This document shows positions 1 to 64,000 of a stretch of 64,000 bases of DNA, one piece after another. Origin of the DNA: Schmidtea nova (lineage: Eukaryota). How positions within the stretch are numbered: the stretch's first letter is position 1; every line of letters begins with the position of its first letter. A program made the position numbers and the translations under genes. The notes beneath the pieces are model-generated. The model did not search any database. It had not been told where the DNA came from and worked only from the letters and a program-made list of their open reading frames with translations. The stretch is from contig CM097882.1 of the NCBI GenBank assembly GCA_044892505.1, forward strand, positions 312,418,001 through 312,482,000, in the 5' to 3' direction.

Positions 1-2
1 AA

Positions 3-1898
3 ATAATTATTAAAAATAATAAAAAATCTGTTAAAATTATAGAACCTAATAAAACAACTAAACAGAAGTATGATAAATTTGAATTTAAAAATCTGGTTCG
101 TATTTTAACGAAAAGGGAACGCCAGAAAATCTTGAATGCCTTCCCTGCTTTAATACAACTAATTAAAAAGAAAGAATCACAGAGTAAATATTTTGAAATT
201 AATAAATTTCTTTCGAGCAAAGATTTTAATGTGAATCACTTGAATTTAATTAATTTTGATTATTTTTTCTATAGAAATTGTAATCTTTGTGTATCTTTAA
301 AATTGAACAACGCTCCTGTCATTTCATCAGCACCAAAACCTGTTGTTTTAAAATCTATTAAATTAATTGACCATAATATCGTCAAAATAAATTCTGAAAT
401 CCCTGACTTTGTTCGAGCTCCAATGTCAATTCGAAGATTTTTATTCAATCTTTCGCACGATCTTTCAAACACTGTTTCCATCAAGGATGAGAAACACAGG
501 GGAAATAAAATAAATAACATTCTTACTTCAATGAAACATAAACAACAATTACCAGATTATTTAATAAAATCAAACATTAAATACGAAAATGGTGAGTTCT
601 TATTATTAGATTTGACTAACGATAAAATCAAATTGAACGACGATAATAACTTGATAAAATCAAATTTTTCTGAACTTACTAGAAGTCAGATTAAAAATCT
701 TTACTATTCTTATCCTTCTCTTAAGGAAGTTTGTTTCGTTGAAAATCTTGAAACAAGATCATCATCCGTTAGTAAAATTATCGAATCTTTAAAGTTAATT
801 AATGAATTTCCAAAAAATATCATTTTTAAAGAGGGTAAATTTTATCAGTCTGATAAAAGAACAATCTCACCTAGTAGTTCTCCTGACATAATGTTCAACC
901 TAGGTCTTTTTAATTTGGCTAGTATGAGTAGAAAAGATTGTGAATTAAAATCCATTTTAGAGAAGACTGGTTGTGACTTTAAAATAGTTGAAATAATATT
1001 CTACCTCAACTATTTAGGCTTGACTCAATCTTTAGAATTTTGCAAAAATCAAACTTATTCCGATTATGTGAGGAATTACGTCTGTAATTGCTGCTTGATA
1101 AACTCACTCTGTAGTATTGCTGATGTTGATTCGCTTTCATCTGAAGATTTTGAGGGTTGGGCGACCGAAATTGTTCAGAAAATCCCAGTTTCTTCCTATT
1201 ACTTCAATAGCTGCCAGGAAAAGCTTTTAAAGCTGAAGCAATGGGACATTTCAACTAAAATCAAAAGAATCCATAACGTTATTTCACCTGAAATAATATC
1301 TTATTTAAATAACTTTCTTGACTCTGTAGACGTAAAATTTCCATCTAAGTCTCAACAACATAATATTCTAATTAAATTAATGAAAGCTATCAATGACATT
1401 AAAATTTTTGATGACATACACGGAAATAAAGCAAAAAGACTTGTTTACTTTTTGCTAAGAGATGCCAAGAAATATTTGAATAAAAATCAACGATTCAGAT
1501 TATTTGAATCGAGCAATAAATATTGCACTTCAGAGATGGAGAATATAATTTCAGTAATAATTGAGAACCTTACCAAAGTTACTGACCATGAAGTTACTAC
1601 TCCTGAAATCACAGTTGAAGAAACGCCAATTGAAATAACTTGTGATCCTGAACCTATCGTCTTGATTAAGGAAATAAACTGTTTAAAATGTAACAATATC
1701 ATCGAAAAATGCATTCTTGTTAGAGATGGAACAAACGTCAACATCTGTGAAAGCTGTCTATTTGACGCAATTACCTTTGAAAAGCCGATTCCTGAAGCTA
1801 CTAATTCGGATATCGAAGAAAATATAGAAACAAATTGTAAGAAATCTTGTCCAAGACCTAGAAAAACAGACAAGAAAACATCAACCAAAGCAAAATGA
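3..1898 (+). CDS. ORF1 of copy 1, 5'-partial (open from the window edge; the track's start at 132 is an internal TTG)
   Basis: Collinear with ORF1 of copy 2 at offset 8781; ends at TGA 1896-1898. Confidence 0.9.
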   Translation: MIIKNNKKSVKIIEPNKTTKQKYDKFEFKNLVRILTKRERQKILNAFPALIQLIKKKESQSKYFEINKFLSSKDFNVNHLNLINFDYFFYRNCNLCVSLKLNNAPVISSAPKPVVLKSIKLIDHNIVKINSEIPDFVRAPMSIRRFLFNLSHDLSNTVSIKDEKHRGNKINNILTSMKHKQQLPDYLIKSNIKYENGEFLLLDLTNDKIKLNDDNNLIKSNFSELTRSQIKNLYYSYPSLKEVCFVENLETRSSSVSKIIESLKLINEFPKNIIFKEGKFYQSDKRTISPSSSPDIMFNLGLFNLASMSRKDCELKSILEKTGCDFKIVEIIFYLNYLGLTQSLEFCKNQTYSDYVRNYVCNCCLINSLCSIADVDSLSSEDFEGWATEIVQKIPVSSYYFNSCQEKLLKLKQWDISTKIKRIHNVISPEIISYLNNFLDSVDVKFPSKSQQHNILIKLMKAINDIKIFDDIHGNKAKRLVYFLLRDAKKYLNKNQRFRLFESSNKYCTSEMENIISVIIENLTKVTDHEVTTPEITVEETPIEITCDPEPIVLIKEINCLKCNNIIEKCILVRDGTNVNICESCLFDAITFEKPIPEATNSDIEENIETNCKKSCPRPRKTDKKTSTKAK

Positions 1899-1964
1899 AG
1901 ATGTGTGCCTGCATCAGCTCAATCGTCTGCCATTCCCTCTAATGAGACTGATGCAGAGAGCACA
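1896..1964 (+). promoter_or_regulatory. Candidate UGA readthrough signal (stop + stem-loop), copy 1
   Basis: TGA, 5-nt spacer AGATG, then TGTGC-CTGCATCAG-CTCA (1904-1921) pairing with TGAG-a-CTGATGCAG-aga-GCACA (1943-1964). Confidence 0.65.
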
Positions 1965-4900
1965 ACTAAAAATAATATTTCAACTATCGACAATCGTGAT
2001 CCTGAAGTGTGGTTTTCTGATAATGATATTGATTGGTATCTTGAAAACCACATTGATAATCCAATGCATGGATATATTAAATGCTTTATAGTAAATATCA
2101 TCTGTTCTAACATCACAGAAGATATTGTTGAAATTCCACCATCTATTAGCAATGCTGAAATTGTATTTTGTCCACTCAACATTAACAATTCGCACTGGAT
2201 TCTTTTTGTTTATAGTAAGAAAATGTTATCTTCTTACTTTATTGACCCAATCCTTGCAAACAGACAAAAGCCAATCAATAAACAAATGGCTCAGAGAATT
2301 AACCTAAAACTGAATAGATTTTTTAATCTAAATATATCTGTGTCCCGACATCCACACAAACATCTTGAATATCAAAATAACAGCTTTGATTGTGGCCCAT
2401 TTACGTGTGCTTATGCTGTGATTATCAGTAAAGATTTGAACAGCTTTCCAAATGGGTTCATAGAGAAAATTCGTACCAGTGTGCATGAAAATCAAAATCG
2501 TATGCAAATAACCGAATCCACCTTATTCGCTGGTACTAACTCCAAGATGGACATGACCAAAATAAATATCAAGAAAGCCCTTGCAAAAAAGAAAGTCATC
2601 ACCAACACCTCAGATATGACCAAAGTATTGAACACTCAAAAACCGTGTGTGTCATCAATAATTAGTAAATATTACGAAAGTAATTCTAAAATAACAGTCT
2701 TATCTGCCGAACTAACTTTAAACCTAATTGCACAAAATACCTCCTTCATAGCTGATAATGTCACTTTCAAGCAGTTCAAAGGAATCGATCATGTTATAAG
2801 TATCATTCCTAAATTTAACGATTGGTGTCTCTTTGTCTATTCGAATAAACTTGACAGGAGCTACATGTTCGACTTCAATTATCGAAACATTGATGAAAGG
2901 CTAATTGAAATTGGTGAAAAGATAACTGAATATCTGAATCAATTCACTCTTGTTTCTAAAATAAAATTCACACCTCATCATAGAATTTCTCATCCAACAT
3001 TTCATTCTTACGATGATCAATATTTTGCAAGTTCTTTTATTGTATTTTTTGAGAAACTTGTCTTTGAAAGAATACTGGACAATGATAAGGTTTATGACTC
3101 ATTAAGTGCTCTAAAATATCAGTCTTGTAAAGATCTTTCTCCTAGCTTAAGTTTCATTAATGGTAAAATATCCGACAAAATTATTGAGGAATATTTTGCT
3201 AGCCTAAACTTATCGACCAAATATATTCTTCTAAACACAACAATGTGTACTGCGCTTTCAGATGATTGCACTGAATACTTGAAAGACTTTGTAAACATTG
3301 AGTGCATGATGAAGGCTACTATAATCTTTGTAATCATTTCTCCTCCAAGAGCCAACGACTTGCTCATGGTTATTGATTACGACGCTGATGAGCACTATTT
3401 ATTAAGCCCAGTCACTAATGACTTGTTCGTTATGACTGAAGGATTCTGCTATAAATTACTAATTAAAATTAATGAGATTAGAGAGAGCACAGGTCGTTCC
3501 TTGAAATCGCGTAATTGTCGACATGACGTTAAAGGTTCTGGCTTATTTAGTAGGTTATTAATCTGTGCCTTTATTAAATATTATGCATTTGACCGATCTC
3601 TAGAAAATATCAATCTTCATGAAATTGGCAAAATTATCTACTCACTTGTGCCATTAGTTGATAAAAATGATAATGCTGAGGAAGAAAGACGACTAAAATC
3701 AAAAGCTGTAAACTCTTTAAAACTAAATTTAAAACAGCGAATAGAAAAAGCCAATAATCTTATAATTTCACTTGAACACGCCAGTATTGATGAAATCATA
3801 AGTGGCATTCTTTCAAATATTCCTCGTCTTAAAGATTTGAACACCGATCACATTCGTACACCATATTTAGGTACTAAAGTAGAAAAAGCTAGAAAATTCA
3901 AAAATTCCACTGAATTTCTGTCAAACATGAAAAAGACTGTGTATAGGATTTTGGGTAACAACACAGAATCAATTGCACCTCCTTTTCAGGAAATTATTGA
4001 CACTTTCAGTCATCCTGATACATTACCTAGAAATTGGGAAAACATCTTTAAATTCACTAAGAGTTCTAAATTTAGTCTTGAATTAAATCCAATGACACCT
4101 AAAGAAATCCTTTCAAGTCTTTGCAAAGCTGACAACACTTCTCCAGGTCTTGATAATGTTTGTTATAAAGATCTTTTGCTATTAGACCCTGAATGTAAAT
4201 TGCTAGCTTTTCTGTACAATAAAATCCTAAAATTAGACATTATTCCTACAAGTTGGAAATCATTTAAAACCATACTAATCCCTAAACCAGATAAAAATGG
4301 CCAATATCATAAAATATATTCTTGGCGACCAATTGCCTTATTATCTGTCATTTACAAAGTCTTCGCTTCAGTTTTGGCAAATCGTCTAAGCTTATGGATA
4401 AGAAATAATTCCATGTTACACATTGGCCAAAAGGGTGGTTCGGAGTACGAAGGATGTATTGAACACAACTCTATTCTTTCTGCTATCGTCGAACATTCAA
4501 AATACAGCAAGTCTTCACCTTTAACAATAGCTTGGCTAGACATCAAAGATGCCTTCGGAAGTGTTCCACATGACTACATGTGGACACTGTTAAAACACAT
4601 AAATGTTAGTGATAGGTTTGTAGGAATTTTAAAACTGCTCTATACTGATACAAGCTCGTTTTATTGTTGCAATAAAATGCAGACACCGGATATTCCAATA
4701 AAGAAAGGAGTTAAACAAGGTTGTCCGATCTCAATGATATTGTTTGCAATAGCTATTAACCCAGTACTTGAGTCTATTAATCTATCAAACGTTAATCCTT
4801 TTACGATTGGAACATCTCCGGTACAGGTGTTGGCTTATGCGGATGATATCGCACTTATCGCGACAAATACCTCTGATCTGCAAATACTCATAAACGTTGC

Positions 4901-6515
4901 TGTAAACACCGCTAAAACAATTGGATTTGAATATCGTCCAGAAAAGTGCGCTTATATGCAATACCCTAAAATAGAAACTGTAAGCGAGATTTCTGTCAAC
5001 AACGTTCTTATAAAAAAGATTGCAACAAATGAATTTTACCAATACTTGGGAGTACCAATAGGTGACAATAATGACCAAAGTCCCTATGAAATTCTAAGCA
5101 AAGTAATTGAAGACACAAAGAAAATAGCAAATTCTGATCTTTACGGCTGGCAAAAACTTAAAGCGTATAAGGTCTTTCTGCATTCTCGCTTGATTTTTCC
5201 ATTTAGAACTAGGGAAATCAAAACAAGTTCTTTAGCTGATTCGAGTAAAAATTCAAAATTAAATGTAAATAATACGAGTATTTTGAGGAGTCATCTTAGA
5301 AAAATATTGCACTTGCCACACTACTCTGAGATTAGCTATTTTTATAATTCTACTGAAAACGGCGGTGCAGGCTGCATAGACTTACTTGACGAGTATCATA
5401 CACAGACAATCGTGTACTTTTTCCGCTTGTTAACATCAACGTGCGAATATTCGAAAAAGATAAATACTGACTCGCTTTTATTTGTCACAAGTCCGAGACT
5501 CGGAATCAAAAATCCAGTTCTTAAACAAAGTTTAGAATGGATAAATGGAAAAGACAGCAAGAAAAACAACAGTGGTTGCAAAACTCGATTTTATCGGTTG
5601 CGATCATCCATTGCTTACTTTTCTAAAGTTCACAACATTAAATTGTTATTTGAAACAGTGAAAGGGAATCCTTCTATCCGGATAACCACTACACTTAAGG
5701 GAACACGTATATTATTACCAACATTAAGAAAAGCCTTGTCAATGATTTTACATTCAGCTCTCCAGGATTCGTATCTCGAGAAATGGGAGAATAGCAATCA
5801 TAATAATCTGCTTGTATCTGCGATTAAACTCTGTCCACTTGTCAACAAGCTTATTTTCCGCAGTGATTTGACAGAATTTGAATGGAGATTCGTCCATCGA
5901 GCAAGAACGAATACATTATCAATATTTGCGAAGCCATATAAAACTGGCGAAAATCGTCTTTGTCGTAGATGTAAGCTTGAAGACGAGACTTTATCACACG
6001 TTCTTCAAACTTGTAAAATGAACAAATCTTTGGCAACTAGTCGACATAACGCTTGCTTAGAAAAAATAAAAAGCGAGTTGAAAGATCCAAACTTGTTAGT
6101 TGTTGCGGATCATAAATGTTCCCTAGTACCGACATCAACTGAACGCGTTGATTTAATAATAACCAATAATGATAAAAAGACCATATTATTGGTAGACATG
6201 AAATGCCCAATCGATTCGGTGCCCAACTTTGACTTGGCTGATAAAAAAAACATAGAAAAGTATGATAAACTAAAATCGGAAATTAAAATAGCCAAACCCG
6301 ATTATAAAGTTGAGTTGTTTACCTGCATCATAGGCTCATTAGGATCCATTGAAATTAAAACACCTGATCTTTTAGTAAAAATGGGCGTAAAAGAAAATAA
6401 AGTAAAACGTCTGATGAAAGAGTGTGCAATTAGCAATATTGCGCACTCGGCCAAAATTTGGTACTTTCATACCAATGGCTTTCTTCCAGATAATATAAGA
6501 CAAACTTTTAAATAA
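1905..6515 (+). CDS. ORF2: Ulp1-like protease(s) + reverse transcriptase + CCHC + restriction-like endonuclease, copy 1 (track start is GTG; in frame with ORF1)
   Basis: SHW(H97)..FID(D114)..QNNSFDCG(Q157,C163); WRPIALL, LDIKDAFGSVPH, GVKQGCP, YADD(978-981), YQYLG; CRRC-x8-H-x4-C(1353-1370), RHN, RVD..DMK. Confidence 0.95.
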   Translation: MPASAQSSAIPSNETDAESTTKNNISTIDNRDPEVWFSDNDIDWYLENHIDNPMHGYIKCFIVNIICSNITEDIVEIPPSISNAEIVFCPLNINNSHWILFVYSKKMLSSYFIDPILANRQKPINKQMAQRINLKLNRFFNLNISVSRHPHKHLEYQNNSFDCGPFTCAYAVIISKDLNSFPNGFIEKIRTSVHENQNRMQITESTLFAGTNSKMDMTKINIKKALAKKKVITNTSDMTKVLNTQKPCVSSIISKYYESNSKITVLSAELTLNLIAQNTSFIADNVTFKQFKGIDHVISIIPKFNDWCLFVYSNKLDRSYMFDFNYRNIDERLIEIGEKITEYLNQFTLVSKIKFTPHHRISHPTFHSYDDQYFASSFIVFFEKLVFERILDNDKVYDSLSALKYQSCKDLSPSLSFINGKISDKIIEEYFASLNLSTKYILLNTTMCTALSDDCTEYLKDFVNIECMMKATIIFVIISPPRANDLLMVIDYDADEHYLLSPVTNDLFVMTEGFCYKLLIKINEIRESTGRSLKSRNCRHDVKGSGLFSRLLICAFIKYYAFDRSLENINLHEIGKIIYSLVPLVDKNDNAEEERRLKSKAVNSLKLNLKQRIEKANNLIISLEHASIDEIISGILSNIPRLKDLNTDHIRTPYLGTKVEKARKFKNSTEFLSNMKKTVYRILGNNTESIAPPFQEIIDTFSHPDTLPRNWENIFKFTKSSKFSLELNPMTPKEILSSLCKADNTSPGLDNVCYKDLLLLDPECKLLAFLYNKILKLDIIPTSWKSFKTILIPKPDKNGQYHKIYSWRPIALLSVIYKVFASVLANRLSLWIRNNSMLHIGQKGGSEYEGCIEHNSILSAIVEHSKYSKSSPLTIAWLDIKDAFGSVPHDYMWTLLKHINVSDRFVGILKLLYTDTSSFYCCNKMQTPDIPIKKGVKQGCPISMILFAIAINPVLESINLSNVNPFTIGTSPVQVLAYADDIALIATNTSDLQILINVAVNTAKTIGFEYRPEKCAYMQYPKIETVSEISVNNVLIKKIATNEFYQYLGVPIGDNNDQSPYEILSKVIEDTKKIANSDLYGWQKLKAYKVFLHSRLIFPFRTREIKTSSLADSSKNSKLNVNNTSILRSHLRKILHLPHYSEISYFYNSTENGGAGCIDLLDEYHTQTIVYFFRLLTSTCEYSKKINTDSLLFVTSPRLGIKNPVLKQSLEWINGKDSKKNNSGCKTRFYRLRSSIAYFSKVHNIKLLFETVKGNPSIRITTTLKGTRILLPTLRKALSMILHSALQDSYLEKWENSNHNNLLVSAIKLCPLVNKLIFRSDLTEFEWRFVHRARTNTLSIFAKPYKTGENRLCRRCKLEDETLSHVLQTCKMNKSLATSRHNACLEKIKSELKDPNLLVVADHKCSLVPTSTERVDLIITNNDKKTILLVDMKCPIDSVPNFDLADKKNIEKYDKLKSEIKIAKPDYKVELFTCIIGSLGSIEIKTPDLLVKMGVKENKVKRLMKECAISNIAHSAKIWYFHTNGFLPDNIRQTFK

Positions 6516-6870
6516 ATAATTATATATATATATAAATATTTGCTTTTTAAACTCTGTAAATAAAAATTAAAGTAAATATTTTGTAAAGTAATTTTTGTAT
6601 TAAATATCCAATCTTTTTAATCTGATAAATTGTCTTTGAGAGTTATTAAATTGGGAGACCAAGTATTCTGCAACGTATGTCACTTATTCTAGACTTATCA
6701 ACTTCAAAAGAATACAGTCGCAAAGCTGGATGACGAAATCCAAAGAACCAGAAACTTCCATTCAGATTGAACAATTATATTTTGACTGTGATTGTTTAGG
6801 GACTAATCCATGTTGATTAGATAATCTGTAAAAAAAATATGTCAAACTTGTTATATTTAATAAATGTTTA
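6516..6870 (+). other. 355-nt 3' UTR of the element (same in all copies; 352 nt in copy 5), AATAAA at 6859-6864, no poly(A) tail
   Basis: Lies between the ORF2 TAA and the tRNA junction; repeated at each copy. Confidence 0.9.
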
Positions 6871-6925
6871 TTATCACGTCTGCCTAACACGCAGAAGGTC
6901 CCCGGTTCGATCCCGGGTCGAACCA
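6871..6925 (+). pseudogene. 5'-truncated tRNA-Val(AAC), nt 19-73, disrupted by element copy 1
   Basis: TTATCACG...TCGAACCA directly after the element end; nt 1-18 absent. Confidence 0.95.
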
Positions 6926-7105
6926 AATTTTTCTCAATTCATTATTTGACTTTTATTATATTTGCAACTCTTTTTTTAATTCATAACGCAATTTTGTTGT
7001 TGAATTCTCTACTTTGTACATAAATTTTATTCAAGTGAATTCAGTACATTTTGTCAAGGTAATTCGAAAATCAAACATGCACAACAATTGTTAGTTGAAA
7101 CTGTC

Positions 7106-7178
7106 GGTTCGATGGTGTAGCGGTTATCACGTCTGCCTAACACGCAGAAGGTCCCCGGTTCGATCCCGGGTCGAACCA
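7106..7178 (+). tRNA. trnV: tRNA-Val(AAC)
   Basis: Acceptor GGTTCGA/TCGAACC, anticodon arm TCTGC-CTAACAC-GCAGA, T arm CCCGG-TTCGATC-CCGGG, A73; A34 (inosine-type) anticodon indicates a eukaryote. Confidence 0.97.
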
Positions 7179-7180
7179 AA

Positions 7181-7185
7181 TTTTT
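7181..7185 (+). terminator. Pol III terminator T5, 2 nt after the discriminator base (present after every tRNA unit; a T7 tract follows ~45 nt later)
   Basis: GAACCA-AA-TTTTT; CTCTTTTTTTAA further downstream. Confidence 0.8.
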
Positions 7186-7358
7186 CTCAATTCATTATTT
7201 GACTTTTATTATATTTGCAACTCTTTTTTTAATTCATAACGCAATTTTGTTGGTGAATTCTCTACTTTGTACATAAATTTTATTCAAGTGAATTCAGTAC
7301 ATTTTGTCAAGGTAATTCGAAAATCAAACATGCACAACAATTGTTAGTTGAAACTGTC

Positions 7359-7431
7359 GGTTCGATGGTGTAGCGGTTATCACGTCTGCCTAACACGCAG
7401 AAGGTCCCCGGTTCGATCCCGGGTCGAACCA
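7359..7431 (+). tRNA. trnV: tRNA-Val(AAC)
   Basis: Identical to 7106-7178. Confidence 0.97.
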
Positions 7432-7611
7432 AATTTTTCTCAATTCATTATTTGACTTTTATTATATTTGCAACTCTTTTTTTAATTCATAACGCAATTT
7501 TGTTGTTGAATTCTCTACTTTGTACATAAATTTTATTCAAGTGAATTCAGTACATTTTGTCAAGGTAATTCGAAAATCAAACATGCACAACAATTGTTAG
7601 TTGAAACTGTC

Positions 7612-7684
7612 GGTTCGATGGTGTAGCGGTTATCACGTCTGCCTAACACGCAGAAGGTCCCCGGTTCGATCCCGGGTCGAACCA
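7612..7684 (+). tRNA. trnV: tRNA-Val(AAC)
   Basis: Identical to 7106-7178. Confidence 0.97.
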
Positions 7685-7864
7685 AATTTTTCTCAATTCA
7701 TTATTTGACTTTTATTATATTTGCAACTCTTTTTTTAATTCATAACGCAATTTTGTTGTTGAATTCTCTACTTTGTACATAAATTTTATTCAAGTGAATT
7801 CAGTACATTTTGTCAAGGTAATTCGAAAATCAAACATGCACAACAATTGTTAGTTGAAACTGTC

Positions 7865-7937
7865 GGTTCGATGGTGTAGCGGTTATCACGTCTGCCTAAC
7901 ACGCAGAAGGTCCCCGGTTCGATCCCGGGTCGAACCA
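7865..7937 (+). tRNA. trnV: tRNA-Val(AAC)
   Basis: Identical to 7106-7178. Confidence 0.97.
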
Positions 7938-8045
7938 AATTTTTCTCAATTCATTATTTGACTTTTATTATATTTGCAACTCTTTTTTTAAGTGTTGATA
8001 TATATATTGTAAATTTTAACGATTGATAAATTCTTTCAAGGTTCG

Positions 8046-10679
8046 ATGACTCAATCACCTGCTGCTCAGTCAACTGCTGCTGATGTAATGACTCAGTCTA
8101 TTGCAAATCAGTCAACTGTGACGAAGCAATATGAATTAGAAAACATTCTCAAATATCAAATTTCCAGTTTGCAATGTTTTCAATCGATTTTGGATTATTT
8201 TTCTCAACTAAATGGTGGAAATCTCGCTACTGCCTCAGTTCTATCTGATGCGAATGCAAGTCAACGGAGTTCTTTCGATCAAGGATCTAAAATTTCTCCA
8301 AACCAATCTGATAATATGCCACTTTCTTATGCTGATATTGAGACTAAATTCACTAAATCAAAGGATTTACTTATTGTCAAGCGCCTGGATTCATTGGAGT
8401 CTCAATTTATGAATATGGCTGAAAAGTTAGATTATTTGGTTTCTTTGTTTAATGGCTCTGTTGATGATTTATCAGATTTTCCTAAAGTAAATGAAAATAA
8501 TTTAAATAATAATCCTTTCAATAAAAATAAAGTTTTTGATATCAAAGATAAATTAATTGTAAATAATGTAGTTTTAGATAAATCAAATATTTCAGAATTT
8601 ATTGAAAATAATATTGCTAAAATTCCTAATAGTTTAATTGATGTAAATAATAAAATGTGTAATTCAAATAATAAATTTCTAAATAACCCTAATAAAGAGA
8701 ATGTTAAACATTTTAATAATCCCAAAGATACATCTTCAATTGATTTGACTAACGATAAAATTATGCCAAATGAAAACATAGAAATAATTATTAAAAATAA
8801 TAAAAAATCTGTTAAAATTATAGAACTTTATAAAACAACTAAACAGAAGTATGATAAATTTGAATTTAAAAGTCTGGTTCGTATTTTAACGAAAAGGGAA
8901 CGCCAGAAAATCTTGAATGCCTTCCCTGCTTTAATACAACTAATTAAAAAGAAAGAATCACAGAGTAAATATTTTGAAATTAATAAATTTCTTTCGAGCA
9001 AAGATTTTAATGTGAATCACTTGAATTTAATTAATTTTGATTATTTTTTCTATAGAAATTGTAATCTTTGTGTATCTTTAAAATTGAACAACGCTCCTGT
9101 CATTTCATCAGCACCAAAACCTGTTGTTTTAAAAACTATTAAATTAATTGACCATAATATCGTCAAAATAAATTCTGAAATCCCTGACTTTGTTCGAGCT
9201 CCAATGTCAATTCGAAGATTTTTATTCAATCTTTCGCACGATCTTTCAAACACTGTTTCCATCAAGGATGAGAAACACAGGGGAAATAAAATAAATAACA
9301 TTCTTACTTCAATGAAACATAAACAACAATTACCAGATTATTTAATAAAATCAAACATTAAATACGAAAATGGTGAGTTCTTATTATTAGATTTGACTAA
9401 CGATAAAATCAAATTGAACGACGATAATAACTTGATAAAATCAAATTTTTCTGAACTTACTAGAAGTCAGATTAAAAATCTTTACCATTCTTATCCTTCT
9501 CTTAAGGAAGTTTGTTTCGTTGAAAATCTTGAAACAAGATCATCATCCGTTAGTAAAATTATCGAATCTTTAAAGTTAATTAATGAATTTCCAAAAAATA
9601 TCATTTTTAAAGAGGGTAAATTTTATCAGTCTGATAAAAGAACAATCTCACCTAGTAGTTCTCCTGACATAATGTTCAACCTTGGTCTTTTTAATTTAGC
9701 TAGTATGAGTAGAAAAGATTGTGAATTAAAATCCATTTTAGAGAAGACTGGTTGTGACTTTAAAATAGTTGAAATAATATTCTACCTCAACTATTTAGGC
9801 TTGACTCAATCTTTAGAATTTTGCAAAAATCAAACTTATTCTGATTATGTGAGGAATTACGTCTGCAATTGCTGCTTGATAAACTCACTCTGTAGTATTG
9901 CTGATGTTGATTCGCTTTCATCTGAAGATTTTGAGGGTTGGGCGACCGAAATTGTTCAGAAAATCCCAGTTTCTTCCTATTACTTCAATAGCTGCCAGGA
10001 AAAGCTTTTAAAGCTGAAGCAATGGGACATTTCAACTAAAATCAAAAGAATCCATAACGTTATTTCACCTGAAATAATATCTTATTTAAATAACTTTCTT
10101 GACTCTGTAGACGTAAAATTTCCATCTAAGTCTCAACAACATAATATTCTAATTAAATTAATGAAAGCTATCAATGACATTAAAATTTTTGATGACATAC
10201 ACGGAAATAAAGCAAAAAGACTTGTTTACTTTTTGCTAAGAGATGCCAAGAAATATTTGAATAAAAATCAACGATTCAGATTATTTGAATCGAGCAATAA
10301 ATATTGCACTTTAGAGATGGAGAATATAATTTCAGTAATAATTGAGAACCTTACCAAAGTTACTGACCATGAAGTTACTACTCCTGAAATCACAGTTGAA
10401 GAAACGCCAATTGAAATAACTTGTGATCCTGAACCTATCGTCTTGATTAAGGAAATAAACTGTTTAAAATGCAACAATATCATCGAAAAATGCATTCTTG
10501 TTAGAGATGGAACAAACGTCAACATCTGTGAAAGCTGTCTATTTGACGCAATTACCTTTGAAAAGCCGATTCCTGAAGCTACTAATTCGGATATCGAAGA
10601 AAATATAGAAACAAATTGTAAGAAATCTTGTCCAAGACCTAGAAAAACAGACAAGAAAACATCAACCAAAGCAAAATGA
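8046..10679 (+). CDS. ORF1 (877 aa), unknown family; putative coiled coil, Asn-rich tract, C4 zinc finger, basic C-tail
   Basis: Long ORF kept in all copies; CLKC-x18-CESC at 10461-10538. Confidence 0.92.
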   Translation: MTQSPAAQSTAADVMTQSIANQSTVTKQYELENILKYQISSLQCFQSILDYFSQLNGGNLATASVLSDANASQRSSFDQGSKISPNQSDNMPLSYADIETKFTKSKDLLIVKRLDSLESQFMNMAEKLDYLVSLFNGSVDDLSDFPKVNENNLNNNPFNKNKVFDIKDKLIVNNVVLDKSNISEFIENNIAKIPNSLIDVNNKMCNSNNKFLNNPNKENVKHFNNPKDTSSIDLTNDKIMPNENIEIIIKNNKKSVKIIELYKTTKQKYDKFEFKSLVRILTKRERQKILNAFPALIQLIKKKESQSKYFEINKFLSSKDFNVNHLNLINFDYFFYRNCNLCVSLKLNNAPVISSAPKPVVLKTIKLIDHNIVKINSEIPDFVRAPMSIRRFLFNLSHDLSNTVSIKDEKHRGNKINNILTSMKHKQQLPDYLIKSNIKYENGEFLLLDLTNDKIKLNDDNNLIKSNFSELTRSQIKNLYHSYPSLKEVCFVENLETRSSSVSKIIESLKLINEFPKNIIFKEGKFYQSDKRTISPSSSPDIMFNLGLFNLASMSRKDCELKSILEKTGCDFKIVEIIFYLNYLGLTQSLEFCKNQTYSDYVRNYVCNCCLINSLCSIADVDSLSSEDFEGWATEIVQKIPVSSYYFNSCQEKLLKLKQWDISTKIKRIHNVISPEIISYLNNFLDSVDVKFPSKSQQHNILIKLMKAINDIKIFDDIHGNKAKRLVYFLLRDAKKYLNKNQRFRLFESSNKYCTLEMENIISVIIENLTKVTDHEVTTPEITVEETPIEITCDPEPIVLIKEINCLKCNNIIEKCILVRDGTNVNICESCLFDAITFEKPIPEATNSDIEENIETNCKKSCPRPRKTDKKTSTKAK

Positions 10680-10745
10680 AGATGTGTGCCTGCATCAGCT
10701 CAATCGTCTGCCATTCCCTCTAATGAGACTGATGCAGAGAGCACA
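10677..10745 (+). promoter_or_regulatory. Candidate UGA readthrough signal, copy 2
   Basis: Same stop + stem-loop as 1896-1964. Confidence 0.65.
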
Positions 10746-13700
10746 ACTAAAAATAATATTTCAACTATCGACAATCGTGATCCTGAAGTGTGGTTTTCTG
10801 ATAATGATATTGATTGGTATCTTGAAAACCACATTGATAATCCAATGCATGGATATATTAAATGCTTTATAGTAAATATCATCTGTTCTAACATCACAGA
10901 AGATATTGTTGAAATTCCACCATCTATTAGCAATGCTGAAATTGTATTTTGTCCACTCAACATTAACAATTCGCACTGGATTCTTTTTGTTTATAGTAAG
11001 AAAATGTTATCTTCTTACTTTATTGACCCAATCCTTGCAAACAGACAAAAGCCAATCAATAAACAAATGGCTCAGAGAATTAATCTAAAACTGAATAGAT
11101 TTTTTAATCTAAATATATCTGTGTCCCGACATCCACACAAACATCTTGAATATCAGAATAACAGCTTTGACTGTGGCCCATTTACGTGTGCTTATGCTGT
11201 GATTATCAGTAAAGATTTGAACAGCTTTCCAAATGGGTTCATAGAGAAAATTCGTACCAGTGTGCATGAAAATCAAAATCGTATGCAAATAACCGAATCC
11301 ACCTTATTCGCTGGTACTAACTCCAAGATGGACATGACCAAAATAAATATCAAGAAAGCCCTTGCAAAAAAGAAAGTCATCACCAACACCTCAGATATGA
11401 CCAAAGTATTGAACACTCAAAAACCGTGTGTGTCATCAATAATTAGTAAATATTACGAAAGTAATTCTAAAATAACAGTCTTATCTGCCGAACTAACTTT
11501 AAACCTAATTGCACAAAATACCTCCTTCATAGCTGATAATGTCACTTTCAAGCAGTTCAAAGGAATCGATCATGTTATAAGTATCATTCCTAAATTTAAC
11601 GATTGGTGTCTCTTTGTCTATTCGAATAAACTTGACAGGAGCTACATGTTCGACTTCAATTATCGAAACATTGATGAAAGGCTAATTGAAATTGGTGAAA
11701 AGATAACTGAATATCTGAATCAATTCACTCTTGTTTCTAAAATAAAATTCACACCTCATCATAGAATTTCTCATCCAACATTTCATTCTTACGATGATCA
11801 ATATTTTGCAAGTTCTTTTATTGTATTTTTTGAGAAACTTGTCTTTGAAAGAATACTGGACAATGATAAGGTTTATGACTCATTAAGTGCTCTAAAATAT
11901 CAGTCTTGTAAAGATCTTTCTCCTAGCCTAAGTTTCATTAATGGTAAAATATCCGACAAAATTATTGAGGAATATTTTGCTAGCCTAAACTTATCGACCA
12001 AATATATTCTTCTAAACACAACAATGTGTACTGCGCTTTCAGATGATTGCACTGAATACTTGAAAGACTTTGTAAACATTGAGTGCATGATGAAGGCTAC
12101 TATAATCTTTGTAATCATTTCTCCTCCAAGAGCCAACGACTTGCTCATGGTTATTGATTACGACGCTGATGAGCACTATTTATTAAGCCCAGTCACTAAT
12201 GACTTGTTCGTTATGACTGAAGGATTCTGCTATAAATTACTAATTAAAATTAATGAGATTAGAGAGAGCACAGGACGTTCCTTGAAATCGCGTAATTGTC
12301 GACATGACGTTAAAGGTTCTGGCTTATTTAGTAGGTTATTAATCTGTGCCTTTATTAAATATTATGCATTTGACCGATCTCTAGAAAATATCAATCTTCA
12401 TGAAATTGGCAAAATTATCTACTCACTTGTGCCATTGGTTGATAAAAATGATAATGCTGAGGAAGAAAGACGACTAAAATCAAAAGCTGTAAACTCTTTA
12501 AAACTAAATTTAAAACAGCGAATAGAAAAAGCCAATAATCTTATAATTTCACTTGAACACGCCAGTATTGATGAAATCATAAGTGGCATTCTTTCAAATA
12601 TTCCTCGTCTTAAAGATTTGAACACCGATCACATTCGTACACCATATTTAGGTACTAAAATAGAAAAAGCTAGAAAATTCAAAAATTCCACTGAGTTTCT
12701 GTCAAACATGAAAAAGACTGTGTATAGGATTTTGGGTAACAACACAGAATCAATTGCACCTCCTTATCAGGAAATTATTGACACTTTCAGTCATCCTGAT
12801 ACATTACCTAGAAATTGGGAAAACATCTTAAAATTCACTAAGAGTTCTAAATATAGTCTTGAATTAAATCCAATGACACCTAAAGAAATCCTTTCAAGTC
12901 TTTGCAAAGCTGACAACACTTCTCCAGGTCTTGATAATGTTTGTTATAAAGATCTTTTGTTATTAGACCCTGAATGTAAATTGCTAGCTTTTCTGTACAA
13001 TAAAATCCTAAAATTAGACATTATTCCTACAAGTTGGAAATCATTTAAAACGATACTAATCCCCAAACCAGATAAAAATGGCCAATATCATAAAATATAT
13101 TCTTGGCGACCAATTGCCTTATTATCTGTCATTTACAAAGTCTTCGCTTCAGTTTTGGCAAATCGTCTAAGCTTATGGATAAGAAATAATTCCATGTTAC
13201 ACATTGGCCAAAAGGGTGGTTCGGAGTACGAAGGATGTATTGAACACAACTCTATTCTTTCTGCTATCGTCGAACATTCAAAATACAGCAAGTCTTCACC
13301 TTTAACGATAGCTTGGCTAGACATCAAAGATGCCTTCGGAAGTGTTCCACATGACTACATGTGGACACTGTTAAAACACATAAATGTTAGTGATAGGTTT
13401 GTAGGAATTTTAAAACTGCTCTATACTGATACAAGCTCGTTTTACTGTTGCAATAAAATGCAGACACCGGATATTCCAATAAAGAAAGGAGTTAAACAAG
13501 GTTGTCCGATCTCAATGATATTGTTTGCAATAGCTATTAACCCAGTACTTGAGTCTATTAATCTATCAAACGTTAATCCTTTTACGATTGGAACATCTCC
13601 GGTACAGGTGTTGGCTTATGCGGATGATATCGCACTTATCGCGACAAATACCTCTGATCTGCAAATACTCATAAACGTTGCTGTAAACACCGCTAAAACA

Positions 13701-15296
13701 ATTGGATTTGAATATCGTCCAGAAAAGTGCGCTTATATGCAATTCCCTAAAATAGAAACTGTAAGCGAGATTTCTGTCAACAACGTTCTTATCAAAAAGA
13801 TTGCAACAAATGAATTTTACCAATACTTGGGAGTACCAATAGGTGACAATAATGATCAAAGTCCCTATGAAATTCTAAGCAAAGTAATTGAAGACACAAA
13901 GAAAATAGCAAATTCTGATCTTTACGGCTGGCAAAAACTTAAAGCGTATAAGGTCTTTCTGCATTCTCGCTTGATTTTTCCATTTAGAACTAGGGAAATC
14001 AAAACAAGTTCTTTAGCTGATTCGAGTAAAAATTCAAAATTAAATGTAAATAATACGAGTATTTTGAGGAGTCATCTTAGAAAAATATTGCACTTGCCAC
14101 ACTACTCTGAGATTAGCTATTTTTATAATTCTACTGAAAACGGCGGTGCAGGCTGCATAGACTTACTTGACGAGTATCATACACAGACAATCGTGTACTT
14201 TTTCCGTTTGTTAACATCAACGTGCGAATATTCGAAAAAGATAAATACTGACTCGCTTTTATTTGTCACAAGTCCGAGACTCGGAATCAAAAATCCAGTT
14301 CTTAAACAAAGTTTAGAATGGATAAATGGAAAAGAGAGCAAGAAAAACAACAGTGGTTGCAAAACTCGATTTTATCGGTTGCGATCATCCATTGCTTACT
14401 TTTCTAAAGTTCACAACATTAAATTGTTATTTGAAACAGTGAAAGGGAATCCTTCTATCCGTATAACCACTACACTTAAGGGAACACGTATATTATTACC
14501 AACATTAAGAAAAGCCTTGTCAATGATTTTACATTCAGCTCTCCAGGATTCGTATCTCGAGAAATGGGAGAATAGCAATCATAATAATCTGCTTGTATCT
14601 GCGATAAAACTCTGTCCACTTGTCAACAAGCTTATTTTCCGCAGTGATTTGACAGAATTTGAATGGAGATTCGTCCATCGAGCAAGAACGAATACATTAT
14701 CAATATTTGCGAAGCCATATAAAACTGGCGAAAATCGTCTTTGTCGTAGATGTAAGCTTGAAGACGAGACTTTATCACACGTTCTTCAAACTTGTAAAAT
14801 GAACAAATCTTTGGCAACTAGTCGACATAACGCTTGCTTAGAAAAAATAAAAAGCGAGTTGAAAGATCCAAACTTGTTAGTTGTTGCGGATCATAAATGT
14901 TCCCTAGTACCGACATCAACTGAACGCGTTGATTTAATAATAACCAATAATGATAAAAAGACCATATTATTGGTAGACATGAAATGCCCAATCGATTCGG
15001 TGCCCAACTTTGACTTGGCTGATAAAAAAAACATAGAAAAGTATGATAAACTAAAATCAGAAATTAAAATAGCCAAACCCGATTATAAAGTTGAGTTGTT
15101 TACCTGCATCATAGGCTCATTAGGATCCATTGAAATTAAAACACCTGATCTTTTAGTAAAAATGGGAGTAAAAGAAAATAAAGTAAAACGTCTGATGAAA
15201 GAGTGTGCAATTAGCAATATTGCGCACTCGGCCAAAATTTGGTACTTTCATACCAATGGCTTTCTTCCAGATAATATAAGACAAACTTGTAAATAA
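10686..15296 (+). CDS. ORF2 protease-RT-CCHC-RLE, copy 2
   Basis: Same motifs as copy 1; 7 aa differences. Confidence 0.95.
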   Translation: MPASAQSSAIPSNETDAESTTKNNISTIDNRDPEVWFSDNDIDWYLENHIDNPMHGYIKCFIVNIICSNITEDIVEIPPSISNAEIVFCPLNINNSHWILFVYSKKMLSSYFIDPILANRQKPINKQMAQRINLKLNRFFNLNISVSRHPHKHLEYQNNSFDCGPFTCAYAVIISKDLNSFPNGFIEKIRTSVHENQNRMQITESTLFAGTNSKMDMTKINIKKALAKKKVITNTSDMTKVLNTQKPCVSSIISKYYESNSKITVLSAELTLNLIAQNTSFIADNVTFKQFKGIDHVISIIPKFNDWCLFVYSNKLDRSYMFDFNYRNIDERLIEIGEKITEYLNQFTLVSKIKFTPHHRISHPTFHSYDDQYFASSFIVFFEKLVFERILDNDKVYDSLSALKYQSCKDLSPSLSFINGKISDKIIEEYFASLNLSTKYILLNTTMCTALSDDCTEYLKDFVNIECMMKATIIFVIISPPRANDLLMVIDYDADEHYLLSPVTNDLFVMTEGFCYKLLIKINEIRESTGRSLKSRNCRHDVKGSGLFSRLLICAFIKYYAFDRSLENINLHEIGKIIYSLVPLVDKNDNAEEERRLKSKAVNSLKLNLKQRIEKANNLIISLEHASIDEIISGILSNIPRLKDLNTDHIRTPYLGTKIEKARKFKNSTEFLSNMKKTVYRILGNNTESIAPPYQEIIDTFSHPDTLPRNWENILKFTKSSKYSLELNPMTPKEILSSLCKADNTSPGLDNVCYKDLLLLDPECKLLAFLYNKILKLDIIPTSWKSFKTILIPKPDKNGQYHKIYSWRPIALLSVIYKVFASVLANRLSLWIRNNSMLHIGQKGGSEYEGCIEHNSILSAIVEHSKYSKSSPLTIAWLDIKDAFGSVPHDYMWTLLKHINVSDRFVGILKLLYTDTSSFYCCNKMQTPDIPIKKGVKQGCPISMILFAIAINPVLESINLSNVNPFTIGTSPVQVLAYADDIALIATNTSDLQILINVAVNTAKTIGFEYRPEKCAYMQFPKIETVSEISVNNVLIKKIATNEFYQYLGVPIGDNNDQSPYEILSKVIEDTKKIANSDLYGWQKLKAYKVFLHSRLIFPFRTREIKTSSLADSSKNSKLNVNNTSILRSHLRKILHLPHYSEISYFYNSTENGGAGCIDLLDEYHTQTIVYFFRLLTSTCEYSKKINTDSLLFVTSPRLGIKNPVLKQSLEWINGKESKKNNSGCKTRFYRLRSSIAYFSKVHNIKLLFETVKGNPSIRITTTLKGTRILLPTLRKALSMILHSALQDSYLEKWENSNHNNLLVSAIKLCPLVNKLIFRSDLTEFEWRFVHRARTNTLSIFAKPYKTGENRLCRRCKLEDETLSHVLQTCKMNKSLATSRHNACLEKIKSELKDPNLLVVADHKCSLVPTSTERVDLIITNNDKKTILLVDMKCPIDSVPNFDLADKKNIEKYDKLKSEIKIAKPDYKVELFTCIIGSLGSIEIKTPDLLVKMGVKENKVKRLMKECAISNIAHSAKIWYFHTNGFLPDNIRQTCK

Positions 15297-15651
15297 ATAA
15301 TTATATATATATATAAATATTTGCTTTTTAAACTCTGTAAATAAAATTTAAAGTAAATATTTTGTAAAGTAATTTTTGTATTAAATATCAAATCTTTTTA
15401 ATCTGATAAATTGTCTTTGAGAGTTATTAAATTGGGAGACCAAGTATTCTGCAACGTATGTCACTTATTCTAGACTTATCAACTTCAAAATAATACAGTC
15501 GCAAAGCTGGATGACGAAATCCAAAGAACCAGAAACTTCCATTCAGATTGAACAATTATATTTTGACTGTGATTGTTTAGGCACTAATCCATGTTGATTA
15601 GATAATCTGTAAAAAAAATATGTCAAACTTGTTATATTTAATAAATGTTTA

Positions 15652-15706
15652 TTATCACGTCTGCCTAACACGCAGAAGGTCCCCGGTTCGATCCCGGGTC
15701 GAACCA
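15652..15706 (+). pseudogene. 5'-truncated tRNA-Val, nt 19-73
   Basis: Same junction as 6871. Confidence 0.95.
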
Positions 15707-15886
15707 AATTTTTCTCAATTCATTATTTGACTTTTATTATATTTGCAACTCTTTTTTTAATTCATAACGCAATTTTGTTGGTGAATTCTCTACTTTGTAC
15801 ATAAATTTTATTCAAGTGAATTCAGTACATTTTGTCAAGGTAATTCGAAAATCAAACATGCACAACAATTGTTAGTTGAAACTGTC

Positions 15887-15959
15887 GGTTCGATGGTGTA
15901 GCGGTTATCACGTCTGCCTAACACGCAGAAGGTCCCCGGTTCGATCCCGGGTCGAACCA
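15887..15959 (+). tRNA. trnV: tRNA-Val(AAC)
   Basis: Identical unit. Confidence 0.97.
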
Positions 15960-16139
15960 AATTTTTCTCAATTCATTATTTGACTTTTATTATATTTGCA
16001 ACTCTTTTTTTAATTCATAACGCAATTTTGTTGTTGAATTCTCTACTTTGTACATAAATTTTATTCAAGTGAATTCAGTACATTTTGTCAAGGTAATTCG
16101 AAAATCAAACATGCACAACAATTGTTAGTTGAAACTGTC

Positions 16140-16212
16140 GGTTCGATGGTGTAGCGGTTATCACGTCTGCCTAACACGCAGAAGGTCCCCGGTTCGATCC
16201 CGGGTCGAACCA
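16140..16212 (+). tRNA. trnV: tRNA-Val(AAC)
   Basis: Identical unit. Confidence 0.97.
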
Positions 16213-16392
16213 AATTTTTCTCAATTCATTATTTGACTTTTATTATATTTGCAACTCTTTTTTTAATTCATAACGCAATTTTGTTGTTGAATTCTCTACT
16301 TTGTACATAAATTTTATTCAAGTGAATTCAGTACATTTTGTCAAGGTAATTCGAAAATCAAACATGCACAACAATTGTTAGTTGAAACTGTC

Positions 16393-16465
16393 GGTTCGAT
16401 GGTGTAGCGGTTATCACGTCTGCCTAACACGCAGAAGGTCCCCGGTTCGATCCCGGGTCGAACCA
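16393..16465 (+). tRNA. trnV: tRNA-Val(AAC)
   Basis: Identical unit. Confidence 0.97.
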
Positions 16466-16573
16466 AATTTTTCTCAATTCATTATTTGACTTTTATTATA
16501 TTTGCAACTCTTTTTTTAAGTGTTGATATATATATTGTAAATTTTAACGATTGATAAATTCTTTCAAGGTTCG

Positions 16574-19205
16574 ATGACTCAATCACCTGCTGCTCAGTCA
16601 ACTGCTGCTGATGTAATGACTCAGTATATTGCAAATCAGTCAACTGTGACGAAGAAATATGAATTAGAAAACATTCTCAAATATCAAATTTCCAGTTTGC
16701 AATGTTTTCAATCGATTTTGGATTATTTTTCTCAACTAAATGGTGGAAATCTCGCTACTGCCTCAGTTCTATCTGATGCGAATGCAAGTCAACGGAGTTC
16801 TTTCGATCAAGGATCTAAAATTTCTCCAAACCAATCTGATAATATGCCACTTTCTTATGCTGATATTGAGACTAAATTCACTAAATCAAAGGATTTACTG
16901 ATTGTCAAGCGCCTGGATTCATTGGAGTCTCAATTTATGAATATGGCTGAAAAGTTAGATTATTTGGTTTCTTTGTTTAATGGCTCTGTTGATGATTTAT
17001 CAGATTTTCCTAAAGTAAATGAAAATAATTTAAATAATAATCCTTTCAATAAAAATAAAGTTTTTGATATCAAAGATAAATTAATTGTAAATAATGTAGT
17101 TTTAGATAAATCAAATATTTCAGAATTTATTGAAAATAATATTGCTAAAATTCCTAATAGTTTAATTGATGTAAATAATAAAATGTGTAATTCAAATAAT
17201 AAATTTCTAAATAACCCTAATAAAGAGAATGTTAAACATTTTAATAATCCCAAAGAAACATCTTCAATTGATTTGACTAACGATAAAATTATGCCAAATG
17301 AAAACATAGAAATAATTATTAAAAATAATAAAAAATCTGTTAAAATTATAGAACCTAATAAAACAACTAAACAGAAGTATGATAAATTTGAATTTAAAAA
17401 TCTGGTTCGTATTTTAACGAAAAGGGAACGCCAGAAAATCTTGAATGCCTTCCCTGCTTTAATACAACTAATTAAAAAGAAAGAATCACAGAGTAAATAT
17501 TTTGAAATTAATAAATTTCTTTCGAGCAAAGATTTTAATGTGAATCACTTGAATTTAATTAATTTTGATTATTTTTTCTATAGAAATTGTAATCTTTGTG
17601 TATCTTAAATTGAACAACGCTCCTGTCATTTCATCAGCACCAAAACCTGTTGTTTTAAAAACTATTAAATTAATTGACCATAATATCGTCAAAATAAATT
17701 CTGAAATCCCTGACTTTGTTCGAGCTCCAATGTCAATTCGAAGATTTTTATTCAATCTTTCGCACGATCTTTCAAACACTGTTTCCATCAAGGATGAGAA
17801 ACACAGGGGAAATAAAATAAATAACATTCTTACTTCAATGAAACATAAACAACAATTACCAGATTATTTAATAAAATCAAACATTAAATACGAAAATGGT
17901 GAGTTCTTATTATTAGATTTGACTAACGATAAAATCAAATTGAACGACGATAATAACTTGATAAAATCAAATTTTTCTGAACTTACTAGAAGTCAGATTA
18001 AAGATCTTTACTATTCTTATCCTTCTCTTAAGGAAGTTTGTTTCGTTGAAAATCTTGAAACAAGATCATCATCCGTTAGTAAAATTATCGAATCTTTAAA
18101 GTTAATTAATGAATTTCCAAAAAATATCATTTTTAAAGAGGGTAAATTTTATCAGTCTGATAAAAGAACAATCTCACCTAGTAGTTCTCCTGACATAATG
18201 TTCAACCTAGGTCTTTTTAATTTGGCTAGTATGAGTAGAAAAGATTGTGAATTAAAATCCATTTTAGAGAAGACTGGTTGTGACTTTAAAATAGTTGAAA
18301 TAATATTCTACCTCAACTATTTAGGCTTGACTCAATCTTTAGAATTTTGCAAAAATCAAACTTATTCCGATTATGTGAGGAATTACGTCTGTAATTGCTG
18401 CTTGATAAACTCACTCTGTAGTATTGCTGATGTTGATTCGCTTTCATCTGAAGATTTTGAGGGTTGGGCGACCGAAATTGTTCAGAAAATCCCAGTTTCT
18501 TCCTATTACTTCAATAGCTGCCAGGAAAAGCTTTTAAAGCTGAAGCAATGGGACATTTCAACTAAAATCAAAAGAATCCATAACGTTATTTCACCTGAAA
18601 TAATATCTTATTTAAATAACTTTCTTGACTCTGTAGACGTAAAATTTCCATCTAAGTCTCAACAACATAATATTCTAATTAAATTAATGAAAGCTATCAA
18701 TGACATTAAAATTTTTGATGACATACACGGAAATAAAGCAAAAAGACTTGTTTACTTTTTGCTAAGAGATGCCAAGAAATATTTGAATAAAAATCAACGA
18801 TTCAGATTATTTGAATCGAGCAATAAATATTGCACTTCAGAGATGGAGAATATAATTTCAGTAATAATTGAGAACCTTACCAAAGTTACTGACCATGAAG
18901 TTACTACTCCTGAAATCACAGTTGAAGAAACGCCAATTGAAATAACTTGTGATCCTGAACCTATCGTCTTGATTAAGGAAATAAACTGTTTAAAATGTAA
19001 CAATATCATCGAAAAATGCATTCTTGTTAGAGATGGAACAAACGTCAACATCTGTGAAAGCTGTCTATTTGACGCAATTACCTTTGAAAAGCCGATTCCT
19101 GAAGCTACTAATTCGGATATCGAAGAAAATATAGAAACAAATTGTAAGAAATCTTGTCCAAGACCTAGAAAAACAGACAAGAAAACATCAACCAAAGCAA
19201 AATGA
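16574..19205 (+). pseudogene. ORF1 of copy 3 split by a 2-bp deletion (premature TAA 17606-17608)
   Basis: tatcttaaattg versus tatctttaaaattg in the other copies; track shows 344-aa and 546-aa pieces. Confidence 0.85.
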
Positions 19206-19271
19206 AGATGTGTGCCTGCATCAGCTCAATCGTCTGCCATTCCCTCTAATGAGACTGATGCAGAGAGCACA
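19203..19271 (+). promoter_or_regulatory. Candidate UGA readthrough signal, copy 3
   Basis: Same stop + stem-loop. Confidence 0.6.
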
Positions 19272-22200
19272 ACTAAAAATAATATTTCAACTATCGACAA
19301 TCGTGATCCTGAAGTGTGGTTTTCTGATAATGATATTGATTGGTATCTTGAAAACCACATTGATAATCCAATGCATGGATATATTAAATGCTTTATAGTA
19401 AATATCATCTGTTCTAACATCACAGAAGATATTGTTGAAATTCCACCATCTATTAGCAATGCTGAAATTGTATTTTGTCCACTCAACATTAACAATTCGC
19501 ACTGGATTCTTTTTGTTTATAGTAAGAAAATGTTATCTTCTTACTTTATTGACCCAATCCTTGCAAACAGACAAAAGCCAATCAATAAACAAATGGCTCA
19601 GAGAATTAACCTAAAACTGAATAGATTTTTTAATCTAAATATATCTGTGTCCCGACATCCACACAAACATCTTGAATATCAAAATAACAGCTTTGATTGT
19701 GGCCCATTTACGTGTGCTTATGCTGTGATTATCAGTAAAGATTTGAACAGCTTTCCAAATGGGTTCATAGAGAAAATTCGTACCAGTGTGCATGAAAATC
19801 AAAATCGTATGCAAATAACCGAATCCACCTTATTCGCTGGTACTAACTCCAAGATGGACATGACCAAAATAAATATCAAGAAAGCCCTTGCAAAAAAGAA
19901 AGTCATCACCAACACCTCAGATATGACCAAAGTATTGAACACTCAAAAACCGTGTGTGTCATCAATAATTAGTAAATATTACGAAAGTAATTCTAAAATA
20001 ACAGTCTTATCTGCCGAACTAACTTTAAACCTAATTGCACAAAATACCTCCTTCATAGCTGATAATGTCACTTTCAAGCAGTTCAAAGGAATCGATCATG
20101 TTATAAGTATCATTCCTAAATTTAACGATTGGTGTCTCTTTGTCTATTCGAATAAACTTGACAGGAGCTACATGTTCGACTTCAATTATCGAAACATTGA
20201 TGAAAGGCTAATTGAAATTGGTGAAAAGATAACTGAATATCTGAATCAATTCACTCTTGTTTCTAAAATAAAATTCACACCTCATCATAGAATTTCTCAT
20301 CCAACATTTCATTCTTACGATGATCAATATTTTGCAAGTTCTTTTATTGTATTTTTTGAGAAACTTGTCTTTGAAAGAATACTGGACAATGATAAGGTTT
20401 ATGACTCATTAAGTGCTCTAAAATATCAGTCTTGTAAAGATCTTTCTCCTAGCTTAAGTTTCATTAATGGTAAAATATCCGACAAAATTATTGAGGAATA
20501 TTTTGCTAGCCTAAACTTATCGACCAAATATATTCTTCTAAACACAACAATGTGTACTGCGCTTTCAGATGATTGCACTGAATACTTGAAAGACTTTGTA
20601 AACATTGAGTGCATGATGAAGGCTACTATAATCTTTGTAATCATTTCTCCTCCAAGAGCCAACGACTTGCTCATGGTTATTGATTACGACGCTGATGAGC
20701 ACTATTTATTAAGCCCAGTCACTAATGACTTGTTCGTTATGACTGAAGGATTCTGCTATAAATTACTAATTAAAATTAATGAGATTAGAGAGAGCACAGG
20801 TCGTTCCTTGAAATCGCGTAATTGTCGACATGACGTTAAAGGTTCTGGCTTATTTAGTAGGTTATTAATCTGTGCCTTTATTAAATATTATGCATTTGAC
20901 CGATCTCTAGAAAATATCAATCTTCATGAAATTGGCAAAATTATCTACTCACTTGTGCCATTAGTTGATAAAAATGATAATGCTGAGGAAGAAAGACGAC
21001 TAAAATCAAAAGCTGTAAACTCTTTAAAACTAAATTTAAAACAGCGAATAGAAAAAGCCAATAATCTTATAATTTCACTTGAACACGCCAGTATTGATGA
21101 AATCATAAGTGGCATTCTTTCAAATATTCCTCGTCTTAAAGATTTGAACACCGATCACATTCGTACACCATATTTAGGTACTAAAGTAGAAAAAGCTAGA
21201 AAATTCAAAAATTCCACTGAATTTCTGTCAAACATGAAAAAGACTGTGTATAGGATTTTGGGTAACAACACAGAATCAATTGCACCTCCTTTTCAGGAAA
21301 TTATTGACACTTTCAGTCATCCTGATACATTACCTAGAAATTGGGAAAACATCTTTAAATTCACTAAGAGTTCTAAATTTAGTCTTGAATTAAATCCAAT
21401 GACACCTAAAGAAATCCTTTCAAGTCTTTGCAAAGCTGACAACACTTCTCCAGGTCTTGATAATGTTTGTTATAAAGATCTTTTGCTATTAGACCCTGAA
21501 TGTAAATTGCTAGCTTTTCTGTACAATAAAATCCTAAAATTAGACATTATTCCTACAAGTTGGAAATCATTTAAAACCATACTAATCCCTAAACCAGATA
21601 AAAATGGCCAATATCATAAAATATATTCTTGGCGACCAATTGCCTTATTATCTGTCATTTACAAAGTCTTCGCTTCAGTTTTGGCAAATCGTCTAAGCTT
21701 ATGGATAAGAAATAATTCCATGTTACACATTGGCCAAAAGGGTGGTTCGGAGTACGAAGGATGTATTGAACACAACTCTATTCTTTCTGCTATCGTCGAA
21801 CATTCAAAATACAGCAAGTCTTCACCTTTAACAATAGCTTGGCTAGACATCAAAGATGCCTTCGGAAGTGTTCCACATGACTACATGTGGACACTGTTAA
21901 AACACATAAATGTTAGTGATAGGTTTGTAGGAATTTTAAAACTGCTCTATACTGATACAAGCTCGTTTTATTGTTGCAATAAAATGCAGACACCGGATAT
22001 TCCAATAAAGAAAGGAGTTAAACAAGGTTGTCCGATCTCAATGATATTGTTTGCAATAGCTATTAACCCAGTACTTGAGTCTATTAATCTATCAAACGTT
22101 AATCCTTTTACGATTGGAACATCTCCGGTACAGGTGTTGGCTTATGCGGATGATATCGCACTTATCGCGACAAATACCTCTGATCTGCAAATACTCATAA

Positions 22201-23822
22201 ACGTTGCTGTAAACACCGCTAAAACAATTGGATTTGAATATCGTCCAGAAAAGTGCGCTTATATGCAATACCCTAAAATAGAAACTGTAAGCGAGATTTC
22301 TGTCAACAATGTTCTTATAAAAAAGATTGCAACAAATGAATTTTACCAATACTTGGGAGTACCAATAGGTGACAATAATGACCAAAGTCCCTATGAAATT
22401 CTAAGCAAAGTAATTGAAGACACAAAGAAAATAGCAAATTCTGATCTTTACGGCTGGCAAAAACTTAAAGCGTATAAGGTCTTTCTGCATTCTCGCTTGA
22501 TTTTTCCATTTAGAACTAGGGAAATCAAAACAAGTTCTTTAGCTGATTCGAGTAAAAATTCAAAATTAAATGTAAATAATACGAGTATTTTGAGGAGTCA
22601 TCTTAGAAAAATATTGCACTTGCCACACTACTCTGAGATTAGCTATTTTTATAATTCTACTGAAAACGGCGGTGCAGGCTGCATAGACTTACTTGACGAG
22701 TATCATACACAGACAATCGTGTACTTTTTCCGCTTGTTAACATCAACGTGCGAATATTCGAAAAAGATAAATACTGACTCGCTTTTATTTGTCACAAGTC
22801 CGAGACTCGGAATCAAAAATCCAGTTCTTAAACAAAGTTTAGAATGGATAAATGGAAAAGAGAGCAAGAAAAACAACAGTGGTTGCAAAACTCGATTTTA
22901 TCGGTTGCGATCATCCATTGCTTACTTTTCTAAAGTTCACAACATTAAATTGTTATTTGAAACAGTGAAAGGGAATCCTTCTATCCGTATAACCACTACA
23001 CTTAAGGGAACACGTATATTATTACCAACATTAAGAAAAGCATTGTCAATGATTTTACATTCAGCTCTCCAGGATTCGTATCTCGAGAAATGGGAGAATA
23101 GCAACCATAATAATCTGCTTGTATCTGCGATTAAACTCTGTCCACTTGTCAACAAGCTTATTTTCCGCAGTGATTTGACAGAATTTGAATGGAGATTCGT
23201 CCATCGAGCAAGAACGAATACATTATCAATATTTGCGAAGCCATATAAAACTGGCGAAAATCGTCTTTGTCGTAGATGTAAGCTTGAAGACGAGACTTTA
23301 TCACACGTTCTTCAAACTTGTAAAATGAACAAATCTTTGGCAACTAGTCGACATAACGCTTGCTTAGAAAAAATAAAAAGCGAGTTGAAAGATCCAAACT
23401 TGTTAGTTGTTGCGGATCATAAATGTTCCCTAGTACCGACATCAACTGAACGCGTTGATTTAATAATAACCAATAATGATAAAAAGACCATATTATTGGT
23501 AGACATGAAATGCCCAATCGATTCGGTGCCCAACTTTGACTTGGCTGATAAAAAAAACATAGAAAAGTATGATAAACTAAAATCGGAAATTAAAATAGCC
23601 AAACCCGATTATAAAGTTGAGTTGTTTACCTGCATCATAGGCTCATTAGGATCCATTGAAATTAAAACACCTGATCTTTTAGTAAAAATGGGCGTAAAAG
23701 AAAATAAAGTAAAACGTCTGATGAAAGAGTGTGCAATTAGCAATATTGCGCACTCGGCCAAAATTTGGTACTTTCATACCAATGGCTTTCTTCCAGATAA
23801 TATAAGACAAACTTTTAAATAA
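19212..23822 (+). CDS. ORF2 protease-RT-CCHC-RLE, copy 3 (intact)
   Basis: Same motifs. Confidence 0.94.
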   Translation: MPASAQSSAIPSNETDAESTTKNNISTIDNRDPEVWFSDNDIDWYLENHIDNPMHGYIKCFIVNIICSNITEDIVEIPPSISNAEIVFCPLNINNSHWILFVYSKKMLSSYFIDPILANRQKPINKQMAQRINLKLNRFFNLNISVSRHPHKHLEYQNNSFDCGPFTCAYAVIISKDLNSFPNGFIEKIRTSVHENQNRMQITESTLFAGTNSKMDMTKINIKKALAKKKVITNTSDMTKVLNTQKPCVSSIISKYYESNSKITVLSAELTLNLIAQNTSFIADNVTFKQFKGIDHVISIIPKFNDWCLFVYSNKLDRSYMFDFNYRNIDERLIEIGEKITEYLNQFTLVSKIKFTPHHRISHPTFHSYDDQYFASSFIVFFEKLVFERILDNDKVYDSLSALKYQSCKDLSPSLSFINGKISDKIIEEYFASLNLSTKYILLNTTMCTALSDDCTEYLKDFVNIECMMKATIIFVIISPPRANDLLMVIDYDADEHYLLSPVTNDLFVMTEGFCYKLLIKINEIRESTGRSLKSRNCRHDVKGSGLFSRLLICAFIKYYAFDRSLENINLHEIGKIIYSLVPLVDKNDNAEEERRLKSKAVNSLKLNLKQRIEKANNLIISLEHASIDEIISGILSNIPRLKDLNTDHIRTPYLGTKVEKARKFKNSTEFLSNMKKTVYRILGNNTESIAPPFQEIIDTFSHPDTLPRNWENIFKFTKSSKFSLELNPMTPKEILSSLCKADNTSPGLDNVCYKDLLLLDPECKLLAFLYNKILKLDIIPTSWKSFKTILIPKPDKNGQYHKIYSWRPIALLSVIYKVFASVLANRLSLWIRNNSMLHIGQKGGSEYEGCIEHNSILSAIVEHSKYSKSSPLTIAWLDIKDAFGSVPHDYMWTLLKHINVSDRFVGILKLLYTDTSSFYCCNKMQTPDIPIKKGVKQGCPISMILFAIAINPVLESINLSNVNPFTIGTSPVQVLAYADDIALIATNTSDLQILINVAVNTAKTIGFEYRPEKCAYMQYPKIETVSEISVNNVLIKKIATNEFYQYLGVPIGDNNDQSPYEILSKVIEDTKKIANSDLYGWQKLKAYKVFLHSRLIFPFRTREIKTSSLADSSKNSKLNVNNTSILRSHLRKILHLPHYSEISYFYNSTENGGAGCIDLLDEYHTQTIVYFFRLLTSTCEYSKKINTDSLLFVTSPRLGIKNPVLKQSLEWINGKESKKNNSGCKTRFYRLRSSIAYFSKVHNIKLLFETVKGNPSIRITTTLKGTRILLPTLRKALSMILHSALQDSYLEKWENSNHNNLLVSAIKLCPLVNKLIFRSDLTEFEWRFVHRARTNTLSIFAKPYKTGENRLCRRCKLEDETLSHVLQTCKMNKSLATSRHNACLEKIKSELKDPNLLVVADHKCSLVPTSTERVDLIITNNDKKTILLVDMKCPIDSVPNFDLADKKNIEKYDKLKSEIKIAKPDYKVELFTCIIGSLGSIEIKTPDLLVKMGVKENKVKRLMKECAISNIAHSAKIWYFHTNGFLPDNIRQTFK

Positions 23823-24177
23823 ATAATTATATATATATATAAATATTTGCTTTTTAAACTCTGTAAATAAAAATTAAAGTAAATATTTTGTAAAGTAATT
23901 TTTGTATTAAATATCCAATCTTTTTAATCTGATAAATTGTCTTTGAGAGTTATTAAATTTGGAGACCAAGTATTCTGCAACGTATGTCACTTATTCTAGA
24001 CTTATCAACTTCAAAAGAATACAGTCGCAAAGCTGGATGACGAAATCCAAAGAACCAGAAACTTCCATTCAGATTGAACAATTATATTTTGACTGTGATT
24101 GTTTAGGGACTAATCCATGTTGATTAGATAATCTGTAAAAAAAATATGTCAAACTTGTTATATTTAATAAATGTTTA

Positions 24178-24232
24178 TTATCACGTCTGCCTAACACGCA
24201 GAAGGTCCCCGGTTCGATCCCGGGTCGAACCA
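24178..24232 (+). pseudogene. 5'-truncated tRNA-Val, nt 19-73
   Basis: Same junction. Confidence 0.95.
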
Positions 24233-24412
24233 AATTTTTCTCAATTCATTATTTGACTTTTATTATATTTGCAACTCTTTTTTTAATTCATAACGCAATT
24301 TTGTTGTTGAATTCTCTACTTTGTACATAAATTTTATTCAAGTGAATTCAGTACATTTTGTCAAGGTAATTCGAAAATCAAACATGCACAACAATTGTTA
24401 GTTGAAACTGTC

Positions 24413-24485
24413 GGTTCGATGGTGTAGCGGTTATCACGTCTGCCTAACACGCAGAAGGTCCCCGGTTCGATCCCGGGTCGAACCA
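24413..24485 (+). tRNA. trnV: tRNA-Val(AAC)
   Basis: Identical unit. Confidence 0.97.
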
Positions 24486-24593
24486 AATTTTTCTCAATTC
24501 ATTATTTGACTTTTATTATATTTGCAACTCTTTTTTTAAGTGTTGATATATATATTGTAAATTTTAACGATTGATAAATTCTTTCAAGGTTCG

Positions 24594-27227
24594 ATGACTC
24601 AATCACCTGCTGCTCAGTCAACTGCTGCTGATGTAATGACTCAGTATATTGCAAATCAGTCAACTGTGACGAAGAAATATGAATTAGAAAACATTCTCAA
24701 ATATCAAATTTCCAGTTTGCAATGTTTTCAATCGATTTTGGATTATTTTTCTCAACTAAATGGTGGAAATCTCGCTACTGCCTCAGTTCTATCTGATGCG
24801 AATGCAAGTCAACGGAGTTCTTTCGATCAAGGATCTAAAATTTCTCCAAACCAATCTGATAATATGCCACTTTCTTATGCTGATATTGAGACTAAATTCA
24901 CTAAATCAAAGGATTTACTTATTGTCAAGCGCCTGGATTCATTGGAGTCTCAATTTATGAATATGGCTGAAAAGTTAGATTATTTGGTTTCTTTGTTTAA
25001 TGGCTCTGTTGATGATTTATCAGATTTTCCTAAAGTAAATGAAAATAATTTAAATAATAATCCTTTCAATAAAAATAAAGTTTTTGATATCAAAGATAAA
25101 TTAATTGTAAATAATGTAGTTTTAGATAAATCAAATATTTCAGAATTTATTGAAAATAATATTGCTAAAATTCCTAATAGTTTAATTGATGTAAATAATA
25201 AAATGTGTAATTCAAATAATAAATTTCTAAATAACCCTAATAAAGAGAATGTTAAACATTTTAATAATCCCAAAGATACATCTTCAATTGATTTGACTAA
25301 CGATAAAATTATGCCAAATGAAAACATAGAAATAATTATTAAAAATAATAAAAAATCTGTTAAAATTATAGAACTTTATAAAACAACTAAACAGAAGTAT
25401 GATAAATTTGAATTTAAAAGTCTGGTTCGTATTTTAACGAAAAGGGAACGCCAGAAAATCTTGAATGCCTTCCCTGCTTTAATACAACTAATTAAAAAGA
25501 AAGAATCACAGAGTAAATATTTTGAAATTAATAAATTTCTTTCGAGCAAAGATTTTAATGTGAATCACTTGAATTTAATTAATTTTGATTATTTTTTCTA
25601 TAGAAATTGTAATCTTTGTGTATCTTTAAAATTGAACAACGCTCCTGTCATTTCATCAGCACCAAAACCTGTTGTTTTAAAAACTATTAAATTAATTGAC
25701 CATAATATCGTCAAAATAAATTCTGAAATCCCTGACTTTGTTCGAGCTCCAATGTCAATTCGAAGATTTTTATTCAATCTTTCGCACGATCTTTCAAACA
25801 CTGTTTCCATCAAGGATGAGAAACACAGGGGAAATAAAATAAATAACATTCTTACTTCAATGAAACATAAACAACAATTACCAGATTATTTAATAAAATC
25901 AAACATTAAATACGAAAATGGTGAGTTCTTATTATTAGATTTGACTAACGATAAAATCAAATTGAACGACGATAATAACTTGATAAAATCAAATTTTTCT
26001 GAACTTACTAGAAGTCAGATTAAAAATCTTTACCATTCTTATCCTTCTCTTAAGGAAGTTTGTTTCGTTGAAAATCTTGAAACAAGATCATCATCCGTTA
26101 GTAAAATTATCGAATCTTTAAAGTTAATTAATGAATTTCCAAAAAATATCATTTTTAAAGAGGGTAAATTTTATCAGTCTGATAAAAGAACAATCTCACC
26201 TAGTAGTTCTCCTGACATAATGTTCAACCTTGGTCTTTTTAATTTAGCTAGTATGAGTAGAAAAGATTGTGAATTAAAATCCATTTTAGAGAAGACTGGT
26301 TGTGACTTTAAAATAGTTGAAATAATATTCTACCTCAACTATTTAGGCTTGACTCAATCTTTAGAATTTTGCAAAAATCAAACTTATTCTGATTATGTGA
26401 GGAATTACGTCTGCAATTGCTGCTTGATAAACTCACTCTGTAGTATTGCTGATGTTGATTCGCTTTCATCTGAAGATTTTGAGGGTTGGGCGACCGAAAT
26501 TGTTCAGAAAATCCCAGTTTCTTCCTATTACTTCAATAGCTGCCAGGAAAAGCTTTTAAAGCTGAAGCAATGGGACATTTCAACTAAAATCAAAAGAATC
26601 CATAACGTTATTTCACCTGAAATAATATCTTATTTAAATAACTTTCTTGACTCTGTAGACGTAAAATTTCCATCTAAGTCTCAACAACATAATATTCTAA
26701 TTAAATTAATGAAAGCTATCAATGACATTAAAATTTTTGATGACATACACGGAAATAAAGCAAAAAGACTTGTTTACTTTTTGCTAAGAGATGCCAAGAA
26801 ATATTTGAATAAAAATCAACGATTCAGATTATTTGAATCGAGCAATAAATATTGCACTTTAGAGATGGAGAATATAATTTCAGTAATAATTGAGAACCTT
26901 ACCAAAGTTACTGACCATGAAGTTACTACTCCTGAAATCACAGTTGAAGAAACGCCAATTGAAATAACTTGTGATCCTGAACCTATCGTCTTGATTAAGG
27001 AAATAAACTGTTTAAAATGCAACAATATCATCGAAAAATGCATTCTTGTTAGAGATGGAACAAACGTCAACATCTGTGAAAGCTGTCTATTTGACGCAAT
27101 TACCTTTGAAAAGCCGATTCCTGAAGCTACTAATTCGGATATCGAAGAAAATATAGAAACAAATTGTAAGAAATCTTGTCCAAGACCTAGAAAAACAGAC
27201 AAGAAAACATCAACCAAAGCAAAATGA
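24594..27227 (+). CDS. ORF1 (877 aa), copy 4
   Basis: ORF track; near-identical to copy 2. Confidence 0.92.
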   Translation: MTQSPAAQSTAADVMTQYIANQSTVTKKYELENILKYQISSLQCFQSILDYFSQLNGGNLATASVLSDANASQRSSFDQGSKISPNQSDNMPLSYADIETKFTKSKDLLIVKRLDSLESQFMNMAEKLDYLVSLFNGSVDDLSDFPKVNENNLNNNPFNKNKVFDIKDKLIVNNVVLDKSNISEFIENNIAKIPNSLIDVNNKMCNSNNKFLNNPNKENVKHFNNPKDTSSIDLTNDKIMPNENIEIIIKNNKKSVKIIELYKTTKQKYDKFEFKSLVRILTKRERQKILNAFPALIQLIKKKESQSKYFEINKFLSSKDFNVNHLNLINFDYFFYRNCNLCVSLKLNNAPVISSAPKPVVLKTIKLIDHNIVKINSEIPDFVRAPMSIRRFLFNLSHDLSNTVSIKDEKHRGNKINNILTSMKHKQQLPDYLIKSNIKYENGEFLLLDLTNDKIKLNDDNNLIKSNFSELTRSQIKNLYHSYPSLKEVCFVENLETRSSSVSKIIESLKLINEFPKNIIFKEGKFYQSDKRTISPSSSPDIMFNLGLFNLASMSRKDCELKSILEKTGCDFKIVEIIFYLNYLGLTQSLEFCKNQTYSDYVRNYVCNCCLINSLCSIADVDSLSSEDFEGWATEIVQKIPVSSYYFNSCQEKLLKLKQWDISTKIKRIHNVISPEIISYLNNFLDSVDVKFPSKSQQHNILIKLMKAINDIKIFDDIHGNKAKRLVYFLLRDAKKYLNKNQRFRLFESSNKYCTLEMENIISVIIENLTKVTDHEVTTPEITVEETPIEITCDPEPIVLIKEINCLKCNNIIEKCILVRDGTNVNICESCLFDAITFEKPIPEATNSDIEENIETNCKKSCPRPRKTDKKTSTKAK

Positions 27228-27293
27228 AGATGTGTGCCTGCATCAGCTCAATCGTCTGCCATTCCCTCTAATGAGACTGATGCAGAGAGCACA
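27225..27293 (+). promoter_or_regulatory. Candidate UGA readthrough signal, copy 4
   Basis: Same stop + stem-loop. Confidence 0.65.
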
Positions 27294-30200
27294 ACTAAAA
27301 ATAATATTTCAACTATCGACAATCGTGATCCTGAAGTGTGGTTTTCTGATAATGATATTGATTGGTATCTTGAAAACCACATTGATAATCCAATGCATGG
27401 ATATATTAAATGCTTTATAGTAAATATCATCTGTTCTAACATCACAGAAGATATTGTTGAAATTCCACCATCTATTAGCAATGCTGAAATTGTATTTTGT
27501 CCACTCAACATTAACAATTCGCACTGGATTCTTTTTGTTTATAGTAAGAAAATGTTATCTTCTTACTTTATTGACCCAATCCTTGCAAACAGACAAAAGC
27601 CAATCAATAAACAAATGGCTCAGAGAATTAATCTAAAACTGAATAGATTTTTTAATCTAAATATATCTGTGTCCCGACATCCACACAAACATCTTGAATA
27701 TCAGAATAACAGCTTTGACTGTGGCCCATTTACGTGTGCTTATGCTGTGATTATCAGTAAAGATTTGAACAGCTTTCCAAATGGGTTCATAGAGAAAATT
27801 CGTACCAGTGTGCATGAAAATCAAAATCGTATGCAAATAACCGAATCCACCTTATTCGCTGGTACTAACTCCAAGATGGACATGACCAAAATAAATATCA
27901 AGAAAGCCCTTGCAAAAAAGAAAGTCATCACCAACACCTCAGATATGACCAAAGTATTGAACACTCAAAAACCGTGTGTGTCATCAATAATTAGTAAATA
28001 TTACGAAAGTAATTCTAAAATAACAGTCTTATCTGCCGAACTAACTTTAAACCTAATTGCACAAAATACCTCCTTCATAGCTGATAATGTCACTTTCAAG
28101 CAGTTCAAAGGAATCGATCATGTTATAAGTATCATTCCTAAATTTAACGATTGGTGTCTCTTTGTCTATTCGAATAAACTTGACAGGAGCTACATGTTCG
28201 ACTTCAATTATCGAAACATTGATGAAAGGCTAATTGAAATTGGTGAAAAGATAACTGAATATCTGAATCAATTCACTCTTGTTTCTAAAATAAAATTCAC
28301 ACCTCATCATAGAATTTCTCATCCAACATTTCATTCTTACGATGATCAATATTTTGCAAGTTCTTTTATTGTATTTTTTGAGAAACTTGTCTTTGAAAGA
28401 ATACTGGACAATGATAAGGTTTATGACTCATTAAGTGCTCTAAAATATCAGTCTTGTAAAGATCTTTCTCCTAGCCTAAGTTTCATTAATGGTAAAATAT
28501 CCGACAAAATTATTGAGGAATATTTTGCTAGCCTAAACTTATCGACCAAATATATTCTTCTAAACACAACAATGTGTACTGCGCTTTCAGATGATTGCAC
28601 TGAATACTTGAAAGACTTTGTAAACATTGAGTGCATGATGAAGGCTACTATAATCTTTGTAATCATTTCTCCTCCAAGAGCCAACGACTTGCTCATGGTT
28701 ATTGATTACGACGCTGATGAGCACTATTTATTAAGCCCAGTCACTAATGACTTGTTCGTTATGACTGAAGGATTCTGCTATAAATTACTAATTAAAATTA
28801 ATGAGATTAGAGAGAGCACAGGACGTTCCTTGAAATCGCGTAATTGTCGACATGACGTTAAAGATTCTGGCTTATTTAGTAGGTTATTAATCTGTGCCTT
28901 TATTAAATATTATGCATTTGACCGATCTCTAGAAAATATCAATCTTCATGAAATTGGCAAAATTATCTACTCACTTGTGCCATTGGTTGATAAAAATGAT
29001 AATGCTGAGGAAGAAAGACGACTAAAATCAAAAGCTGTAAACTCTTTAAAACTAAATTTAAAACAGCGAATAGAAAAAGCCAATAATCTTATAATTTCAC
29101 TTGAACACGCCAGTATTGATGAAATCATAAGTGGCATTCTTTCAAATATTCCTCGTCTTAAAGATTTGAACACCGATCACATTCGTACACCATATTTAGG
29201 TACTAAAATAGAAAAAGCTAGAAAATTCAAAAATTCCACTGAGTTTCTGTCAAACATGAAAAAGACTGTGTATAGGATTTTGGGTAACAACACAGAATCA
29301 ATTGCACCTCCTTATCAGGAAATTATTGACACTTTCAGTCATCCTGATACATTACCTAGAAATTGGGAAAACATCTTAAAATTCACTAAGAGTTCTAAAT
29401 ATAGTCTTGAATTAAATCCAATGACACCTAAAGAAATCCTTTCAAGTCTTTGCAAAGCTGACAACACTTCTCCAGGTCTTGATAATGTTTGTTATAAAGA
29501 TCTTTTGTTATTAGACCCTGAATGTAAATTGCTAGCTTTTCTGTACAATAAAATCCTAAAATTAGACATTATTCCTACAAGTTGGAAATCATTTAAAACG
29601 ATACTAATCCCCAAACCAGATAAAAATGGCCAATATCATAAAATATATTCTTGGCGACCAATTGCCTTATTATCTGTCATTTACAAAGTCTTCGCTTCAG
29701 TTTTGGCAAATCGTCTAAGCTTATGGATAAGAAATAATTCCATGTTACACATTGGCCAAAAGGGTGGTTCGGAGTACGAAGGATGTATTGAACACAACTC
29801 TATTCTTTCTGCTATCGTCGAACATTCAAAATACAGCAAGTCTTCACCTTTAACGATAGCTTGGCTAGACATCAAAGATGCCTTCGGAAGTGTTCCACAT
29901 GACTACATGTGGACACTGTTAAAACACATAAATGTTAGTGATAGGTTTGTAGGAATTTTAAAACTGCTCTATACTGATACAAGCTCGTTTAACTGTTGCA
30001 ATAAAATGCAGACACCGGATATTCCAATAAAGAAAGGAGTTAAACAAGGTTGTCCGATCTCAATGATATTGTTTGCAATAGCTATTAACCCAGTACTTGA
30101 GTCTATTAATCTATCAAACGTTAATCCTTTTACGATTGGAACATCTCCGGTACAGGTGTTGGCTTATGCGGATGATATCGCACTTATCGCGACAAATACC

Positions 30201-31844
30201 TCTGATCTGCAAATACTCATAAACGTTGCTGTAAACACCGCTAAAACAATTGGATTTGAATATCGTCCAGAAAAGTGCGCTTATATGCAATTCCCTAAAA
30301 TAGAAACTGTAAGCGAGATTTCTGTCAACAACGTTCTTATCAAAAAGATTGCAACAAATGAATTTTACCAATACTTGGGAGTACCAATAGGTGACAATAA
30401 TGATCAAAGTCCCTATGAAATTCTAAGCAAAGTAATTGAAGACACAAAGAAAATAGCAAATTCTGATCTTTACGGCTGGCAAAAACTTAAAGCGTATAAG
30501 GTCTTTCTGCATTCTCGCTTGATTTTTCCATTTAGAACTAGGGAAATCAAAACAAGTTCTTTAGCTGATTCGAGTAAAAATTCAAAATTAAATGTAAATA
30601 ATACGAGTATTTTGAGGAGTCATCTTAGAAAAATATTGCACTTGCCACACTACTCTGAGATTAGCTATTTTTATAATTCTACTGAAAACGGCGGTGCAGG
30701 CTGCATAGACTTACTTGACGAGTATCATACACAGACAATCGTGTACTTTTTCCGTTTGTTAACATCAACGTGCGAATATTCGAAAAAGATAAATACTGAC
30801 TCGCTTTTATTTGTCACAAGTCCGAGACTCGGAATCAAAAATCCAGTTCTTAAACAAAGTTTAGAATGGATAAATGGAAAAGAGAGCAAGAAAAACAACA
30901 GTGGTTGCAAAACTCGATTTTATCGGTTGCGATCATCCATTGCTTACTTTTCTAAAGTTCACAACATTAAATTGTTATTTGAAACAGTGAAAGGGAATCC
31001 TTCTATCCGTATAACCACTACACTTAAGGGAACACGTATATTATTACCAACATTAAGAAAAGCCTTGTCAATGATTTTACATTCAGCTCTCCAGGATTCG
31101 TATCTCGAGAAATGGGAGAATAGCAATCATAATAATCTGCTTGTATCTGCGATAAAACTCTGTCCACTTGTCAACAAGCTTATTTTCCGCAGTGATTTGA
31201 CAGAATTTGAATGGAGATTCGTCCATCGAGCAAGAACGAATACATTATCAATATTTGCGAAGCCATATAAAACTGGCGAAAATCGTCTTTGTCGTAGATG
31301 TAAGCTTGAAGACGAGACTTTATCACACGTTCTTCAAACTTGTAAAATGAACAAATCTTTGGCAACTAGTCGACATAACGCTTGCTTAGAAAAAATAAAA
31401 AGCGAGTTGAAAGATCCAAACTTGTTAGTTGTTGCGGATCATAAATGTTCCCTAGTACCGACATCAACTGAACGCGTTGATTTAATAATAACCAATAATG
31501 ATAAAAAGACCATATTATTGGTAGACATGAAATGCCCAATCGATTCGGTGCCCAACTTTGACTTGGCTGATAAAAAAAACATAGAAAAGTATGATAAACT
31601 AAAATCAGAAATTAAAATAGCCAAACCCGATTATAAAGTTGAGTTGTTTACCTGCATCATAGGCTCATTAGGATCCATTGAAATTAAAACACCTGATCTT
31701 TTAGTAAAAATGGGAGTAAAAGAAAATAAAGTAAAACGTCTGATGAAAGAGTGTGCAATTAGCAATATTGCGCACTCGGCCAAAATTTGGTACTTTCATA
31801 CCAATGGCTTTCTTCCAGATAATATAAGACAAACTTGTAAATAA
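27234..31844 (+). CDS. ORF2 protease-RT-CCHC-RLE, copy 4 (private G543D, Y920N)
   Basis: Same motifs. Confidence 0.95.
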   Translation: MPASAQSSAIPSNETDAESTTKNNISTIDNRDPEVWFSDNDIDWYLENHIDNPMHGYIKCFIVNIICSNITEDIVEIPPSISNAEIVFCPLNINNSHWILFVYSKKMLSSYFIDPILANRQKPINKQMAQRINLKLNRFFNLNISVSRHPHKHLEYQNNSFDCGPFTCAYAVIISKDLNSFPNGFIEKIRTSVHENQNRMQITESTLFAGTNSKMDMTKINIKKALAKKKVITNTSDMTKVLNTQKPCVSSIISKYYESNSKITVLSAELTLNLIAQNTSFIADNVTFKQFKGIDHVISIIPKFNDWCLFVYSNKLDRSYMFDFNYRNIDERLIEIGEKITEYLNQFTLVSKIKFTPHHRISHPTFHSYDDQYFASSFIVFFEKLVFERILDNDKVYDSLSALKYQSCKDLSPSLSFINGKISDKIIEEYFASLNLSTKYILLNTTMCTALSDDCTEYLKDFVNIECMMKATIIFVIISPPRANDLLMVIDYDADEHYLLSPVTNDLFVMTEGFCYKLLIKINEIRESTGRSLKSRNCRHDVKDSGLFSRLLICAFIKYYAFDRSLENINLHEIGKIIYSLVPLVDKNDNAEEERRLKSKAVNSLKLNLKQRIEKANNLIISLEHASIDEIISGILSNIPRLKDLNTDHIRTPYLGTKIEKARKFKNSTEFLSNMKKTVYRILGNNTESIAPPYQEIIDTFSHPDTLPRNWENILKFTKSSKYSLELNPMTPKEILSSLCKADNTSPGLDNVCYKDLLLLDPECKLLAFLYNKILKLDIIPTSWKSFKTILIPKPDKNGQYHKIYSWRPIALLSVIYKVFASVLANRLSLWIRNNSMLHIGQKGGSEYEGCIEHNSILSAIVEHSKYSKSSPLTIAWLDIKDAFGSVPHDYMWTLLKHINVSDRFVGILKLLYTDTSSFNCCNKMQTPDIPIKKGVKQGCPISMILFAIAINPVLESINLSNVNPFTIGTSPVQVLAYADDIALIATNTSDLQILINVAVNTAKTIGFEYRPEKCAYMQFPKIETVSEISVNNVLIKKIATNEFYQYLGVPIGDNNDQSPYEILSKVIEDTKKIANSDLYGWQKLKAYKVFLHSRLIFPFRTREIKTSSLADSSKNSKLNVNNTSILRSHLRKILHLPHYSEISYFYNSTENGGAGCIDLLDEYHTQTIVYFFRLLTSTCEYSKKINTDSLLFVTSPRLGIKNPVLKQSLEWINGKESKKNNSGCKTRFYRLRSSIAYFSKVHNIKLLFETVKGNPSIRITTTLKGTRILLPTLRKALSMILHSALQDSYLEKWENSNHNNLLVSAIKLCPLVNKLIFRSDLTEFEWRFVHRARTNTLSIFAKPYKTGENRLCRRCKLEDETLSHVLQTCKMNKSLATSRHNACLEKIKSELKDPNLLVVADHKCSLVPTSTERVDLIITNNDKKTILLVDMKCPIDSVPNFDLADKKNIEKYDKLKSEIKIAKPDYKVELFTCIIGSLGSIEIKTPDLLVKMGVKENKVKRLMKECAISNIAHSAKIWYFHTNGFLPDNIRQTCK

Positions 31845-32199
31845 ATAATTATATATATATATAAATATTTGCTTTTTAAACTCTGTAAATAAAATTTAAA
31901 GTAAATATTTTGTAAAGTAATTTTTGTATTAAATATCAAATCTTTTTAATCTGATAAATTGTCTTTGAGAGTTATTAAATTGGGAGACCAAGTATTCTGC
32001 AACGTATGTCACTTATTCTAGACTTATCAACTTCAAAATAATACAGTCGCAAAGCTGGATGACGAAATCCAAAGAACCAGAAACTTCCATTCAGATTGAA
32101 CAATTATATTTTGACTGTGATTGTTTAGGCACTAATCCATGTTGATTAGATAATCTGTAAAAAAAATATGTCAAACTTGTTATATTTAATAAATGTTTA

Positions 32200-32254
32200 T
32201 TATCACGTCTGCCTAACACGCAGAAGGTCCCCGGTTCGATCCCGGGTCGAACCA
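32200..32254 (+). pseudogene. 5'-truncated tRNA-Val, nt 19-73
   Basis: Same junction. Confidence 0.95.
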
Positions 32255-32434
32255 AATTTTTCTCAATTCATTATTTGACTTTTATTATATTTGCAACTCT
32301 TTTTTTAATTCATAACGCAATTTTGTTGTTGAATTCTCTACTTTGTACATAAATTTTATTCAAGTGAATTCAGTACATTTTGTCAAGGTAATTCGAAAAT
32401 CAAACATGCACAACAATTGTTAGTTGAAACTGTC

Positions 32435-32507
32435 GGTTCGATGGTGTAGCGGTTATCACGTCTGCCTAACACGCAGAAGGTCCCCGGTTCGATCCCGGGT
32501 CGAACCA
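32435..32507 (+). tRNA. trnV: tRNA-Val(AAC)
   Basis: Identical unit. Confidence 0.97.
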
Positions 32508-32687
32508 AATTTTTCTCAATTCATTATTTGACTTTTATTATATTTGCAACTCTTTTTTTAATTCATAACGCAATTTTGTTGTTGAATTCTCTACTTTGTA
32601 CATAAATTTTATTCAAGTGAATTCAGTACATTTTGTCAAGGTAATTCGAAAATCAAACATGCACAACAATTGTTAGTTGAAACTGTC

Positions 32688-32760
32688 GGTTCGATGGTGT
32701 AGCGGTTATCACGTCTGCCTAACACGCAGAAGGTCCCCGGTTCGATCCCGGGTCGAACCA
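32688..32760 (+). tRNA. trnV: tRNA-Val(AAC)
   Basis: Identical unit. Confidence 0.97.
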
Positions 32761-32868
32761 AATTTTTCTCAATTCATTATTTGACTTTTATTATATTTGC
32801 AACTCTTTTTTTAAGTGTTGATATATATATTGTAAATTTTAACGATTGATAAATTCTTTCAAGGTTCG

Positions 32869-35502
32869 ATGACTCAATCACCTGCTGCTCAGTCAACTGC
32901 TGCTGATGTAATGACTCAGTATATTGCAAATCAGTCAACTGTGACGAAGAAATATGAATTAGAAAACATTCTCAAATATCAAATTTCCAGTTTGCAATGT
33001 TTTCAATCGATTTTGGATTATTTTTCGCAACTAAATGGTGGAAATCTCGCTACTGCCTCAGTTCTTTCTGATGCGAATGCAAGTCAACGGAGTTCTTTCG
33101 ATCAAGGATCTAAAATTTCTCAAAACCAATCTGATAATATGCCACTTTCTTATGCTGATATTGAGACTAAATTCACTAAATCAAAGGATTTACTGATTGT
33201 CAAGCGCCTGGATTCATTGGAGTCTCAATTTATGAATATGGCTGAAAAGTTAGATTATTTGGTTTCTTTTTTTAATGGCTCTGTTGATGATTTATCAGAT
33301 TTTCCTAAAGTAAATGAAAATAATTTAAATAATAATCCTTTCAATAAAAATAAAGTTTTTGATATCAAAGATAAATTAATTGTAAATAATGTAGTTTTAG
33401 ATAAATCAAATATTTCAGAATTTATTGAAAATAATATTGCTAAAATTCCTAATAGTTTAATTGATGTAAATAATAAAATGTGTAATTCAAATAATAAATT
33501 TCTAAATAACCCTAATAAAGAGAATGTTAAACATTTTAATAATCCCAAAGAAACATCTTCAATTGATTTGACTAACGATAAAATTATGCCAAATGAAAAC
33601 ATAGAAATAATTATTAAAAATAATAAAAAATCTGTTAAAATTATAGAACCTAATAAAACAACTAAACAGAAGTATGATAAATTTGAATTTAAAAATCTGG
33701 TTCGTATTTTAACGAAAAGGGAACGCCAGAAAATCTTGAATGCCTTCCCTGCTTTAATACAACTAATTAAAAAGAAAGAATCACAGAGTAAATATTTTGA
33801 AATTAATAAATTTCTTTCGAGCAAAGATTTTAATGTGAATCACTTGAATTTAATTAATTTTGATTATTTTTTCTATAGAAATTGTAATCTTTGTGTATCT
33901 TTAAAATTGTACAACGCTCCTGTCATTTCATCAGCACCAAAACCAGTTGTTTTAAAAACTATTAAATTAATTGACCATAATATCGTCAAAATAAATTCTG
34001 AAATCCCTGACTTTGTTCGAGCTCCAATGTCAATTCGAAGATTTTTATTCAATCTTTCGCACGATCTTTCAAACACTGTTTCCATCAAGGATGAGAAACA
34101 CAGGGGAAATAAAATAAATAACATTCTTACTTCAATGAAACATAAACAACAATTACCAGATTATTTAATAAAATCAAACATTAAATACGAAAATGGTGAG
34201 TTCCTATTATTAGATTTGACTAACGATAAAATCAAATTGAACGACGATAATAACTTGATAAAATCAAATTTTTCTGAACTTACTAGAAGTCAGATTAAAA
34301 ATCTTTACTATTCTTATCCTTCTCTTAAGGAAGTTTGTTTCGTTGAAAATCTTGAAACAAGATCATCATCCGTTAGTAAAATTATCGAATCTTTAAAGTT
34401 AATTAATGAATTTCCAAAAAATATCATTTTTAAAGAGGGTAAATTTTATCAGTCTGATAAAAGAACAATCTCACCTAGTAGTTCTCCTGACATAATGTTC
34501 AACCTTGGTCTTTTTAATTTGGCTAGTATGAGTAGAAAAGATTGTGAATTAAAATCCATTTTAGAGAAGACTGGTTGTGACTTTAAAATAGTTGAAATAA
34601 TATTCTACCTCAACTATTTAGGCTTGACTCAATCTTTAGAATTTTGCAAAAATCAAACTTATTCTGATTATGTGAGGAATTACGTCTGCAATTGCTGCTT
34701 GATAAACTCACTCTGTAGTATTGCTGATGTTGATTCGCTTTCATCTGAAGATTTTGAGGGTTGGGCGACCGAAATTGTTCAGAAAATCCCAGTTTCTTCC
34801 TATTACTTCAATAGCTGCCAGGAAAAGCTTTTAAAGCTGAAGCAATGGGACATTTCAACTAAAATCAAAAGAATCCATAACGTTATTTCACCTGAAATAA
34901 TATCTTATTTAAATAACTTTCTTGACTCTGTAGACGTAAAATTTCCATCTAAGTCTCAACAACATAATATTCTAATTAAATTAATGAAAGCTATCAATGA
35001 CATTAAAATTTTTGATGACATACACGGAAATAAAGCAAAAAGACTTGTTTACTTTTTGCTAAGAGATGCCAAGAAATATTTGAATAAAAATCAACGATTC
35101 AGATTATTTGAATCGAGCAATAAATATTGCACTTCAGAGATGGAGAATATAATTTCAGTAATAATTGAGAACCTTACCAAAGTTACTGACCATGAAGTTA
35201 CTACTCCTGAAATCACAGTTGAAGAAACGCCAATTGAAATAACTTGTGATCCTGAACCTATCGTCTTGATTAAGGAAATAAACTGTTTAAAATGTAACAA
35301 TATCATCGAAAAATGCATTCTTGTTAGAGATGGAACAAACGTCAACATCTGTGAAAGCTGTCTATTTGACGCAATTACCTTTGAAAAGCCGATTCCTGAA
35401 GCTACTAATTCGGATACCGAAGAAAATATGGAAACAAATAGTAAGAAATCTTGTCCAAGACCTAGAAAAACAGACAAGAAAACATCAACCAAAGCGAAAT
35501 GA
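32869..35502 (+). CDS. ORF1 (877 aa), copy 5
   Basis: ORF track. Confidence 0.92.
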   Translation: MTQSPAAQSTAADVMTQYIANQSTVTKKYELENILKYQISSLQCFQSILDYFSQLNGGNLATASVLSDANASQRSSFDQGSKISQNQSDNMPLSYADIETKFTKSKDLLIVKRLDSLESQFMNMAEKLDYLVSFFNGSVDDLSDFPKVNENNLNNNPFNKNKVFDIKDKLIVNNVVLDKSNISEFIENNIAKIPNSLIDVNNKMCNSNNKFLNNPNKENVKHFNNPKETSSIDLTNDKIMPNENIEIIIKNNKKSVKIIEPNKTTKQKYDKFEFKNLVRILTKRERQKILNAFPALIQLIKKKESQSKYFEINKFLSSKDFNVNHLNLINFDYFFYRNCNLCVSLKLYNAPVISSAPKPVVLKTIKLIDHNIVKINSEIPDFVRAPMSIRRFLFNLSHDLSNTVSIKDEKHRGNKINNILTSMKHKQQLPDYLIKSNIKYENGEFLLLDLTNDKIKLNDDNNLIKSNFSELTRSQIKNLYYSYPSLKEVCFVENLETRSSSVSKIIESLKLINEFPKNIIFKEGKFYQSDKRTISPSSSPDIMFNLGLFNLASMSRKDCELKSILEKTGCDFKIVEIIFYLNYLGLTQSLEFCKNQTYSDYVRNYVCNCCLINSLCSIADVDSLSSEDFEGWATEIVQKIPVSSYYFNSCQEKLLKLKQWDISTKIKRIHNVISPEIISYLNNFLDSVDVKFPSKSQQHNILIKLMKAINDIKIFDDIHGNKAKRLVYFLLRDAKKYLNKNQRFRLFESSNKYCTSEMENIISVIIENLTKVTDHEVTTPEITVEETPIEITCDPEPIVLIKEINCLKCNNIIEKCILVRDGTNVNICESCLFDAITFEKPIPEATNSDTEENMETNSKKSCPRPRKTDKKTSTKAK

Positions 35503-35568
35503 AGATGTGTGCCTGCATCAGCTCAATCGTCTGCCATTCCCTCTAATGAGACTGATGCAGAGAGCACA
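35500..35568 (+). promoter_or_regulatory. Candidate UGA readthrough signal, copy 5
   Basis: Same stop + stem-loop. Confidence 0.65.
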
Positions 35569-38500
35569 ACTAAAAATAATATTTCAACTATCGACAATCG
35601 TGATCCTGAAGTGTGGTTTTCTGATAATGATATTGATTGGTATCTTGAAAACCACATTGATAATCCAATGCATGGATATATTAAATGCTTTATAGTAAAT
35701 ATCATCTGTTCTAACATCACAGAAGATATTGTTGAAATTCCACCATCTATTAGCAATGCTGAAATTGTATTTTGTCCACTCAACATTAACAATTCGCACT
35801 GGATTCTTTTTGTTTATAGTAAGAAAATGTTATCTTCTTACTTTATTGACCCAATCCTTGCAAACAGACAAAAGCCAATCAATAAACAAATGGCTCAGAG
35901 AATTAACCTAAAACTGAATAGATTTTTTAATCTAAATATATCTGTGTCCCGACATCCACACAAACATCTTGAATATCAAAATAACAGCTTTGATTGTGGC
36001 CCATTTACGTGTGCTTATGCTGTGATTATCAGTAAAGATTTGAACAGCTTTCCAAATGGGTTCATAGAGAAAATTCGTACCAGTGTGCATGAAAATCAAA
36101 ATCGTATGCAAATAACCGAATCCACCTTATTCGCTGGTACTAACTCCAAGATGGACATGACCAAAATAAATATCAAGAAAGCCCTTGCAAAAAAGAAAGT
36201 CATCACCAACACCTCAGATATGACCAAAGTATTGAACACTCAAAAACCGTGTGTGTCATCAATAATTAGTAAATATTACGAAAGTAATTCTAAAATAACA
36301 GTCTTATCTGCCGAACTAACTTTAAACCTAATTGCACAAAATACCTCCTTCATAGCTGATAATGTCACTTTCAAGCAGTTCAAAGGAATCGATCATGTTA
36401 TAAGTATCATTCCTAAATTTAACGATTGGTGTCTCTTTGTCTATTCGAATAAACTTGACAGGAGCTACATGTTCGACTTCAATTATCGAAACATTGATGA
36501 AAGGCTAATTGAAATTGGTGAAAAGATAACTGAATATCTGAATCAATTCACTCTTGTTTCTAAAATAAAATTCACACCTCATCATAGAATTTCTCATCCA
36601 ACATTTCATTCTTACGATGATCAATATTTTGCAAGTTCTTTTATTGTATTTTTTGAGAAACTTGTCTTTGAAAGAATACTGGACAATGATAAGGTTTATG
36701 ACTCATTAAGTGCTCTAAAATATCAGTCTTGTAAAGATCTTTCTCCTAGCCTAAGTTTCATTAATGGTAAAATATCCGACAAAATTATTGAGGAATATTT
36801 TGCTAGCCTAAACTTATCGACCAAATATATTCTTCTAAACACAACAATGTGTACTGCGCTTTCAGATGATTGCACTGAATACTTGAAAGACTTTGTAAAC
36901 ATTGAGTGCATGATGAAGGCTACTATAATCTTTGTAATCATTTCTCCTCCAAGAGCCAACGACTTGCTCATGGTTATTGATTACGACGCTGATGAGCACT
37001 ATTTATTAAGCCCAGTCACTAATGACTTGTTCGTTATGACTGAAGGATTCTGCTATAAATTACTAATTAAAATTAATGAGATTAGAGAGAGCACAGGACG
37101 TTCCTTGAAATCGCGTAATTGTCGACATGACGTTAAAGGTTCTGGCTTATTTAGTAGGTTATTAATCTGTGCCTTTATTAAATATTATGCATTTGACCGA
37201 TCTCTAGAAAATATCAATCTTCATGAAATTGGCAAAATTATCTACTCACTTGTGCCATTAGTTGATAAAAATGATAATGCTGAGGAAGAAAGACGACTAA
37301 AATCAAAAGCTGTAAACTCTTTAAAACTAAATTTAAAACAGCGAATAGAAAAAGCCAATAATCTTATAATTTCACTTGAACACGCCAGTATTGATGAAAT
37401 CATAAGTGGCATTCTTTCAAATATTCCTCGTCTTAAAGATTTGAACACCGATCACATTCGTACACCATATTTAGGTACTAAAATAGAAAAAGCTAGAAAA
37501 TTCAAAAATTCCACTGAGTTTCTGTCAAACATGAAAAAGACTGTGTATAGGATTTTGGGTAACAACACAGAATCAATTGCACCTCCTTATCAGGAAATTA
37601 TTGACACTTTCAGTCATCCTGATACATTACCTAGAAATTGGGAAAACATCTTAAAATTCACTAAGAGTTCTAAATATAGTCTTGAATTAAATCCAATGAC
37701 ACCTAAAGAAATCCTTTCAAGTCTTTGCAAAGCTGACAACACTTCTCCAGGTCTTGATAATGTTTGTTATAAAGATCTTTTGTTATTAGACCCTGAATGT
37801 AAATTGCTAGCTTTTCTGTACAATAAAATCCTAAAATTAGACATTATTCCTACAAGTTGGAAATCATTTAAAACCATACTAATCCCCAAACCAGATAAAA
37901 ATGGCCAATATCATAAAATATATTCTTGGCGACCAATTGCCTTATTATCTGTCATTTACAAAGTCTTCGCTTCAGTTTTGGCAAATCGTCTAAGCTTATG
38001 GATAAGAAATAATTCCATGTTACACATTGGCCAAAAGGGTGGTTCGGAGTACGAAGGATGTATTGAACACAACTCTATTCTTTCTGCTATCGTCGAACAT
38101 TCAAAATACAGCAAGTCTTCACCTTTAACGATAGCTTGGCTAGACATCAAAGATGCCTTCGGAAGTGTTCCACATGACTACATGTGGACACTGTTAAAAC
38201 ACATAAATGTTAGTGATAGGTTTGTAGGAATTTTAAAACTGCTCTATACTGATACAAGCTCGTTTTATTGTTGCAATAAAATGCAGACACCGGATATTCC
38301 AATAAAGAAAGGAGTTAAACAAGGTTGTCCGATCTCAATGATATTGTTTGCAATAGCTATTAACCCAGTACTTGAGTCTATTAATCTATCAAACGTTAAT
38401 CCTTTTACGATTGGAACATCTCCGGTACAGGTGTTGGCTTATGCGGATGATATCGCACTTATCGCGACAAATACCTCTGATCTGCAAATACTCATAAACG

Positions 38501-40119
38501 TTGCTGTAAACACTGCTAAAACAATTGGATTTGAATATCGTCCAGAAAAGTGCGCTTATATGCAATACCCTAAAATAGAAACTGTAAGCGAGATTTCTGT
38601 CAACAACGTTCTTATAAAAAAGATTGCAACAAATGAATTTTACCAATACTTGGGAGTACCAATAGGTGACAATAATGATCAAAGTCCCTATGAAATTCTA
38701 AGCAAAGTAATTGAAGACACAAAGAAAATAGCAAATTCTGATCTTTACGGCTGGCAAAAACTTAAAGCGTATAAGGTCTTTCTGCATTCTCGCTTGATTT
38801 TTCCATTTAGAACTAGGGAAATCAAAACAAGTTCTTTAGCTGATTCGAGTAAAAATTCAAAATTAAATGTAAATAATACGAGTATTTTGAGGAGTCATCT
38901 TAGAAAAATATTGCACTTGCCACACTACTCTGAGATTAGCTATTTTTATAATTCTACTGAAAACGGCGGTGCAGGCTGCATAGACTTACTTGACGAGTAT
39001 CATACACAGACAATCGTGTACTTTTTCCGTTTGTTAACATCAACGTGCGAATATTCGAAAAAGATAAATACTGACTCGCTTTTATTTGTCACAAGTCCGA
39101 GACTCGGAATCAAAAATCCAGTTCTTAAACAAAGTTTAGAATGGATAAATGGAAAAGAGAGCAAGAAAAACAACAGTGGTTGCAAAACTCGATTTTATCG
39201 GTTGCGATCATCCATTGCTTACTTTTCTAAAGTTCACAACATTAAATTGTTATTTGAAACAGTGAAAGGGAATCCTTCTATCCGTATAACCACTACACTT
39301 AAGGGAACACGTATATTATTACCAACATTAAGAAAAGCCTTGTCAATGATTTTACATTCAGCTCTCCAGGATTCGTATCTCGAGAAATGGGAGAATAGCA
39401 ATCATAATAATCTGCTTGTATCTGCGATAAAACTCTGTCCACTTGTCAACAAGCTTATTTTCCGCAGTGATTTGACAGAATTTGAATGGAGATTCGTCCA
39501 TCGAGCAAGAACGAATACATTATCAATATTTGCGAAGCCATATAAAACTGGCGAAAATCGTCTTTGTCGTAGATGTAAGCTTGAAGACGAGACTTTATCA
39601 CACGTTCTTCAAACTTGTAAAATGAACAAATCTTTGGCAACTAGTCGACATAACGCTTGCTTAGAAAAAATAAAAAGCGAGTTGAAAGATCCAAACTTGT
39701 TAGTTGTTGCGGATCATAAATGTTCCCTAGTACCGACATCAACTGAACGCGTTGATTTAATAATAACCAATAATGATAAAAAGACCATATTATTGGTAGA
39801 CATGAAATGCCCAATCGATTCGGTGCCCAACTTTGACTTGGCTGATAAAAAAAACATAGAAAAGTATGATAAACTAAAATCGGAAATTAAAATAGCCAAA
39901 CCCGATTATAAAGTTGAGTTGTTTACCTGCATCATAGGCTCATTAGGATCCATTGAAATTAAAACACCTGATCTTTTAGTAAAAATGGGTGTAAAAGAAA
40001 ATAGAGTAAAACGTCTGATGAAAGAGTGTGCAATTAGCAATATTGCGCACTCGGCCAAAATTTGGTACTTTCATACCAATGGCTTTCTTCCAGATAATAT
40101 AAGACAAACTTGTAAATAA
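35509..40119 (+). CDS. ORF2 protease-RT-CCHC-RLE, copy 5
   Basis: Same motifs. Confidence 0.95.
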   Translation: MPASAQSSAIPSNETDAESTTKNNISTIDNRDPEVWFSDNDIDWYLENHIDNPMHGYIKCFIVNIICSNITEDIVEIPPSISNAEIVFCPLNINNSHWILFVYSKKMLSSYFIDPILANRQKPINKQMAQRINLKLNRFFNLNISVSRHPHKHLEYQNNSFDCGPFTCAYAVIISKDLNSFPNGFIEKIRTSVHENQNRMQITESTLFAGTNSKMDMTKINIKKALAKKKVITNTSDMTKVLNTQKPCVSSIISKYYESNSKITVLSAELTLNLIAQNTSFIADNVTFKQFKGIDHVISIIPKFNDWCLFVYSNKLDRSYMFDFNYRNIDERLIEIGEKITEYLNQFTLVSKIKFTPHHRISHPTFHSYDDQYFASSFIVFFEKLVFERILDNDKVYDSLSALKYQSCKDLSPSLSFINGKISDKIIEEYFASLNLSTKYILLNTTMCTALSDDCTEYLKDFVNIECMMKATIIFVIISPPRANDLLMVIDYDADEHYLLSPVTNDLFVMTEGFCYKLLIKINEIRESTGRSLKSRNCRHDVKGSGLFSRLLICAFIKYYAFDRSLENINLHEIGKIIYSLVPLVDKNDNAEEERRLKSKAVNSLKLNLKQRIEKANNLIISLEHASIDEIISGILSNIPRLKDLNTDHIRTPYLGTKIEKARKFKNSTEFLSNMKKTVYRILGNNTESIAPPYQEIIDTFSHPDTLPRNWENILKFTKSSKYSLELNPMTPKEILSSLCKADNTSPGLDNVCYKDLLLLDPECKLLAFLYNKILKLDIIPTSWKSFKTILIPKPDKNGQYHKIYSWRPIALLSVIYKVFASVLANRLSLWIRNNSMLHIGQKGGSEYEGCIEHNSILSAIVEHSKYSKSSPLTIAWLDIKDAFGSVPHDYMWTLLKHINVSDRFVGILKLLYTDTSSFYCCNKMQTPDIPIKKGVKQGCPISMILFAIAINPVLESINLSNVNPFTIGTSPVQVLAYADDIALIATNTSDLQILINVAVNTAKTIGFEYRPEKCAYMQYPKIETVSEISVNNVLIKKIATNEFYQYLGVPIGDNNDQSPYEILSKVIEDTKKIANSDLYGWQKLKAYKVFLHSRLIFPFRTREIKTSSLADSSKNSKLNVNNTSILRSHLRKILHLPHYSEISYFYNSTENGGAGCIDLLDEYHTQTIVYFFRLLTSTCEYSKKINTDSLLFVTSPRLGIKNPVLKQSLEWINGKESKKNNSGCKTRFYRLRSSIAYFSKVHNIKLLFETVKGNPSIRITTTLKGTRILLPTLRKALSMILHSALQDSYLEKWENSNHNNLLVSAIKLCPLVNKLIFRSDLTEFEWRFVHRARTNTLSIFAKPYKTGENRLCRRCKLEDETLSHVLQTCKMNKSLATSRHNACLEKIKSELKDPNLLVVADHKCSLVPTSTERVDLIITNNDKKTILLVDMKCPIDSVPNFDLADKKNIEKYDKLKSEIKIAKPDYKVELFTCIIGSLGSIEIKTPDLLVKMGVKENRVKRLMKECAISNIAHSAKIWYFHTNGFLPDNIRQTCK

Positions 40120-40471
40120 ATAATTATATATATATAAATATTTGCTTTTTAAACTCTGTAAATAAAATTTAAAGTAAATATTTTGTAAAGTAATTTTTGT
40201 ATTAAATATCCAATCTTTTTAATCTGATAAATTGTCTTTGAGAGTTATTAAATTGGGAGACCAAGTATTCTGCAACGTATGTCACTTATTCTAGACTTAT
40301 CAACTTCAAAAGAATACAGTCGCAAAGCTGGATGAAGAAATCCAAAGAACCAGAAACTTCCATTCAGATTGAACAATTGTATTTTGACTGTGATTGTTTA
40401 GGGACTAATCCATGTTGATTAGATAATCTGTAAAAAAATATGTCAAACTTGTTATATTTAATAAATGTTTA

Positions 40472-40526
40472 TTATCACGTCTGCCTAACACGCAGAAGGT
40501 CCCCGGTTCGATCCCGGGTCGAACCA
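40472..40526 (+). pseudogene. 5'-truncated tRNA-Val, nt 19-73
   Basis: Same junction. Confidence 0.95.
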
Positions 40527-40706
40527 AATTTTTCTCAATTCATTATTTGACTTTTATTATATTTGCAACTCTTTTTTTAATTCATAACGCAATTTTGTTG
40601 TTGAATTCTCTACTTTGTACATAAATTTTATTCAAGTGAATTCAGTACATTTTGTCAAGGTAATTCGAAAATCAAACATGCACAACAATTGTTAGTTGAA
40701 ACTGTC

Positions 40707-40779
40707 GGTTCGATGGTGTAGCGGTTATCACGTCTGCCTAACACGCAGAAGGTCCCCGGTTCGATCCCGGGTCGAACCA
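40707..40779 (+). tRNA. trnV: tRNA-Val(AAC)
   Basis: Identical unit. Confidence 0.97.
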
Positions 40780-40908
40780 AATTTTTCTCAATTCATTATT
40801 TGACTTTTATTATATTTGCAACTCTTTTTTTAATTCATAACGCAATTTTGTTGTTGAATTCTCTACTTTGTACATAAATTTTATTCAAGTGAATTCTTTC
40901 AAGGTTCG

Positions 40909-43542
40909 ATGACTCAATCACCTGCTGCTCAGTCAACTGCTGCTGATGTAATGACTCAGTCTATTGCAAATCAGTCAACTGTGACGAAGCAATATGAATT
41001 AGAAAACATTCTCAAATATCAAATTGCTAACTTGCAATATTTTCAATCGATTTTGGATTATTTTTCTCAACTAAATGGTGGAAATCTCGCTACTGCCTCA
41101 GTTCTATCTGATGCGAATGCAAGTCAACGGAGTTCTTTCGATCAAGGATCTAAAATTTCTCAAAACCAATCTGATAATATGCCACTTTCTTATGCTGATA
41201 TTGAGACTAAATTCACTAAATCAAAGGATTTACTGATTGTCAAGCGCCTGGATTCATTGGAGTCTCAATTTATGAATATGGCTGAAAAGTTAGATTATTT
41301 GGTTTCTTTGTTTAATGGCTCTGTTGATGATTTATCAGATTTTCCTAAAGTAAATGAAAATAATTTAAATAATAATCCTTTCAATAAAAATAAAGTTTTT
41401 GATATCAAAGATAAATTAATTGTAAATAATGTAGTTTTAGATAAATCAAATATTTCAGAATTTATTGAAAATAATATTGCTAAAATTCCTAATAGTTTAA
41501 TTGATGTAAATAATAAAATGTGTAATTCAAATAATAAATTTCTAAATAACCCTAATAAAGAGAATGTTAAACATTTTAATAATCCCAAAGATACATCTTC
41601 AATTGATTTGACTAACGATAAAATTATGCCAAATGAAAACATAGAAATAATTATTAAAAATAATAAAAAATCTGTTAAAATTATAGAACCTTATAAAACA
41701 ACTAAAGAGAAGTATGATAAATTTGAATTTAAAAGTCTGGTTCGTATTTTAACGAAAAGGGAACGCCAGAAAATCTTGAATGCCTTCCCTGCTTTAATAC
41801 AACTAATTAAAAAGAAAGAATCACAGAGTAAATATTTTGAAATTAATAAATTTCTTTCGAGCAAAGATTTTAATGTGAATCACTTGAATTTAAATAATTT
41901 TGATTATTTTTTCTATAGAAATTGTAATCTTTGTGTATCTTTAAAATTGAACAACGCTCCTGTCATTTCATCAGCACCAAAACCTGTTGTTTTAAAAACT
42001 ATTAAATTAATTGACCATAATATCGTCAAAATAAATTCTGAAATCCCTGACTTTGTTCGAGCTCCAATGTCAATTCGAAGATTTTTATTCAATCTTTCGC
42101 ACGATCTTTCAAACACTGTTTCCATCAAGGATGAGAAACACAGGGGAAATAAAATAAATAACATTCTTACTTCAATGAAACATAAACAACAATTACCAGA
42201 TTATTTAATAAAATCAAACATTAAATACGAAAATGGTGAGTTCTTATTATTAGATTTGACTAACGATAAAATCAAATTGAACGACGATAATAACTTGATA
42301 AAATCAAATTTTTCTGAACTTACTAGAAGTCAGATTAAAAATCTTTACTATTCTTATCCTTCTCTTAAGGAAGTTTGTTTCGTTGAAAATCTTGAAACAA
42401 GATCATCATCCGTTAGTAAAATTATCGAATCTTTAAAGTTAATTAATGAATTTCCAAAAAATATCATTTTTAAAGAGGGTAAATTTTATCAGTCTGATAA
42501 AAGAACAATCTCACCTAGTAGTTCTCCTGACATAATGTTCAATCTTGGTCTTTTTAATTTGGCTAGTATGAGTAGAAAAGATTGTGAATTAAAATCCATT
42601 TTAGAGAAGACTGGTTGTGACTTTAAAATAGTTGAAATAATATTCTACCTCAACTATTTAGGCTTGACTCAATCTTTAGAATTTTGCAAAAATCAAACTT
42701 ATTCTGATTATGTGAGGAATTACGTCTGTAATTGCTGCTTGATAAACTCACTCTGTAGTATTGCTGATGTTGATTCGCTTTCATCTGAAGATTTTGAGGG
42801 TTGGGCGACCGAAATTGTTCAGAAAATCCCAGTTTCTTCCTATTACTTCAATAGCTGCCAGGAAAAGCTTTTAAAGCTGAAGCAATGGGACATTTCAACT
42901 AAAATCAAAAGAATCCATAACGTTATTTCACCTGAAATAATATCTTATTTAAATAACTTTCTTGACTCTGTAGACGTAAAATTTCCATCTAAGTCTCAAC
43001 AACATAATATTCTAATTAAATTAATGAAAGCTATCAATGACATTAAAATTTTTGATGACATACACGGAAATAAAGCAAAAAGACTTGTTTACTTTTTGCT
43101 AAGAGATGCCAAGAAATATTTGAATAAAAATCAACGATTCAGATTATTTGAATCGAGCAATAAATATTGCACTTTAGAGATGGAGAATATAATTTCAGTA
43201 ATAATTGAGAACCTTACCAAAGTTACTGACCATGAAGTTACTACTCCTGAAATCACAGTTGAAGAAACGCCAATTGAAATAACTTGTGATCCTGAACCTA
43301 TCGTCTTGATTAAGGAAATAAACTGTTTAAAATGTAACAATATCATCGAAAAATGCATTCTTGTTAGAGATGGAACAAACGTCAACATCTGTGAAAGCTG
43401 TCTATTTGACGCAATTACCTTTGAAAAGCCGATTCCTGAAGCTACTAATTCGGATATCGAAGAAAATATAGAAACAAATTGTAAGAAATCTTGTCCAAGA
43501 CCTAGAAAAACAGACAAGAAAACATCAACCAAAGCAAAATGA
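40909..43542 (+). CDS. ORF1 (877 aa), copy 6
   Basis: ORF track. Confidence 0.92.
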   Translation: MTQSPAAQSTAADVMTQSIANQSTVTKQYELENILKYQIANLQYFQSILDYFSQLNGGNLATASVLSDANASQRSSFDQGSKISQNQSDNMPLSYADIETKFTKSKDLLIVKRLDSLESQFMNMAEKLDYLVSLFNGSVDDLSDFPKVNENNLNNNPFNKNKVFDIKDKLIVNNVVLDKSNISEFIENNIAKIPNSLIDVNNKMCNSNNKFLNNPNKENVKHFNNPKDTSSIDLTNDKIMPNENIEIIIKNNKKSVKIIEPYKTTKEKYDKFEFKSLVRILTKRERQKILNAFPALIQLIKKKESQSKYFEINKFLSSKDFNVNHLNLNNFDYFFYRNCNLCVSLKLNNAPVISSAPKPVVLKTIKLIDHNIVKINSEIPDFVRAPMSIRRFLFNLSHDLSNTVSIKDEKHRGNKINNILTSMKHKQQLPDYLIKSNIKYENGEFLLLDLTNDKIKLNDDNNLIKSNFSELTRSQIKNLYYSYPSLKEVCFVENLETRSSSVSKIIESLKLINEFPKNIIFKEGKFYQSDKRTISPSSSPDIMFNLGLFNLASMSRKDCELKSILEKTGCDFKIVEIIFYLNYLGLTQSLEFCKNQTYSDYVRNYVCNCCLINSLCSIADVDSLSSEDFEGWATEIVQKIPVSSYYFNSCQEKLLKLKQWDISTKIKRIHNVISPEIISYLNNFLDSVDVKFPSKSQQHNILIKLMKAINDIKIFDDIHGNKAKRLVYFLLRDAKKYLNKNQRFRLFESSNKYCTLEMENIISVIIENLTKVTDHEVTTPEITVEETPIEITCDPEPIVLIKEINCLKCNNIIEKCILVRDGTNVNICESCLFDAITFEKPIPEATNSDIEENIETNCKKSCPRPRKTDKKTSTKAK

Positions 43543-43608
43543 AGATGTGTGCCTGCATCAGCTCAATCGTCTGCCATTCCCTCTAATGAGACTGATGCAG
43601 AGAGCACA
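43540..43608 (+). promoter_or_regulatory. Candidate UGA readthrough signal, copy 6
   Basis: Same stop + stem-loop. Confidence 0.65.
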
Positions 43609-46600
43609 ACTAAAAATAATATTTCAACTATCGACAATCGTGATCCTGAAGTGTGGTTTTCTGATAATGATATTGATTGGTATCTTGAAAACCACATTGA
43701 TAATCCAATGCATGGATATATTAAATGCTTTATAGTAAATATCATCTGTTCTAACATCACAGAAGATATTGTTGAAATTCCACCATCTATTAGCAATGCT
43801 GAAATTGTATTTTGTCCACTCAACATTAACAATTCGCACTGGATTCTTTTTGTTTATAGTAAGAAAATGTTATCTTCTTACTTTATTGACCCAATCCTTG
43901 CAAACAGACAAAAGCCAATCAATAAACAAATGGCTCAGAGAATTAACCTAAAACTGAATAGATTTTTTAATCTAAATATATCTGTGTCCCGACATCCACA
44001 CAAACATCTTGAATATCAAAATAACAGCTTTGATTGTGGCCCATTTACGTGTGCTTATGCTGTGATTATCAGTAAAGATTTGAACAGCTTTCCAAATGGG
44101 TTCATAGAGAAAATTCGTACCAGTGTGCATGAAAATCAAAATCGTATGCAAATAACCGAATCCACCTTATTCGCTGGTACTAACTCCAAGATGGACATGA
44201 CCAAAATAAATATCAAGAAAGCCCTTGCAAAAAAGAAAGTCATCACCAACACCTCAGATATGACCAAAGTATTGAACACTCAAAAACCGTGTGTGTCATC
44301 AATAATTAGTAAATATTACGAAAGTAATTCTAAAATAACAGTCTTATCTGCCGAACTAACTTTAAACCTAATTGCACAAAATACCTCCTTCATAGCTGAT
44401 AATGTCACTTTCAAGCAGTTCAAAGGAATCGATCATGTTATAAGTATCATTCCTAAATTTAACGATTGGTGTCTCTTTGTCTATTCGAATAAACTTGACA
44501 GGAGCTACATGTTCGACTTCAATTATCGAAACATTGATGAAAGGCTAATTGAAATTGGTGAAAAGATAACTGAATATCTGAATCAATTCACTCTTGTTTC
44601 TAAAATAAAATTCACACCTCATCATAGAATTTCTCATCCAACATTTCATTCTTACGATGATCAATATTTTGCAAGTTCTTTTATTGTATTTTTTGAGAAA
44701 CTTGTCTTTGAAAGAATACTGGACAATGATAAGGTTTATGACTCATTAAGTGCTCTAAAATATCAGTCTTGTAAAGATCTTTCTCCTAGCCTAAGTTTCA
44801 TTAATGGTAAAATATCCGACAAAATTATTGAGGAATATTTTGCTAGCCTAAACTTATCGACCAAATATATTCTTCTAAACACAACAATGTGTACTGCGCT
44901 TTCAGATGATTGCACTGAATACTTGAAAGACTTTGTAAACATTGAGTGCATGATGAAGGCTACTATAATCTTTGTAATCATTTCTCCTCCAAGAGCCAAC
45001 GACTTGCTCATGGTTATTGATTACGACGCTGATGAGCACTATTTATTAAGCCCAGTCACTAATGACTTGTTCGTTATGACTGAAGGATTCTGCTATAAAT
45101 TACTAATTAAAATTAATGAGATTAGAGAGAGCACAGGACGTTCCTTGAAATCGCGTAATTGTCGACATGACGTTAAAGGTTCTGGCTTATTTAGTAGGTT
45201 ATTAATCTGTGCCTTTATTAAATATTATGCATTTGACCGATCTCTAGAAAATATCAATCTTCATGAAATTGGCAAAATTATCTACTCACTTGTGCCATTA
45301 GTTGATAAAAATGATAATGCTGAGGAAGAAAGACGACTAAAATCAAAAGCTGTAAACTCTTTAAAACTAAATTTAAAACAGCGAATAGAAAAAGCCAATA
45401 ATCTTATAATTTCACTTGAACACGCCAGTATTGATGAAATCATAAGTGGCATTCTTTCAAATATTCCTCGTCTTAAAGATTTGAACACCGATCACATTCG
45501 TACACCATATTTAGGTACTAAAATAGAAAAAGCTAGAAAATTCAAAAATTCCACTGAGTTTCTGTCAAACATGAAAAAGACTGTGTATAGGATTTTGGGT
45601 AACAACACAGAATCAATTGCACCTCCTTATCAGGAAATTATTGACACTTTCAGTCATCCTGATACATTACCTAGAAATTGGGAAAACATCTTAAAATTCA
45701 CTAAGAGTTCTAAATATAGTCTTGAATTAAATCCAATGACACCTAAAGAAATCCTTTCAAGTCTTTGCAAAGCTGACAACACTTCTCCAGGTCTTGATAA
45801 TGTTTGTTATAAAGATCTTTTGTTATTAGACCCTGAATGTAAATTGCTAGCTTTTCTGTACAATAAAATCCTAAAATTAGACATTATTCCTACAAGTTGG
45901 AAATCATTTAAAACGATACTAATCCCCAAACCAGATAAAAATGGCCAATATCATAAAATATATTCTTGGCGACCAATTGCCTTATTATCTGTCATTTACA
46001 AAGTCTTCGCTTCAGTTTTGGCAAATCGTCTAAGCTTATGGATAAGAAATAATTCCATGTTACACATTGGCCAAAAGGGTGGTTCGGAGTACGAAGGATG
46101 TATTGAACACAACTCTATTCTTTCTGCTATCGTCGAACATTCAAAATACAGCAAGTCTTCACCTTTAACGATAGCTTGGCTAGACATCAAAGATGCCTTC
46201 GGAAGTGTTCCACATGACTACATGTGGACACTGTTAAAACACATAAATGTTAGTGATAGGTTTGTAGGAATTTTAAAACTGCTCTATACTGATACAAGCT
46301 CGTTTTATTGTTGCAATAAAATGCAGACACCGGATATTCCAATAAAGAAAGGAGTTAAACAAGGTTGTCCGATCTCAATGATATTGTTTGCAATAGCTAT
46401 TAACCCAGTACTTGAGTCTATTAATCTATCAAACGTTAATCCTTTTACGATTGGAACATCTCCGGTACAGGTTTTGGCTTATGCGGATGATATCGCACTT
46501 ATCGCGACAAATACCTCTGATCTGCAAATACTCATAAACGTTGCTGTAAACACCGCTAAAACAATTGGATTTGAATATCGTCCAGAAAAGTGCGCTTATA

Positions 46601-48159
46601 TGCAATTCCCTAAAATAGAAACTGTAAGCGAGATTTCTGTCAACAACGTTCTTATCAAAAAGATTGCAACAAATGAATTTTACCAATACTTGGGAGTACC
46701 AATAGGTGACAATAATGATCAAAGTCCCTATGAAATTCTAAGCAAAGTAATTGAAGACACAAAGAAAATAGCAAATTCTGATCTTTACGGCTGGCAAAAA
46801 CTTAAAGCGTATAAGGTCTTTCTGCATTCTCGCTTGATTTTTCCATTTAGAACTAGGGAAATCAAAACAAGTTCTTTAGCTGATTCGAGTAAAAATTCAA
46901 AATTAAATGTAAATAATACGAGTATTTTGAGGAGTCATCTTAGAAAAATATTGCACTTGCCACACTACTCTGAGATTAGCTATTTTTATAATTCTACTGA
47001 AAACGGCGGTGCAGGCTGCATAGACTTACTTGACGAGTATCATACACAGACAATCGTGTACTTTTTCCGTTTGTTAACATCAACGTGCGAATATTCGAAA
47101 AAAATAAATACTGACTCGCTTTTATTTGTCACAAGTCCGAGACTCGGAATCAAAAATCCAGTTCTTAAACAAAGTTTAGAATGGATAAATGGAAAAGACA
47201 GCAAGAAAAACAACAGTGGTTGCAAAACTCGATTTTATCGGTTGCGATCATCCATTGCTTACTTTTCTAAAGTTCACAACATTAAATTGTTATTTGAAAC
47301 AGTGAAAGGGAATCCTTCTATCCGTATAACCACTACACTTAAGGGAACACGTATATTATTACCAACATTAAGAAAAGCCTTGTCAATGATTTTACATTCA
47401 GCTCTCCAGGATTCGTATCTCGAGAAATGGGAGAATAGCAATCATAATAATCTGCTTGTATCTGCGATAAAACTCTGTCCACTTGTCAACAAGCTTATTT
47501 TCCGCAGTGATTTGACAGAATTTGAATGGAGATTCGTCCATCGAGCAAGAACGAATACATTATCAATATTTGCGAAGCCATATAAAACTGGCGAAAATCG
47601 TCTTTGTCGTAGATGTAAGCTTGAAGACGAGACTTTATCACACGTTCTTCAAACTTGTAAAATGAACAAATCTTTGGCAACTAGTCGACATAACGCTTGC
47701 TTAGAAAAAATAAAAAGCGAGTTGAAAGATCCAAACTTGTTAGTTGTTGCGGATCATAAATGTTCCCTAGTACCGACATCAACTGAACGCGTTGATTTAA
47801 TAATAACCAATAATGATAAAAAGACCATATTATTGGTAGACATGAAATGCCCAATCGATTCGGTGCCCAACTTTGACTTGGCTGATAAAAAAAACATAGA
47901 AAAGTATGATAAACTAAAATCAGAAATTAAAATAGCCAAACCCGATTATAAAGTTGAGTTGTTTACCTGCATCATAGGCTCATTAGGATCCATTGAAATT
48001 AAAACACCTGATCTTTTAGTAAAAATGGGAGTAAAAGAAAATAAAGTAAAACGTCTGATGAAAGAGTGTGCAATTAGCAATATTGCGCACTCGGCCAAAA
48101 TTTGGTACTTTCATACCAATGGCTTTCTTCCAGATAATATAAGACAAACTTGTAAATAA
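43549..48159 (+). CDS. ORF2 protease-RT-CCHC-RLE, copy 6
   Basis: Same motifs. Confidence 0.95.
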   Translation: MPASAQSSAIPSNETDAESTTKNNISTIDNRDPEVWFSDNDIDWYLENHIDNPMHGYIKCFIVNIICSNITEDIVEIPPSISNAEIVFCPLNINNSHWILFVYSKKMLSSYFIDPILANRQKPINKQMAQRINLKLNRFFNLNISVSRHPHKHLEYQNNSFDCGPFTCAYAVIISKDLNSFPNGFIEKIRTSVHENQNRMQITESTLFAGTNSKMDMTKINIKKALAKKKVITNTSDMTKVLNTQKPCVSSIISKYYESNSKITVLSAELTLNLIAQNTSFIADNVTFKQFKGIDHVISIIPKFNDWCLFVYSNKLDRSYMFDFNYRNIDERLIEIGEKITEYLNQFTLVSKIKFTPHHRISHPTFHSYDDQYFASSFIVFFEKLVFERILDNDKVYDSLSALKYQSCKDLSPSLSFINGKISDKIIEEYFASLNLSTKYILLNTTMCTALSDDCTEYLKDFVNIECMMKATIIFVIISPPRANDLLMVIDYDADEHYLLSPVTNDLFVMTEGFCYKLLIKINEIRESTGRSLKSRNCRHDVKGSGLFSRLLICAFIKYYAFDRSLENINLHEIGKIIYSLVPLVDKNDNAEEERRLKSKAVNSLKLNLKQRIEKANNLIISLEHASIDEIISGILSNIPRLKDLNTDHIRTPYLGTKIEKARKFKNSTEFLSNMKKTVYRILGNNTESIAPPYQEIIDTFSHPDTLPRNWENILKFTKSSKYSLELNPMTPKEILSSLCKADNTSPGLDNVCYKDLLLLDPECKLLAFLYNKILKLDIIPTSWKSFKTILIPKPDKNGQYHKIYSWRPIALLSVIYKVFASVLANRLSLWIRNNSMLHIGQKGGSEYEGCIEHNSILSAIVEHSKYSKSSPLTIAWLDIKDAFGSVPHDYMWTLLKHINVSDRFVGILKLLYTDTSSFYCCNKMQTPDIPIKKGVKQGCPISMILFAIAINPVLESINLSNVNPFTIGTSPVQVLAYADDIALIATNTSDLQILINVAVNTAKTIGFEYRPEKCAYMQFPKIETVSEISVNNVLIKKIATNEFYQYLGVPIGDNNDQSPYEILSKVIEDTKKIANSDLYGWQKLKAYKVFLHSRLIFPFRTREIKTSSLADSSKNSKLNVNNTSILRSHLRKILHLPHYSEISYFYNSTENGGAGCIDLLDEYHTQTIVYFFRLLTSTCEYSKKINTDSLLFVTSPRLGIKNPVLKQSLEWINGKDSKKNNSGCKTRFYRLRSSIAYFSKVHNIKLLFETVKGNPSIRITTTLKGTRILLPTLRKALSMILHSALQDSYLEKWENSNHNNLLVSAIKLCPLVNKLIFRSDLTEFEWRFVHRARTNTLSIFAKPYKTGENRLCRRCKLEDETLSHVLQTCKMNKSLATSRHNACLEKIKSELKDPNLLVVADHKCSLVPTSTERVDLIITNNDKKTILLVDMKCPIDSVPNFDLADKKNIEKYDKLKSEIKIAKPDYKVELFTCIIGSLGSIEIKTPDLLVKMGVKENKVKRLMKECAISNIAHSAKIWYFHTNGFLPDNIRQTCK

Positions 48160-48514
48160 ATAATTATATATATATATAAATATTTGCTTTTTAAACTCTG
48201 TAAATAAAATTTAAAGTAAATATTTTGTAAAGTAATTTTTGTATTAAATATCAAATCTTTTTAATCTGATAAATTGTCTTTGAGAGTTATTAAATTGGGA
48301 GACCAAGTATTCTGCAACGTATGTCACTTATTCTAGACTTATCAACTTCAAAATAATACAGTCGCAAAGCTGGATGACGAAATCCAAAGAACCAGAAACT
48401 TCCATTCAGATTGAACAATTATATTTTGACTGTGATTGTTTAGGCACTAATCCATGTTGATTAGATAATCTGTAAAAAAAATATGTCAAACTTGTTATAT
48501 TTAATAAATGTTTA

Positions 48515-48569
48515 TTATCACGTCTGCCTAACACGCAGAAGGTCCCCGGTTCGATCCCGGGTCGAACCA
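48515..48569 (+). pseudogene. 5'-truncated tRNA-Val, nt 19-73
   Basis: Same junction. Confidence 0.95.
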
Positions 48570-48749
48570 AATTTTTCTCAATTCATTATTTGACTTTTAT
48601 TATATTTGCAACTCTTTTTTTAATTCATAACGCAATTTTGTTGTTGAATTCTCTACTTTGTACATAAATTTTATTCAAGTGAATTCAGTACATTTTGTCA
48701 AGGTAATTCGAAAATCAAACATGCACAACAATTGTTAGTTGAAACTGTC

Positions 48750-48822
48750 GGTTCGATGGTGTAGCGGTTATCACGTCTGCCTAACACGCAGAAGGTCCCC
48801 GGTTCGATCCCGGGTCGAACCA
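48750..48822 (+). tRNA. trnV: tRNA-Val(AAC)
   Basis: Identical unit. Confidence 0.97.
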
Positions 48823-49002
48823 AATTTTTCTCAATTCATTATTTGACTTTTATTATATTTGCAACTCTTTTTTTAATTCATAACGCAATTTTGTTGTTGA
48901 ATTCTCTACTTTGTACATAAATTTTATTCAAGTGAATTCAGTACATTTTGTCAAGGTAATTCGAAAATCAAACATGCACAACAATTGTTAGTTGAAACTG
49001 TC

Positions 49003-49075
49003 GGTTCGATGGTGTAGCGGTTATCACGTCTGCCTAACACGCAGAAGGTCCCCGGTTCGATCCCGGGTCGAACCA
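49003..49075 (+). tRNA. trnV: tRNA-Val(AAC)
   Basis: Identical unit. Confidence 0.97.
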
Positions 49076-49255
49076 AATTTTTCTCAATTCATTATTTGAC
49101 TTTTATTATATTTGCAACTCTTTTTTTAATTCATAACGCAATTTTGTTGTTGAATTCTCTACTTTGTACATAAATTTTATTCAAGTGAATTCAGTACATT
49201 TTGTCAAGGTAATTCGAAAATCAAACATGCACAACAATTGTTAGTTGAAACTGTC

Positions 49256-49328
49256 GGTTCGATGGTGTAGCGGTTATCACGTCTGCCTAACACGCAGAAG
49301 GTCCCCGGTTCGATCCCGGGTCGAACTA
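49256..49328 (+). tRNA. trnV: tRNA-Val(AAC) variant C72T (G1:U72 wobble)
   Basis: Ends TCGAACTA instead of TCGAACCA (49327). Confidence 0.9.
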
Positions 49329-49508
49329 AATTTTTCTCAATTCATTATTTGACTTTTATTATATTTGCAACTCTTTTTTTAATTCATAACGCAATTTTGT
49401 TGTTGAATTCTCTACTTTGTACATAAATTTTATTCAAGTGAATTCAGTACATTTTGTCAAGGTAATTCGAAAATCAAACATGCACAACAATTGTTAGTTG
49501 AAACTGTC

Positions 49509-49581
49509 GGTTCGATGGTGTAGCGGTTATCACGTCTGCCTAACACGCAGAAGGTCCCCGGTTCGATCCCGGGTCGAACCA
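49509..49581 (+). tRNA. trnV: tRNA-Val(AAC)
   Basis: Identical unit. Confidence 0.97.
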
Positions 49582-49761
49582 AATTTTTCTCAATTCATTA
49601 TTTGACTTTTATTATATTTGCAACTCTTTTTTTAATTCATAACGCAATTTTGTTGTTGAATTCTCTACTTTGTACATAAATTTTATTCAAGTGAATTCAG
49701 TACATTTTGTCAAGGTAATTCGAAAATCAAACATGCACAACAATTGTTAGTTGAAACTGTC

Positions 49762-49834
49762 GGTTCGATGGTGTAGCGGTTATCACGTCTGCCTAACACG
49801 CAGAAGGTCCCCGGTTCGATCCCGGGTCGAACCA
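49762..49834 (+). tRNA. trnV: tRNA-Val(AAC)
   Basis: Identical unit. Confidence 0.97.
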
Positions 49835-50014
49835 AATTTTTCTCAATTCATTATTTGACTTTTATTATATTTGCAACTCTTTTTTTAATTCATAACGCAA
49901 TTTTGTTGTTGAATTCTCTACTTTGTACATAAATTTTATTCAAGTGAATTCAGTACATTTTGTCAAGGTAATTCGAAAATCAAACATGCACAACAATTGT
50001 TAGTTGAAACTGTC

Positions 50015-50087
50015 GGTTCGATGGTGTAGCGGTTATCACGTCTGCCTAACACGCAGAAGGTCCCCGGTTCGATCCCGGGTCGAACCA
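50015..50087 (+). tRNA. trnV: tRNA-Val(AAC)
   Basis: Identical unit. Confidence 0.97.
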
Positions 50088-50267
50088 AATTTTTCTCAAT
50101 TCATTATTTGACTTTTATTATATTTGCAACTCTTTTTTTAATTCATAACGCAATTTTGTTGTTGAATTCTCTACTTTGTACATAAATTTTATTCAAGTGA
50201 ATTCAGTACATTTTGTCAAGGTAATTCGAAAATCAAACATGCACAACAATTGTTAGTTGAAACTGTC

Positions 50268-50340
50268 GGTTCGATGGTGTAGCGGTTATCACGTCTGCCT
50301 AACACGCAGAAGGTCCCCGGTTCGATCCCGGGTCGAACCA
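50268..50340 (+). tRNA. trnV: tRNA-Val(AAC)
   Basis: Identical unit. Confidence 0.97.
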
Positions 50341-50520
50341 AATTTTTCTCAATTCATTATTTGACTTTTATTATATTTGCAACTCTTTTTTTAATTCATA
50401 ACGCAATTTTGTTGTTGAATTCTCTACTTTGTACATAAATTTTATTCAAGTGAATTCAGTACATTTTGTCAAGGTAATTCGAAAATCAAACATGCACAAC
50501 AATTGTTAGTTGAAACTGTC

Positions 50521-50593
50521 GGTTCGATGGTGTAGCGGTTATCACGTCTGCCTAACACGCAGAAGGTCCCCGGTTCGATCCCGGGTCGAACCA
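50521..50593 (+). tRNA. trnV: tRNA-Val(AAC)
   Basis: Identical unit. Confidence 0.97.
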
Positions 50594-50773
50594 AATTTTT
50601 CTCAATTCATTATTTGACTTTTATTATATTTGCAACTCTTTTTTTAATTCATAACGCAATTTTGTTGTTGAATTCTCTACTTTGTACATAAATTTTATTC
50701 AAGTGAATTCAGTACATTTTGTCAAGGTAATTCGAAAATCAAACATGCACAACAATTGTTAGTTGAAACTGTC

Positions 50774-50846
50774 GGTTCGATGGTGTAGCGGTTATCACGT
50801 CTGCCTAACACGCAGAAGGTCCCCGGTTCGATCCCGGGTCGAACCA
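50774..50846 (+). tRNA. trnV: tRNA-Val(AAC)
   Basis: Identical unit. Confidence 0.97.
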
Positions 50847-51026
50847 AATTTTTCTCAATTCATTATTTGACTTTTATTATATTTGCAACTCTTTTTTTAA
50901 TTCATAACGCAATTTTGTTGTTGAATTCTCTACTTTGTACATAAATTTTATTCAAGTGAATTCAGTACATTTTGTCAAGGTAATTCGAAAATCAAACATG
51001 CACAACAATTGTTAGTTGAAACTGTC

Positions 51027-51099
51027 GGTTCGATGGTGTAGCGGTTATCACGTCTGCCTAACACGCAGAAGGTCCCCGGTTCGATCCCGGGTCGAACCA
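51027..51099 (+). tRNA. trnV: tRNA-Val(AAC)
   Basis: Identical unit. Confidence 0.97.
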
Positions 51100-51279
51100 A
51101 ATTTTTCTCAATTCATTATTTGACTTTTATTATATTTGCAACTCTTTTTTTAATTCATAACGCAATTTTGTTGTTGAATTCTCTACTTTGTACATAAATT
51201 TTATTCAAGTGAATTCAGTACATTTTGTCAAGGTAATTCGAAAATCAAACATGCACAACAATTGTTAGTTGAAACTGTC

Positions 51280-51352
51280 GGTTCGATGGTGTAGCGGTTA
51301 TCACGTCTGCCTAACACGCAGAAGGTCCCCGGTTCGATCCCGGGTCGAACCA
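51280..51352 (+). tRNA. trnV: tRNA-Val(AAC)
   Basis: Identical unit. Confidence 0.97.
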
Positions 51353-51532
51353 AATTTTTCTCAATTCATTATTTGACTTTTATTATATTTGCAACTCTTT
51401 TTTTAATTCATAACGCAATTTTGTTGTTGAATTCTCTACTTTGTACATAAATTTTATTCAAGTGAATTCAGTACATTTTGTCAAGGTAATTCGAAAATCA
51501 AACATGCACAACAATTGTTAGTTGAAACTGTC

Positions 51533-51605
51533 GGTTCGATGGTGTAGCGGTTATCACGTCTGCCTAACACGCAGAAGGTCCCCGGTTCGATCCCGGGTCG
51601 AACCA
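51533..51605 (+). tRNA. trnV: tRNA-Val(AAC)
   Basis: Identical unit. Confidence 0.97.
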
Positions 51606-51785
51606 AATTTTTCTCAATTCATTATTTGACTTTTATTATATTTGCAACTCTTTTTTTAATTCATAACGCAATTTTGTTGTTGAATTCTCTACTTTGTACA
51701 TAAATTTTATTCAAGTGAATTCAGTACATTTTGTCAAGGTAATTCGAAAATCAAACATGCACAACAATTGTTAGTTGAAACTGTC

Positions 51786-51858
51786 GGTTCGATGGTGTAG
51801 CGGTTATCACGTCTGCCTAACACGCAGAAGGTCCCCGGTTCGATCCCGGGTCGAACCA
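51786..51858 (+). tRNA. trnV: tRNA-Val(AAC)
   Basis: Identical unit. Confidence 0.97.
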
Positions 51859-52038
51859 AATTTTTCTCAATTCATTATTTGACTTTTATTATATTTGCAA
51901 CTCTTTTTTTAATTCATAACGCAATTTTGTTGTTGAATTCTCTACTTTGTACATAAATTTTATTCAAGTGAATTCAGTACATTTTGTCAAGGTAATTCGA
52001 AAATCAAACATGCACAACAATTGTTAGTTGAAACTGTC

Positions 52039-52111
52039 GGTTCGATGGTGTAGCGGTTATCACGTCTGCCTAACACGCAGAAGGTCCCCGGTTCGATCCC
52101 GGGTCGAACCA
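52039..52111 (+). tRNA. trnV: tRNA-Val(AAC)
   Basis: Identical unit. Confidence 0.97.
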
Positions 52112-52291
52112 AATTTTTCTCAATTCATTATTTGACTTTTATTATATTTGCAACTCTTTTTTTAATTCATAACGCAATTTTGTTGTTGAATTCTCTACTT
52201 TGTACATAAATTTTATTCAAGTGAATTCAGTACATTTTGTCAAGGTAATTCGAAAATCAAACATGCACAACAATTGTTAGTTGAAACTGTC

Positions 52292-52364
52292 GGTTCGATG
52301 GTGTAGCGGTTATCACGTCTGCCTAACACGCAGAAGGTCCCCGGTTCGATCCCGGGTCGAACCA
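52292..52364 (+). tRNA. trnV: tRNA-Val(AAC)
   Basis: Identical unit. Confidence 0.97.
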
Positions 52365-52544
52365 AATTTTTCTCAATTCATTATTTGACTTTTATTATAT
52401 TTGCAACTCTTTTTTTAATTCATAACGCAATTTTGTTGTTGAATTCTCTACTTTGTACATAAATTTTATTCAAGTGAATTCAGTACATTTTGTCAAGGTA
52501 ATTCGAAAATCAAACATGCACAACAATTGTTAGTTGAAACTGTC

Positions 52545-52617
52545 GGTTCGATGGTGTAGCGGTTATCACGTCTGCCTAACACGCAGAAGGTCCCCGGTTC
52601 GATCCCGGGTCGAACCA
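52545..52617 (+). tRNA. trnV: tRNA-Val(AAC)
   Basis: Identical unit. Confidence 0.97.
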
Positions 52618-52797
52618 AATTTTTCTCAATTCATTATTTGACTTTTATTATATTTGCAACTCTTTTTTTAATTCATAACGCAATTTTGTTGTTGAATTCT
52701 CTACTTTGTACATAAATTTTATTCAAGTGAATTCAGTACATTTTGTCAAGGTAATTCGAAAATCAAACATGCACAACAATTGTTAGTTGAAACTGTC

Positions 52798-52870
52798 GGT
52801 TCGATGGTGTAGCGGTTATCACGTCTGCCTAACACGCAGAAGGTCCCCGGTTCGATCCCGGGTCGAACCA
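52798..52870 (+). tRNA. trnV: tRNA-Val(AAC)
   Basis: Identical unit. Confidence 0.97.
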
Positions 52871-53050
52871 AATTTTTCTCAATTCATTATTTGACTTTTA
52901 TTATATTTGCAACTCTTTTTTTAATTCATAACGCAATTTTGTTGTTGAATTCTCTACTTTGTACATAAATTTTATTCAAGTGAATTCAGTACATTTTGTC
53001 AAGGTAATTCGAAAATCAAACATGCACAACAATTGTTAGTTGAAACTGTC

Positions 53051-53123
53051 GGTTCGATGGTGTAGCGGTTATCACGTCTGCCTAACACGCAGAAGGTCCC
53101 CGGTTCGATCCCGGGTCGAACCA
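53051..53123 (+). tRNA. trnV: tRNA-Val(AAC)
   Basis: Identical unit. Confidence 0.97.
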
Positions 53124-53303
53124 AATTTTTCTCAATTCATTATTTGACTTTTATTATATTTGCAACTCTTTTTTTAATTCATAACGCAATTTTGTTGTTG
53201 AATTCTCTACTTTGTACATAAATTTTATTCAAGTGAATTCAGTACATTTTGTCAAGGTAATTCGAAAATCAAACATGCACAACAATTGTTAGTTGAAACT
53301 GTC

Positions 53304-53376
53304 GGTTCGATGGTGTAGCGGTTATCACGTCTGCCTAACACGCAGAAGGTCCCCGGTTCGATCCCGGGTCGAACCA
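53304..53376 (+). tRNA. trnV: tRNA-Val(AAC)
   Basis: Identical unit. Confidence 0.97.
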
Positions 53377-53505
53377 AATTTTTCTCAATTCATTATTTGA
53401 CTTTTATTATATTTGCAACTCTTTTTTTAATTCATAACGCAATTTTGTTGTTGAATTCTCTACTTTGTACATAAATTTTATTCAAGTGAATTCTTTCAAG
53501 GTTCG

Positions 53506-55464
53506 ATGACTCAATCACCTGCTGCTCAGTCAACTGCTGCTGATGTGATGACTCAGTCTATTGGAAATCAGTCAACTGTGACGAAGAAATATGAATTAGA
53601 AAACATTCTCAAGTATCAAATTTCGAGTTTGCAATGTTTTCAATCGATTTTGGATTATTTTTCGCAACTAAATGGTGGAAATCTCGCTACTGCCTCAGTT
53701 CTTTCTGATGCGAATGCAAGTCAACGGAGTTCTTTCGATCAAGGATCTAAAATTTCTCAAAACCAATCTGATAATATGCCACTTTCTTATGCTGATATTG
53801 AGACTAAATTCACTAAATCAAAGGATTTTTTTTTCTATAGAAATTGTAATCTTTGTGTATCTTTAAAATTGAACAACGCTCCTGTCATTTTATCAGCACC
53901 AAAACCTGTTGTTTTAAAAACTATTAAATTAATTGACCATAATATCGTCAAAATAAATTCTGAAATCCCTGACTTTGTTCGAGCTCCAATGTCAATTCGA
54001 AGATTTTTATTCAATCTTTCGCACGATCTTTCAAACACTGTTTCCATCAAGGATGAGAAACACAGGGGAAATAAAATAAATAACATTCTTACTTCAATGA
54101 AACATAAACAACAATTACCAGATTATTTAATAAAATCAAACATTAAATACGAAAATGGTGAGTTCTTATTATTAGATTTGACTAACGATAAAATCAAATT
54201 GAACGACGATAATAACTTGATAAAATCAAATTTTTCTGAACTTACTAGAAGTCAGATTAAAAATCTTTACTATTCTTATCCTTCTCTTAAGGAAGTTTGT
54301 TTCGTTGAAAATCTTGAAACAAGATCATCATCCGTTAGTAAAATTATCGAATCTTTAAAGTTAATTAATGAATTTCCAAAAAATATCATTTTTAAAGAGG
54401 GTAAATTTTATCAGTCTGATAAAAGAACAATCTCACCTAGTAGTTCTCCTGACATAATGTTCAACCTTGGTCTTTTTAATTTGGCTAGTATGAGTAGAAA
54501 AGATTGTGAATTAAAATCCATTTTAGAGAAGACTGGTTGTGACTTTAAAATAGTTGAAATAATATTCTACCTCAACTATTTAGGCTTGACTCAATCTTTA
54601 GAATTTTGCAAAAATCAAACTTATTCTGATTATGTGAGGAATTACGTCTGTAATTGCTGCTTGATAAACTCACTCTGTAGTATTGCTGATGTTGATTCGC
54701 TTTCATCTGAAGATTTTGAGGGTTGGGCGACCGAAATTGTTCAGAAAATCCCAGTTTCTTCCTATTACTTCAATAGCTGCCAGGAAAAGCTTTTAAAGCT
54801 GAAGCAATGGGACATTTCAACTAAAATCAAAAGAATCCATAACGTTATTTCACCTGAAATAATATCTTATTTAAATAACTTTCTTGACTCTGTAGACGTA
54901 AAATTTCCATCTAAGTCTCAACAACATAATATTCTAATTAAATTAATGAAAGCTATCAATGACATTAAAATTTTTGATGACATACACGGAAATAAAGCAA
55001 AAAGACTTGTTTACTTTTTGCTAAGAGATGCCAAGAAATATTTGAATAAAAATCAACGATTCAGATTATTTGAATCGAGCAATAAATATTGCACTTCAGA
55101 GATGGAGAATATAATTTCAGTAATAATTGAGAACCTTACCAAAGTTACTGACCATGAAGTTACTACTCCTGAAATCACAGTTGAAGAAACGCCAATTGAA
55201 ATAACTTGTGATCCTGAACCTATCGTCTTGATTAAGGAAATAAACTGTTTAAAATGTAACAATATCATCGAAAAATGCATTCTTGTTAGAGATGGAACAA
55301 ACGTCAACATCTGTGAAAGCTGTCTATTTGACGCAATTACCTTTGAAAAGCCGATTCCTGAAGCTACTAATTCGGATACCGAAGAAAATATGGAAACAAA
55401 TAGTAAGAAATCTTGTCCAAGACCTAGAAAAACAGACAAGAAAACATCAACCAAAGCGAAATGA
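53506..55464 (+). CDS. ORF1 of copy 7, internally deleted (652 aa)
   Basis: ...TKSKD joined to FFFYRNC...; 225 codons missing. Confidence 0.88.
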   Translation: MTQSPAAQSTAADVMTQSIGNQSTVTKKYELENILKYQISSLQCFQSILDYFSQLNGGNLATASVLSDANASQRSSFDQGSKISQNQSDNMPLSYADIETKFTKSKDFFFYRNCNLCVSLKLNNAPVILSAPKPVVLKTIKLIDHNIVKINSEIPDFVRAPMSIRRFLFNLSHDLSNTVSIKDEKHRGNKINNILTSMKHKQQLPDYLIKSNIKYENGEFLLLDLTNDKIKLNDDNNLIKSNFSELTRSQIKNLYYSYPSLKEVCFVENLETRSSSVSKIIESLKLINEFPKNIIFKEGKFYQSDKRTISPSSSPDIMFNLGLFNLASMSRKDCELKSILEKTGCDFKIVEIIFYLNYLGLTQSLEFCKNQTYSDYVRNYVCNCCLINSLCSIADVDSLSSEDFEGWATEIVQKIPVSSYYFNSCQEKLLKLKQWDISTKIKRIHNVISPEIISYLNNFLDSVDVKFPSKSQQHNILIKLMKAINDIKIFDDIHGNKAKRLVYFLLRDAKKYLNKNQRFRLFESSNKYCTSEMENIISVIIENLTKVTDHEVTTPEITVEETPIEITCDPEPIVLIKEINCLKCNNIIEKCILVRDGTNVNICESCLFDAITFEKPIPEATNSDTEENMETNSKKSCPRPRKTDKKTSTKAK

Positions 55465-55530
55465 AGATGTGTGCCTGCATCAGCTCAATCGTCTGCCATT
55501 CCCTCTAATGAGACTGATGCAGAGAGCACA
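55462..55530 (+). promoter_or_regulatory. Candidate UGA readthrough signal, copy 7
   Basis: Same stop + stem-loop. Confidence 0.65.
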
Positions 55531-58500
55531 ACTAAAAATAATATTTCAACTATCGACAATCGTGATCCTGAAGTGTGGTTTTCTGATAATGATATTGATT
55601 GGTATCTTGAAAACCACATTGATAATCCAATGCATGGATATATTAAATGCTTTATAGTAAATATCATCTGTTCTAACATCACAGAAGATATTGTTGAAAT
55701 TCCACCATCTATTAGCAATGCTGAAATTGTATTTTGTCCACTCAACATTAACAATTCGCACTGGATTCTTTTTGTTTATAGTAAGAAAATGTTATCTTCT
55801 TACTTTATTGACCCAATCCTTGCAAACAGACAAAAGCCAATCAATAAACAAATGGCTCAGAGAATTAACCTAAAACTGAATAGATTTTTTAATCTAAATA
55901 TATCTGTGTCCCGACATCCACACAAACATCTTGAATATCAAAATAACAGCTTTGATTGTGGCCCATTTACGTGTGCTTATGCTGTGATTATCAGTAAAGA
56001 TTTGAACAGCTTTCCAAATGGGTTCATAGAGAAAATTCGTACCAGTGTGCATGAAAATCAAAATCGTATGCAAATAACCGAATCCACCTTATTCGCTGGT
56101 ACTAACTCCAAGATGGACATGACCAAAATAAATATCAAGAAAGCCCTTGCAAAAAAGAAAGTCATCACCAACACCTCAGATATGACCAAAGTATTGAACA
56201 CTCAAAAACCGTGTGTGTCATCAATAATTAGTAAATATTACGAAAGTAATTCTAAAATAACAGTCTTATCTGCCGAACTAACTTTAAACCTAATTGCACA
56301 AAATACCTCCTTCATAGCTGATAATGTCACTTTCAAGCAGTTCAAAGGAATCGATCATGTTATAAGTATCATTCCTAAATTTAACGATTGGTGTCTCTTT
56401 GTCTATTCGAATAAACTTGACAGGAGCTACATGTTCGACTTCAATTATCGAAACATTGATGAAAGGCTAATTGAAATTGGTGAAAAGATAACTGAATATC
56501 TGAATCAATTCACTCTTGTTTCTAAAATAAAATTCACACCTCATCATAGAATTTCTCATCCAACATTTCATTCTTACGATGATCAATATTTTGCAAGTTC
56601 TTTTATTGTATTTTTTGAGAAACTTGTCTTTGAAAGAATACTGGACAATGATAAGGTTTATGACTCATTAAGTGCTCTAAAATATCAGTCTTGTAAAGAT
56701 CTTTCTCCTAGCCTAAGTTTCATTAATGGTAAAATATCCGACAAAATTATTGAGGAATATTTTGCTAGCCTAAACTTATCGACCAAATATATTCTTCTAA
56801 ACACAACAATGTGTACTGCGCTTTCAGATGATTGCACTGAATACTTGAAAGACTTTGTAAACATTGAGTGCATGATGAAGGCTACTATAATCTTTGTAAT
56901 CATTTCTCCTCCAAGAGCCAACGACTTGCTCATGGTTATTGATTACGACGCTGATGAGCACTATTTATTAAGCCCAGTCACTAATGACTTGTTCGTTATG
57001 ACTGAAGGATTCTGCTATAAATTACTAATTAAAATTAATGAGATTAGAGAGAGCACAGGACGTTCCTTGAAATCGCGTAATTGTCGACATGACGTTAAAG
57101 GTTCTGGCTTATTTAGTAGGTTATTAATCTGTGCCTTTATTAAATATTATGCATTTGACCGATCTCTAGAAAATATCAATCTTCATGAAATTGGCAAAAT
57201 TATCTACTCACTTGTGCCATTGGTTGATAAAAATGATAATGCTGAGGAAGAAAGACGACTAAAATCAAAAGCTGTAAACTCTTTAAAACTAAATTTAAAA
57301 CAGCGAATAGAAAAAGCCAATAATCTTATAATTTCACTTGAACACGCCAGTATTGATGAAATCATAAGTGGCATTCTTTCAAATATTCCTCGTCTTAAAG
57401 ATTTGAACACCGATCACATTCGTACACCATATTTAGGTACTAAAATAGAAAAAGCTAGAAAATTCAAAAATTCCACTGAGTTTCTGTCAAACATGAAAAA
57501 GACTGTGTATAGGATTTTGGGTAACAACACAGAATCAATTGCACCTCCTTATCAGGAAATTATTGACACTTTCAGTCATCCTGATACATTACCTAGAAAT
57601 TGGGAAAACATCTTAAAATTCACTAAGAGTTCTAAATATAGTCTTGAATTAAATCCAATGACACCTAAAGAAATCCTTTCAAGTCTTTGCAAAGCTGACA
57701 ACACTTCTCCAGGTCTTGATAATGTTTGTTATAAAGATCTTTTGTTATTAGACCCTGAATGTAAATTGCTAGCTTTTCTGTACAATAAAATCCTAAAATT
57801 AGACATTATTCCTACAAGTTGGAAATCATTTAAAACCATACTAATCCCCAAACCAGATAAAAATGGCCAATATCATAAAATATATTCTTGGCGACCAATT
57901 GCCTTATTATCTGTCATTTACAAAGTCTTCGCTTCAGTTTTGGCAAATCGTCTAAGCTTATGGATAAGAAATAATTCCATGTTACACATTGGCCAAAAGG
58001 GTGGTTCGGAGTACGAAGGATGTATTGAACACAACTCTATTCTTTCTGCTATCGTCGAACATTCAAAATACAGCAAGTCTTCACCTTTAACGATAGCTTG
58101 GCTAGACATCAAAGATGCCTTCGGAAGTGTTCCACATGACTACATGTGGACACTGTTAAAACACATAAATGTTAGTGATAGGTTTGTAGGAATTTTAAAA
58201 CTGCTCTATACTGATACAAGCTCGTTTTACTGTTGCAATAAAATGCAGACACCGGATATTCCAATAAAGAAAGGAGTTAAACAAGGTTGTCCGATCTCAA
58301 TGATATTGTTTGCAATAGCTATTAACCCAGTACTTGAGTCTATTAATCTATCAAACGTTAATCCTTTTACGATTGGAACATCTCCGGTACAGGTGTTGGC
58401 TTATGCGGATGATATCGCACTTATCGCGACAAATACCTCTGATCTGCAAATACTCATAAACGTTGCTGTAAACACCGCTAAAACAATTGGATTTGAATAT

Positions 58501-60081
58501 CGTCCAGAAAAGTGCGCTTATATGCAATACCCTAAAATAGAAACTGTAAGCGAGATTTCTGTCAACAATGTTCTTATAAAAAAGATTGCAACAAATGAAT
58601 TTTACCAATACTTGGGAGTACCAATAGGTGACAATAATGACCAAAGTCCCTATGAAATTCTAAGCAAAGTAATTGAAGACACAAAGAAAATAGCAAATTC
58701 TGATCTTTACGGCTGGCAAAAACTTAAAGCGTATAAGGTCTTTCTGCATTCTCGCTTGATTTTTCCATTTAGAACTAGGGAAATCAAAACAAGTTCTTTA
58801 GCTGATTCGAGTAAAAATTCAAAATTAAATGTAAATAATACGAGTATTTTGAGGAGTCATCTTAGAAAAATATTGCACTTGCCACACTACTCTGAGATTA
58901 GCTATTTTTATAATTCTACTGAAAACGGCGGTGCAGGCTGCATAGACTTACTTGACGAGTATCATACACAGACAATCGTGTACTTTTTCCGCTTGTTAAC
59001 ATCAACGTGCGAATATTCGAAAAAGATAAATACTGACTCGCTTTTATTTGTCACAAGTCCGAGACTCGGAATCAAAAATCCAGTTCTTAAACAAAGTTTA
59101 GAATGGATAAATGGAAAAGAGAGCAAGAAAAACAACAGTGGTTGCAAAACTCGATTTTATCGGTTGCGATCATCCATTGCTTACTTTTCTAAAGTTCACA
59201 ACATTAAATTGTTATTTGAAACAGTGAAAGGGAATCCTTCTATCCGGATAACCACTACACTTAAGGGAACACGTATATTATTACCAACATTAAGAAAAGC
59301 CTTGTCAATGATTTTACATTCAGCTCTCCAGGATTCGTATCTCGAGAAATGGGAGAATAGCAATCATAATAATCTGCTTGTATCTGCGATAAAACTCTGT
59401 CCACTTGTCAACAGGCTTATTTTCCGCAGTGATTTGACAGAATTTGAATGGAGATTCGTCCATCGAGCAAGAACGAATACATTATCAATATTTGCGAAGC
59501 CATATAAAACTGGCGAAAATCGTCTTTGTCGTAGATGTAAGCTTGAAGACGAGACTTTATCACACGTTCTTCAAACTTGTAAAATGAACAAATCTTTGGC
59601 AACTAGTCGACATAACGCTTGCTTAGAAAAAATAAAAAGCGAGTTGAAAGATCCAAACTTGTTAGTTGTTGCGGATCATAAATGTTCCCTAGTACCGACA
59701 TCAACTGAACGCGTTGATTTAATAATAACCAATAATGATAAAAAGACCATATTATTGGTAGACATGAAATGCCCAATCGATTCGGTGCCCAACTTTGACT
59801 TGGCTGATAAAAAAAACATAGAAAAGTATGATAAACTAAAATCAGAAATTAAAATAGCCAAACCCGATTATAAAGTTGAGTTGTTTACCTGCATCATAGG
59901 CTCATTAGGATCCATTGAAATTAAAACACCTGATCTTTTAGTAAAAATGGGAGTAAAAGAAAATAAAGTAAAACGTCTGATGAAAGAGTGTGCAATTAGC
60001 AATATTGCGCACTCGGCCAAAATTTGGTACTTTCATACCAATGGCTTTCTTCCAGATAATATAAGACAAACTTGTAAATAA
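55471..60081 (+). CDS. ORF2 protease-RT-CCHC-RLE, copy 7
   Basis: Same motifs. Confidence 0.95.
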   Translation: MPASAQSSAIPSNETDAESTTKNNISTIDNRDPEVWFSDNDIDWYLENHIDNPMHGYIKCFIVNIICSNITEDIVEIPPSISNAEIVFCPLNINNSHWILFVYSKKMLSSYFIDPILANRQKPINKQMAQRINLKLNRFFNLNISVSRHPHKHLEYQNNSFDCGPFTCAYAVIISKDLNSFPNGFIEKIRTSVHENQNRMQITESTLFAGTNSKMDMTKINIKKALAKKKVITNTSDMTKVLNTQKPCVSSIISKYYESNSKITVLSAELTLNLIAQNTSFIADNVTFKQFKGIDHVISIIPKFNDWCLFVYSNKLDRSYMFDFNYRNIDERLIEIGEKITEYLNQFTLVSKIKFTPHHRISHPTFHSYDDQYFASSFIVFFEKLVFERILDNDKVYDSLSALKYQSCKDLSPSLSFINGKISDKIIEEYFASLNLSTKYILLNTTMCTALSDDCTEYLKDFVNIECMMKATIIFVIISPPRANDLLMVIDYDADEHYLLSPVTNDLFVMTEGFCYKLLIKINEIRESTGRSLKSRNCRHDVKGSGLFSRLLICAFIKYYAFDRSLENINLHEIGKIIYSLVPLVDKNDNAEEERRLKSKAVNSLKLNLKQRIEKANNLIISLEHASIDEIISGILSNIPRLKDLNTDHIRTPYLGTKIEKARKFKNSTEFLSNMKKTVYRILGNNTESIAPPYQEIIDTFSHPDTLPRNWENILKFTKSSKYSLELNPMTPKEILSSLCKADNTSPGLDNVCYKDLLLLDPECKLLAFLYNKILKLDIIPTSWKSFKTILIPKPDKNGQYHKIYSWRPIALLSVIYKVFASVLANRLSLWIRNNSMLHIGQKGGSEYEGCIEHNSILSAIVEHSKYSKSSPLTIAWLDIKDAFGSVPHDYMWTLLKHINVSDRFVGILKLLYTDTSSFYCCNKMQTPDIPIKKGVKQGCPISMILFAIAINPVLESINLSNVNPFTIGTSPVQVLAYADDIALIATNTSDLQILINVAVNTAKTIGFEYRPEKCAYMQYPKIETVSEISVNNVLIKKIATNEFYQYLGVPIGDNNDQSPYEILSKVIEDTKKIANSDLYGWQKLKAYKVFLHSRLIFPFRTREIKTSSLADSSKNSKLNVNNTSILRSHLRKILHLPHYSEISYFYNSTENGGAGCIDLLDEYHTQTIVYFFRLLTSTCEYSKKINTDSLLFVTSPRLGIKNPVLKQSLEWINGKESKKNNSGCKTRFYRLRSSIAYFSKVHNIKLLFETVKGNPSIRITTTLKGTRILLPTLRKALSMILHSALQDSYLEKWENSNHNNLLVSAIKLCPLVNRLIFRSDLTEFEWRFVHRARTNTLSIFAKPYKTGENRLCRRCKLEDETLSHVLQTCKMNKSLATSRHNACLEKIKSELKDPNLLVVADHKCSLVPTSTERVDLIITNNDKKTILLVDMKCPIDSVPNFDLADKKNIEKYDKLKSEIKIAKPDYKVELFTCIIGSLGSIEIKTPDLLVKMGVKENKVKRLMKECAISNIAHSAKIWYFHTNGFLPDNIRQTCK

Positions 60082-60436
60082 ATAATTATATATATATATA
60101 AATATTTGCTTTTTAAACTCTGTAAATAAAATTTAAAGTAAATATTTTGTAAAGTAATTTTTGTATTAAATATCAAATCTTTTTAATCTGATAAATTGTC
60201 TTTGAGAGTTATTAAATTGGGAGACCAAGTATTCTGCAACGTATGTCACTTATTCTAGACTTATCAACTTCAAAATAATACAGTCGCAAAGCTGGATGAC
60301 GAAATCCAAAGAACCAGAAACTTCCATTCAGATTGAACAATTATATTTTGACTGTGATTGTTTAGGCACTAATCCATGTTGATTAGATAATCTGTAAAAA
60401 AAATATGTCAAACTTGTTATATTTAATAAATGTTTA

Positions 60437-60491
60437 TTATCACGTCTGCCTAACACGCAGAAGGTCCCCGGTTCGATCCCGGGTCGAACCA
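60437..60491 (+). pseudogene. 5'-truncated tRNA-Val, nt 19-73
   Basis: Same junction. Confidence 0.95.
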
Positions 60492-60671
60492 AATTTTTCT
60501 CAATTCATTATTTGACTTTTATTATATTTGCAACTCTTTTTTTAATTCATAACGCAATTTTGTTGTTGAATTCTCTACTTTGTACATAAATTTTATTCAA
60601 GTGAATTCAGTACATTTTGTCAAGGTAATTCGAAAATCAAACATGCACAACAATTGTTAGTTGAAACTGTC

Positions 60672-60744
60672 GGTTCGATGGTGTAGCGGTTATCACGTCT
60701 GCCTAACACGCAGAAGGTCCCCGGTTCGATCCCGGGTCGAACCA
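60672..60744 (+). tRNA. trnV: tRNA-Val(AAC)
   Basis: Identical unit. Confidence 0.97.
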
Positions 60745-60924
60745 AATTTTTCTCAATTCATTATTTGACTTTTATTATATTTGCAACTCTTTTTTTAATT
60801 CATAACGCAATTTTGTTGTTGAATTCTCTACTTTGTACATAAATTTTATTCAAGTGAATTCAGTACATTTTGTCAAGGTAATTCGAAAATCAAACATGCA
60901 CAACAATTGTTAGTTGAAACTGTC

Positions 60925-60997
60925 GGTTCGATGGTGTAGCGGTTATCACGTCTGCCTAACACGCAGAAGGTCCCCGGTTCGATCCCGGGTCGAACCA
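60925..60997 (+). tRNA. trnV: tRNA-Val(AAC)
   Basis: Identical unit. Confidence 0.97.
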
Positions 60998-61177
60998 AAT
61001 TTTTCTCAATTCATTATTTGACTTTTATTATATTTGCAACTCTTTTTTTAATTCATAACGCAATTTTGTTGTTGAATTCTCTAATTTGTACATAAATTTT
61101 ATTCAAGTGAATTCAGTACATTTTGTCAAGGTAATTCGAAAATCAAACATGCACAACAATTGTTAGTTGAAACTGTC

Positions 61178-61250
61178 GGTTCGATGGTGTAGCGGTTATC
61201 ACGTCTGCCTAACACGCAGAAGGTCCCCGGTTCGATCCCGGGTCGAACCA
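61178..61250 (+). tRNA. trnV: tRNA-Val(AAC)
   Basis: Identical unit. Confidence 0.97.
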
Positions 61251-61430
61251 AATTTTTCTCAATTCATTATTTGACTTTTATTATATTTGCAACTCTTTTT
61301 TTAATTCATAACGCAATTTTGTTGTTGAATTCTCTACTTTGTACATAAATTTTATTCAAGTGAATTCAGTACATTTTGTCAAGGTAATTCGAAAATCAAA
61401 CATGCACAACAATTGTTAGTTGAAACTGTC

Positions 61431-61503
61431 GGTTCGATGGTGTAGCGGTTATCACGTCTGCCTAACACGCAGAAGGTCCCCGGTTCGATCCCGGGTCGAA
61501 CCA
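61431..61503 (+). tRNA. trnV: tRNA-Val(AAC)
   Basis: Identical unit. Confidence 0.97.
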
Positions 61504-61620
61504 AATTTTTCTCAATTCATTATTTGACTTTTATTATATTTGCAACTCTTTTTTTAATTCATAACGCAATTTTGTTGTTAAATTCTCTACTTTGTACATA
61601 AATTTTATTCAAGTGAATTC

Positions 61621-64000
61621 TTTCAGGGTTCGATGACTCAATCACCTGCTGCTCAGTCAACTGCTGCTGATGTAATGACTCAGTCTATTGCAAATCAGTC
61701 AACTGTGACGAAGCAATATGAATTAGAAAACATTCTCAAATATCAAATTTCTAACTTGCAATATTTTCAATCGATTTTGGATTATTTTTCTCAACTAAAT
61801 GGTGGAAATCTCGCTACTGCCTCAGTTCTATCTGATGCGAATGCAAGTCAACGGAGTTCTTTCGATCAAGGATCTAAAATTTCTCAAAACCAATCTGATA
61901 ATATGCCACTTTCTTATGCTGATATTGAGACAAAATTCACTAAATCAAAGGATTTACTGATTGTCAAGCGCCTGGATTCATTGGAGTCTCAATTTATGAA
62001 TATGGCTGAAAAGTTAGATTATTTGGTTTCTTTTTTTAATGGCTCTGTTGATGATTTATCAGATTTTCCTAAAGTAAATGAAAATAATTTAAATAATAAT
62101 CCTTTTAATAAAAATAAAGTTTTTGATATCAAAGATAAATTAATTGTAAATAATGTAGTTTTAGATAAATCAAATATTTCAGAATTTATTGAAAATAATA
62201 TTGCTAAAATTCCTAATAGTTTAATTGATGTAAATAATAAAATGTGTAATTCAAATAATAAATTTCTAAATAACCCTAATAAAGAGAATGTTAAACATTT
62301 TAATAATCCCAAAGATACATCTTCAATTGATTTGACTAACGATAAAATTATGCCAAATGAAAACATAGAAATAATTATTAAAAATAATAAAAAATCTGTT
62401 AAAATTATAGAACCTTATAAAACAACTAAAGAGAAGTATGATAAATTTGAATTTAAAAGTCTGGTTCGTATTTTAACGAAAAGGGAACGCCAGAAAATCT
62501 TGAATGCCTTCCCTGCTTTAATACAACTAATTAAAAAGAAAGAATCACAGAGTAAATATTTTGAAATTAATAAATTTCTTTCGAGCAAAGATTTTAATGT
62601 GAATCACTTGAATTTAAATAATTTTGATTATTTTTTCTATAGAAATTGTAATCTTTGTGTATCTTTAAAATTGAACAACGCTCCTGTCATTTTATCAGCA
62701 CCAAAACCTGTTGTTTTAAAAACTATTAAATTAATTGACCATAATATCGTCAAAATAAATTCTGAAATCCCTGACTTTGTTCGAGCTCCAATGTCAATTC
62801 GAAGATTTTTATTCAATCTTTCGCACGATCTTTCAAACACTGTTTCCATCAAGGATGAGAAACACAGGGGAAATAAAATAAATAACATTCTTACTTCAAT
62901 GAAACATAAACAACAATTACCAGATTATTTAATAAAATCAAACATTAAATACGAAAATGGTGAGTTCTTATTATTAGATTTGACTAACGATAAAATCAAA
63001 TTGAACGACGATAATAACTTGATAAAATCAAATTTTTCTGAACTTACTAGAAGTCAGATTAAAAATCTTTACTATTCTTATCCTTCTCTTAAGGAAGTTT
63101 GTTTCGTTGAAAATCTTGAAACAAGATCATCATCCGTTAGTAAAATTATCGAATCTTTAAAGTTAATTAATGAATTTCCAAAAAATATCATTTTTAAAGA
63201 GGGTAAATTTTATCAGTCTGATAAAAGAACAATCTCACCTAGTAGTTCTCCTGACATAATGTTCAACCTTGGTCTTTTTAATTTGGCTAGTATGAGTAGA
63301 AAAGATTGTGAATTAAAATCCATTTTAGAGAAGACTGGTTGTGACTTTAAAATAGTTGAAATAATATTCTACCTCAACTATTTAGGCTTGACTCAATCTT
63401 TAGAATTTTGCAAAAATCAAACTTATTCTGATTATGTGAGGAATTACGTCTGTAATTGCTGCTTGATAAACTCACTCTGTAGTATTGCTGATGTTGATTC
63501 GCTTTCATCTGAAGATTTTGAGGGTTGGGCGACCGAAATTGTTCAGAAAATCCCAGTTTCTTCCTATTACTTCAATAGCTGCCAGGAAAAGCTTTTAAAG
63601 CTGAAGCAATGGGACATTTCAACTAAAATCAAAAGAATCCATAACGTTATTTCACCTGAAATAATATCTTATTTAAATAACTTTCTTGACTCTGTAGACG
63701 TAAAATTTCCATCTAAGTCTCAACAACATAATATTCTAATTAAATTAATGAAAGCTATCAATGACATTAAAATTTTTGATGACATACACGGAAATAAAGC
63801 AAAAAGACTTGTTTACTTTTTGCTAAGAGATGCCAAGAAATATTTGAATAAAAATCAACGATTCAGATTATTTGAATCGAGCAATAAATATTGCACTTCA
63901 GAGATGGAGAATATAATTTCAGTAATAATTGAGAACCTTACCAAAGTTACTGACCATGAAGTTACTACTCCTGAAATCACAGTTGAAGAAACGCCAATTG
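61621..64000 (+). mobile_element. Non-LTR retrotransposon copy 8, type-B 5' junction, 3' part outside window
   Basis: GTGAATTC|TTTCAGGGTTCGATGACTCA followed by ORF1 sequence. Confidence 0.93.
61633..64000 (+). CDS. ORF1 of copy 8, 3'-partial (missing from the ORF track because it has no stop inside the window)
   Basis: ATG at 61633; collinear with copy 6 at constant offset. Confidence 0.88.
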   Translation, partial: MTQSPAAQSTAADVMTQSIANQSTVTKQYELENILKYQISNLQYFQSILDYFSQLNGGNLATASVLSDANASQRSSFDQGSKISQNQSDNMPLSYADIETKFTKSKDLLIVKRLDSLESQFMNMAEKLDYLVSFFNGSVDDLSDFPKVNENNLNNNPFNKNKVFDIKDKLIVNNVVLDKSNISEFIENNIAKIPNSLIDVNNKMCNSNNKFLNNPNKENVKHFNNPKDTSSIDLTNDKIMPNENIEIIIKNNKKSVKIIEPYKTTKEKYDKFEFKSLVRILTKRERQKILNAFPALIQLIKKKESQSKYFEINKFLSSKDFNVNHLNLNNFDYFFYRNCNLCVSLKLNNAPVILSAPKPVVLKTIKLIDHNIVKINSEIPDFVRAPMSIRRFLFNLSHDLSNTVSIKDEKHRGNKINNILTSMKHKQQLPDYLIKSNIKYENGEFLLLDLTNDKIKLNDDNNLIKSNFSELTRSQIKNLYYSYPSLKEVCFVENLETRSSSVSKIIESLKLINEFPKNIIFKEGKFYQSDKRTISPSSSPDIMFNLGLFNLASMSRKDCELKSILEKTGCDFKIVEIIFYLNYLGLTQSLEFCKNQTYSDYVRNYVCNCCLINSLCSIADVDSLSSEDFEGWATEIVQKIPVSSYYFNSCQEKLLKLKQWDISTKIKRIHNVISPEIISYLNNFLDSVDVKFPSKSQQHNILIKLMKAINDIKIFDDIHGNKAKRLVYFLLRDAKKYLNKNQRFRLFESSNKYCTSEMENIISVIIENLTKVTDHEVTTPEITVEETPI

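What the first reader, a model, noticed from the sequence alone, without database searches (positions are those of the whole stretch)
1..64000. Site-specific NeSL-type retrotransposon that has colonised a tandem tRNA-Val(AAC) array by inserting into the D-loop
Seen: all 7 visible 3' junctions (6870, 15651, 24177, 32199, 40471, 48514, 60436) read ...AATAAATGTTTA|TTATCACG, i.e. element joined to tRNA nt 19. All copies are co-oriented with the tRNA, and none lies elsewhere in the 253-bp unit. Established: the CCHC + PD-(D/E)xK-type endonuclease after RT marks the R2/R4/NeSL group of target-specific LINEs, and an Ulp1-like protease before RT is known from C. elegans NeSL-1 (SL1 target). Relatives target 28S rDNA (R2, R5) and U2 snRNA (Utopia). 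Inference: this is a tRNA-array analogue of the R2/rDNA system, active recently. Some NeSL-group families may already be reported at other tRNA genes, so the novelty of this target needs checking.
Basis: partly seen in the sequence, partly recalled or inferred. Interest (0 to 1): 0.9.

Follow-up and report, generated by a model that had tools for sequence, protein, structure and literature searches.

The report
Retrotransposon family nesting in tRNA-Val array
A 7.7-kb jumping gene of the R2/NeSL kind sits eight times in a tandem array of valine tRNA genes, always joined at its tail to the same base of the tRNA; it is a new family and target, but this way of life is already described.

Summary
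The window is a 253-bp tandem tRNA-Val(AAC) array with 34 intact genes. It is interrupted by 8 co-oriented copies of a ~7.66-kb element. All 7 visible 3' ends join tRNA nt 19 identically.

The element is a restriction-like-endonuclease (RLE) non-LTR retrotransposon:
- ORF1 is 877 aa, lineage-specific, with a C-terminal Cys4 motif.
- An in-frame UGA followed by a strong hairpin separates ORF1 from ORF2.
- ORF2 holds a Ulp1 protease, two Ulp1-like repeats, RT, CCHC and a D..DxK nuclease.

ORF2 is intact in 7/7 copies. Differences between copies are mostly synonymous (dN/dS ~0.13) and about ten times denser than in the array. This points to several insertions from active lineages, plus one block duplication.

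- The 5' junctions are not in the tRNA. There are two types, in the spacer.
- In a periodic array these read equally as 144/81-bp deletions or 109/172-bp target duplications.
- The RT falls in its own metagenome-only clade, apart from a Caenorhabditis NeSL-like protein.
- NeSL-related families specific for tRNA-Pro, -Arg and -Glu were published in 2015.

Specificity outside this array and the host could not be tested.

The parts
1..6870 (+). Copy E0, cut by the window edge at its 5' side. The visible ORF1 part is open and ORF2 (1899-6515) is intact.
6871..7991 (+). Array segment of 4.43 units. It starts with truncated tRNA nt 19-73 and ends at unit position 127.
7992..15651 (+). Copy E1, full length 7660 bp, 5' junction type A. 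Both ORFs are intact.
7992..8045 (+). 5' leader of E1. It is 54 nt, of which the first 42 nt are absent from type B copies.
8046..10679 (+). ORF1 of E1, 877 aa, ending in UGA. The N-terminal ~275 aa are predicted disordered or coiled. An ordered domain spans aa ~276-777. A Cys4 motif (10461-10544) and a basic tail close the protein.
10680..10748 (+). RNA hairpin directly after the ORF1 UGA. The core 10-bp stem starts 9 nt after the stop.
10680..15296 (+). ORF2 of E1, in the same frame as ORF1. The first start-type codon is GTG at 10686 and the first ATG is at 10845.
10845..11250 (+). Ulp1-like protease domain (repeat 1). The His (in HW), Asp (in DP), Gln and Cys (in DCGP) positions are invariant across the family.
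11428..12375 (+). Two further Ulp1-like repeats. Repeat 3 has Ser-Gly where repeat 1 has Cys-Gly.
13059..13838 (+). Reverse transcriptase domain (RVT_1), with YADD at 13617-13628.
14742..14996 (+). CCHC motif (14742-14795) and restriction-like endonuclease core: RVD at 14925 and VDMK at 14973.
15190..15272 (+). Strongly structured RNA stretch at the end of ORF2.
15297..15651 (+). 3' UTR of 355 nt. AATAAA lies 12-7 nt before the end. There is no poly(A) or repeat tail, and it folds no better than shuffles.
15652..16519 (+). Array segment, 3.43 units.
16520..24177 (+). Copy E2, 7658 bp, type A. ORF2 (19206-23822) is intact.
16574..19205 (+). ORF1 of E2, broken by one frameshift.
24178..24539 (+). 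Array segment, 1.43 units.
24540..32199 (+). Copy E3, 7660 bp, type A. Both ORFs are intact. It differs from E1 at 4 sites.
32200..32814 (+). Array segment, 2.43 units.
32815..40471 (+). Copy E4, 7657 bp, type A. Both ORFs are intact.
40472..40896 (+). Array segment, 1.68 units, ending at unit position 190.
40897..48514 (+). Copy E5, 7618 bp, type B (lacks the 42-nt leader part). Both ORFs are intact.
48515..53493 (+). Array segment, 19.68 units.
53494..60436 (+). Copy E6, 6943 bp, type B. ORF2 (55465-60081) is intact.
53506..55464 (+). ORF1 of E6. It carries one in-frame deletion of 675 nt and is still open (652 aa).
60437..61620 (+). Array segment, 4.68 units.
61621..64000 (+). Copy E7, type B, cut by the window edge. 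The visible ORF1 part is open.

Best explanation
This is a family of restriction-like-endonuclease (RLE) non-LTR retrotransposons that lives in a tandem tRNA-Val(AAC) array.

Inferred by homology with R2:
- The ORF2 nuclease nicks the bottom strand opposite tRNA nt 18|19.
- The RT then copies the element RNA from its 3' end (target-primed reverse transcription). This gives the invariant tail junction, which has no poly(A).
- The 5' end is joined less precisely, in the spacer, once with a 5-bp microhomology.

Shown:
- Several insertions came from slightly diverged lineages that were under selection.
- Array recombination then duplicated at least one ~16.5-kb block and changed the number of units between copies.

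Inferred for expression:
- ORF1 and ORF2 are made from one RNA.
- ORF2 is reached either by read-through of the in-frame UGA, helped by the hairpin 9 nt downstream (gag-pol style), or by re-initiation at the conserved start-type codon two codons after the stop.
- The Ulp1 protease would then cut the products.

The clade is unresolved. The architecture is NeSL-like, but the RT lineage is separate.
For: Junctions and array:
- 7 of 7 3' junctions are identical, against 0.01 expected by chance.
- The array has 34 tRNAs in 253-bp units.
- Two different 5' junctions share the same 3' junction, so at least two events occurred.

Protein homology:
- ORF2 matches solved R2 proteins at E=2.6e-53, in both the RT and the CCHC/nuclease stretches. 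L1 ORF2 matches only at 1e-24 and only in the RT.
- APE-bearing proteins appear only at E>=1e-22.
- The RVD..VDxKCP motif is conserved in all 11 family members.
- The Ulp1 domain is seen by Pfam at 1.2e-7 and by Foldseek (1euv) at 8e-6.

Copy state and selection:
- ORF2 is intact in 7/7 copies. ORF1 is intact in 4/6 complete copies.
- ORF2 has 36 variable sites: 24 synonymous and 12 not, with 25 at codon position 3. This gives dN/dS ~0.13 and p=4e-9.
- Copies differ by up to 0.6%, whereas array units show 5 variants in 9.5 kb.

ORF1/ORF2 boundary:
- The UGA and frame are identical in 7 copies.
- The hairpin folds at -25.4 kcal/mol with z=-2.96. It is one of the two strongest structures among 1518 windows of the element.
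- In relatives, residue changes in the two stem arms are pair-compatible. S with D occurs in 4/4, and P/L/T with G in 6/6.
- ORF1 homologues end at the same place as here.
Against: - Only one array was seen, and no copy outside it could be examined.
- The shared type A junction in copies that differ inside, together with incompatible SNP partitions, shows that recombination or conversion blurs the count of events.
- The 5' junctions are far from the nick site, which is unusual for R2-like elements.
- The codon at the conserved ORF2 start position is GTG here. No ATG follows for 53 codons.
- The hairpin covariation is read from amino acids only and amounts to one or two events on the tree.
- No DNA-binding domain of the R2 kind (zinc finger, Myb) was found.
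- The 3' UTR is not detectably structured.
Confidence: 0.8

Rival explanations
1. One or two chance insertions into the array were multiplied only by unequal crossing-over and gene conversion. The identical junctions would then be inherited, and the element would have no real preference for tRNA-Val.
For: - Four copies share the identical type A 5' junction and three share type B.
- E0~E2 (8 differences) and E1~E3 (4 differences) alternate as expected for a block duplication.
- SNP partitions are mosaic.
Against: - Copies diverge about ten times more than the array units around them.
- The differences are strongly biased to synonymous sites. DNA-level copying of a dead insert does not produce that bias.
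- Two 5' junction types share one 3' junction.
- RLE elements are typically target-specific (PMC4640811).
Confidence: 0.08
2. The constant element|tRNA-nt-19 boundary is inherited from a master copy by 3' read-through, so the RNA carries downstream array sequence. New copies then enter at breaks anywhere in the array by annealing of that tail. The real entry points would be spacer positions 127|128 and 190|191, not the D-loop.
For: The structure '...X | element | 19..X | X+1...' fits this reading exactly for X=127 and X=190. The AATAAA so close to the end implies that transcripts run into the flank.
Against: - It needs non-specific nicks from a nuclease family known for fixed sites.
- Precise 3' junctions with variable 5' junctions are the usual signature of target-primed reverse transcription at a fixed nick.
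- Published NeSL-related families also join inside tRNA genes (PMC4640811, S6 Fig).
Confidence: 0.07
3. It is a true member of the NeSL clade (with NeSL-1, R5/LIN and Utopia). It would have inherited the Ulp1 protease and merely switched target, as NeSL-1_TV and LIN15_SM did.
For: - The order Ulp1-RT-CCHC-RLE is shared with a Caenorhabditis nigoni 2201-aa protein.
- The Ulp1 domain is reported only for nematode NeSL and Utopia-1_TSP (PMC4640811).
- tRNA targets occur in NeSL-related families.
Against: - In the NJ tree of the RT, the window's 18-member clade (85%) is separate from the 56-member group (82%) that holds the C. nigoni protein.
- It has two ORFs with an in-frame stop instead of one ORF.
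- ORF1 is unrelated to the C. nigoni N-terminus.
- No Repbase reference sequences could be included.
Confidence: 0.3

Closest known systems
NeSL-1 of Caenorhabditis (represented here by C. nigoni protein P0067)
   Same: RLE-type LINE with a Ulp1-like protease upstream of RT, CCHC and nuclease. It targets a multicopy small-RNA gene in tandem repeats. ORF2 aligns at 26% identity over 935 aa.
   Different: - The target is the spliced-leader gene, not a tRNA.
- It has one long ORF rather than ORF1-UGA-ORF2.
- It has one protease domain rather than three Ulp1-like repeats.
- The N-terminal part is unrelated.
- The RT lies in a separate clade.
NeSL-1_TV (Trichomonas, tRNA-Pro), LIN15_SM (planarian, tRNA-Arg) and LIN25_SM (tRNA-Glu), from Kojima and Jurka 2015, PMC4640811
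   Same: NeSL-related RLE LINEs whose copies join inside tRNA genes. LIN15_SM joins near the D-arm (S6 Fig).
   Different: - They target other tRNA species.
- They are shorter (NeSL in trichomonads averages ~4.4 kb, PMC12289875).
- No sequence comparison was possible, because Repbase is not on hand.
R2 (28S rDNA)
   Same: The RT and CCHC/RLE are homologous (9nl2, E=2.6e-53). It also has a precise 3' junction without poly(A), variable 5' junctions, and resides in a tandem multicopy RNA gene array that recombination reshuffles.
   Different: - No zinc finger or Myb domain was found at the N-terminus.
- No ribozyme hit was found at the 5' end.
- It has two ORFs and a protease.
- The target gene is transcribed by Pol III and ends in a T5 terminator, so co-transcription with the host gene is unlikely.
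R9 of bdelloid rotifers (from my own knowledge: a 28S-specific element with a 126-bp target duplication)
   Same: If the 5' junctions are read as duplications (109 or 172 bp), the long stagger between the two nicks would resemble R9.
   Different: Here the reading is ambiguous because of array periodicity, and two different lengths occur.
Dada-tV DNA transposons (PMC8869645); also Dewa, a Tx1-clade APE LINE of tRNA arrays (from my own knowledge, Kojima and Fujiwara 2004)
   Same: Mobile elements that use tRNA genes, including tRNA-Val-AAC, as a safe harbour.
   Different: Dada is a DNA transposon that inserts in the anticodon arm. Dewa carries an APE nuclease. Neither is related to this element.

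Membership tests
RLE-type non-LTR retrotransposons (R2/R4/NeSL/HERO/CRE group) | Non-LTR-type reverse transcriptase | tested here: met
   Pfam RVT_1 at 1.8e-29. R2 proteins of the PDB match at 2.6e-53.
RLE-type non-LTR retrotransposons (R2/R4/NeSL/HERO/CRE group) | CCHC motif and PD-(D/E)xK-type nuclease after the RT, with no APE domain | tested here: met
   A Cx2Cx12Hx4C motif and RVD..VDMK are conserved in 11/11 family members. The region aligns to R2 residues 933-1102. No Pfam APE hit was found.
RLE-type non-LTR retrotransposons (R2/R4/NeSL/HERO/CRE group) | Fixed target site with a precise 3' junction | tested here: inconclusive
   Met in 7/7 copies of this window. The rest of the genome and the relatives' flanks could not be read.
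NeSL clade | Ulp1-like cysteine protease N-terminal to the RT | tested here: met
   Peptidase_C48 at 1.2e-7. Foldseek hit to Ulp1 1euv at 8e-6. The catalytic His, Asp, Gln and Cys are invariant.
NeSL clade | RT groups with NeSL-1/R5/Utopia in a phylogeny | tested here: inconclusive
   The NJ tree separates the window clade (85%) from the group holding the C. nigoni Ulp1+RT protein (82%). No named reference elements were available.
NeSL clade | Single long ORF | tested here: not met
   Two ORFs are separated by an in-frame UGA in all 7 copies. ORF1 homologues of relatives stop at the same place.
NeSL-1 family proper | Spliced-leader (SL1) gene target | tested here: not met
   The target is tRNA-Val(AAC).
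R2 | 28S rDNA target, N-terminal zinc finger/Myb, 5' HDV-like ribozyme | tested here: not met
   The target is a tRNA. No zinc finger or Myb hit appears in Pfam. No Rfam hit lies in the element.
tRNA-specific NeSL-related families (NeSL-1_TV, LIN15_SM, LIN25_SM) | Insertion inside a tRNA gene | tested here: met
   The 3' junction is at tRNA nt 18|19.
tRNA-specific NeSL-related families (NeSL-1_TV, LIN15_SM, LIN25_SM) | Same tRNA species, or sequence relatedness to those families | not testable with these tools
   Their targets are Pro, Arg and Glu. Their sequences are in Repbase, which is not on hand.

The most novel reading that the evidence does not exclude
A deep RLE retrotransposon lineage, so far seen only in metagenomes, has two unusual traits.
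1. It makes an ORF1-ORF2 fusion by programmed UGA read-through, driven by a conserved hairpin. This would be a gag-pol strategy not established for non-LTR elements.
2. It inserts with a long staggered second cut, giving a 109-172-bp target duplication. The hit tRNA gene then stays whole upstream of the insert, so colonising the array costs the host no tRNA genes.
Probability: 0.2. Interest if true: 0.7.

Novelty: new variant of a known kind. Interest (0 to 1): 0.55.

Why it matters
Target-specific RLE retrotransposons are the models for how mobile DNA finds 'safe harbours', and they are being studied as site-specific insertion systems. This family adds several things:
- a new target, tRNA-Val in a tandem array, seen at base resolution in near-intact copies;
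- an architecture not described for NeSL or R2: a large lineage-specific ORF1, an in-frame stop with a hairpin, three Ulp1-like folds, and no zinc finger or Myb domain;
- a clade with at least 15 diverged relatives known only from metagenomes.

It also shows that in a tandem target, deletion and target duplication cannot be told apart. That matters for judging what such insertions cost the host.

The general phenomenon, an RLE LINE inside tRNA genes, is already published, so this is an extension rather than a new principle.

Tried and rejected
The contigs of the close relatives P0001-P0013 (35-61% identity) therefore could not be read.

**Searches for related DNA**
- The search for related loci on metagenome contigs gave only 24-36% relatives, with no tRNA (ARAGORN) and no Rfam hit in their flanks.
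- Viral contigs gave nothing.
- Prokaryote genome contigs gave 4 distant hits.
- The listing of cluster members gave no sample names.
- The host organism stays unknown.

**ORF1**
- The word-based protein search found nothing.
- The full HMMER scan found 18 relatives.
- There was no Pfam hit, no PDB sequence or profile hit, and no fold match.

**Ideas tested and dropped**
- The 5' leader as a diverged copy of the array spacer: local alignment is no better than shuffles, with 276 of 2000 reaching it. The 9-nt identity of 8040-8048 to tRNA nt 1-9 is within chance by the same test.
- A structured 3' UTR as in R2: z=+0.8.
- A 5' ribozyme: no Rfam hit.

**Faulty intermediate results, not used**
- The 3' UTR variable-site count was offset by indels.
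- The 'frameshift' scored for E0 is an alignment artefact at the cut end (searches show none).
- The first bootstrap suffered numeric overflow and was replaced.

**Papers not held**
- The NeSL-1 paper (PMC1460889).
- The primary paper of the 2025 inventory of site-specific elements.

Break positions are not listed.

Full report
**1. Observation**

The window has no N. ARAGORN finds 34 intact tRNA-Val(AAC) genes, all on the + strand. TRF finds a 253-bp unit at 99-100% identity. The unit is a 73-nt tRNA, then a T5 run, then a 180-nt spacer.

After each junction the array resumes at tRNA nt 19, counting linearly, which is in the D-loop inside the A-box region. Eight co-oriented copies of one element interrupt the array. 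Two are cut by the window edges.

**2. 5' junctions**

The 5' junctions are not in the tRNA.
- Type A (E1-E4): the array ends after unit position 127, which is 54 nt past a complete tRNA.
- Type B (E5-E7): the array ends after position 190. These copies lack the first 42 nt of the element, and 5 nt (AATTC) are shared between the array and the element.

Against an unbroken array this is a loss of 144 bp (type A) or 81 bp (type B). Because the target has a period of 253 bp, it is equally a duplication of 109 bp or 172 bp (positions 19-127 or 19-190). In the duplication reading the tRNA that was hit stays intact upstream, and the truncated tRNA downstream is the duplicate. The window cannot decide between the two readings.

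**3. Anatomy** (E1, 7992-15651)

| Feature | Position | Notes |
|---|---|---|
| 5' leader | 7992-8045 | 54 nt |
| ORF1 | 8046-10679 | 877 aa, ends in UGA |
| ORF2 | 10680-15296 | same frame as ORF1 |
| 3' UTR | 15297-15651 | 355 nt, AATAAA 12-7 nt from the end, no poly(A) |

ORF2 domains:
- Pfam finds Peptidase_C48 and RVT_1.
- Solved R2 proteins match at E=2.6e-53 in two stretches, the RT and the CCHC/nuclease part. L1 ORF2 matches far more weakly and only in the RT.
- The CCHC motif and the nuclease motifs (RVD, then VDxKCP) are conserved in all 11 aligned family members.
- APE-bearing proteins appear only at E>=1e-22 in the homologue list. The RT is therefore of the RLE type.

ORF2 N-terminal ~600 aa:
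- Profile comparison suggests three related segments: repeats 2 and 3 at E=3.5e-6, 1 and 2 at 8e-5, and 1 and 3 at 8.5e-4.
- The AlphaFold model (pLDDT 72) shows the same beta core three times.
- Its best structural matches are Ulp1 and SENP proteases (1euv, E=8e-6).
- Only repeat 1 keeps the invariant His, Asp, Gln and Cys. Repeat 3 has Ser-Gly at the Cys-Gly place.
- No zinc finger or Myb domain was found.

ORF1:
- It has 18 relatives in the full HMMER scan, at 17-50% identity.
- The N-terminus is predicted disordered and aa ~276-777 form an ordered domain.
- A Cys4 motif and a basic tail at the C-terminus are conserved in most relatives.
- There is no Pfam, PDB or fold match.

**4. ORF1/ORF2 boundary**

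The UGA and the shared frame are identical in all 7 copies. The predicted ORF2 proteins of ten relatives all start at the codon homologous to the window's GTG, two codons after the stop. ORF1 homologues end at the same place as here. The two-ORF layout is therefore a family trait and not a recent break.

A hairpin follows the stop directly:
- It spans 10680-10748 and folds at -25.4 kcal/mol, z=-2.96. Its 10-bp core starts 9 nt after the UGA.
- It is one of the two strongest local structures among 1518 windows of the element.
- Its arms encode P-A-S and T-D-A-E.
- Relatives with S in the first arm have D in the second (4/4). Those with P, L or T have G (6/6). At the paired bases this is U:A becoming C:G.
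- A/V changes in the neighbouring pair allow G:U wobble.

This is inferred from amino acids only and amounts to one or two events on the tree. I infer read-through of the UGA, or re-initiation at the conserved start-type codon. Which of the two occurs is open.

**5. One event or many?**

Divergence:
- Copies differ at 4-48 sites per ~7.6 kb.
- The array units show 5 variants in 9.5 kb.

Gene state:
- ORF2 is intact in 7/7 copies.
- ORF1 is intact in 4 of 6 complete copies. One copy (E2) has one frameshift, and one copy (E6) has one in-frame 675-nt deletion.
- The visible ORF1 parts of the two cut copies are open.

Selection:
- ORF2 has 36 variable sites, 24 of them synonymous and 25 at codon position 3. 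This gives dN/dS ~0.13 and p=4e-9.
- ORF1 gives 0.52, which is not significant.
- The differences therefore arose in lineages selected for a working ORF2, not by decay of one dead insert.

DNA-level events:
- E0~E2 (8 differences) and E1~E3 (4 differences) alternate, which fits duplication of a ~16.5-kb block.
- SNP partitions are mutually incompatible, so copies have recombined.

I conclude that there were several insertions (at least 2 by junction type and about 5 by sequence lineage), followed by array recombination.

**6. Relatives and clade**

- The closest proteins (35-61% identity) come only from unnamed Logan/ENA metagenome contigs of 5-8 kb.
- Named hits at ~30% identity are from nematodes and arthropods.
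- C. nigoni P0067 carries Ulp1 and RT in one 2201-aa ORF. It aligns with ORF2 over 935 aa, but not with ORF1.
- In an NJ tree of the RT with 100 bootstraps, the window groups with P0001 and P0002 at 100%. An 18-member clade around it is recovered at 85%. The other 56 RLE-type hits, including P0067, form a group at 82%.
- No Repbase references could be added, so membership in NeSL is unproven.

**7. Literature**

- Kojima and Jurka 2015 (PMC4640811) report three NeSL-related families with tRNA targets: NeSL-1_TV is tRNA-Pro-specific, LIN15_SM tRNA-Arg-specific and LIN25_SM tRNA-Glu-specific. Their S6 Fig shows junctions inside the tRNA.
- The same paper states that the Ulp1 domain is known from nematode NeSL and Utopia-1_TSP.
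- Dada-tV DNA transposons use tRNA-Val (PMC8869645).
- I found no RLE family described at tRNA-Val.

**8. Limits**

- The other collections held only distant relatives, without informative flanks.
- The host is unknown.
- The functional test lies outside what this report may propose.

**9. Verdict**

This is a real, probably recently active, target-specific RLE retrotransposon in a tRNA-Val array. It represents a new family, a new target and an unusual architecture within a known way of life.

Noticed in passing
window 15190-15272 (and the same place in the other copies): This is the most stable local RNA structure of the element (-33 kcal/mol for 15180-15300, z=-4.6, 0 of 200 shuffles). It lies in the last codons of ORF2, just before the 3' UTR. 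It might be a protein-binding site for the RT. No covariation data are available.
   Followed up: partly
window 8040-8048: The 9 nt that end in the ORF1 start codon are identical to tRNA-Val nt 1-9. By a shuffle test of the leader against the array unit, this is within chance.
   Followed up: yes
window 1-32814: The copies alternate in sequence type: E0~E2 and E1~E3. This fits a tandem duplication of a ~16.5-kb block of two elements plus array. The number of tRNA units in each gap changed later (4.4, 3.4, 1.4 and 2.4).
   Followed up: partly
window 53494-60436: Copy E6 has an in-frame 675-nt deletion in ORF1 but a fully intact ORF2. It is a natural ORF1-deletion variant sitting next to the longest uninterrupted run of tRNA genes (19.7 units).
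   Followed up: partly
window 49327, 7253, 15781, 61084, 61580: These are the only five variants in 9.5 kb of array. One is in a tRNA (nt 72, C>T). The same T>G spacer variant occurs after both E0 and E1.
   Followed up: no
proteins P0088, P0089, P0096: These metagenome RT proteins carry a ubiquitin-hydrolase (UCH, PF00443) domain instead of Ulp1. They are a second kind of deubiquitinase-like protease fused to a non-LTR RT.
   Followed up: no
window 10845-12375: ORF2 holds three Ulp1-like folds in a row, and only the first has a catalytic set. The two pseudo-protease repeats sit where R2 has its DNA-binding domains.
   Followed up: partly
L001 (Ga0066652_100015810) 171-4961: This distant soil-metagenome relative (28% identity) has one single 1596-aa ORF, with only 73 nt after the stop before the contig ends. 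It has a different layout from the window's family.
   Followed up: no

What the first reader, a model, noticed from the sequence alone, without database searches (positions are those of the whole stretch)
1896..1964. ORF1 and ORF2 are in frame, separated by one UGA with a stem-loop 5 nt downstream: candidate programmed stop-codon readthrough
Seen: ...AAA TGA AGA TGT GTG CCT... puts ORF2 in the ORF1 frame in all 7 copies where the junction is visible (in copy 3 relative to the 3' ORF1 piece). The track's ORF2 start is GTG, and the first in-frame ATG (2064, Met54) would cut off the WFSDNDIDWYL start of the protease domain. The five nearer ATGs (1895, 1901, 1942, 1951, 2023) are all out of frame. 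A GC-rich hairpin in otherwise AT-rich DNA starts at +6: TGTGC/GCACA, CTGCATCAG/CTGATGCAG (9 perfect bp), CTCA/TGAG, 18 bp in total. Established: 3' RNA structures stimulate readthrough in MLV gag-pol, alphaviruses and Drosophila headcase. Inference: leaky UGA gives abundant ORF1p plus a rare 2416-aa fusion (8046-15296 in copy 2). I know of no RLE-clade LINE shown to use this strategy.
Basis: partly seen in the sequence, partly recalled or inferred. Interest (0 to 1): 0.9.

Follow-up and report, generated by a model that had tools for sequence, protein, structure and literature searches.

The report
Conserved leaky UGA stop in a LINE

Summary
All 7 copies carry an identical junction: ORF1, an in-frame UGA, a 5-6 nt spacer, then an 18-bp bulged hairpin (-25.4 kcal/mol, z = -4.5).

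I recovered DNA for 11 relatives whose ORF2 is about 27-55% identical.
- All 11 have a single in-frame UGA between an upstream open frame and the Ulp1-protease/RT/RLE frame. That is 12/12 UGA, against 4/12 at ORF2's own stop.
- The base after the UGA is C in 10/12.
- The next codon is CGG or CUA in 6/12, the 'type II' viral readthrough motif. One relative has UGA-CUAGGC.
- The hairpin's 5' arm is the longest perfectly conserved nucleotide run in 4.5 kb of ORF2.
- Its 9-bp helix is intact in five lineages, with two compensatory double changes.
- Two further lineages build the same architecture from unrelated sequence.
- The two UGA-CUAG lineages have no hairpin.
- The protease begins before the first in-frame Met. 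In two relatives that Met lies after the whole catalytic triad.

No SECIS, Rfam match or in-frame restart codon was found. I found no published case in LINEs. Nothing has been shown experimentally.

The parts
132..1895 (+). 3' part of ORF1 of copy 1. The complete ORF1 is 877 aa in copy 2, 8046-10676. It has no Pfam domain, a CxxC...CxxC motif and a basic C-terminal tail.
   Evidence: The ORF1 of L002 is 32% identical over 586 aa (E = 9e-70), so this is a conserved protein-coding frame.
1896..1898 (+). In-frame UGA separating ORF1 from the protease-RT-RLE frame; the proposed readthrough codon. The same codon lies at 10677, 19203, 27225, 35500, 43540 and 55462 in the other copies.
   Evidence: UGA sits at the equivalent junction in 11 of 11 relatives.
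1899..1904 (+). Spacer AGAUGU between the stop and the conserved stem. The first codon, AGA (Arg), is CGG, CGA or AGA (all Arg) in six lineages.
1904..1964 (+). Bulged hairpin. The basal helix is (U)GUGC/GCAC(A), with a 3-nt 3' bulge AGA. The upper helix is 9 bp, CUGCAUCAG/CUGAUGCAG. The apical helix is CUCA/UGAG with a 21-nt loop. The same hairpin lies at TGA+8 to TGA+68 in each of the other six copies.
   Evidence: Searches show the arms are the most conserved nucleotides of ORF2, two compensatory pairs occur, and a covariance model finds the L011 junction at E = 1.5e-4.
1899..6515 (+). Readthrough frame (ORF2, 1538 codons after the stop, ends TAA). It holds a Ulp1-like cysteine protease (Pfam match at residues 81-179; the W-x-x-D motif at 2007-2018), a reverse transcriptase (residues 792-1051), a CCHC motif and a PD-(D/E)xK-like endonuclease at the C-terminus.
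2064..2066 (+). First in-frame AUG after the stop (codon 56 after UGA). It lies downstream of the start of the protease domain.
10677..10745 (+). UGA plus hairpin in copy 2, the intact reference copy (ORF1 8046-10679, ORF2 frame to 15296).

Best explanation
The element is a site-specific non-LTR retrotransposon with a restriction-like endonuclease, inserted in a tandem array of tRNA-Val genes.

**Proposed mechanism.**
1. Its mRNA is translated from the ORF1 AUG, and most ribosomes terminate at the UGA, giving ORF1p.
2. A minority decode the UGA with a near-cognate tRNA and continue in the same frame.
3. This makes an ORF1-protease-RT-endonuclease fusion of about 2416 aa.
4. The hairpin starting 5-6 nt after the UGA would sit at the ribosome's mRNA entry channel while the UGA is in the A site. 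There it would tip the competition between release factor and tRNA toward readthrough, as in 'type II' viral readthrough (UGA-CGG/CUA plus a 3' stem-loop).
5. The Ulp1-like protease, encoded immediately after the stop, may then process the fusion. The layout is analogous to gag-UAG-pro-pol of gammaretroviruses.

**What is shown.** The in-frame single UGA, its leaky contexts and the downstream structure are conserved across the family. The protease cannot be made from an in-frame AUG.

**What is inferred.** That readthrough occurs, that the hairpin stimulates it, the product ratio, and proteolytic processing.
For: 1. **Phase and stop identity.** 12 of 12 lineages (the window plus L001-L003, L009-L011, L013-L017) have an upstream open frame of 51 to more than 1100 codons in phase with the protease-RT frame. 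One UGA separates them. ORF2's own stop is TAA in 8/12 and UGA in 4/12, never followed by C.
2. **Context.** The +4 base is C in 10/12. The +1 codon is CGG (L002, L010, L011), CGA (L014), CUA (L003, L009, L013) or CUG (L015). L003 reads UGA-CUAGGC. UGA-CGG/CUA defines type II readthrough (PMC3542737). UGA-CUAG gives efficient readthrough in mammalian genes, and CUAGGC is the OPRL1 and Ross River/Getah sequence (PMC4132726).
3. **Structure.** In a 3-way codon alignment of 4545 nt (44% identical; 30% identity at synonymous third positions), the longest identical run is 13 nt and is the 5' arm. The 3' arm is a 10-nt run.
4. **Covariation.** The 9-bp helix is fully paired in five lineages. L010 carries U-A to C-G and L011 carries A-U to U-A, both at the cost of amino-acid changes. 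The bulge base varies freely.
5. **Same architecture from unrelated sequence.** L014 and L015 have a 6-nt spacer, a 3-bp base, a 3-nt 3' bulge and an upper stem of about 10 bp. L017 has a 26-bp hairpin 5 nt after the UGA, z = -4.3.
6. **Stability rank.** Junction windows rank among the most stable of each element: 2/709, 4/497, 0/639, 8/539 and 0/396 native windows are as stable.
7. **Trade-off.** The two UGA-CUAG lineages lack a hairpin.
8. **No AUG route.** The first in-frame Met is at codon 56 in the window, 217 in L001, 64 in L002, 94 in L010, 177 in L011, 68 in L013 and 81 in L014. The Ulp1 W-x-N-D motif and the invariant H97/D114/Q157/C163 lie at or before those positions.
9. **Phylogeny.** UGA lineages fall in three well-supported subclades of one clade. 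A relative with one uninterrupted 2421-aa ORF (L012) nests among them, so the fused protein is viable.
Against: - There are no expression, ribosome-profiling or peptide data. Everything is comparative.
- The window and L001 have UGA-A (AGA), not the favourable UGA-C.
- The spacer (5-6 nt) is shorter than the roughly 8 nt typical of viral type II/III signals.
- L016 (UGA-CAA) and L009 have only weak structures with non-significant z-scores. L016's upstream frame is only 51 codons, and L017 carries another in-frame stop later in ORF2, so some relatives may be decayed copies.
- Contigs are short and their hosts are unknown.
- Only relatives whose gene model started near the protease were looked up. 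More distant family members with other layouts (L004, L012: single ORF) exist.
- The tree was a quick search without bootstraps.
Confidence: 0.75

Rival explanations
1. Termination-reinitiation, or non-AUG initiation just after the UGA. Ribosomes stop at the UGA, and the hairpin holds the 40S subunit so that it restarts at a nearby codon (GUG at 1905). This would resemble the SART1 LINE, where a downstream structure supports stop-start coupling.
For: SART1 and L1 make ORF2 by termination-reinitiation, and SART1 needs a downstream structure (PMC5972666). A base A precedes the UGA in 8/12 lineages, giving AUGA. L009 has an in-frame AUG 2 codons after the stop, and L003 has one 12 codons after. 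A hairpin about 14 nt after a non-AUG codon can enhance initiation (PMC3542737).
Against: The AUG of AUGA is out of frame and opens a 15-codon ORF (read directly from the sequence). The GUG position is CUC in L011, GGG in L014 and GGC in L015, none a near-cognate start. Reinitiation does not need phase conservation, a UGA specifically, or a C/CGG/CUAG after the stop, yet all are conserved. The hairpin starts at the GUG itself, not about 14 nt after it.
Confidence: 0.1
2. The UGA is an ordinary terminator, and ORF2 is expressed in some other way (internal entry, a processed or subgenomic RNA). The conserved hairpin would serve another role, such as an RNA-binding or packaging site for the element's proteins or an RNA-processing signal.
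For: RLE elements such as R2 use structured RNA for protein binding and self-processing (established knowledge, not tested here). A conserved hairpin alone does not prove a translational role.
Against: The hairpin keeps a fixed 5-6 nt distance from the UGA even where its sequence is unrelated, and it is absent where the context is UGA-CUAG. No Rfam family, ribozymes included, matches at E <= 10. Phase, UGA identity and +4 C would be left unexplained. No in-frame AUG is available for the protease.
Confidence: 0.08
3. The UGA is recoded as selenocysteine, or the host reads UGA as a sense codon.
For: UGA followed 6 nt later by a hairpin resembles the selenocysteine redefinition element of SEPN1 (from memory, not checked here).
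Against: No SECIS was found in the window at gathering thresholds, nor in the 3' UTR at E <= 10. There is exactly one in-frame UGA per roughly 2400 codons, always at the same place, whereas each element has 15-25 UGG and 18-69 UGU/UGC codons. Four relatives also end ORF2 with UGA.
Confidence: 0.02
4. A recent inactivating nonsense mutation in a formerly single-ORF element, spread through the tRNA array by recombination, with a chance hairpin nearby.
For: The 7 copies are 99.5-99.97% identical and lie in one tandem array. NeSL and Utopia relatives usually have one ORF (PMC4640811). L012 and L004 are single-ORF.
Against: The same UGA at the same place occurs in 11 relatives from 10 other samples whose ORF2 is only 27-55% identical, with the flanking ORFs intact. 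The hairpin arms are conserved and covary.
Confidence: 0.01

Closest known systems
Type II programmed stop-codon readthrough of RNA viruses (alphavirus nsP3/nsP4, tobravirus and coltivirus; UGA-CGG or UGA-CUA plus an extended 3' stem-loop)
   Same: UGA is the recoded stop. CGG or CUA is the next codon in 6 of 12 lineages. A stem-loop follows a short spacer. The polymerase-containing part is made as a C-terminal extension of a more abundant upstream product.
   Different: The carrier is a nuclear LINE, not a virus. The spacer is 5-6 nt rather than about 8 nt. The window's own +1 codon is AGA, so the Arg is kept but the +4 C is lost. The stem is a bulged hairpin with a large coding loop of 16-48 nt. 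Readthrough has not been measured.
Gammaretrovirus gag-UAG-pro-pol readthrough (murine leukemia virus)
   Same: It is a retroelement. A structural or nucleic-acid-binding ORF comes first. One in-frame stop is followed at a short spacer by a stimulatory RNA structure. A protease is encoded immediately after the stop and RT follows.
   Different: The stop there is UAG with an H-type pseudoknot, not UGA with a hairpin. The protease there is aspartic, here Ulp1-like cysteine. The elements are unrelated in RT clade and integration mechanism (TPRT with an RLE here).
UGA-CUAG readthrough in cellular genes (OPRL1, OPRK1, AQP4, MAPK10, MDH1)
   Same: Relatives L003 and L013 have UGA-CUAG and no significant hairpin. 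L003 has the exact heptamer extension CUAGGC of OPRL1.
   Different: This applies to relatives, not to the window's copies, which rely on a hairpin. In those genes the extension is short, whereas here it is a polyprotein of more than 1300 aa.
NeSL / R5-LIN / Utopia group of RLE-type site-specific LINEs
   Same: It has RT plus a C-terminal CCHC and restriction-like endonuclease. It has an N-terminal Ulp1-like protease, as in nematode NeSL and Utopia-1_TSP. It inserts into a multicopy small-RNA gene. tRNA-gene-specific members are known: NeSL-1_TV and the planarian LIN15_SM and LIN25_SM.
   Different: Those families are described as encoding one protein. Here a long ORF1 is separated from the enzyme by a conserved UGA. 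Clade placement against reference NeSL, R5 or LIN sequences was not tested.
SART1 and L1 ORF2 translation by termination-reinitiation
   Same: It is a bicistronic LINE RNA. SART1 needs a structure downstream of the ORF1 stop.
   Different: There is no in-frame restart AUG at the junction. The ORFs are in phase, with a leaky UGA context conserved.

Membership tests
Programmed stop-codon readthrough, type II signal | The recoded stop is UGA | tested here: met
   UGA in the window and in 11/11 relatives. ORF2's own stops are mostly TAA.
Programmed stop-codon readthrough, type II signal | CGG or CUA immediately 3' of the stop | tested here: not met
   The window has AGA, as does L001. The feature is met in 6 relatives (CGG x3, CUA x3), and CGA and CUG occur in two more. 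It holds for the family, not for this copy.
Programmed stop-codon readthrough, type II signal | Stable 3' stem-loop beginning about 8 nt after the stop, conserved with covariation | tested here: met
   -25.4 kcal/mol, z = -4.5. Two compensatory pairs and no disrupted pair in the 9-bp helix across 5 lineages. The same architecture is seen in L014 and L015. The spacer is 5-6 nt, shorter than typical.
Programmed stop-codon readthrough, type II signal | The downstream frame is coding, in phase, and lacks its own start | tested here: met
   1538 open codons follow. The protease motif aligns to Ulp1 before the first Met. The first Met lies at codon 177 or 217 in two relatives.
Programmed stop-codon readthrough, type II signal | Measured readthrough product that depends on the signal | not testable with these tools
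   Needs reporter assays, ribosome profiling or mass spectrometry.
RLE-type (R2/NeSL group) non-LTR retrotransposon | LINE-type reverse transcriptase closest to R2-group proteins | tested here: met
   Pfam RVT_1 at E = 1.8e-29. The best PDB matches are R2 proteins, E = 2.9e-53, ahead of L1 ORF2p at 7e-24.
RLE-type (R2/NeSL group) non-LTR retrotransposon | C-terminal CCHC motif plus a PD-(D/E)xK restriction-like endonuclease; no APE domain | tested here: met
   A CCHC motif (CRRC...H...C) lies at ORF2 residue 1355, followed by ..RVDLII.. and ..VDMK... There is no Exo_endo_phos Pfam hit. This is a motif-level test only.
RLE-type (R2/NeSL group) non-LTR retrotransposon | Site-specific insertion into a repeated target | tested here: met
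   All copies lie in a 253-bp tRNA-Val(AAC) array, with the 3' junction in the tRNA D-loop. L002 ends in the D-arm of another tRNA.
NeSL clade specifically | RT phylogeny groups it with NeSL-1/R5/LIN/Utopia reference elements | not tested
The only support is the shared Ulp1 protease and the tRNA targets reported in PMC4640811.
SART1-type stop-start translational coupling | Overlapping or adjacent stop and in-frame AUG for ORF2 | tested here: not met
   The AUGA at 1895-1898 puts the AUG out of the ORF2 frame, opening a 15-codon ORF (read directly from the sequence). The first in-frame AUG is 56 codons downstream.
Eukaryotic selenocysteine recoding | SECIS element in the 3' UTR | tested here: not met
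   There is no SECIS hit in the whole window at gathering score or in 6480-6900 at E <= 10.

The most novel reading that the evidence does not exclude
Programmed UGA readthrough is the ancestral and obligatory way of making the protease-RT-endonuclease polyprotein in a whole clade of tRNA-gene-targeting, NeSL-like LINEs. The clade uses two interchangeable stimulators: a UGA-CUAG context, or a bulged hairpin 6 nt downstream. This would be a Gag-Pro-Pol-style stoichiometry device that evolved independently of retroviruses, and the first such recoding signal in non-LTR retrotransposons.
Probability: 0.65. Interest if true: 0.8.

Novelty: new variant of a known kind. Interest (0 to 1): 0.72.

Why it matters
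How LINEs translate their second ORF is a long-standing problem. The documented answers are termination-reinitiation (L1, SART1), 2A peptides, frameshifting, or a single ORF.

A family-wide, structure-assisted UGA readthrough would add a new strategy. It would also be a clear case of convergence between a non-LTR retrotransposon and both retroviruses and alphaviruses.

The family offers a natural series of stimulators on one homologous junction: context only, hairpin only, or both. That series is useful for dissecting how context and structure trade off in eukaryotic readthrough.

It also bears on RLE-type elements now being developed for site-specific gene insertion. It suggests that an accessory ORF1 protein, made in set excess over the enzyme, belongs to the biology of this clade.

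Tried and rejected
- **ORF1 homologue search.** The search for homologous proteins found nothing. ORF1 evolves too fast: 32% identity to L002, and no detectable similarity to L003's ORF1.
- **Metagenome scan.** With the ORF2 alignment it gave only one relevant locus, L004, a distant single-ORF element. The other hits had protease-only matches and were not used.
- **Exact-pattern scans for the hairpin.** Genome contigs and viral contigs gave 0 hits.
- **Rfam.** No family matches the junction. The 3' UTR gave only noise-level hits.
- **Alignment A2.** MAFFT misaligned the 3' arm of L011.
- **Alignment A4.** The covariance-model alignment also contains minus-strand matches of the near-palindromic stem. 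I therefore did not run the count of structure pairs on either alignment, and tabulated pairs directly instead.
- **Zorro3.** My recollection that Candida Zorro3 has a single in-frame UGA was wrong. The review describes four in-phase stops and an unclear mechanism.
- **NeSL-1 paper.** The original paper (PMC1460889) is not held, so I could not check its ORF structure.
- **Plant L1 elements.** I recall that some (Ta11/ATLN) have in-frame ORFs separated by one stop. I could not find this in the library, so it remains unverified.
- **Tree.** The first run timed out. The tree reported is a quick LG+G4 search.
- **Host organism.** Not identified.
Full report
**1. What is in the window**

The window is 32% G+C and holds seven copies of an element of about 8.3 kb. 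The copies sit in a tandem array of tRNA-Val(AAC) genes with a 253-bp unit; 34 tRNA genes are present.

Each full copy has two frames:
- an ORF1 of 877 aa with no Pfam match;
- a second frame of 1536-1538 codons with a Ulp1-type cysteine protease (Peptidase_C48) and a reverse transcriptase (RVT_1).

The best matches among solved structures are R2 retrotransposon proteins (E = 2.9e-53), well ahead of L1 ORF2p. The C-terminus carries a CCHC motif followed by a PD-(D/E)xK-like motif. No apurinic-endonuclease domain is present. This is therefore a site-specific LINE of the restriction-like-endonuclease type with a NeSL-like protease.

**2. The observation**

The junction string is identical in all seven copies. 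The TGA is in phase with both frames.

The RNA from 1896 to 1975 folds into the described hairpin at -25.4 kcal/mol. None of 200 dinucleotide shuffles is as stable (z = -4.5). Only 2 of 709 native 80-nt windows of the same element fold as well.

The segment PEVWFSDNDIDWYL, encoded 34 codons after the stop, aligns with the PRRWLNDTIIEFFM segment of yeast Ulp1. So the protease domain starts before the first in-frame Met.

The seven copies differ by only 0.03-0.5%. They do not count as independent evidence.

**3. Relatives**

Protein searches with ORF2 and look-ups of the encoding contigs gave DNA for 11 relatives that have a stop upstream of the protease. They come from ten different samples, and their ORF2 is about 27-55% identical to the window's.

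In every one, an upstream open frame of 51 to more than 1100 codons is in phase with the protease-RT frame, separated from it by exactly one stop. Most of these upstream frames run to the contig end. The stop is UGA in 12 of 12 lineages. The terminator of ORF2 itself is TAA in 8 and UGA in 4, and is never followed by C.

The base after the junction UGA is C in 10 of 12. The following codons are:

| Codon after UGA | Lineages |
|---|---|
| CGG | L002, L010, L011 |
| CGA | L014 |
| CUA | L003, L009, L013 |
| CUG | L015 |
| CUC | L017 |
| CAA | L016 |
| AGA | window, L001 |

UGA-CGG and UGA-CUA are the defining contexts of 'type II' viral readthrough. That signal usually also has a stem-loop about 8 nt downstream (PMC3542737). 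UGA-CUAG alone drives efficient readthrough in mammalian genes. L003 carries UGA-CUAGGC, the OPRL1 and Ross River/Getah sequence (PMC4132726).

**4. The hairpin is under selection as RNA**

I made a codon alignment of the window, L001 and L002 over 4545 nt. Three-way identity is 44%, and 30% at synonymous third positions. The longest perfectly conserved run in the whole frame is 13 nt and is the 5' arm. The 3' arm is a 10-nt run. The loop between them is unrelated in sequence.

Across five lineages (window, L001, L002, L010, L011) the 9-bp upper helix is fully paired. It carries two independent double substitutions: U-A to C-G in L010 and A-U to U-A in L011. Both change the encoded amino acids. 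The middle base of the 3-nt bulge takes all four values.

A covariance model built from four sequences finds the junction of L011, which was not in the model, at E = 1.5e-4.

More distant lineages show related structures:
- L014 and L015 have unrelated sequences there but the same architecture: a 6-nt spacer, a 3-bp base, a 3-nt 3' bulge, an upper stem of about 10 bp and a large loop.
- L017 has a 26-bp hairpin 5 nt after the stop, z = -4.3.
- L003 and L013, both UGA-CUAG, have no significant structure.
- L009 and L016 have only small hairpins.

So the family appears to combine context and structure in varying proportions.

**5. Why not a separate start for ORF2**

The first in-frame Met after the stop falls at these codons:

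| Lineage | Codon of first in-frame Met |
|---|---|
| window | 56 |
| L002 | 64 |
| L013 | 68 |
| L014 | 81 |
| L010 | 94 |
| L011 | 177 |
| L001 | 217 |

The invariant His97, Asp114, Gln157 and Cys163 of the protease lie before the last two of these positions.

The GUG that an ORF finder picks in the window is CUC, GGG or GGC in other lineages. The AUG of the AUGA overlap at 1895 is out of frame and opens a 15-codon ORF. This speaks against SART1-like or L1-like termination-reinitiation.

There is no SECIS. No Rfam family, ribozymes included, matches the junction. A sense reading of UGA by the host is excluded: there is a single UGA per roughly 2400 codons, always at the same place, among 15-25 UGG codons per element.

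**6. Phylogenetic spread**

In a quick maximum-likelihood tree of 34 proteins, the UGA-bearing elements fall in three well-supported subclades of one clade. The path lengths between them are 2-3 substitutions per site.

L012 has one uninterrupted ORF of 2421 aa. It comes from the same sample as L011 and nests among them. L004 (2794 aa, single ORF) is an outlier. NeSL and Utopia elements are described as single-ORF (PMC4640811).

The simplest reading has two parts:
- an ancestral single ORF acquired a leaky stop about 25-50 codons before the protease, early in this clade;
- the fused protein remains functional, as expected if it is the natural readthrough product.

In the third subclade (L015-L017), a C2H2-like zinc finger lies just upstream of the UGA. 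This is the kind of N-terminal DNA-binding motif of R2-group enzymes. It again suggests that the upstream frame belongs to the enzyme.

**7. Mechanism proposed**

Most ribosomes terminate at the UGA and release ORF1p. A fraction insert an amino acid and continue, giving an ORF1-protease-RT-endonuclease polyprotein. The hairpin, lying at the mRNA entry channel when the UGA is in the A site, raises that fraction. The protease may cut the polyprotein.

Sections 3-6 show what the sequences and their conservation establish. The occurrence and rate of readthrough, the role of the stem, and the processing step are all inferred.

Points against:
- the window's UGA-A context is less favourable than that of most relatives;
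- the spacer is short compared with viral signals;
- some relatives may be decayed copies;
- no experimental data exist.

**8. Novelty**

Full-text searches found no report of programmed readthrough in a non-LTR retrotransposon of any clade. Reviews list termination-reinitiation, 2A peptides and frameshifting for LINEs. A 2026 review of animal-virus readthrough does not mention retrotransposons.

The library covers open-access papers only, and the NeSL-1 paper could not be read.

I rate this a new variant of a known kind of recoding signal in a new carrier. The evidence is well supported comparatively and untested experimentally.

Noticed in passing
window 6873-8045 and the equivalent flanks of each copy; tRNA genes listed: The element is specific for a tandem array of tRNA-Val(AAC) genes with a 253-bp unit. 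The 3' junction lies in the D-loop, with tRNA sequence resuming at about position 19. The 5' junction lies about 52 nt downstream of the preceding tRNA, so about 146 bp of target seems to be missing at each insertion. A run of 19 uninterrupted units lies at 48750-53376.
   Followed up: partly
L002 6990-7005: The 51%-identical relative ends with the same 3' tail motif (..ttatatttaataaat..). It is then joined to ..AGTGGTAGAGC, which looks like the D-arm of a different tRNA. The family may have switched between tRNA gene targets. tRNA-specific NeSL relatives are reported from Trichomonas and planarians (PMC4640811).
   Followed up: partly
window 16574-19205 (copy 3) and 53506-55464 (copy 7): Copy 3 has ORF1 split into two overlapping pieces (344 and 546 aa), which indicates a frameshift. 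Copy 7 has a shorter ORF1 (652 aa). In copies 6 and 7 the distance from the upstream tRNA to the ORF1 ATG is 130 nt, against 109 nt in copies 4 and 5. ORF2 is intact (1536 aa) in all seven copies.
   Followed up: no
L012 128-7393: This relative has one uninterrupted 2421-aa ORF with the N-terminal region, protease, RT and RLE. It has no stop and no strong hairpin before the protease motif (SSKWFTDIDID at residue 1106). It comes from the same sample as the UGA-bearing L011 and nests among UGA lineages in the tree.
   Followed up: partly
L017 2877-2890: A second in-frame stop (TAA) interrupts ORF2 after residue 874, and the frame stays open beyond it to the contig end. This is probably a decayed copy.
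   Followed up: no
L015 about 520-580, L016 about 60-120, L017 about 100-160 (upstream of the UGA): In this subclade a C2H2-like zinc finger (for example CFCEH...HVKAVH) lies just upstream of the UGA. The window's ORF1 instead ends with a CxxC...CxxC motif and a basic tail.
   Followed up: no
window 16960-17529 and 33255-33824, minus strand: ORFs of 189 aa lie antisense to ORF1 in two copies. This is probably chance in AT-rich sequence.
   Followed up: no

What the first reader, a model, noticed from the sequence alone, without database searches (positions are those of the whole stretch)
2010..3593. Three tandem Ulp1/C48-like domains: one catalytically intact, two apparent pseudo-proteases
Seen: domain 1 (aa 36-176) WFSDNDIDWYL..IVFCPLNINNSHWILFVYSKKMLSSYFIDP..QNNSFDCG has His97/Asp114/Gln157/Cys163. 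Domain 2 (aa ~248-388) HVISIIPKFNDWCLFVYSNKLDRSYMFDF..YDDQYFASSFIV matches W-x-LFVYS-x-K-x3-SY-x2-D but lacks the His and Cys. Domain 3 (aa ~421-563) KISDKIIEEYF..IIFVIISPPRANDLLMVIDYDADEHYLLSP..SRLLICAF is more degenerate. The ~140-aa length repeats with similar spacing. Across 7 copies these 560 aa show one private change (G543D), while copies 1 and 2 differ by 5 synonymous changes here, so the dead domains look constrained. Inference: inactive CE-clan folds could bind SUMO/Ub-like modifiers. The NeSL-type elements I know have a single protease domain.
Basis: partly seen in the sequence, partly recalled or inferred. Interest (0 to 1): 0.75.

Follow-up and report, generated by a model that had tools for sequence, protein, structure and literature searches.

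The report
Retrotransposon protease plus two dead copies
A jumping gene that inserts into valine-tRNA genes encodes one working SUMO-protease-like domain followed by two conserved, catalytically dead copies of the same fold, an arrangement I found in no paper I searched and whose purpose is still unknown.

Summary
Window 2010-3593 encodes the N-terminal third of ORF2 of a non-LTR retrotransposon. Seven full copies sit in a 253-bp tandem array of tRNA-Val(AAC) genes.

- **Domain 1 (aa 32-197)** is a Pfam Peptidase_C48 domain. His97, Asp114, Gln157 and Cys163 are invariant in every relative that covers those columns.
- **Domains 2 (aa ~245-395) and 3 (aa ~410-583)** have no Pfam or PDB sequence hit. 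Profile-profile comparison links them to domain 1 and to each other (E 1e-6 to 1e-7). AlphaFold models (pLDDT 87 and 83) match only CE-clan proteases in the PDB, with Ulp1 TM 0.72 for domain 3.
- **Both lack the catalytic residues.** Domain 3 carries Ser where the Cys should be.
- **Both are constrained.** They are 40-61% identical between elements whose synonymous sites are saturated, against 12-28% for the linker.

The three-domain layout defines a small clade known only from metagenome and read-archive assemblies. ORF2 is in frame with ORF1 behind a conserved TGA and stem-loop, so it is probably made as a readthrough fusion. A Gly-rich motif 43-49 residues after the catalytic Cys is a likely self-cleavage site. 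What the dead domains do is untested. I rate it a new variant of a known kind.

The parts
1899..6515 (+). ORF2 of copy 1: 1536 codons after the TGA, with no ATG near its start. Layout is protease, two dead protease folds, RT, CCHC, restriction-like endonuclease. The same ORF starts at 10686, 19212, 27234, 35509, 43549 and 55471.
1896..1898 (+). In-frame TGA separating ORF1 from ORF2. Candidate programmed readthrough stop.
   Evidence: Identical in 7 of 7 copies. In-frame TGA in all seven related loci: L001-L003 and L005-L008.
1909..1956 (+). Stem-loop 10 nt after the TGA. Arms are 1909-1919 and 1946-1956, with a 9-bp core CTGCATCAG / CTGATGCAG.
   Evidence: RNAalifold gives 11 pairs, 4 with compensatory changes. 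Four-fold sites of codons 1-31 are 62-86% identical against 32% expected by chance.
1998..2495 (+). Domain 1 (aa 32-197): intact Ulp1/C48 protease. His97 is at 2193-2195, Asp114 at 2244-2246, Gln157 at 2373-2375 and Cys163 at 2391-2393.
   Evidence: PF02902 scores 32.9 bits against a cutoff of 20.7. SENP2 and Ulp1 are the PDB sequence hits. The tetrad is invariant in every relative that covers those columns.
2496..2636 (+). Variable, basic linker (aa 198-244, net charge about +6).
   Evidence: 12-28% identity and dN 0.8-1.25 between elements. Charge.
2526..2537 (+). FAGT (aa 208-211). This is the position of the family's conserved Gly-rich motif and a candidate self-cleavage site. It is degenerate in this element.
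   Evidence: GGG, GSG, GKG or GPG lies 40-49 residues after the catalytic Cys in every lineage examined; two members of the P0014 cluster (P0046, P0049) read GPV. The window has AGT at offset 46.
2637..3089 (+). Domain 2 (aa 245-395): dead CE-clan fold. D306 stands at the His position, D323 at the Asp position and D371 at the Cys position.
   Evidence: BLASTP against domain 1 gives E 9e-5. hhalign gives 94% probability. AlphaFold pLDDT is 86.8. The Foldseek top 50 are all CE-clan proteases. Catalytic columns.
3132..3653 (+). Domain 3 (aa 410-583): dead CE-clan fold. N484 stands at the His position, S501 at the Asp position and S549 at the Cys position.
   Evidence: hhalign against domain 1 covers 152 columns at E 4.6e-6. 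AlphaFold pLDDT is 82.6. Foldseek top hit is Ulp1 1euv_A at E 7e-6, TM 0.72, rmsd 3.4 A. Catalytic columns.
3522..3566 (+). Pseudo-active-site loop of domain 3, H540-D-V-K-G-S-G-L-F-S-R-L-L-I-C554. It is the best conserved stretch of domain 3. The private G544D change of copy 4 falls here.
   Evidence: H540, S545, G546, F548, S549, L552 and C554 are invariant in alignment A5. Family columns. G544D.
4278..5057 (+). Reverse transcriptase domain (aa 792-1051).
   Evidence: PF00078 at E 1.6e-29.
5961..6206 (+). CCHC motif and restriction-like endonuclease motifs (C1353-x2-C1356...H1365...C1370; D1416; D1431-x-K1433).
   Evidence: These residues are invariant in A5. The motif assignment is by reading, not by a profile hit.
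6871..7178 (+). 3' junction with the target. The element ends at 6870 and tRNA-Val resumes at about tRNA nt 19. The first complete downstream tRNA-Val(AAC) is at 7106-7178.
   Evidence: The junction is identical in all 7 copies. tRNA calls in 10 and 11.

Best explanation
**Shown.** The stretch encodes the N-terminal module of the pol-like ORF2 of a tRNA-Val-specific non-LTR retrotransposon. The element has the NeSL/Utopia-like architecture: RT, CCHC and a restriction-like endonuclease. The module is a tandem triplication of one CE-clan (Ulp1/C48) fold.
- Domain 1 keeps the His-Asp-Gln-Cys catalytic set and is the only plausible enzyme.
- Domains 2 and 3 are internal paralogues that lost the catalytic residues.
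- Both dead domains are kept under purifying selection across a clade of elements.

**Inferred.**
1. ORF2 has no start codon of its own. It follows ORF1 in frame behind a conserved TGA and stem-loop, so it is made as an ORF1-ORF2 readthrough fusion, like Gag-Pol.
2. Domain 1 sits 35-70 residues after that junction. I propose that it processes the fusion in cis at the Gly-rich motif (GGG or G-x-G; AG-T in this element) at the C-terminal edge of its own fold. Other CE-clan proteases cut after Gly-Gly or Ala-Gly.
3. That cut would leave domains 2 and 3 as the N-terminus of the RT-endonuclease protein.
4. There I propose they act as non-catalytic binding modules. The most conserved part of domain 3 is its former active-site loop, with Ser in place of the nucleophile. 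This suggests it still holds a peptide tail, either the element's own cleaved product or a host ubiquitin-like protein.
For: **Fold and paralogy**
- Pfam C48 on domain 1 only.
- BLASTP and hhalign links among the three domains.
- Cross-hits of domain HMMs on the other domains at 7-25 bits.
- AlphaFold pLDDT 86.8 and 82.6, with Foldseek hits exclusively to CE-clan proteases.

**Catalytic status**
- Domain 1: H/D/Q/C invariant in every row that covers the column (13-16 of 16).
- Domain 2: never His at the His position; Cys at the Cys position in 2 of 12.
- Domain 3: Ser at the Cys position in 12 of 16.
- The window's domain 3 has N484, S501 and S549.

**Constraint**
- Domain 2 is 46-56% and domain 3 40-61% identical between the window, L001 and L002.
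- dN is 0.28-0.57 while four-fold sites sit near the chance level of 0.32 in most comparisons.
- The linker shows dN 0.8-1.25.

**Clade**
- The three-domain architecture forms a 100/100 clade.
- The one member lacking domain 2 (P0009) is nested inside it.

**Readthrough**
- In-frame TGA in all eight elements examined.
- A covarying stem-loop follows it.

**Cleavage motif**
- The Gly motif lies at offset 40-49 from the catalytic Cys in a linker that is otherwise unalignable.
Against: - No biochemical evidence exists for readthrough, cleavage or binding.
- In this very element the Gly motif is reduced to F-A-G-T. A Ulp1/SENP-type enzyme, which needs Gly-Gly, might not cut it.
- No second cleavage site that would free the protease from ORF1 was found.
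- The Trp after the catalytic His, invariant in domain 1, is absent from domain 3 and from 5 of 12 domain-2 sequences. A canonical Gly-Gly tunnel is therefore probably gone.
- The alignments behind the AlphaFold models are shallow (9 and 12 sequences).
- Within-window variation alone does not show constraint on domains 2 and 3 (P 0.11).
Confidence: 0.6

Rival explanations
1. Host-directed enzyme. Domain 1 is a deSUMOylase, deNEDDylase or deubiquitinase that acts on host proteins. It might strip SUMO from silencing or repair factors at the insertion site. Domains 2 and 3 would be readers that bind SUMO- or ubiquitin-like proteins and bring the enzyme or the RT complex to modified chromatin.
For: - The closest solved folds for all three domains are SUMO and NEDD8 proteases, not viral processing proteases.
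- Ser replaces the nucleophile in domain 3, as in the SENP1 C603S and SENP2 C548S mutants that were crystallised bound to SUMO (PDB 2g4d and 5aek, listed).
- The pseudo-active-site loop is the best conserved part of domain 3.
- Ulp1 and OTU domains in DNA transposons, which make no polyprotein, have been proposed to act on host ubiquitin-like pathways (PMC2836005).
Against: - It does not explain the position-conserved Gly motif at the edge of domain 1.
- It does not explain why the protease sits directly after a readthrough junction.
- The Trp after the catalytic His is lost in domain 3.
- No binding data exist.
- The two readings are not exclusive. Adenovirus protease, for example, both processes precursors and removes ubiquitin (my own knowledge).
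Confidence: 0.25
2. Structural or regulatory pseudo-enzymes. Domains 2 and 3 bind no Gly-Gly tail. They might instead serve as a scaffold or spacer in the ribonucleoprotein. They might be a partner that activates or restrains domain 1. They might replace the zinc-finger and Myb target-binding module that R2-type elements carry upstream of RT.
For: - ORF2 has no zinc-finger or Myb motif between the protease and RT.
- The only CxxC...CxxC motif lies at the ORF1 C-terminus. A cut at the Gly motif would leave it on the other fragment.
- The architecture is plastic. Domain 2 was lost in P0009 and P0008, and domain 3 is reduced to a remnant in P0043. That fits accessory modules.
Against: - Domains 2 and 3 are neutral to acidic (pI 4.7-8.9, net charge -10 to +4), which is unlike typical DNA-binding modules.
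- Conservation in domain 3 peaks at the former active-site loop rather than being spread over a surface. That points to a retained groove.
Confidence: 0.13
3. Decaying relics. Domains 2 and 3 are leftovers of a tandem duplication with no function of their own. Their apparent conservation only reflects the youth of the copies.
For: - Within the window the seven copies are about 99.5% identical. Domains 2 and 3 alone show only 2 synonymous and 1 non-synonymous change (P 0.11).
- Some lineages have lost one of the two domains.
Against: - Between elements with saturated synonymous sites, domains 2 and 3 keep 40-61% identity. dN is as low as for the active domain 1, while the adjacent linker has drifted to 12-28%.
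- The ORF is intact in every full-length relative.
- The models are confident, compact folds.
Confidence: 0.02

Closest known systems
NeSL-1 (Caenorhabditis) and Utopia-1_TSP (Trichinella): restriction-like-endonuclease non-LTR retrotransposons with an N-terminal Ulp1-like protease (PMC4640811)
   Same: - A Ulp1-like cysteine protease lies upstream of RT.
- A zinc motif and a restriction-like endonuclease lie at the C-terminus.
- Insertion is site-specific, into a multicopy small-RNA gene.
   Different: - Only one protease domain is described for them. Here it is followed by two dead paralogues.
- The target here is tRNA-Val, not the spliced-leader or U2 gene.
- ORF2 lies behind an in-frame TGA.
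- I could not place the RT with reference NeSL or Utopia sequences, because none were available.
tRNA-gene-specific NeSL relatives: NeSL-1_TV (tRNA-Pro, Trichomonas), LIN15_SM and LIN25_SM (tRNA-Arg and tRNA-Glu, planaria) (PMC4640811)
   Same: They insert site-specifically into tRNA genes, and the hosts are AT-rich genomes.
   Different: - The tRNA target differs.
- Their protease content is not described in the text I read.
CE-clan processing proteases of DNA viruses: adenovirus adenain, African swine fever virus pS273R, poxvirus I7L
   Same: - They share the fold. I7L and pS273R appear among the Foldseek hits.
- They cut their own precursor proteins after Gly-Gly-X or Ala-Gly-X (my own knowledge). 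That matches the GGG or AG-T motif position here.
   Different: - They are single active domains with no tandem dead copies.
- The three domains here are structurally closer to cellular Ulp1, SENP and NEDP1 than to these viral enzymes.
Ulp1/SENP catalytic Cys-to-Ser mutants (SENP1 C603S in PDB 2g4d, SENP2 C548S in PDB 5aek)
   Same: Domain 3 carries Ser at the nucleophile position in 12 of 16 family members. These mutants were crystallised bound to SUMO (descriptions).
   Different: - Domain 3 also lacks the Trp after the His position in all members.
- In the window element it has lost His and Asp/Asn as well.
- Binding is not shown.
Ulp1 domains in DNA transposons: Ginger1 and Mutator-like elements (PMC2836005)
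   Same: A mobile element carries a C48 domain of unknown role.
   Different: - They are DNA transposons.
- Ginger1 transposases carry a single Ulp1 domain at the C-terminus.
- No tandem dead copies are described.

Membership tests
Peptidase C48 (Ulp1/SENP), clan CE | Match to the Pfam PF02902 profile above the gathering score | tested here: met
   Met for domain 1 only: 32.9 bits against a 20.7 cutoff. Domains 2 and 3 give no Pfam hit even at E 10. Their family profiles find no protease in the PDB sequences: nothing for domain 3 and one uncharacterised protein at E 0.81 for domain 2.
Peptidase C48 (Ulp1/SENP), clan CE | Catalytic His, Asp and Cys plus the oxyanion Gln in the canonical order | tested here: met
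   Domain 1 has H97, D114, Q157 and C163, invariant in every family row that covers the column.
Peptidase C48 (Ulp1/SENP), clan CE: domains 2 and 3 as active members | Catalytic His, Asp and Cys present | tested here: not met
   Domain 2 has D306, D323 and D371. Domain 3 has N484, S501 and S549. Across the family, domain 2 never has His, and domain 3 has Ser or Asn at the Cys position. They share the fold but are not enzymes of this family.
Peptidase C48 (Ulp1/SENP), clan CE | CE-clan three-dimensional fold | tested here: met
   Domain 2 model: pLDDT 86.8, top 50 PDB hits all CE-clan, TM up to 0.65. Domain 3 model: pLDDT 82.6, Ulp1 1euv_A at TM 0.72 and rmsd 3.4 A.
Peptidase C48 (Ulp1/SENP), clan CE | Peptidase or isopeptidase activity after Gly-Gly | not testable with these tools
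   Needs an enzyme assay.
NeSL/Utopia-type non-LTR retrotransposon with restriction-like endonuclease | Reverse transcriptase domain | tested here: met
   PF00078 at E 1.6e-29, aa 792-1051.
NeSL/Utopia-type non-LTR retrotransposon with restriction-like endonuclease | C-terminal CCHC motif and PD-(D/E)xK-type endonuclease | tested here: inconclusive
   C1353, C1356, H1365, C1370, D1416, D1431 and K1433 are invariant in five family members. They fit the motif as I know it. No profile for this domain gave a hit, apart from a weak zf-RVT match.
NeSL/Utopia-type non-LTR retrotransposon with restriction-like endonuclease | Site-specific insertion into a multicopy RNA gene | tested here: met
   All seven copies join tRNA-Val(AAC) at the same nucleotide, about tRNA nt 19. 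They lie inside a 253-bp tandem tRNA array.
NeSL/Utopia-type non-LTR retrotransposon with restriction-like endonuclease | RT groups with reference NeSL or Utopia sequences in a phylogeny | not testable with these tools
   No named reference sequences could be fetched. The nearest named relatives are unannotated RT proteins of a turtle, a pseudoscorpion, a nematode, a bee and an entry labelled Em in EukProt, at 27-30% identity.
Programmed stop-codon readthrough (Gag-Pol type) | Downstream ORF in frame behind a single conserved stop, with no start codon of its own | tested here: met
   TGA in frame in all seven copies and in all seven related loci. The first in-frame ATG of ORF2 is at codon 54, inside the protease domain.
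Programmed stop-codon readthrough (Gag-Pol type) | Conserved RNA structure a few nucleotides after the stop | tested here: met
   An 11-pair stem starts 10 nt after the TGA. Four pairs show compensatory changes. Synonymous variation is suppressed in codons 1-31. Only six sequences were used, so support is modest.
Programmed stop-codon readthrough (Gag-Pol type) | Measured readthrough product | not testable with these tools
   Needs a reporter assay or proteomics.

The most novel reading that the evidence does not exclude
The element couples one active CE-clan protease to two pseudo-proteases that work as built-in readers of Gly-Gly tails. After the protease cuts the readthrough fusion at the Gly motif, domain 3 would clamp the new C-terminus or a host SUMO-like protein. 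Domain 3 would then be a natural Cys-to-Ser substrate trap. This would hold the ORF1-protease product and the RT-endonuclease together on the RNA, or tether the complex to SUMO-marked chromatin at tRNA genes. It would be a new use of pseudo-enzymes in retrotransposon assembly and targeting.
Probability: 0.2. Interest if true: 0.75.

Novelty: new variant of a known kind. Interest (0 to 1): 0.6.

Why it matters
Ulp1-like proteases have been known in NeSL-type retrotransposons for years, and their role has never been established. This family offers several testable handles at once:
- a protease placed right after a conserved readthrough junction;
- a position-conserved Gly motif that looks like its cleavage site;
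- two selectively maintained dead copies of the same fold, attached to the reverse transcriptase.

If the dead domains bind a cleaved tail or a host SUMO-like protein, this would be a clear natural case of pseudo-proteases recruited by a mobile element. It would also say what the protease in this whole group of elements is for. If they are only scaffolds, the finding remains a tidy example of duplication and inactivation. I know a similar pattern from RNA-virus polyproteins, but found no report of it for non-LTR elements.

Tried and rejected
- **Pfam, NCBIfam and PDB sequence searches.** Domains 2 and 3 gave no meaningful hit as single sequences or as family profiles. Sequence-to-library methods do not see these domains. 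Only profile-profile and fold comparison do.
- **Word-index protein search with aa 180-600.** It found nothing. The exhaustive HMMER search was needed to find the first 12 relatives.
- **Metagenome DNA scan with a domain-3 pattern.** The first attempt failed because no stretch was conserved enough. The second returned one locus, L004, which is an ABC-transporter ATPase and a chance match. I discarded it.
- **tRNA scans of the related contigs.** No tRNAs were found. The contigs end inside or just beyond the elements, so the targets of the relatives stay unknown.
- **Cluster look-up for names or organisms.** Every relative comes from unnamed metagenome or read-archive assemblies. The host of the window is therefore not identified. 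A parabasalid or planarian is only a guess, based on PMC4640811.
- **DNA-binding role for domains 2 and 3.** I consider it unlikely because the domains are neutral to acidic.
- **Compositional artefact of an AT-rich genome.** Rejected on the hhalign E-values and the confident, specific fold matches.
- **Literature search for tandem or inactive Ulp1 domains.** Nothing relevant was found. This is absence in the held library only.
Full report
**What the window is**

The 64-kb window is AT-rich (about 32% G+C) and contains no N. It holds seven full copies, and an eighth cut by the window end, of an element of about 7.7 kb.
- Each copy has ORF1 (877 aa) and ORF2 (1536 codons).
- Between the copies lie 34 tRNA-Val(AAC) genes in a 253-bp tandem repeat. 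One run of 19 units is uninterrupted, at 48750-53376.
- Every copy ends at the same nucleotide and is followed by tRNA-Val from about tRNA position 19. The element is therefore a site-specific insertion in this tRNA gene.
- ORF2 carries a reverse transcriptase domain (PF00078, E 1.6e-29, aa 792-1051).
- Its C-terminus has invariant C-C-H-C and D...D-x-K residues. These fit the restriction-like endonuclease of R2/NeSL-type elements as I know it.
- Kojima and Jurka (PMC4640811) describe NeSL families and Utopia-1_TSP with an N-terminal Ulp1-like protease. They also describe NeSL relatives that target tRNA genes in Trichomonas and planaria. This is the nearest described kind.

**Checking the observation**

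H97, D114, Q157 and C163 are correct.

The seven ORF2 copies differ at 36 positions, 24 synonymous and 12 non-synonymous.
- Inside aa 36-563 there are five synonymous sites. These are exactly the differences between copies 1 and 2.
- There is one private replacement in copy 4, which is G544D rather than G543D.
- The synonymous excess is significant for ORF2 as a whole (P 4e-9) and for aa 36-563 (P 0.0015).
- For domains 2 and 3 with their linkers it is only 2:1 (P 0.11).

**Are domains 2 and 3 really Ulp1-like?**

Library searches see only domain 1.
- Pfam Peptidase_C48 scores 32.9 bits against a cutoff of 20.7.
- SENP2 and Ulp1 are the best PDB sequence matches.
- Domains 2 and 3 give nothing, even as family profiles against PDB sequences.

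Domain 1 and domain 2 of the same protein align by BLASTP at E 9e-5, with 29% identity over 80 residues.

The word-index search of aa 180-600 came back empty. The exhaustive HMMER search then found 12 relatives, and further searches added more. Each full-length relative with a complete N-terminus has a single Pfam C48 hit followed by RT.

Using sub-alignments of the three domains from these relatives, hhalign gave:
- domain 2 against domain 1: 94.4% probability, E 9.3e-8;
- domain 3 against domain 1: 86.4%, E 4.6e-6, over 152 columns, which is almost the whole domain;
- domain 3 against domain 2: 92.9%, E 3.6e-7.

HMMs built from each domain also cross-hit the other domains at 7-25 bits. The domain-1 HMM covers the whole second domain of the distant relative P0014, whose sequence there reads D-S-G-P-L-I-C-G-Y where domain 1 has D-C-G-P-x-x-C-x-Y.

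AlphaFold models gave pLDDT 86.8 (pTM 0.83) for aa 236-405 and pLDDT 82.6 (pTM 0.82) for aa 405-590. Foldseek against the PDB returned only CE-clan proteases in the top 50 for both.
- Domain 2: NEDP1/Den1, Ulp1 and SENP1, 2, 3, 5 and 7. Bacterial CE effectors and poxvirus I7L rank lower. E is down to 2e-5 and TM up to 0.65.
- Domain 3: Ulp1 1euv_A first, at E 7e-6, TM 0.72 and rmsd 3.4 A over 173 columns.
- The viral library gave Ulp1-like proteases of large DNA viruses.

**Catalytic status**

- **Domain 1.** H97, W98, D114, P115, Q157, C163 and C168 are invariant in every one of the 16 rows that covers the column.
- **Domain 2.** His is never present. The Cys position holds D, P, I, W, L, C, T or K. 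The Asp position keeps D, N or E in 11 of 12. The Trp after the His position survives in 7 of 12.
- **Domain 3.** The family pattern is His (12 of 18), Asn (15 of 18) and Ser at the Cys position (12 of 16). It sits inside a strongly conserved loop, H-D-x-[KR]-G-S-G-[LF]-F-S-N-L-L-x-C.
- **The window's domain 3.** It has N484, S501 and S549, so all three triad positions are non-catalytic.
- The only private amino-acid change in the region, G544D in copy 4, falls on a conserved Gly of this loop.

**Constraint**

I compared the window with the two closest elements for which DNA was fetched, L001 and L002.
- Four-fold degenerate sites are mostly near the chance level. Identity in the domain regions is 0.12-0.57 against 0.32 expected, and dS is above 1.3 or saturated.
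- Yet domain 2 keeps 46-56% and domain 3 keeps 40-61% amino-acid identity, with dN of 0.28-0.57.
- That is similar to domain 1 (45-57%).
- The linker between domains 1 and 2 has 12-28% identity and dN of 0.8-1.25.

The dead domains are therefore under purifying selection.

**Distribution and history**

In an RT-region tree of 21 proteins, all elements with the three-domain layout form a 100/100 clade.
- P0009, which has domains 1 and 3 only, is nested in that clade as sister to a three-domain element (93/94). It lost domain 2 secondarily.
- A sister clade holds P0043 (domains 1 and 2 plus a remnant of the domain-3 loop) and P0014 (domain 1 plus one dead domain).
- Outside lie unannotated RT proteins of animals that show no C48 hit in the precomputed Pfam lists. 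A pair with a single protease domain (P0060, P0064) lies outside as well.
- Every member with more than one CE-fold domain comes from unnamed metagenome or read-archive assemblies. The host is unknown.

**Context that bears on mechanism**

- ORF1 and ORF2 are in the same frame, separated by one TGA (1896-1898). The first in-frame ATG of ORF2 is at codon 54, inside the protease domain.
- The same in-frame TGA is present in all seven related loci. It is followed by AGA, CGG, CTA or TGG.
- Ten nucleotides downstream, a stem of up to 11 pairs is conserved. Four pairs show compensatory changes.
- Synonymous sites of the first 31 codons are unusually conserved.

This is the signature of programmed readthrough. 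ORF2 would be made only as an ORF1-ORF2 fusion, with the protease domain starting about 35 residues after the junction.

A Gly-rich motif lies 40-49 residues after the catalytic Cys, at the C-terminal edge of the domain-1 fold.
- It is GGG in most lineages and GSG, GKG or GPG in others. Two members of the P0014 cluster read GPV.
- The surrounding linker is otherwise unalignable and varies from 7 to 43 residues in the eleven proteins measured.
- Glycine makes up only about 3-5% of these proteins.
- CE-clan proteases cut after Gly-Gly (Ulp1/SENP, adenain, pS273R) or Ala-Gly (poxvirus I7L). This is my own knowledge.
- In the window element the motif is F-A-G-T, in all seven copies.

**Best reading, and what is inference**

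*Shown:* three tandem CE-clan folds. The first is intact and the other two are dead. All three are conserved. The layout is specific to one clade of tRNA-gene-inserting elements.

*Inferred:*
- The protease processes the readthrough fusion in cis at the Gly motif.
- Domains 2 and 3 then form the N-terminus of the RT-endonuclease protein.
- They act there as non-catalytic binding modules.

The conserved former active-site loop of domain 3, with Ser at the nucleophile position, suggests it still holds a peptide tail. Laboratory SENP Cys-to-Ser mutants were crystallised in complex with SUMO (2g4d and 5aek). The tail could be the element's own cleaved product or a host ubiquitin-like protein.

A pure scaffold or target-binding role is less likely, because the domains are not basic. 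A relic without function is contradicted.

**Limits**

- The alignments behind the models are shallow.
- Domain 1 and the whole three-domain unit were not modelled.
- No reference NeSL or Utopia sequences were available for a formal clade assignment.
- The host is unidentified.
- No activity, cleavage, readthrough or binding has been measured.

**Verdict**

In the papers I could search, NeSL-type elements are described with a single protease domain, and nothing reports tandem dead Ulp1 domains. I rate it a new variant of a known kind, of moderate to good interest to people who work on mobile elements and pseudo-enzymes.

Noticed in passing
window 1896-1956, and the same place in the other six copies; L001, L002, L003, L005-L008: ORF1 and ORF2 are in one frame, separated by a single TGA in every family member examined. 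A conserved stem-loop starts 10 nt downstream, with compensatory changes in L007. Synonymous variation is suppressed in the first 31 codons of ORF2. This looks like programmed UGA readthrough giving a Gag-Pol-like fusion.
   Followed up: partly
window 6860-6880, 7992-8054, 40897-40920: All seven 3' junctions are identical, at about nt 19 of tRNA-Val. There are two kinds of 5' junction: the upstream repeat unit breaks off 127 or 190 nt after the preceding tRNA start. The copies with the 127-nt break carry about 42 extra nt of 5' leader. The ORF1 start codon lies in GGTTCGATG, which is identical to nt 1-9 of the tRNA.
   Followed up: partly
window 48750-53376: There is an uninterrupted run of 19 identical 253-bp units, each with one tRNA-Val(AAC). 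The unit at 49256 carries a single substitution, which lies inside the tRNA. Tandem arrays of a single tRNA gene at this density are unusual and might help to identify the host.
   Followed up: no
window 16574-19205 and 53506-55464: ORF1 of copy 3 has a 2-nt deletion, which splits it into two overlapping ORFs. ORF1 of copy 7 has an in-frame internal deletion of 675 nt (652 aa instead of 877). The ORF2 of both copies is intact. ORF1 itself has no Pfam or NCBIfam hit. It ends in a CxxC...CxxC motif.
   Followed up: partly
window 61621-64000: An eighth copy starts here and runs off the end of the window. Copy 1 is cut by the start of the window: its ORF1 begins at codon 246 of the reference.
   Followed up: yes
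proteins P0078, P0082 and P0159: More distant RT proteins found with the RT region carry other ubiquitin-system modules. Two have a USP-type hydrolase domain (PF00443). One has ubiquitin and a SUMO-like Rad60-SLD domain fused to RT and RNase H. Modules of the ubiquitin-like protein system may be a recurring theme in this part of the non-LTR world.
   Followed up: no
window 2496-2636 (aa 198-244): The linker just after the candidate cleavage motif is lysine-rich (net charge about +6). It is also basic in several relatives, for example KKKKKAKK in P0003. It could be a nuclear localisation signal or a nucleic-acid-binding tail at the new N-terminus. It is not basic in all members.
   Followed up: partly

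What the first reader, a model, noticed from the sequence alone, without database searches (positions are those of the whole stretch)
8040..8048. The element leader ends in tRNA-Val nt 1-9 (GGTTCGATG), and those bases include the ORF1 start codon
Seen: every visible 5' end reads ...TTCA(A/G)-GGTTCGATG-ACTCAATC. GGTTCGATG is exactly tRNA nt 1-9 and its ATG (nt 7-9) is ORF1 Met1. With the 3' junction at nt 19, the element looks like an insertion that replaced tRNA nt 10-18 (GTGTAGCGG). However, the 48 nt upstream (7992-8039) are not this array's tRNA 5' flank (GTTGAAACTGTC). Inference: the mobile unit carries a relic of an earlier target locus (flank plus tRNA 5' end), much as R2 RNAs carry upstream 28S sequence, and it may have borrowed its start codon from the host tRNA gene.
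Basis: partly seen in the sequence, partly recalled or inferred. Interest (0 to 1): 0.7.

Follow-up and report, generated by a model that had tools for sequence, protein, structure and literature searches.

The report
Retrotransposon leader captured from tRNA gene
A jumping gene that sits in repeated valine tRNA genes begins with a piece identical to the front of a tRNA gene in a second array 36 million bases away, likely carried along in its RNA as in known fly elements, while its start codon is likely its own and only overlaps the tRNA letters.

Summary
Observation confirmed. All 7 visible 5' ends in the window read GGTTCGATG, which is tRNA-Val nt 1-9, and its ATG opens ORF1. The 48-nt leader (only 4 of 7 copies) is the exact 5' flank of intact tRNA-Val(TAC) genes in a second, extant array (C1:348 Mb). 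There 20 of 35 complete copies show a clean loss of nt 10-18. Copies in Val(AAC), Ser, Arg and Leu arrays carry 0-50 nt of this flank, so it travels with the element. The borrowed start codon is not supported: three other lineages have ATG-NNN-CAA-TC at the same place behind different leaders, which points to a microhomology join at the element's own ATG. The element is a two-ORF Ulp1/RT/restriction-like non-LTR retrotransposon resembling the planarian R5/LIN group. Its 5' structure closely parallels Drosophila melanogaster-type R1A (9-bp deletion, upstream target tag). No RNA data were found, so the transcript start is inferred; a TATA box about 30 nt before a junction cluster hints at promoter capture. 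The scan found this family and junction before on other DNA (e1-9315082, e1-9074025).

The parts
7865..7937 (+). Intact tRNA-Val(AAC) of the local 253-bp array, last gene before the element
   Evidence: ARAGORN, Rfam
7938..7991 (+). 54 nt of local array spacer; ends in an AA microhomology (7990-7991) with the captured flank (class A junction)
7990..8039 (+). Captured leader: last 50 nt of spacer S1, the 5' flank of tRNA-Val(TAC) in the second array at G000:C1:348.07-348.47 Mb
7999..8006 (+). TATATATA inside the captured flank, 29-31 nt before 8028-8030; candidate promoter element (untested)
   Evidence: sequence; spacing rule recalled
8026..8031 (+). Zone (-14 to -9 before tRNA nt 1) where 6 of 12 independent non-homologous 5' junctions fall; inferred main RNA/cDNA end
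8040..8048 (+). tRNA-Val nt 1-9; last three bases overlap ORF1 Met1 (microhomology join, inferred)
8046..8129 (+). Degenerate 42-nt duplication at the ORF1 start (24 of 33 nt); second unit opens with Met15 at 8088
8046..10679 (+). ORF1, 877 aa, no Pfam family above cut-off and no homologue found in the protein search
10680..15296 (+). ORF2 frame, 1538 codons after the ORF1 stop: Ulp1/C48 protease, reverse transcriptase (YADD), CCHC finger (14742-14795), restriction-like endonuclease motif (14925-14984)
15297..15651 (+). 3' UTR, no poly(A); its last 40 nt resemble the LIN25_SM 3' end
   Evidence: comparison by eye
15652..15706 (+). tRNA-Val(AAC) nt 19-73; fixed 3' junction in the D-loop (GG|TTA)
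16568..16576 (+). Same 9-mer, class A copy (also 24588 and 32863)
40903..40911 (+). Same 9-mer, class B copy with 6-11 nt of flank (also 53500 and 61627)

Best explanation
The 9-mer and the 48-50 nt before it are identical to the front of tRNA-Val(TAC) genes in a second array, and they are likely carried in the element's RNA and re-inserted at new sites, joined to the element at what is likely its own ATG by microhomology. Steps. (1, shown) The family always ends at the D-loop GG|TTA of tRNA genes, mostly Val. (2, inferred) A founder cDNA ending near the ancestral start context (AAAAC(G)ATG-like) annealed by 3-5 nt, (CG)ATG, to tRNA-Val nt 5/7-9, losing nt 10-18. (3, inferred) Having no 5' UTR of its own, the element is transcribed from starts in the host DNA in front of it, mainly 9-14 nt before tRNA nt 1, probably by Pol II (18 runs of 5 or more T on the sense strand argue against Pol III). 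(4, structure shown, mechanism inferred) In the home array the tag anneals to the same flank and gives uniform junctions; in foreign arrays it joins by chance microhomology with variable loss of upstream target; new junctions can in turn be carried on. (5, shown) Recombination between copies decouples junction class from element body. (6, inferred) Junctions cutting into ORF1 are lost, so leaders get replaced right up to the ATG in lineage after lineage.
For: Flank found before 146 intact tRNA-Val genes. 34 of 36 5' ends in array 2 sit behind the whole 297-nt spacer (one with a TA-repeat variant); 20 of 35 complete copies lack exactly nt 10-18 of Val(TAC). 112 of 112 visible 5' ends keep TTCGATG, 101 the whole 9-mer. 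Only 1 genome-wide match has a base other than A before the 9-mer, and it is a variant of the same flank, so no copy uses the local AAC or S2 flank. 8 copies in Ser, Arg and Leu arrays or at a contig edge carry up to 12 nt of the flank; 2 of them also carry 18 nt of array-1 spacer, i.e. second-round capture. ATG-NNN-CAA-TC stands at the same place in the Pro subfamily, F80 (18 of 21 nt identical to Val; 5 of 9 loci examined show the start) and a 68-71% relic, each behind a different leader that ends in a piece resembling a Pro-array spacer; F80 shares CG before ATG. Mosaic bodies share haplotypes across arrays and classes. Published parallel: melanogaster-type R1A.
Against: No RNA run holds the element, so no transcript end was seen. 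An old copy at the edge of array 1 (C1:312872132; 91% to Val, 90% to Pro) already has the whole flank plus nt 1-9, so the tRNA join may predate the Val/Pro split and the Pro subfamily alone does not prove the ATG ancestral. The deeper F3 family has TTG at this position. Forks for F80 and the relic are weakly supported. In 3 of 4 leader types a host ATG seems to lie under the start codon, which also fits repeated re-supply from the host. The junction cluster is only P = 0.024 against a uniform 55-nt window and may reflect AT-rich microhomology. Long leaders (the whole spacer in the old copy) could have moved at DNA level.
Confidence: 0.7

Rival explanations
1. Start codon truly supplied by the host: cDNAs truncated inside codon 1 survive only if the junction restores an in-frame ATG from host DNA, here tRNA nt 7-9.
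For: Host ATG or AT lies at the join in Val (exact), the relic (17 of 18 nt to Pro-AGG spacer including ATG), F80 (7 of 8 after a 5-nt gap) and Pro (AT). F3 has TTG there. The tRNA join is old. A different element in this genome has an ORF that opens at an ATG in antisense 28S sequence.
Against: All four lineages start in the same register (M-x-Q-S), whereas random truncation plus rescue should vary the N-terminus. ATG1 is in register with the second unit of a 42-nt duplication (24 of 33 nt; 1 of 827 in-frame windows scores as high). An AAAAC-like context is shared by three lineages.
Confidence: 0.15
2. The flank moved between arrays at DNA level (gene conversion or unequal exchange between element copies, or an older shared array unit), not in RNA.
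For: Bodies are strongly mosaic. An old whole S1 unit behind an AAC tRNA lies at the edge of array 1. Few junction classes are amplified to many copies (39 B, 14 A).
Against: Copies on other chromosomes in Ser, Arg and Leu arrays have exact D-loop 3' ends plus 9-12 nt of flank joined by microhomology or small duplications, which is the signature of target-primed insertion.
Confidence: 0.1
3. The RNA is trans-spliced at the AG in TTTCAAG|GTTCG, as recalled for nematode NeSL, and the flank is an outron.
For: 3 of 12 independent junctions begin at nt 2-3 of the tRNA. An AG follows a pyrimidine run.
Against: 9 of 12 junctions keep sequence upstream of the AG. No common foreign sequence is seen at the junctions. 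Pro and F80 leaders have no such AG next to the ATG.
Confidence: 0.05

Closest known systems
Planarian LIN families of the R5/LIN lineage, NeSL clade (LIN25_SM tRNA-Glu, LIN15_SM tRNA-Arg; PMC4640811, passages and S6 Fig parts 1-2 of 3 read)
   Same: Restriction-like-endonuclease non-LTR element inserted in tRNA genes with precise 3' ends; 3' terminus resembles LIN25_SM (16-nt exact stretch, by eye); several isoacceptor genes used, as for LIN15_SM.
   Different: Main target tRNA-Val at nt 18|19, with spill-over to Ser, Arg and Leu. No 5' boundary is shown for LIN25_SM and one for LIN15_SM in the parts read. No host-flank leader is described there.
Drosophila melanogaster-type R1A (PMC2718515; section 18 whole, section 11 part 1 of 2 and passages read)
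   Same: Precise 9-bp target deletion in most full-length copies; transcripts inferred to carry 6-27 nt of upstream target; a minority with duplications up to 17 bp plus the tag (here 13 bp, class D); tag visible at off-target sites.
   Different: R1 is an APE-type element (recalled) in Pol I-transcribed 28S genes, and the authors invoke a shifted top-strand cut. Here the target is a tRNA gene, the tag abuts the start codon with no element 5' UTR, and tags from successive hosts stack.
R2 elements with ribozyme cleavage upstream in 28S (PMC3774820, abstract and outline only)
   Same: Upstream target sequence on the RNA gives uniform 5' junctions; without homology junctions vary by microhomology.
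   Different: No ribozyme match in Rfam at E up to 1 over 6400-16700; no long 5' UTR; two ORFs.
Fish R2 families replacing 110-130 bp of upstream 28S (PMC5035012, passages)
   Same: Fixed, long apparent loss of upstream target (here 81 and 144 bp in the AAC array).
   Different: There linked to 28S-derived sequence in the 3' UTR; here to an inherited 5' junction.

Membership tests
R2-group (restriction-like endonuclease) non-LTR retrotransposon | RT followed by CCHC finger and PD..D-x-K endonuclease motif; no LTRs | tested here: met
   RVT_1 E 1.8e-29; CX2CX8HX4C at aa 1355 and RVD-x-D-x-K at aa 1416; no terminal repeats in the junctions
R2-group (restriction-like endonuclease) non-LTR retrotransposon | Precise 3' junction at a fixed target site, variable 5' junction | tested here: met
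   All 114 3' ends read (67 array 1, 36 array 2, 10 elsewhere, plus 1) join TTA of a D-loop except one in non-tRNA DNA; 12 different non-homologous 5' junctions
NeSL clade | N-terminal Ulp1-like protease in some members | tested here: met
   PF02902 E 6.3e-7; HW and QNNSFDCG motifs
NeSL clade | RT phylogeny with named NeSL/Utopia/R5/LIN sequences | tested here: inconclusive
   Tree of 29 rows puts it in a 100/99 clade of unnamed two-domain relatives, apart from turtle, nematode and arthropod hits; no named R5/LIN protein was available
R5/LIN lineage of planarians | Flatworm host | tested here: inconclusive
R5/LIN lineage of planarians | Target specificity for rRNA or tRNA genes; LIN25-like 3' end | tested here: met
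R2 clade with HDV-like ribozyme | 5' self-cleaving ribozyme | tested here: not met
   No Rfam hit besides tRNA and sub-threshold noise; only host-derived sequence before the ATG. Works like, is not a member.
Melanogaster-type R1A | APE endonuclease and 28S target | tested here: not met
   No APE family in Pfam scan; tRNA target. Mechanistic analogue only.
Melanogaster-type R1A | Transcript carries upstream target sequence | not testable with these tools
   No RNA holder listed; inferred from junctions only

The most novel reading that the evidence does not exclude
A promoterless, UTR-less retrotransposon has captured the TATA box and start site of a host tRNA gene and uses them to make its mRNA, and its lineages keep swapping host leaders exactly at the start codon, so that each leader is a stacked record of past tRNA arrays and in some lineages the host supplies the ATG itself.
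Probability: 0.3. Interest if true: 0.65.

Novelty: new variant of a known kind. Interest (0 to 1): 0.42.

Why it matters
It shows how a site-specific retrotransposon can live in Pol III gene arrays without a promoter or 5' UTR of its own, and extends the upstream-target-tag mechanism from rDNA elements to tRNA genes. The genome holds at least 115 near-identical, mostly full-length copies, sister families on Pro, Gly, His, Glu and Asp tRNAs and one on TTA repeats, and a traceable series of captured leaders. That makes second-strand joining and target switching testable. The core mechanism has a close published precedent, which limits the surprise.

Tried and rejected
Chance 9-mer or B-box mimic: rejected, the match extends over the whole 297-nt spacer. 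Long target-site duplications (109-172 bp in array 1, about 360 bp in array 2): not supported. The two flanks differ in 6 of 24 class B copies against 35 of 352 neighbouring units (which covered 464 kb of array 1), and in 9 of 13 CAC-ended copies (correcting one mis-assigned row among 14) against 71 of 163 neighbours. Class A (0 of 14) and C (0 of 6) are uninformative. The 13 CAC-ended copies were not used as proof of CAC targeting, because 16 empty S1-CAC units exist and a crossover inside the tRNA would give the same. Ribozyme: none in Rfam. RNA: no RNA holder listed; the four runs are contigs with transposase adapter ends and show no starts. ORF1 homologue search: none among 7992 candidates of 482-1535 aa. 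The middle piece of the Pro-subfamily leader occurs 64 times, spaced like element copies, so no host source was found. The original R5 paper is not held. Paper searches listed nothing on a tRNA-Val LIN element or this leader; Repbase and subscription journals were not searchable, and S6 Fig part 3 and the other supplements were not read. My first reading that the Pro subfamily alone proves the ATG ancestral was dropped. A count of 3' ends outside array 1 by one long pattern was not obtained; dispersed copies came from the protein search.

Full report
Setting. The window is G000:C1:312418001-312482000 of a 1.25-Gb genome. It holds 34 full tRNA-Val(AAC) genes in a 253-bp tandem array interrupted by eight copies of a 7.6-kb element. 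ORF1 (877 aa) has no Pfam family above cut-off and no homologue in the protein search. ORF2 has an Ulp1 protease, a reverse transcriptase, a CCHC finger and a restriction-like endonuclease motif. The closest described group is the planarian R5/LIN lineage of the NeSL clade, with tRNA-Arg and tRNA-Glu specific members (PMC4640811, passages and S6 Fig parts 1-2). By eye the element's 3' end resembles LIN25_SM, and tRNA flanks resemble those of S. mediterranea, so the host is probably a planarian (inference).

Observation. 7 of 7 visible 5' ends read GGTTCGATG directly before ACTC; this is tRNA nt 1-9 and its ATG is ORF1 Met1; 7 of 7 3' ends join nt 19. Four copies have the 48-nt leader, three only its last 6-11 nt.

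Source of the leader. A pattern of leader end plus tRNA nt 1-10 has 225 matches at up to one mismatch; 70 of the 100 listed are exact and lie at C1:348.09-348.31 Mb. That region is a second array of alternating Val(CAC) and Val(TAC) genes; the leader is the end of its 297-nt spacer S1. In 400 kb, 146 of 325 full genes stand behind this flank (130 TAC, 16 CAC). In 4 of 4 public runs a contig on the leader continues as tRNA nt 10 onward. The array holds the same family: 34 of 36 5' ends follow the whole S1 plus nt 1-9, and of 35 complete copies 20 resume at nt 19 of Val(TAC), 13 at Val(CAC), and 2 have other 5' joins. So the loss of nt 10-18 is real there.

The flank travels. Of 116 rows, 112 had a visible 5' end (68 in array 1, 36 in array 2, 8 elsewhere) and 4 had none. 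The scan needed the first 21 nt after the ATG, so copies cut inside them would fall among those 4. All 112 keep TTCGATG and 101 the full 9-mer. Array 1 has 39 class B (11 nt of S1 including microhomology), 14 class A (50), 6 class C (36), 7 class D (joined at tRNA nt 31, a 13-bp duplication if local), one with 14 nt and one old copy with the whole spacer. Genome-wide only one copy has a base other than A before the 9-mer, a variant of class B. Ten dispersed copies were fetched from the hits: six in Ser arrays, one in an Arg/Pro array, one before a Leu array, one truncated at a Ser(GCT) array edge and one in non-tRNA DNA. All end at TTA, and the eight full-length ones carry up to 12 nt of S1; two also carry 18 nt of array-1 spacer, so a class B copy served as donor. 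There are 115 3' ends in the genome. Element bodies differ by about 0.6%, are mosaic, share haplotypes across arrays and junction classes, and contain tracts with Pro-subfamily alleles. Flank comparisons give no sign of long duplications, so variable upstream loss is preferred.

Where the RNA may start. Twelve independent non-homologous junctions keep -2, -1, -1, 9, 10, 10, 11, 12, 14, 24, 36 and 50 nt of S1 before tRNA nt 1. Six fall within six positions: P = 0.024 if uniform over 55 nt, 1.5e-5 over 300 nt. TATATATA at 7999-8006 lies 29-31 nt before that zone; this spacing, and pre-tRNA starts 10-15 nt before the gene, are recalled from general knowledge. Eighteen runs of five or more T argue against Pol III. 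Against a strict need for the TATA box, a class B donor without it gave a copy with 29 nt of upstream sequence. No RNA data were available.

Whose ATG. A subfamily 90% identical in DNA (95% in ORF2) lives in tRNA-Pro arrays and starts at the same ATG behind an unrelated leader that includes Pro-spacer pieces; it has TTG at codon 15 (9 of 9 full 5' ends printed for the ten loci fetched). An old broken copy at the edge of array 1 has the whole diverged S1 (338 of 361) plus nt 1-9 but Pro-like codons 2 and 15, so the tRNA join is old and may predate that split. Two deeper lineages decide more. F80 starts ATG ACG CAA TCT ACT GCT GCT (18 of 21 to Val) behind a Pro(TGG) spacer piece and AAACG in 5 of 9 loci examined. 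A relic at C1:312874465 starts ATG CAC CAA TCA behind a Pro(AGG) spacer-like piece. All read M-x-Q-S, and Met1 is in register with a 42-nt duplication. I infer an ancestral ATG joined to host DNA by microhomology again and again. Against this, the deeper F3 family has TTG there and starts eleven codons later, tree support is weak, and host ATGs under the start codon also fit re-supply. Met1 has T at -3 while Met15 has G, so which is used is open.

Precedent. Melanogaster-type R1A shows a precise 9-bp deletion in 75% of full-length copies, an inferred 6-27 nt upstream tag on the RNA, and rearranged junctions with duplications up to 17 bp (PMC2718515, sections 18 and 11 part 1). R2 RNAs cleaved upstream in 28S give uniform junctions (PMC3774820, abstract). 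The element works like these but is not a member of either. My searches listed no paper on this leader in tRNA-specific elements; Repbase was not visible. Earlier scan notes describe the same junction in both arrays; I had reached the reading before opening them.

Verdict. Observation confirmed, capture of a host flank well supported, borrowed start codon not supported though not excluded. A new variant of a known kind; interest 0.42.

Noticed in passing
G000:C1:611.77-611.79 Mb (L248, L249), C39 (L246), C55 (L247), dispersed L232-L234: An element of about 2.4 kb with one ORF and no RT match within 8 kb sits antisense at the 28S site shown for LIN9_SM. Its ORF runs 579 aa from an ATG inside the antisense 28S sequence (MNAWPPQ...), and dispersed copies carry about 58 nt of diverged 28S plus a further layer from its own ORF. 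By eye the LIN9_SM 5' junctions in S6 Fig have the same ATG in frame: a better candidate for a host-supplied start codon.
   Followed up: partly
L181-L190, L199-L210: Related families partition tRNA arrays at the D-loop: Pro (95% ORF2 identity), Gly(TCC) (56%), His/Glu/Asp (54%); all have short AT-rich leaders with variable 5' ends.
   Followed up: partly
L191-L198: F3, the next closest family (70% ORF2 identity), is dispersed and ends in TTA repeats instead of tRNA genes: a target switch that keeps the TTA of the D-loop site.
   Followed up: partly
G000:C1:348164659 (L071): One 5' junction contains GGGTTAGGGTT, a telomere-like insert, between a cut tRNA and the leader.
   Followed up: no
window 10677-10691: ORF2 follows the ORF1 stop in the same frame without an ATG; R/G/W-C/Y-V-P-A is conserved in all five families and database relatives begin xPAS/xPAP. 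Earlier notes propose read-through.
   Followed up: no
G000:C1:312864000-312875000: The right edge of array 1 holds progressively older relics, including an AAC tRNA followed by the array-2 spacer S1 and a relic leader with a piece of spacer S2, suggesting past exchange between the two Val arrays.
   Followed up: partly
window 16574-19205 and 53506-55464: One copy has a frameshift in ORF1 and one an in-frame loss of about 675 nt; ORF2 is intact in all seven complete frames.
   Followed up: no
element body positions about 4700-4950 and array 2 left edge: Val-family copies contain tracts with Pro-subfamily alleles, and the first copy of array 2 is a Pro/Val chimera.
   Followed up: partly
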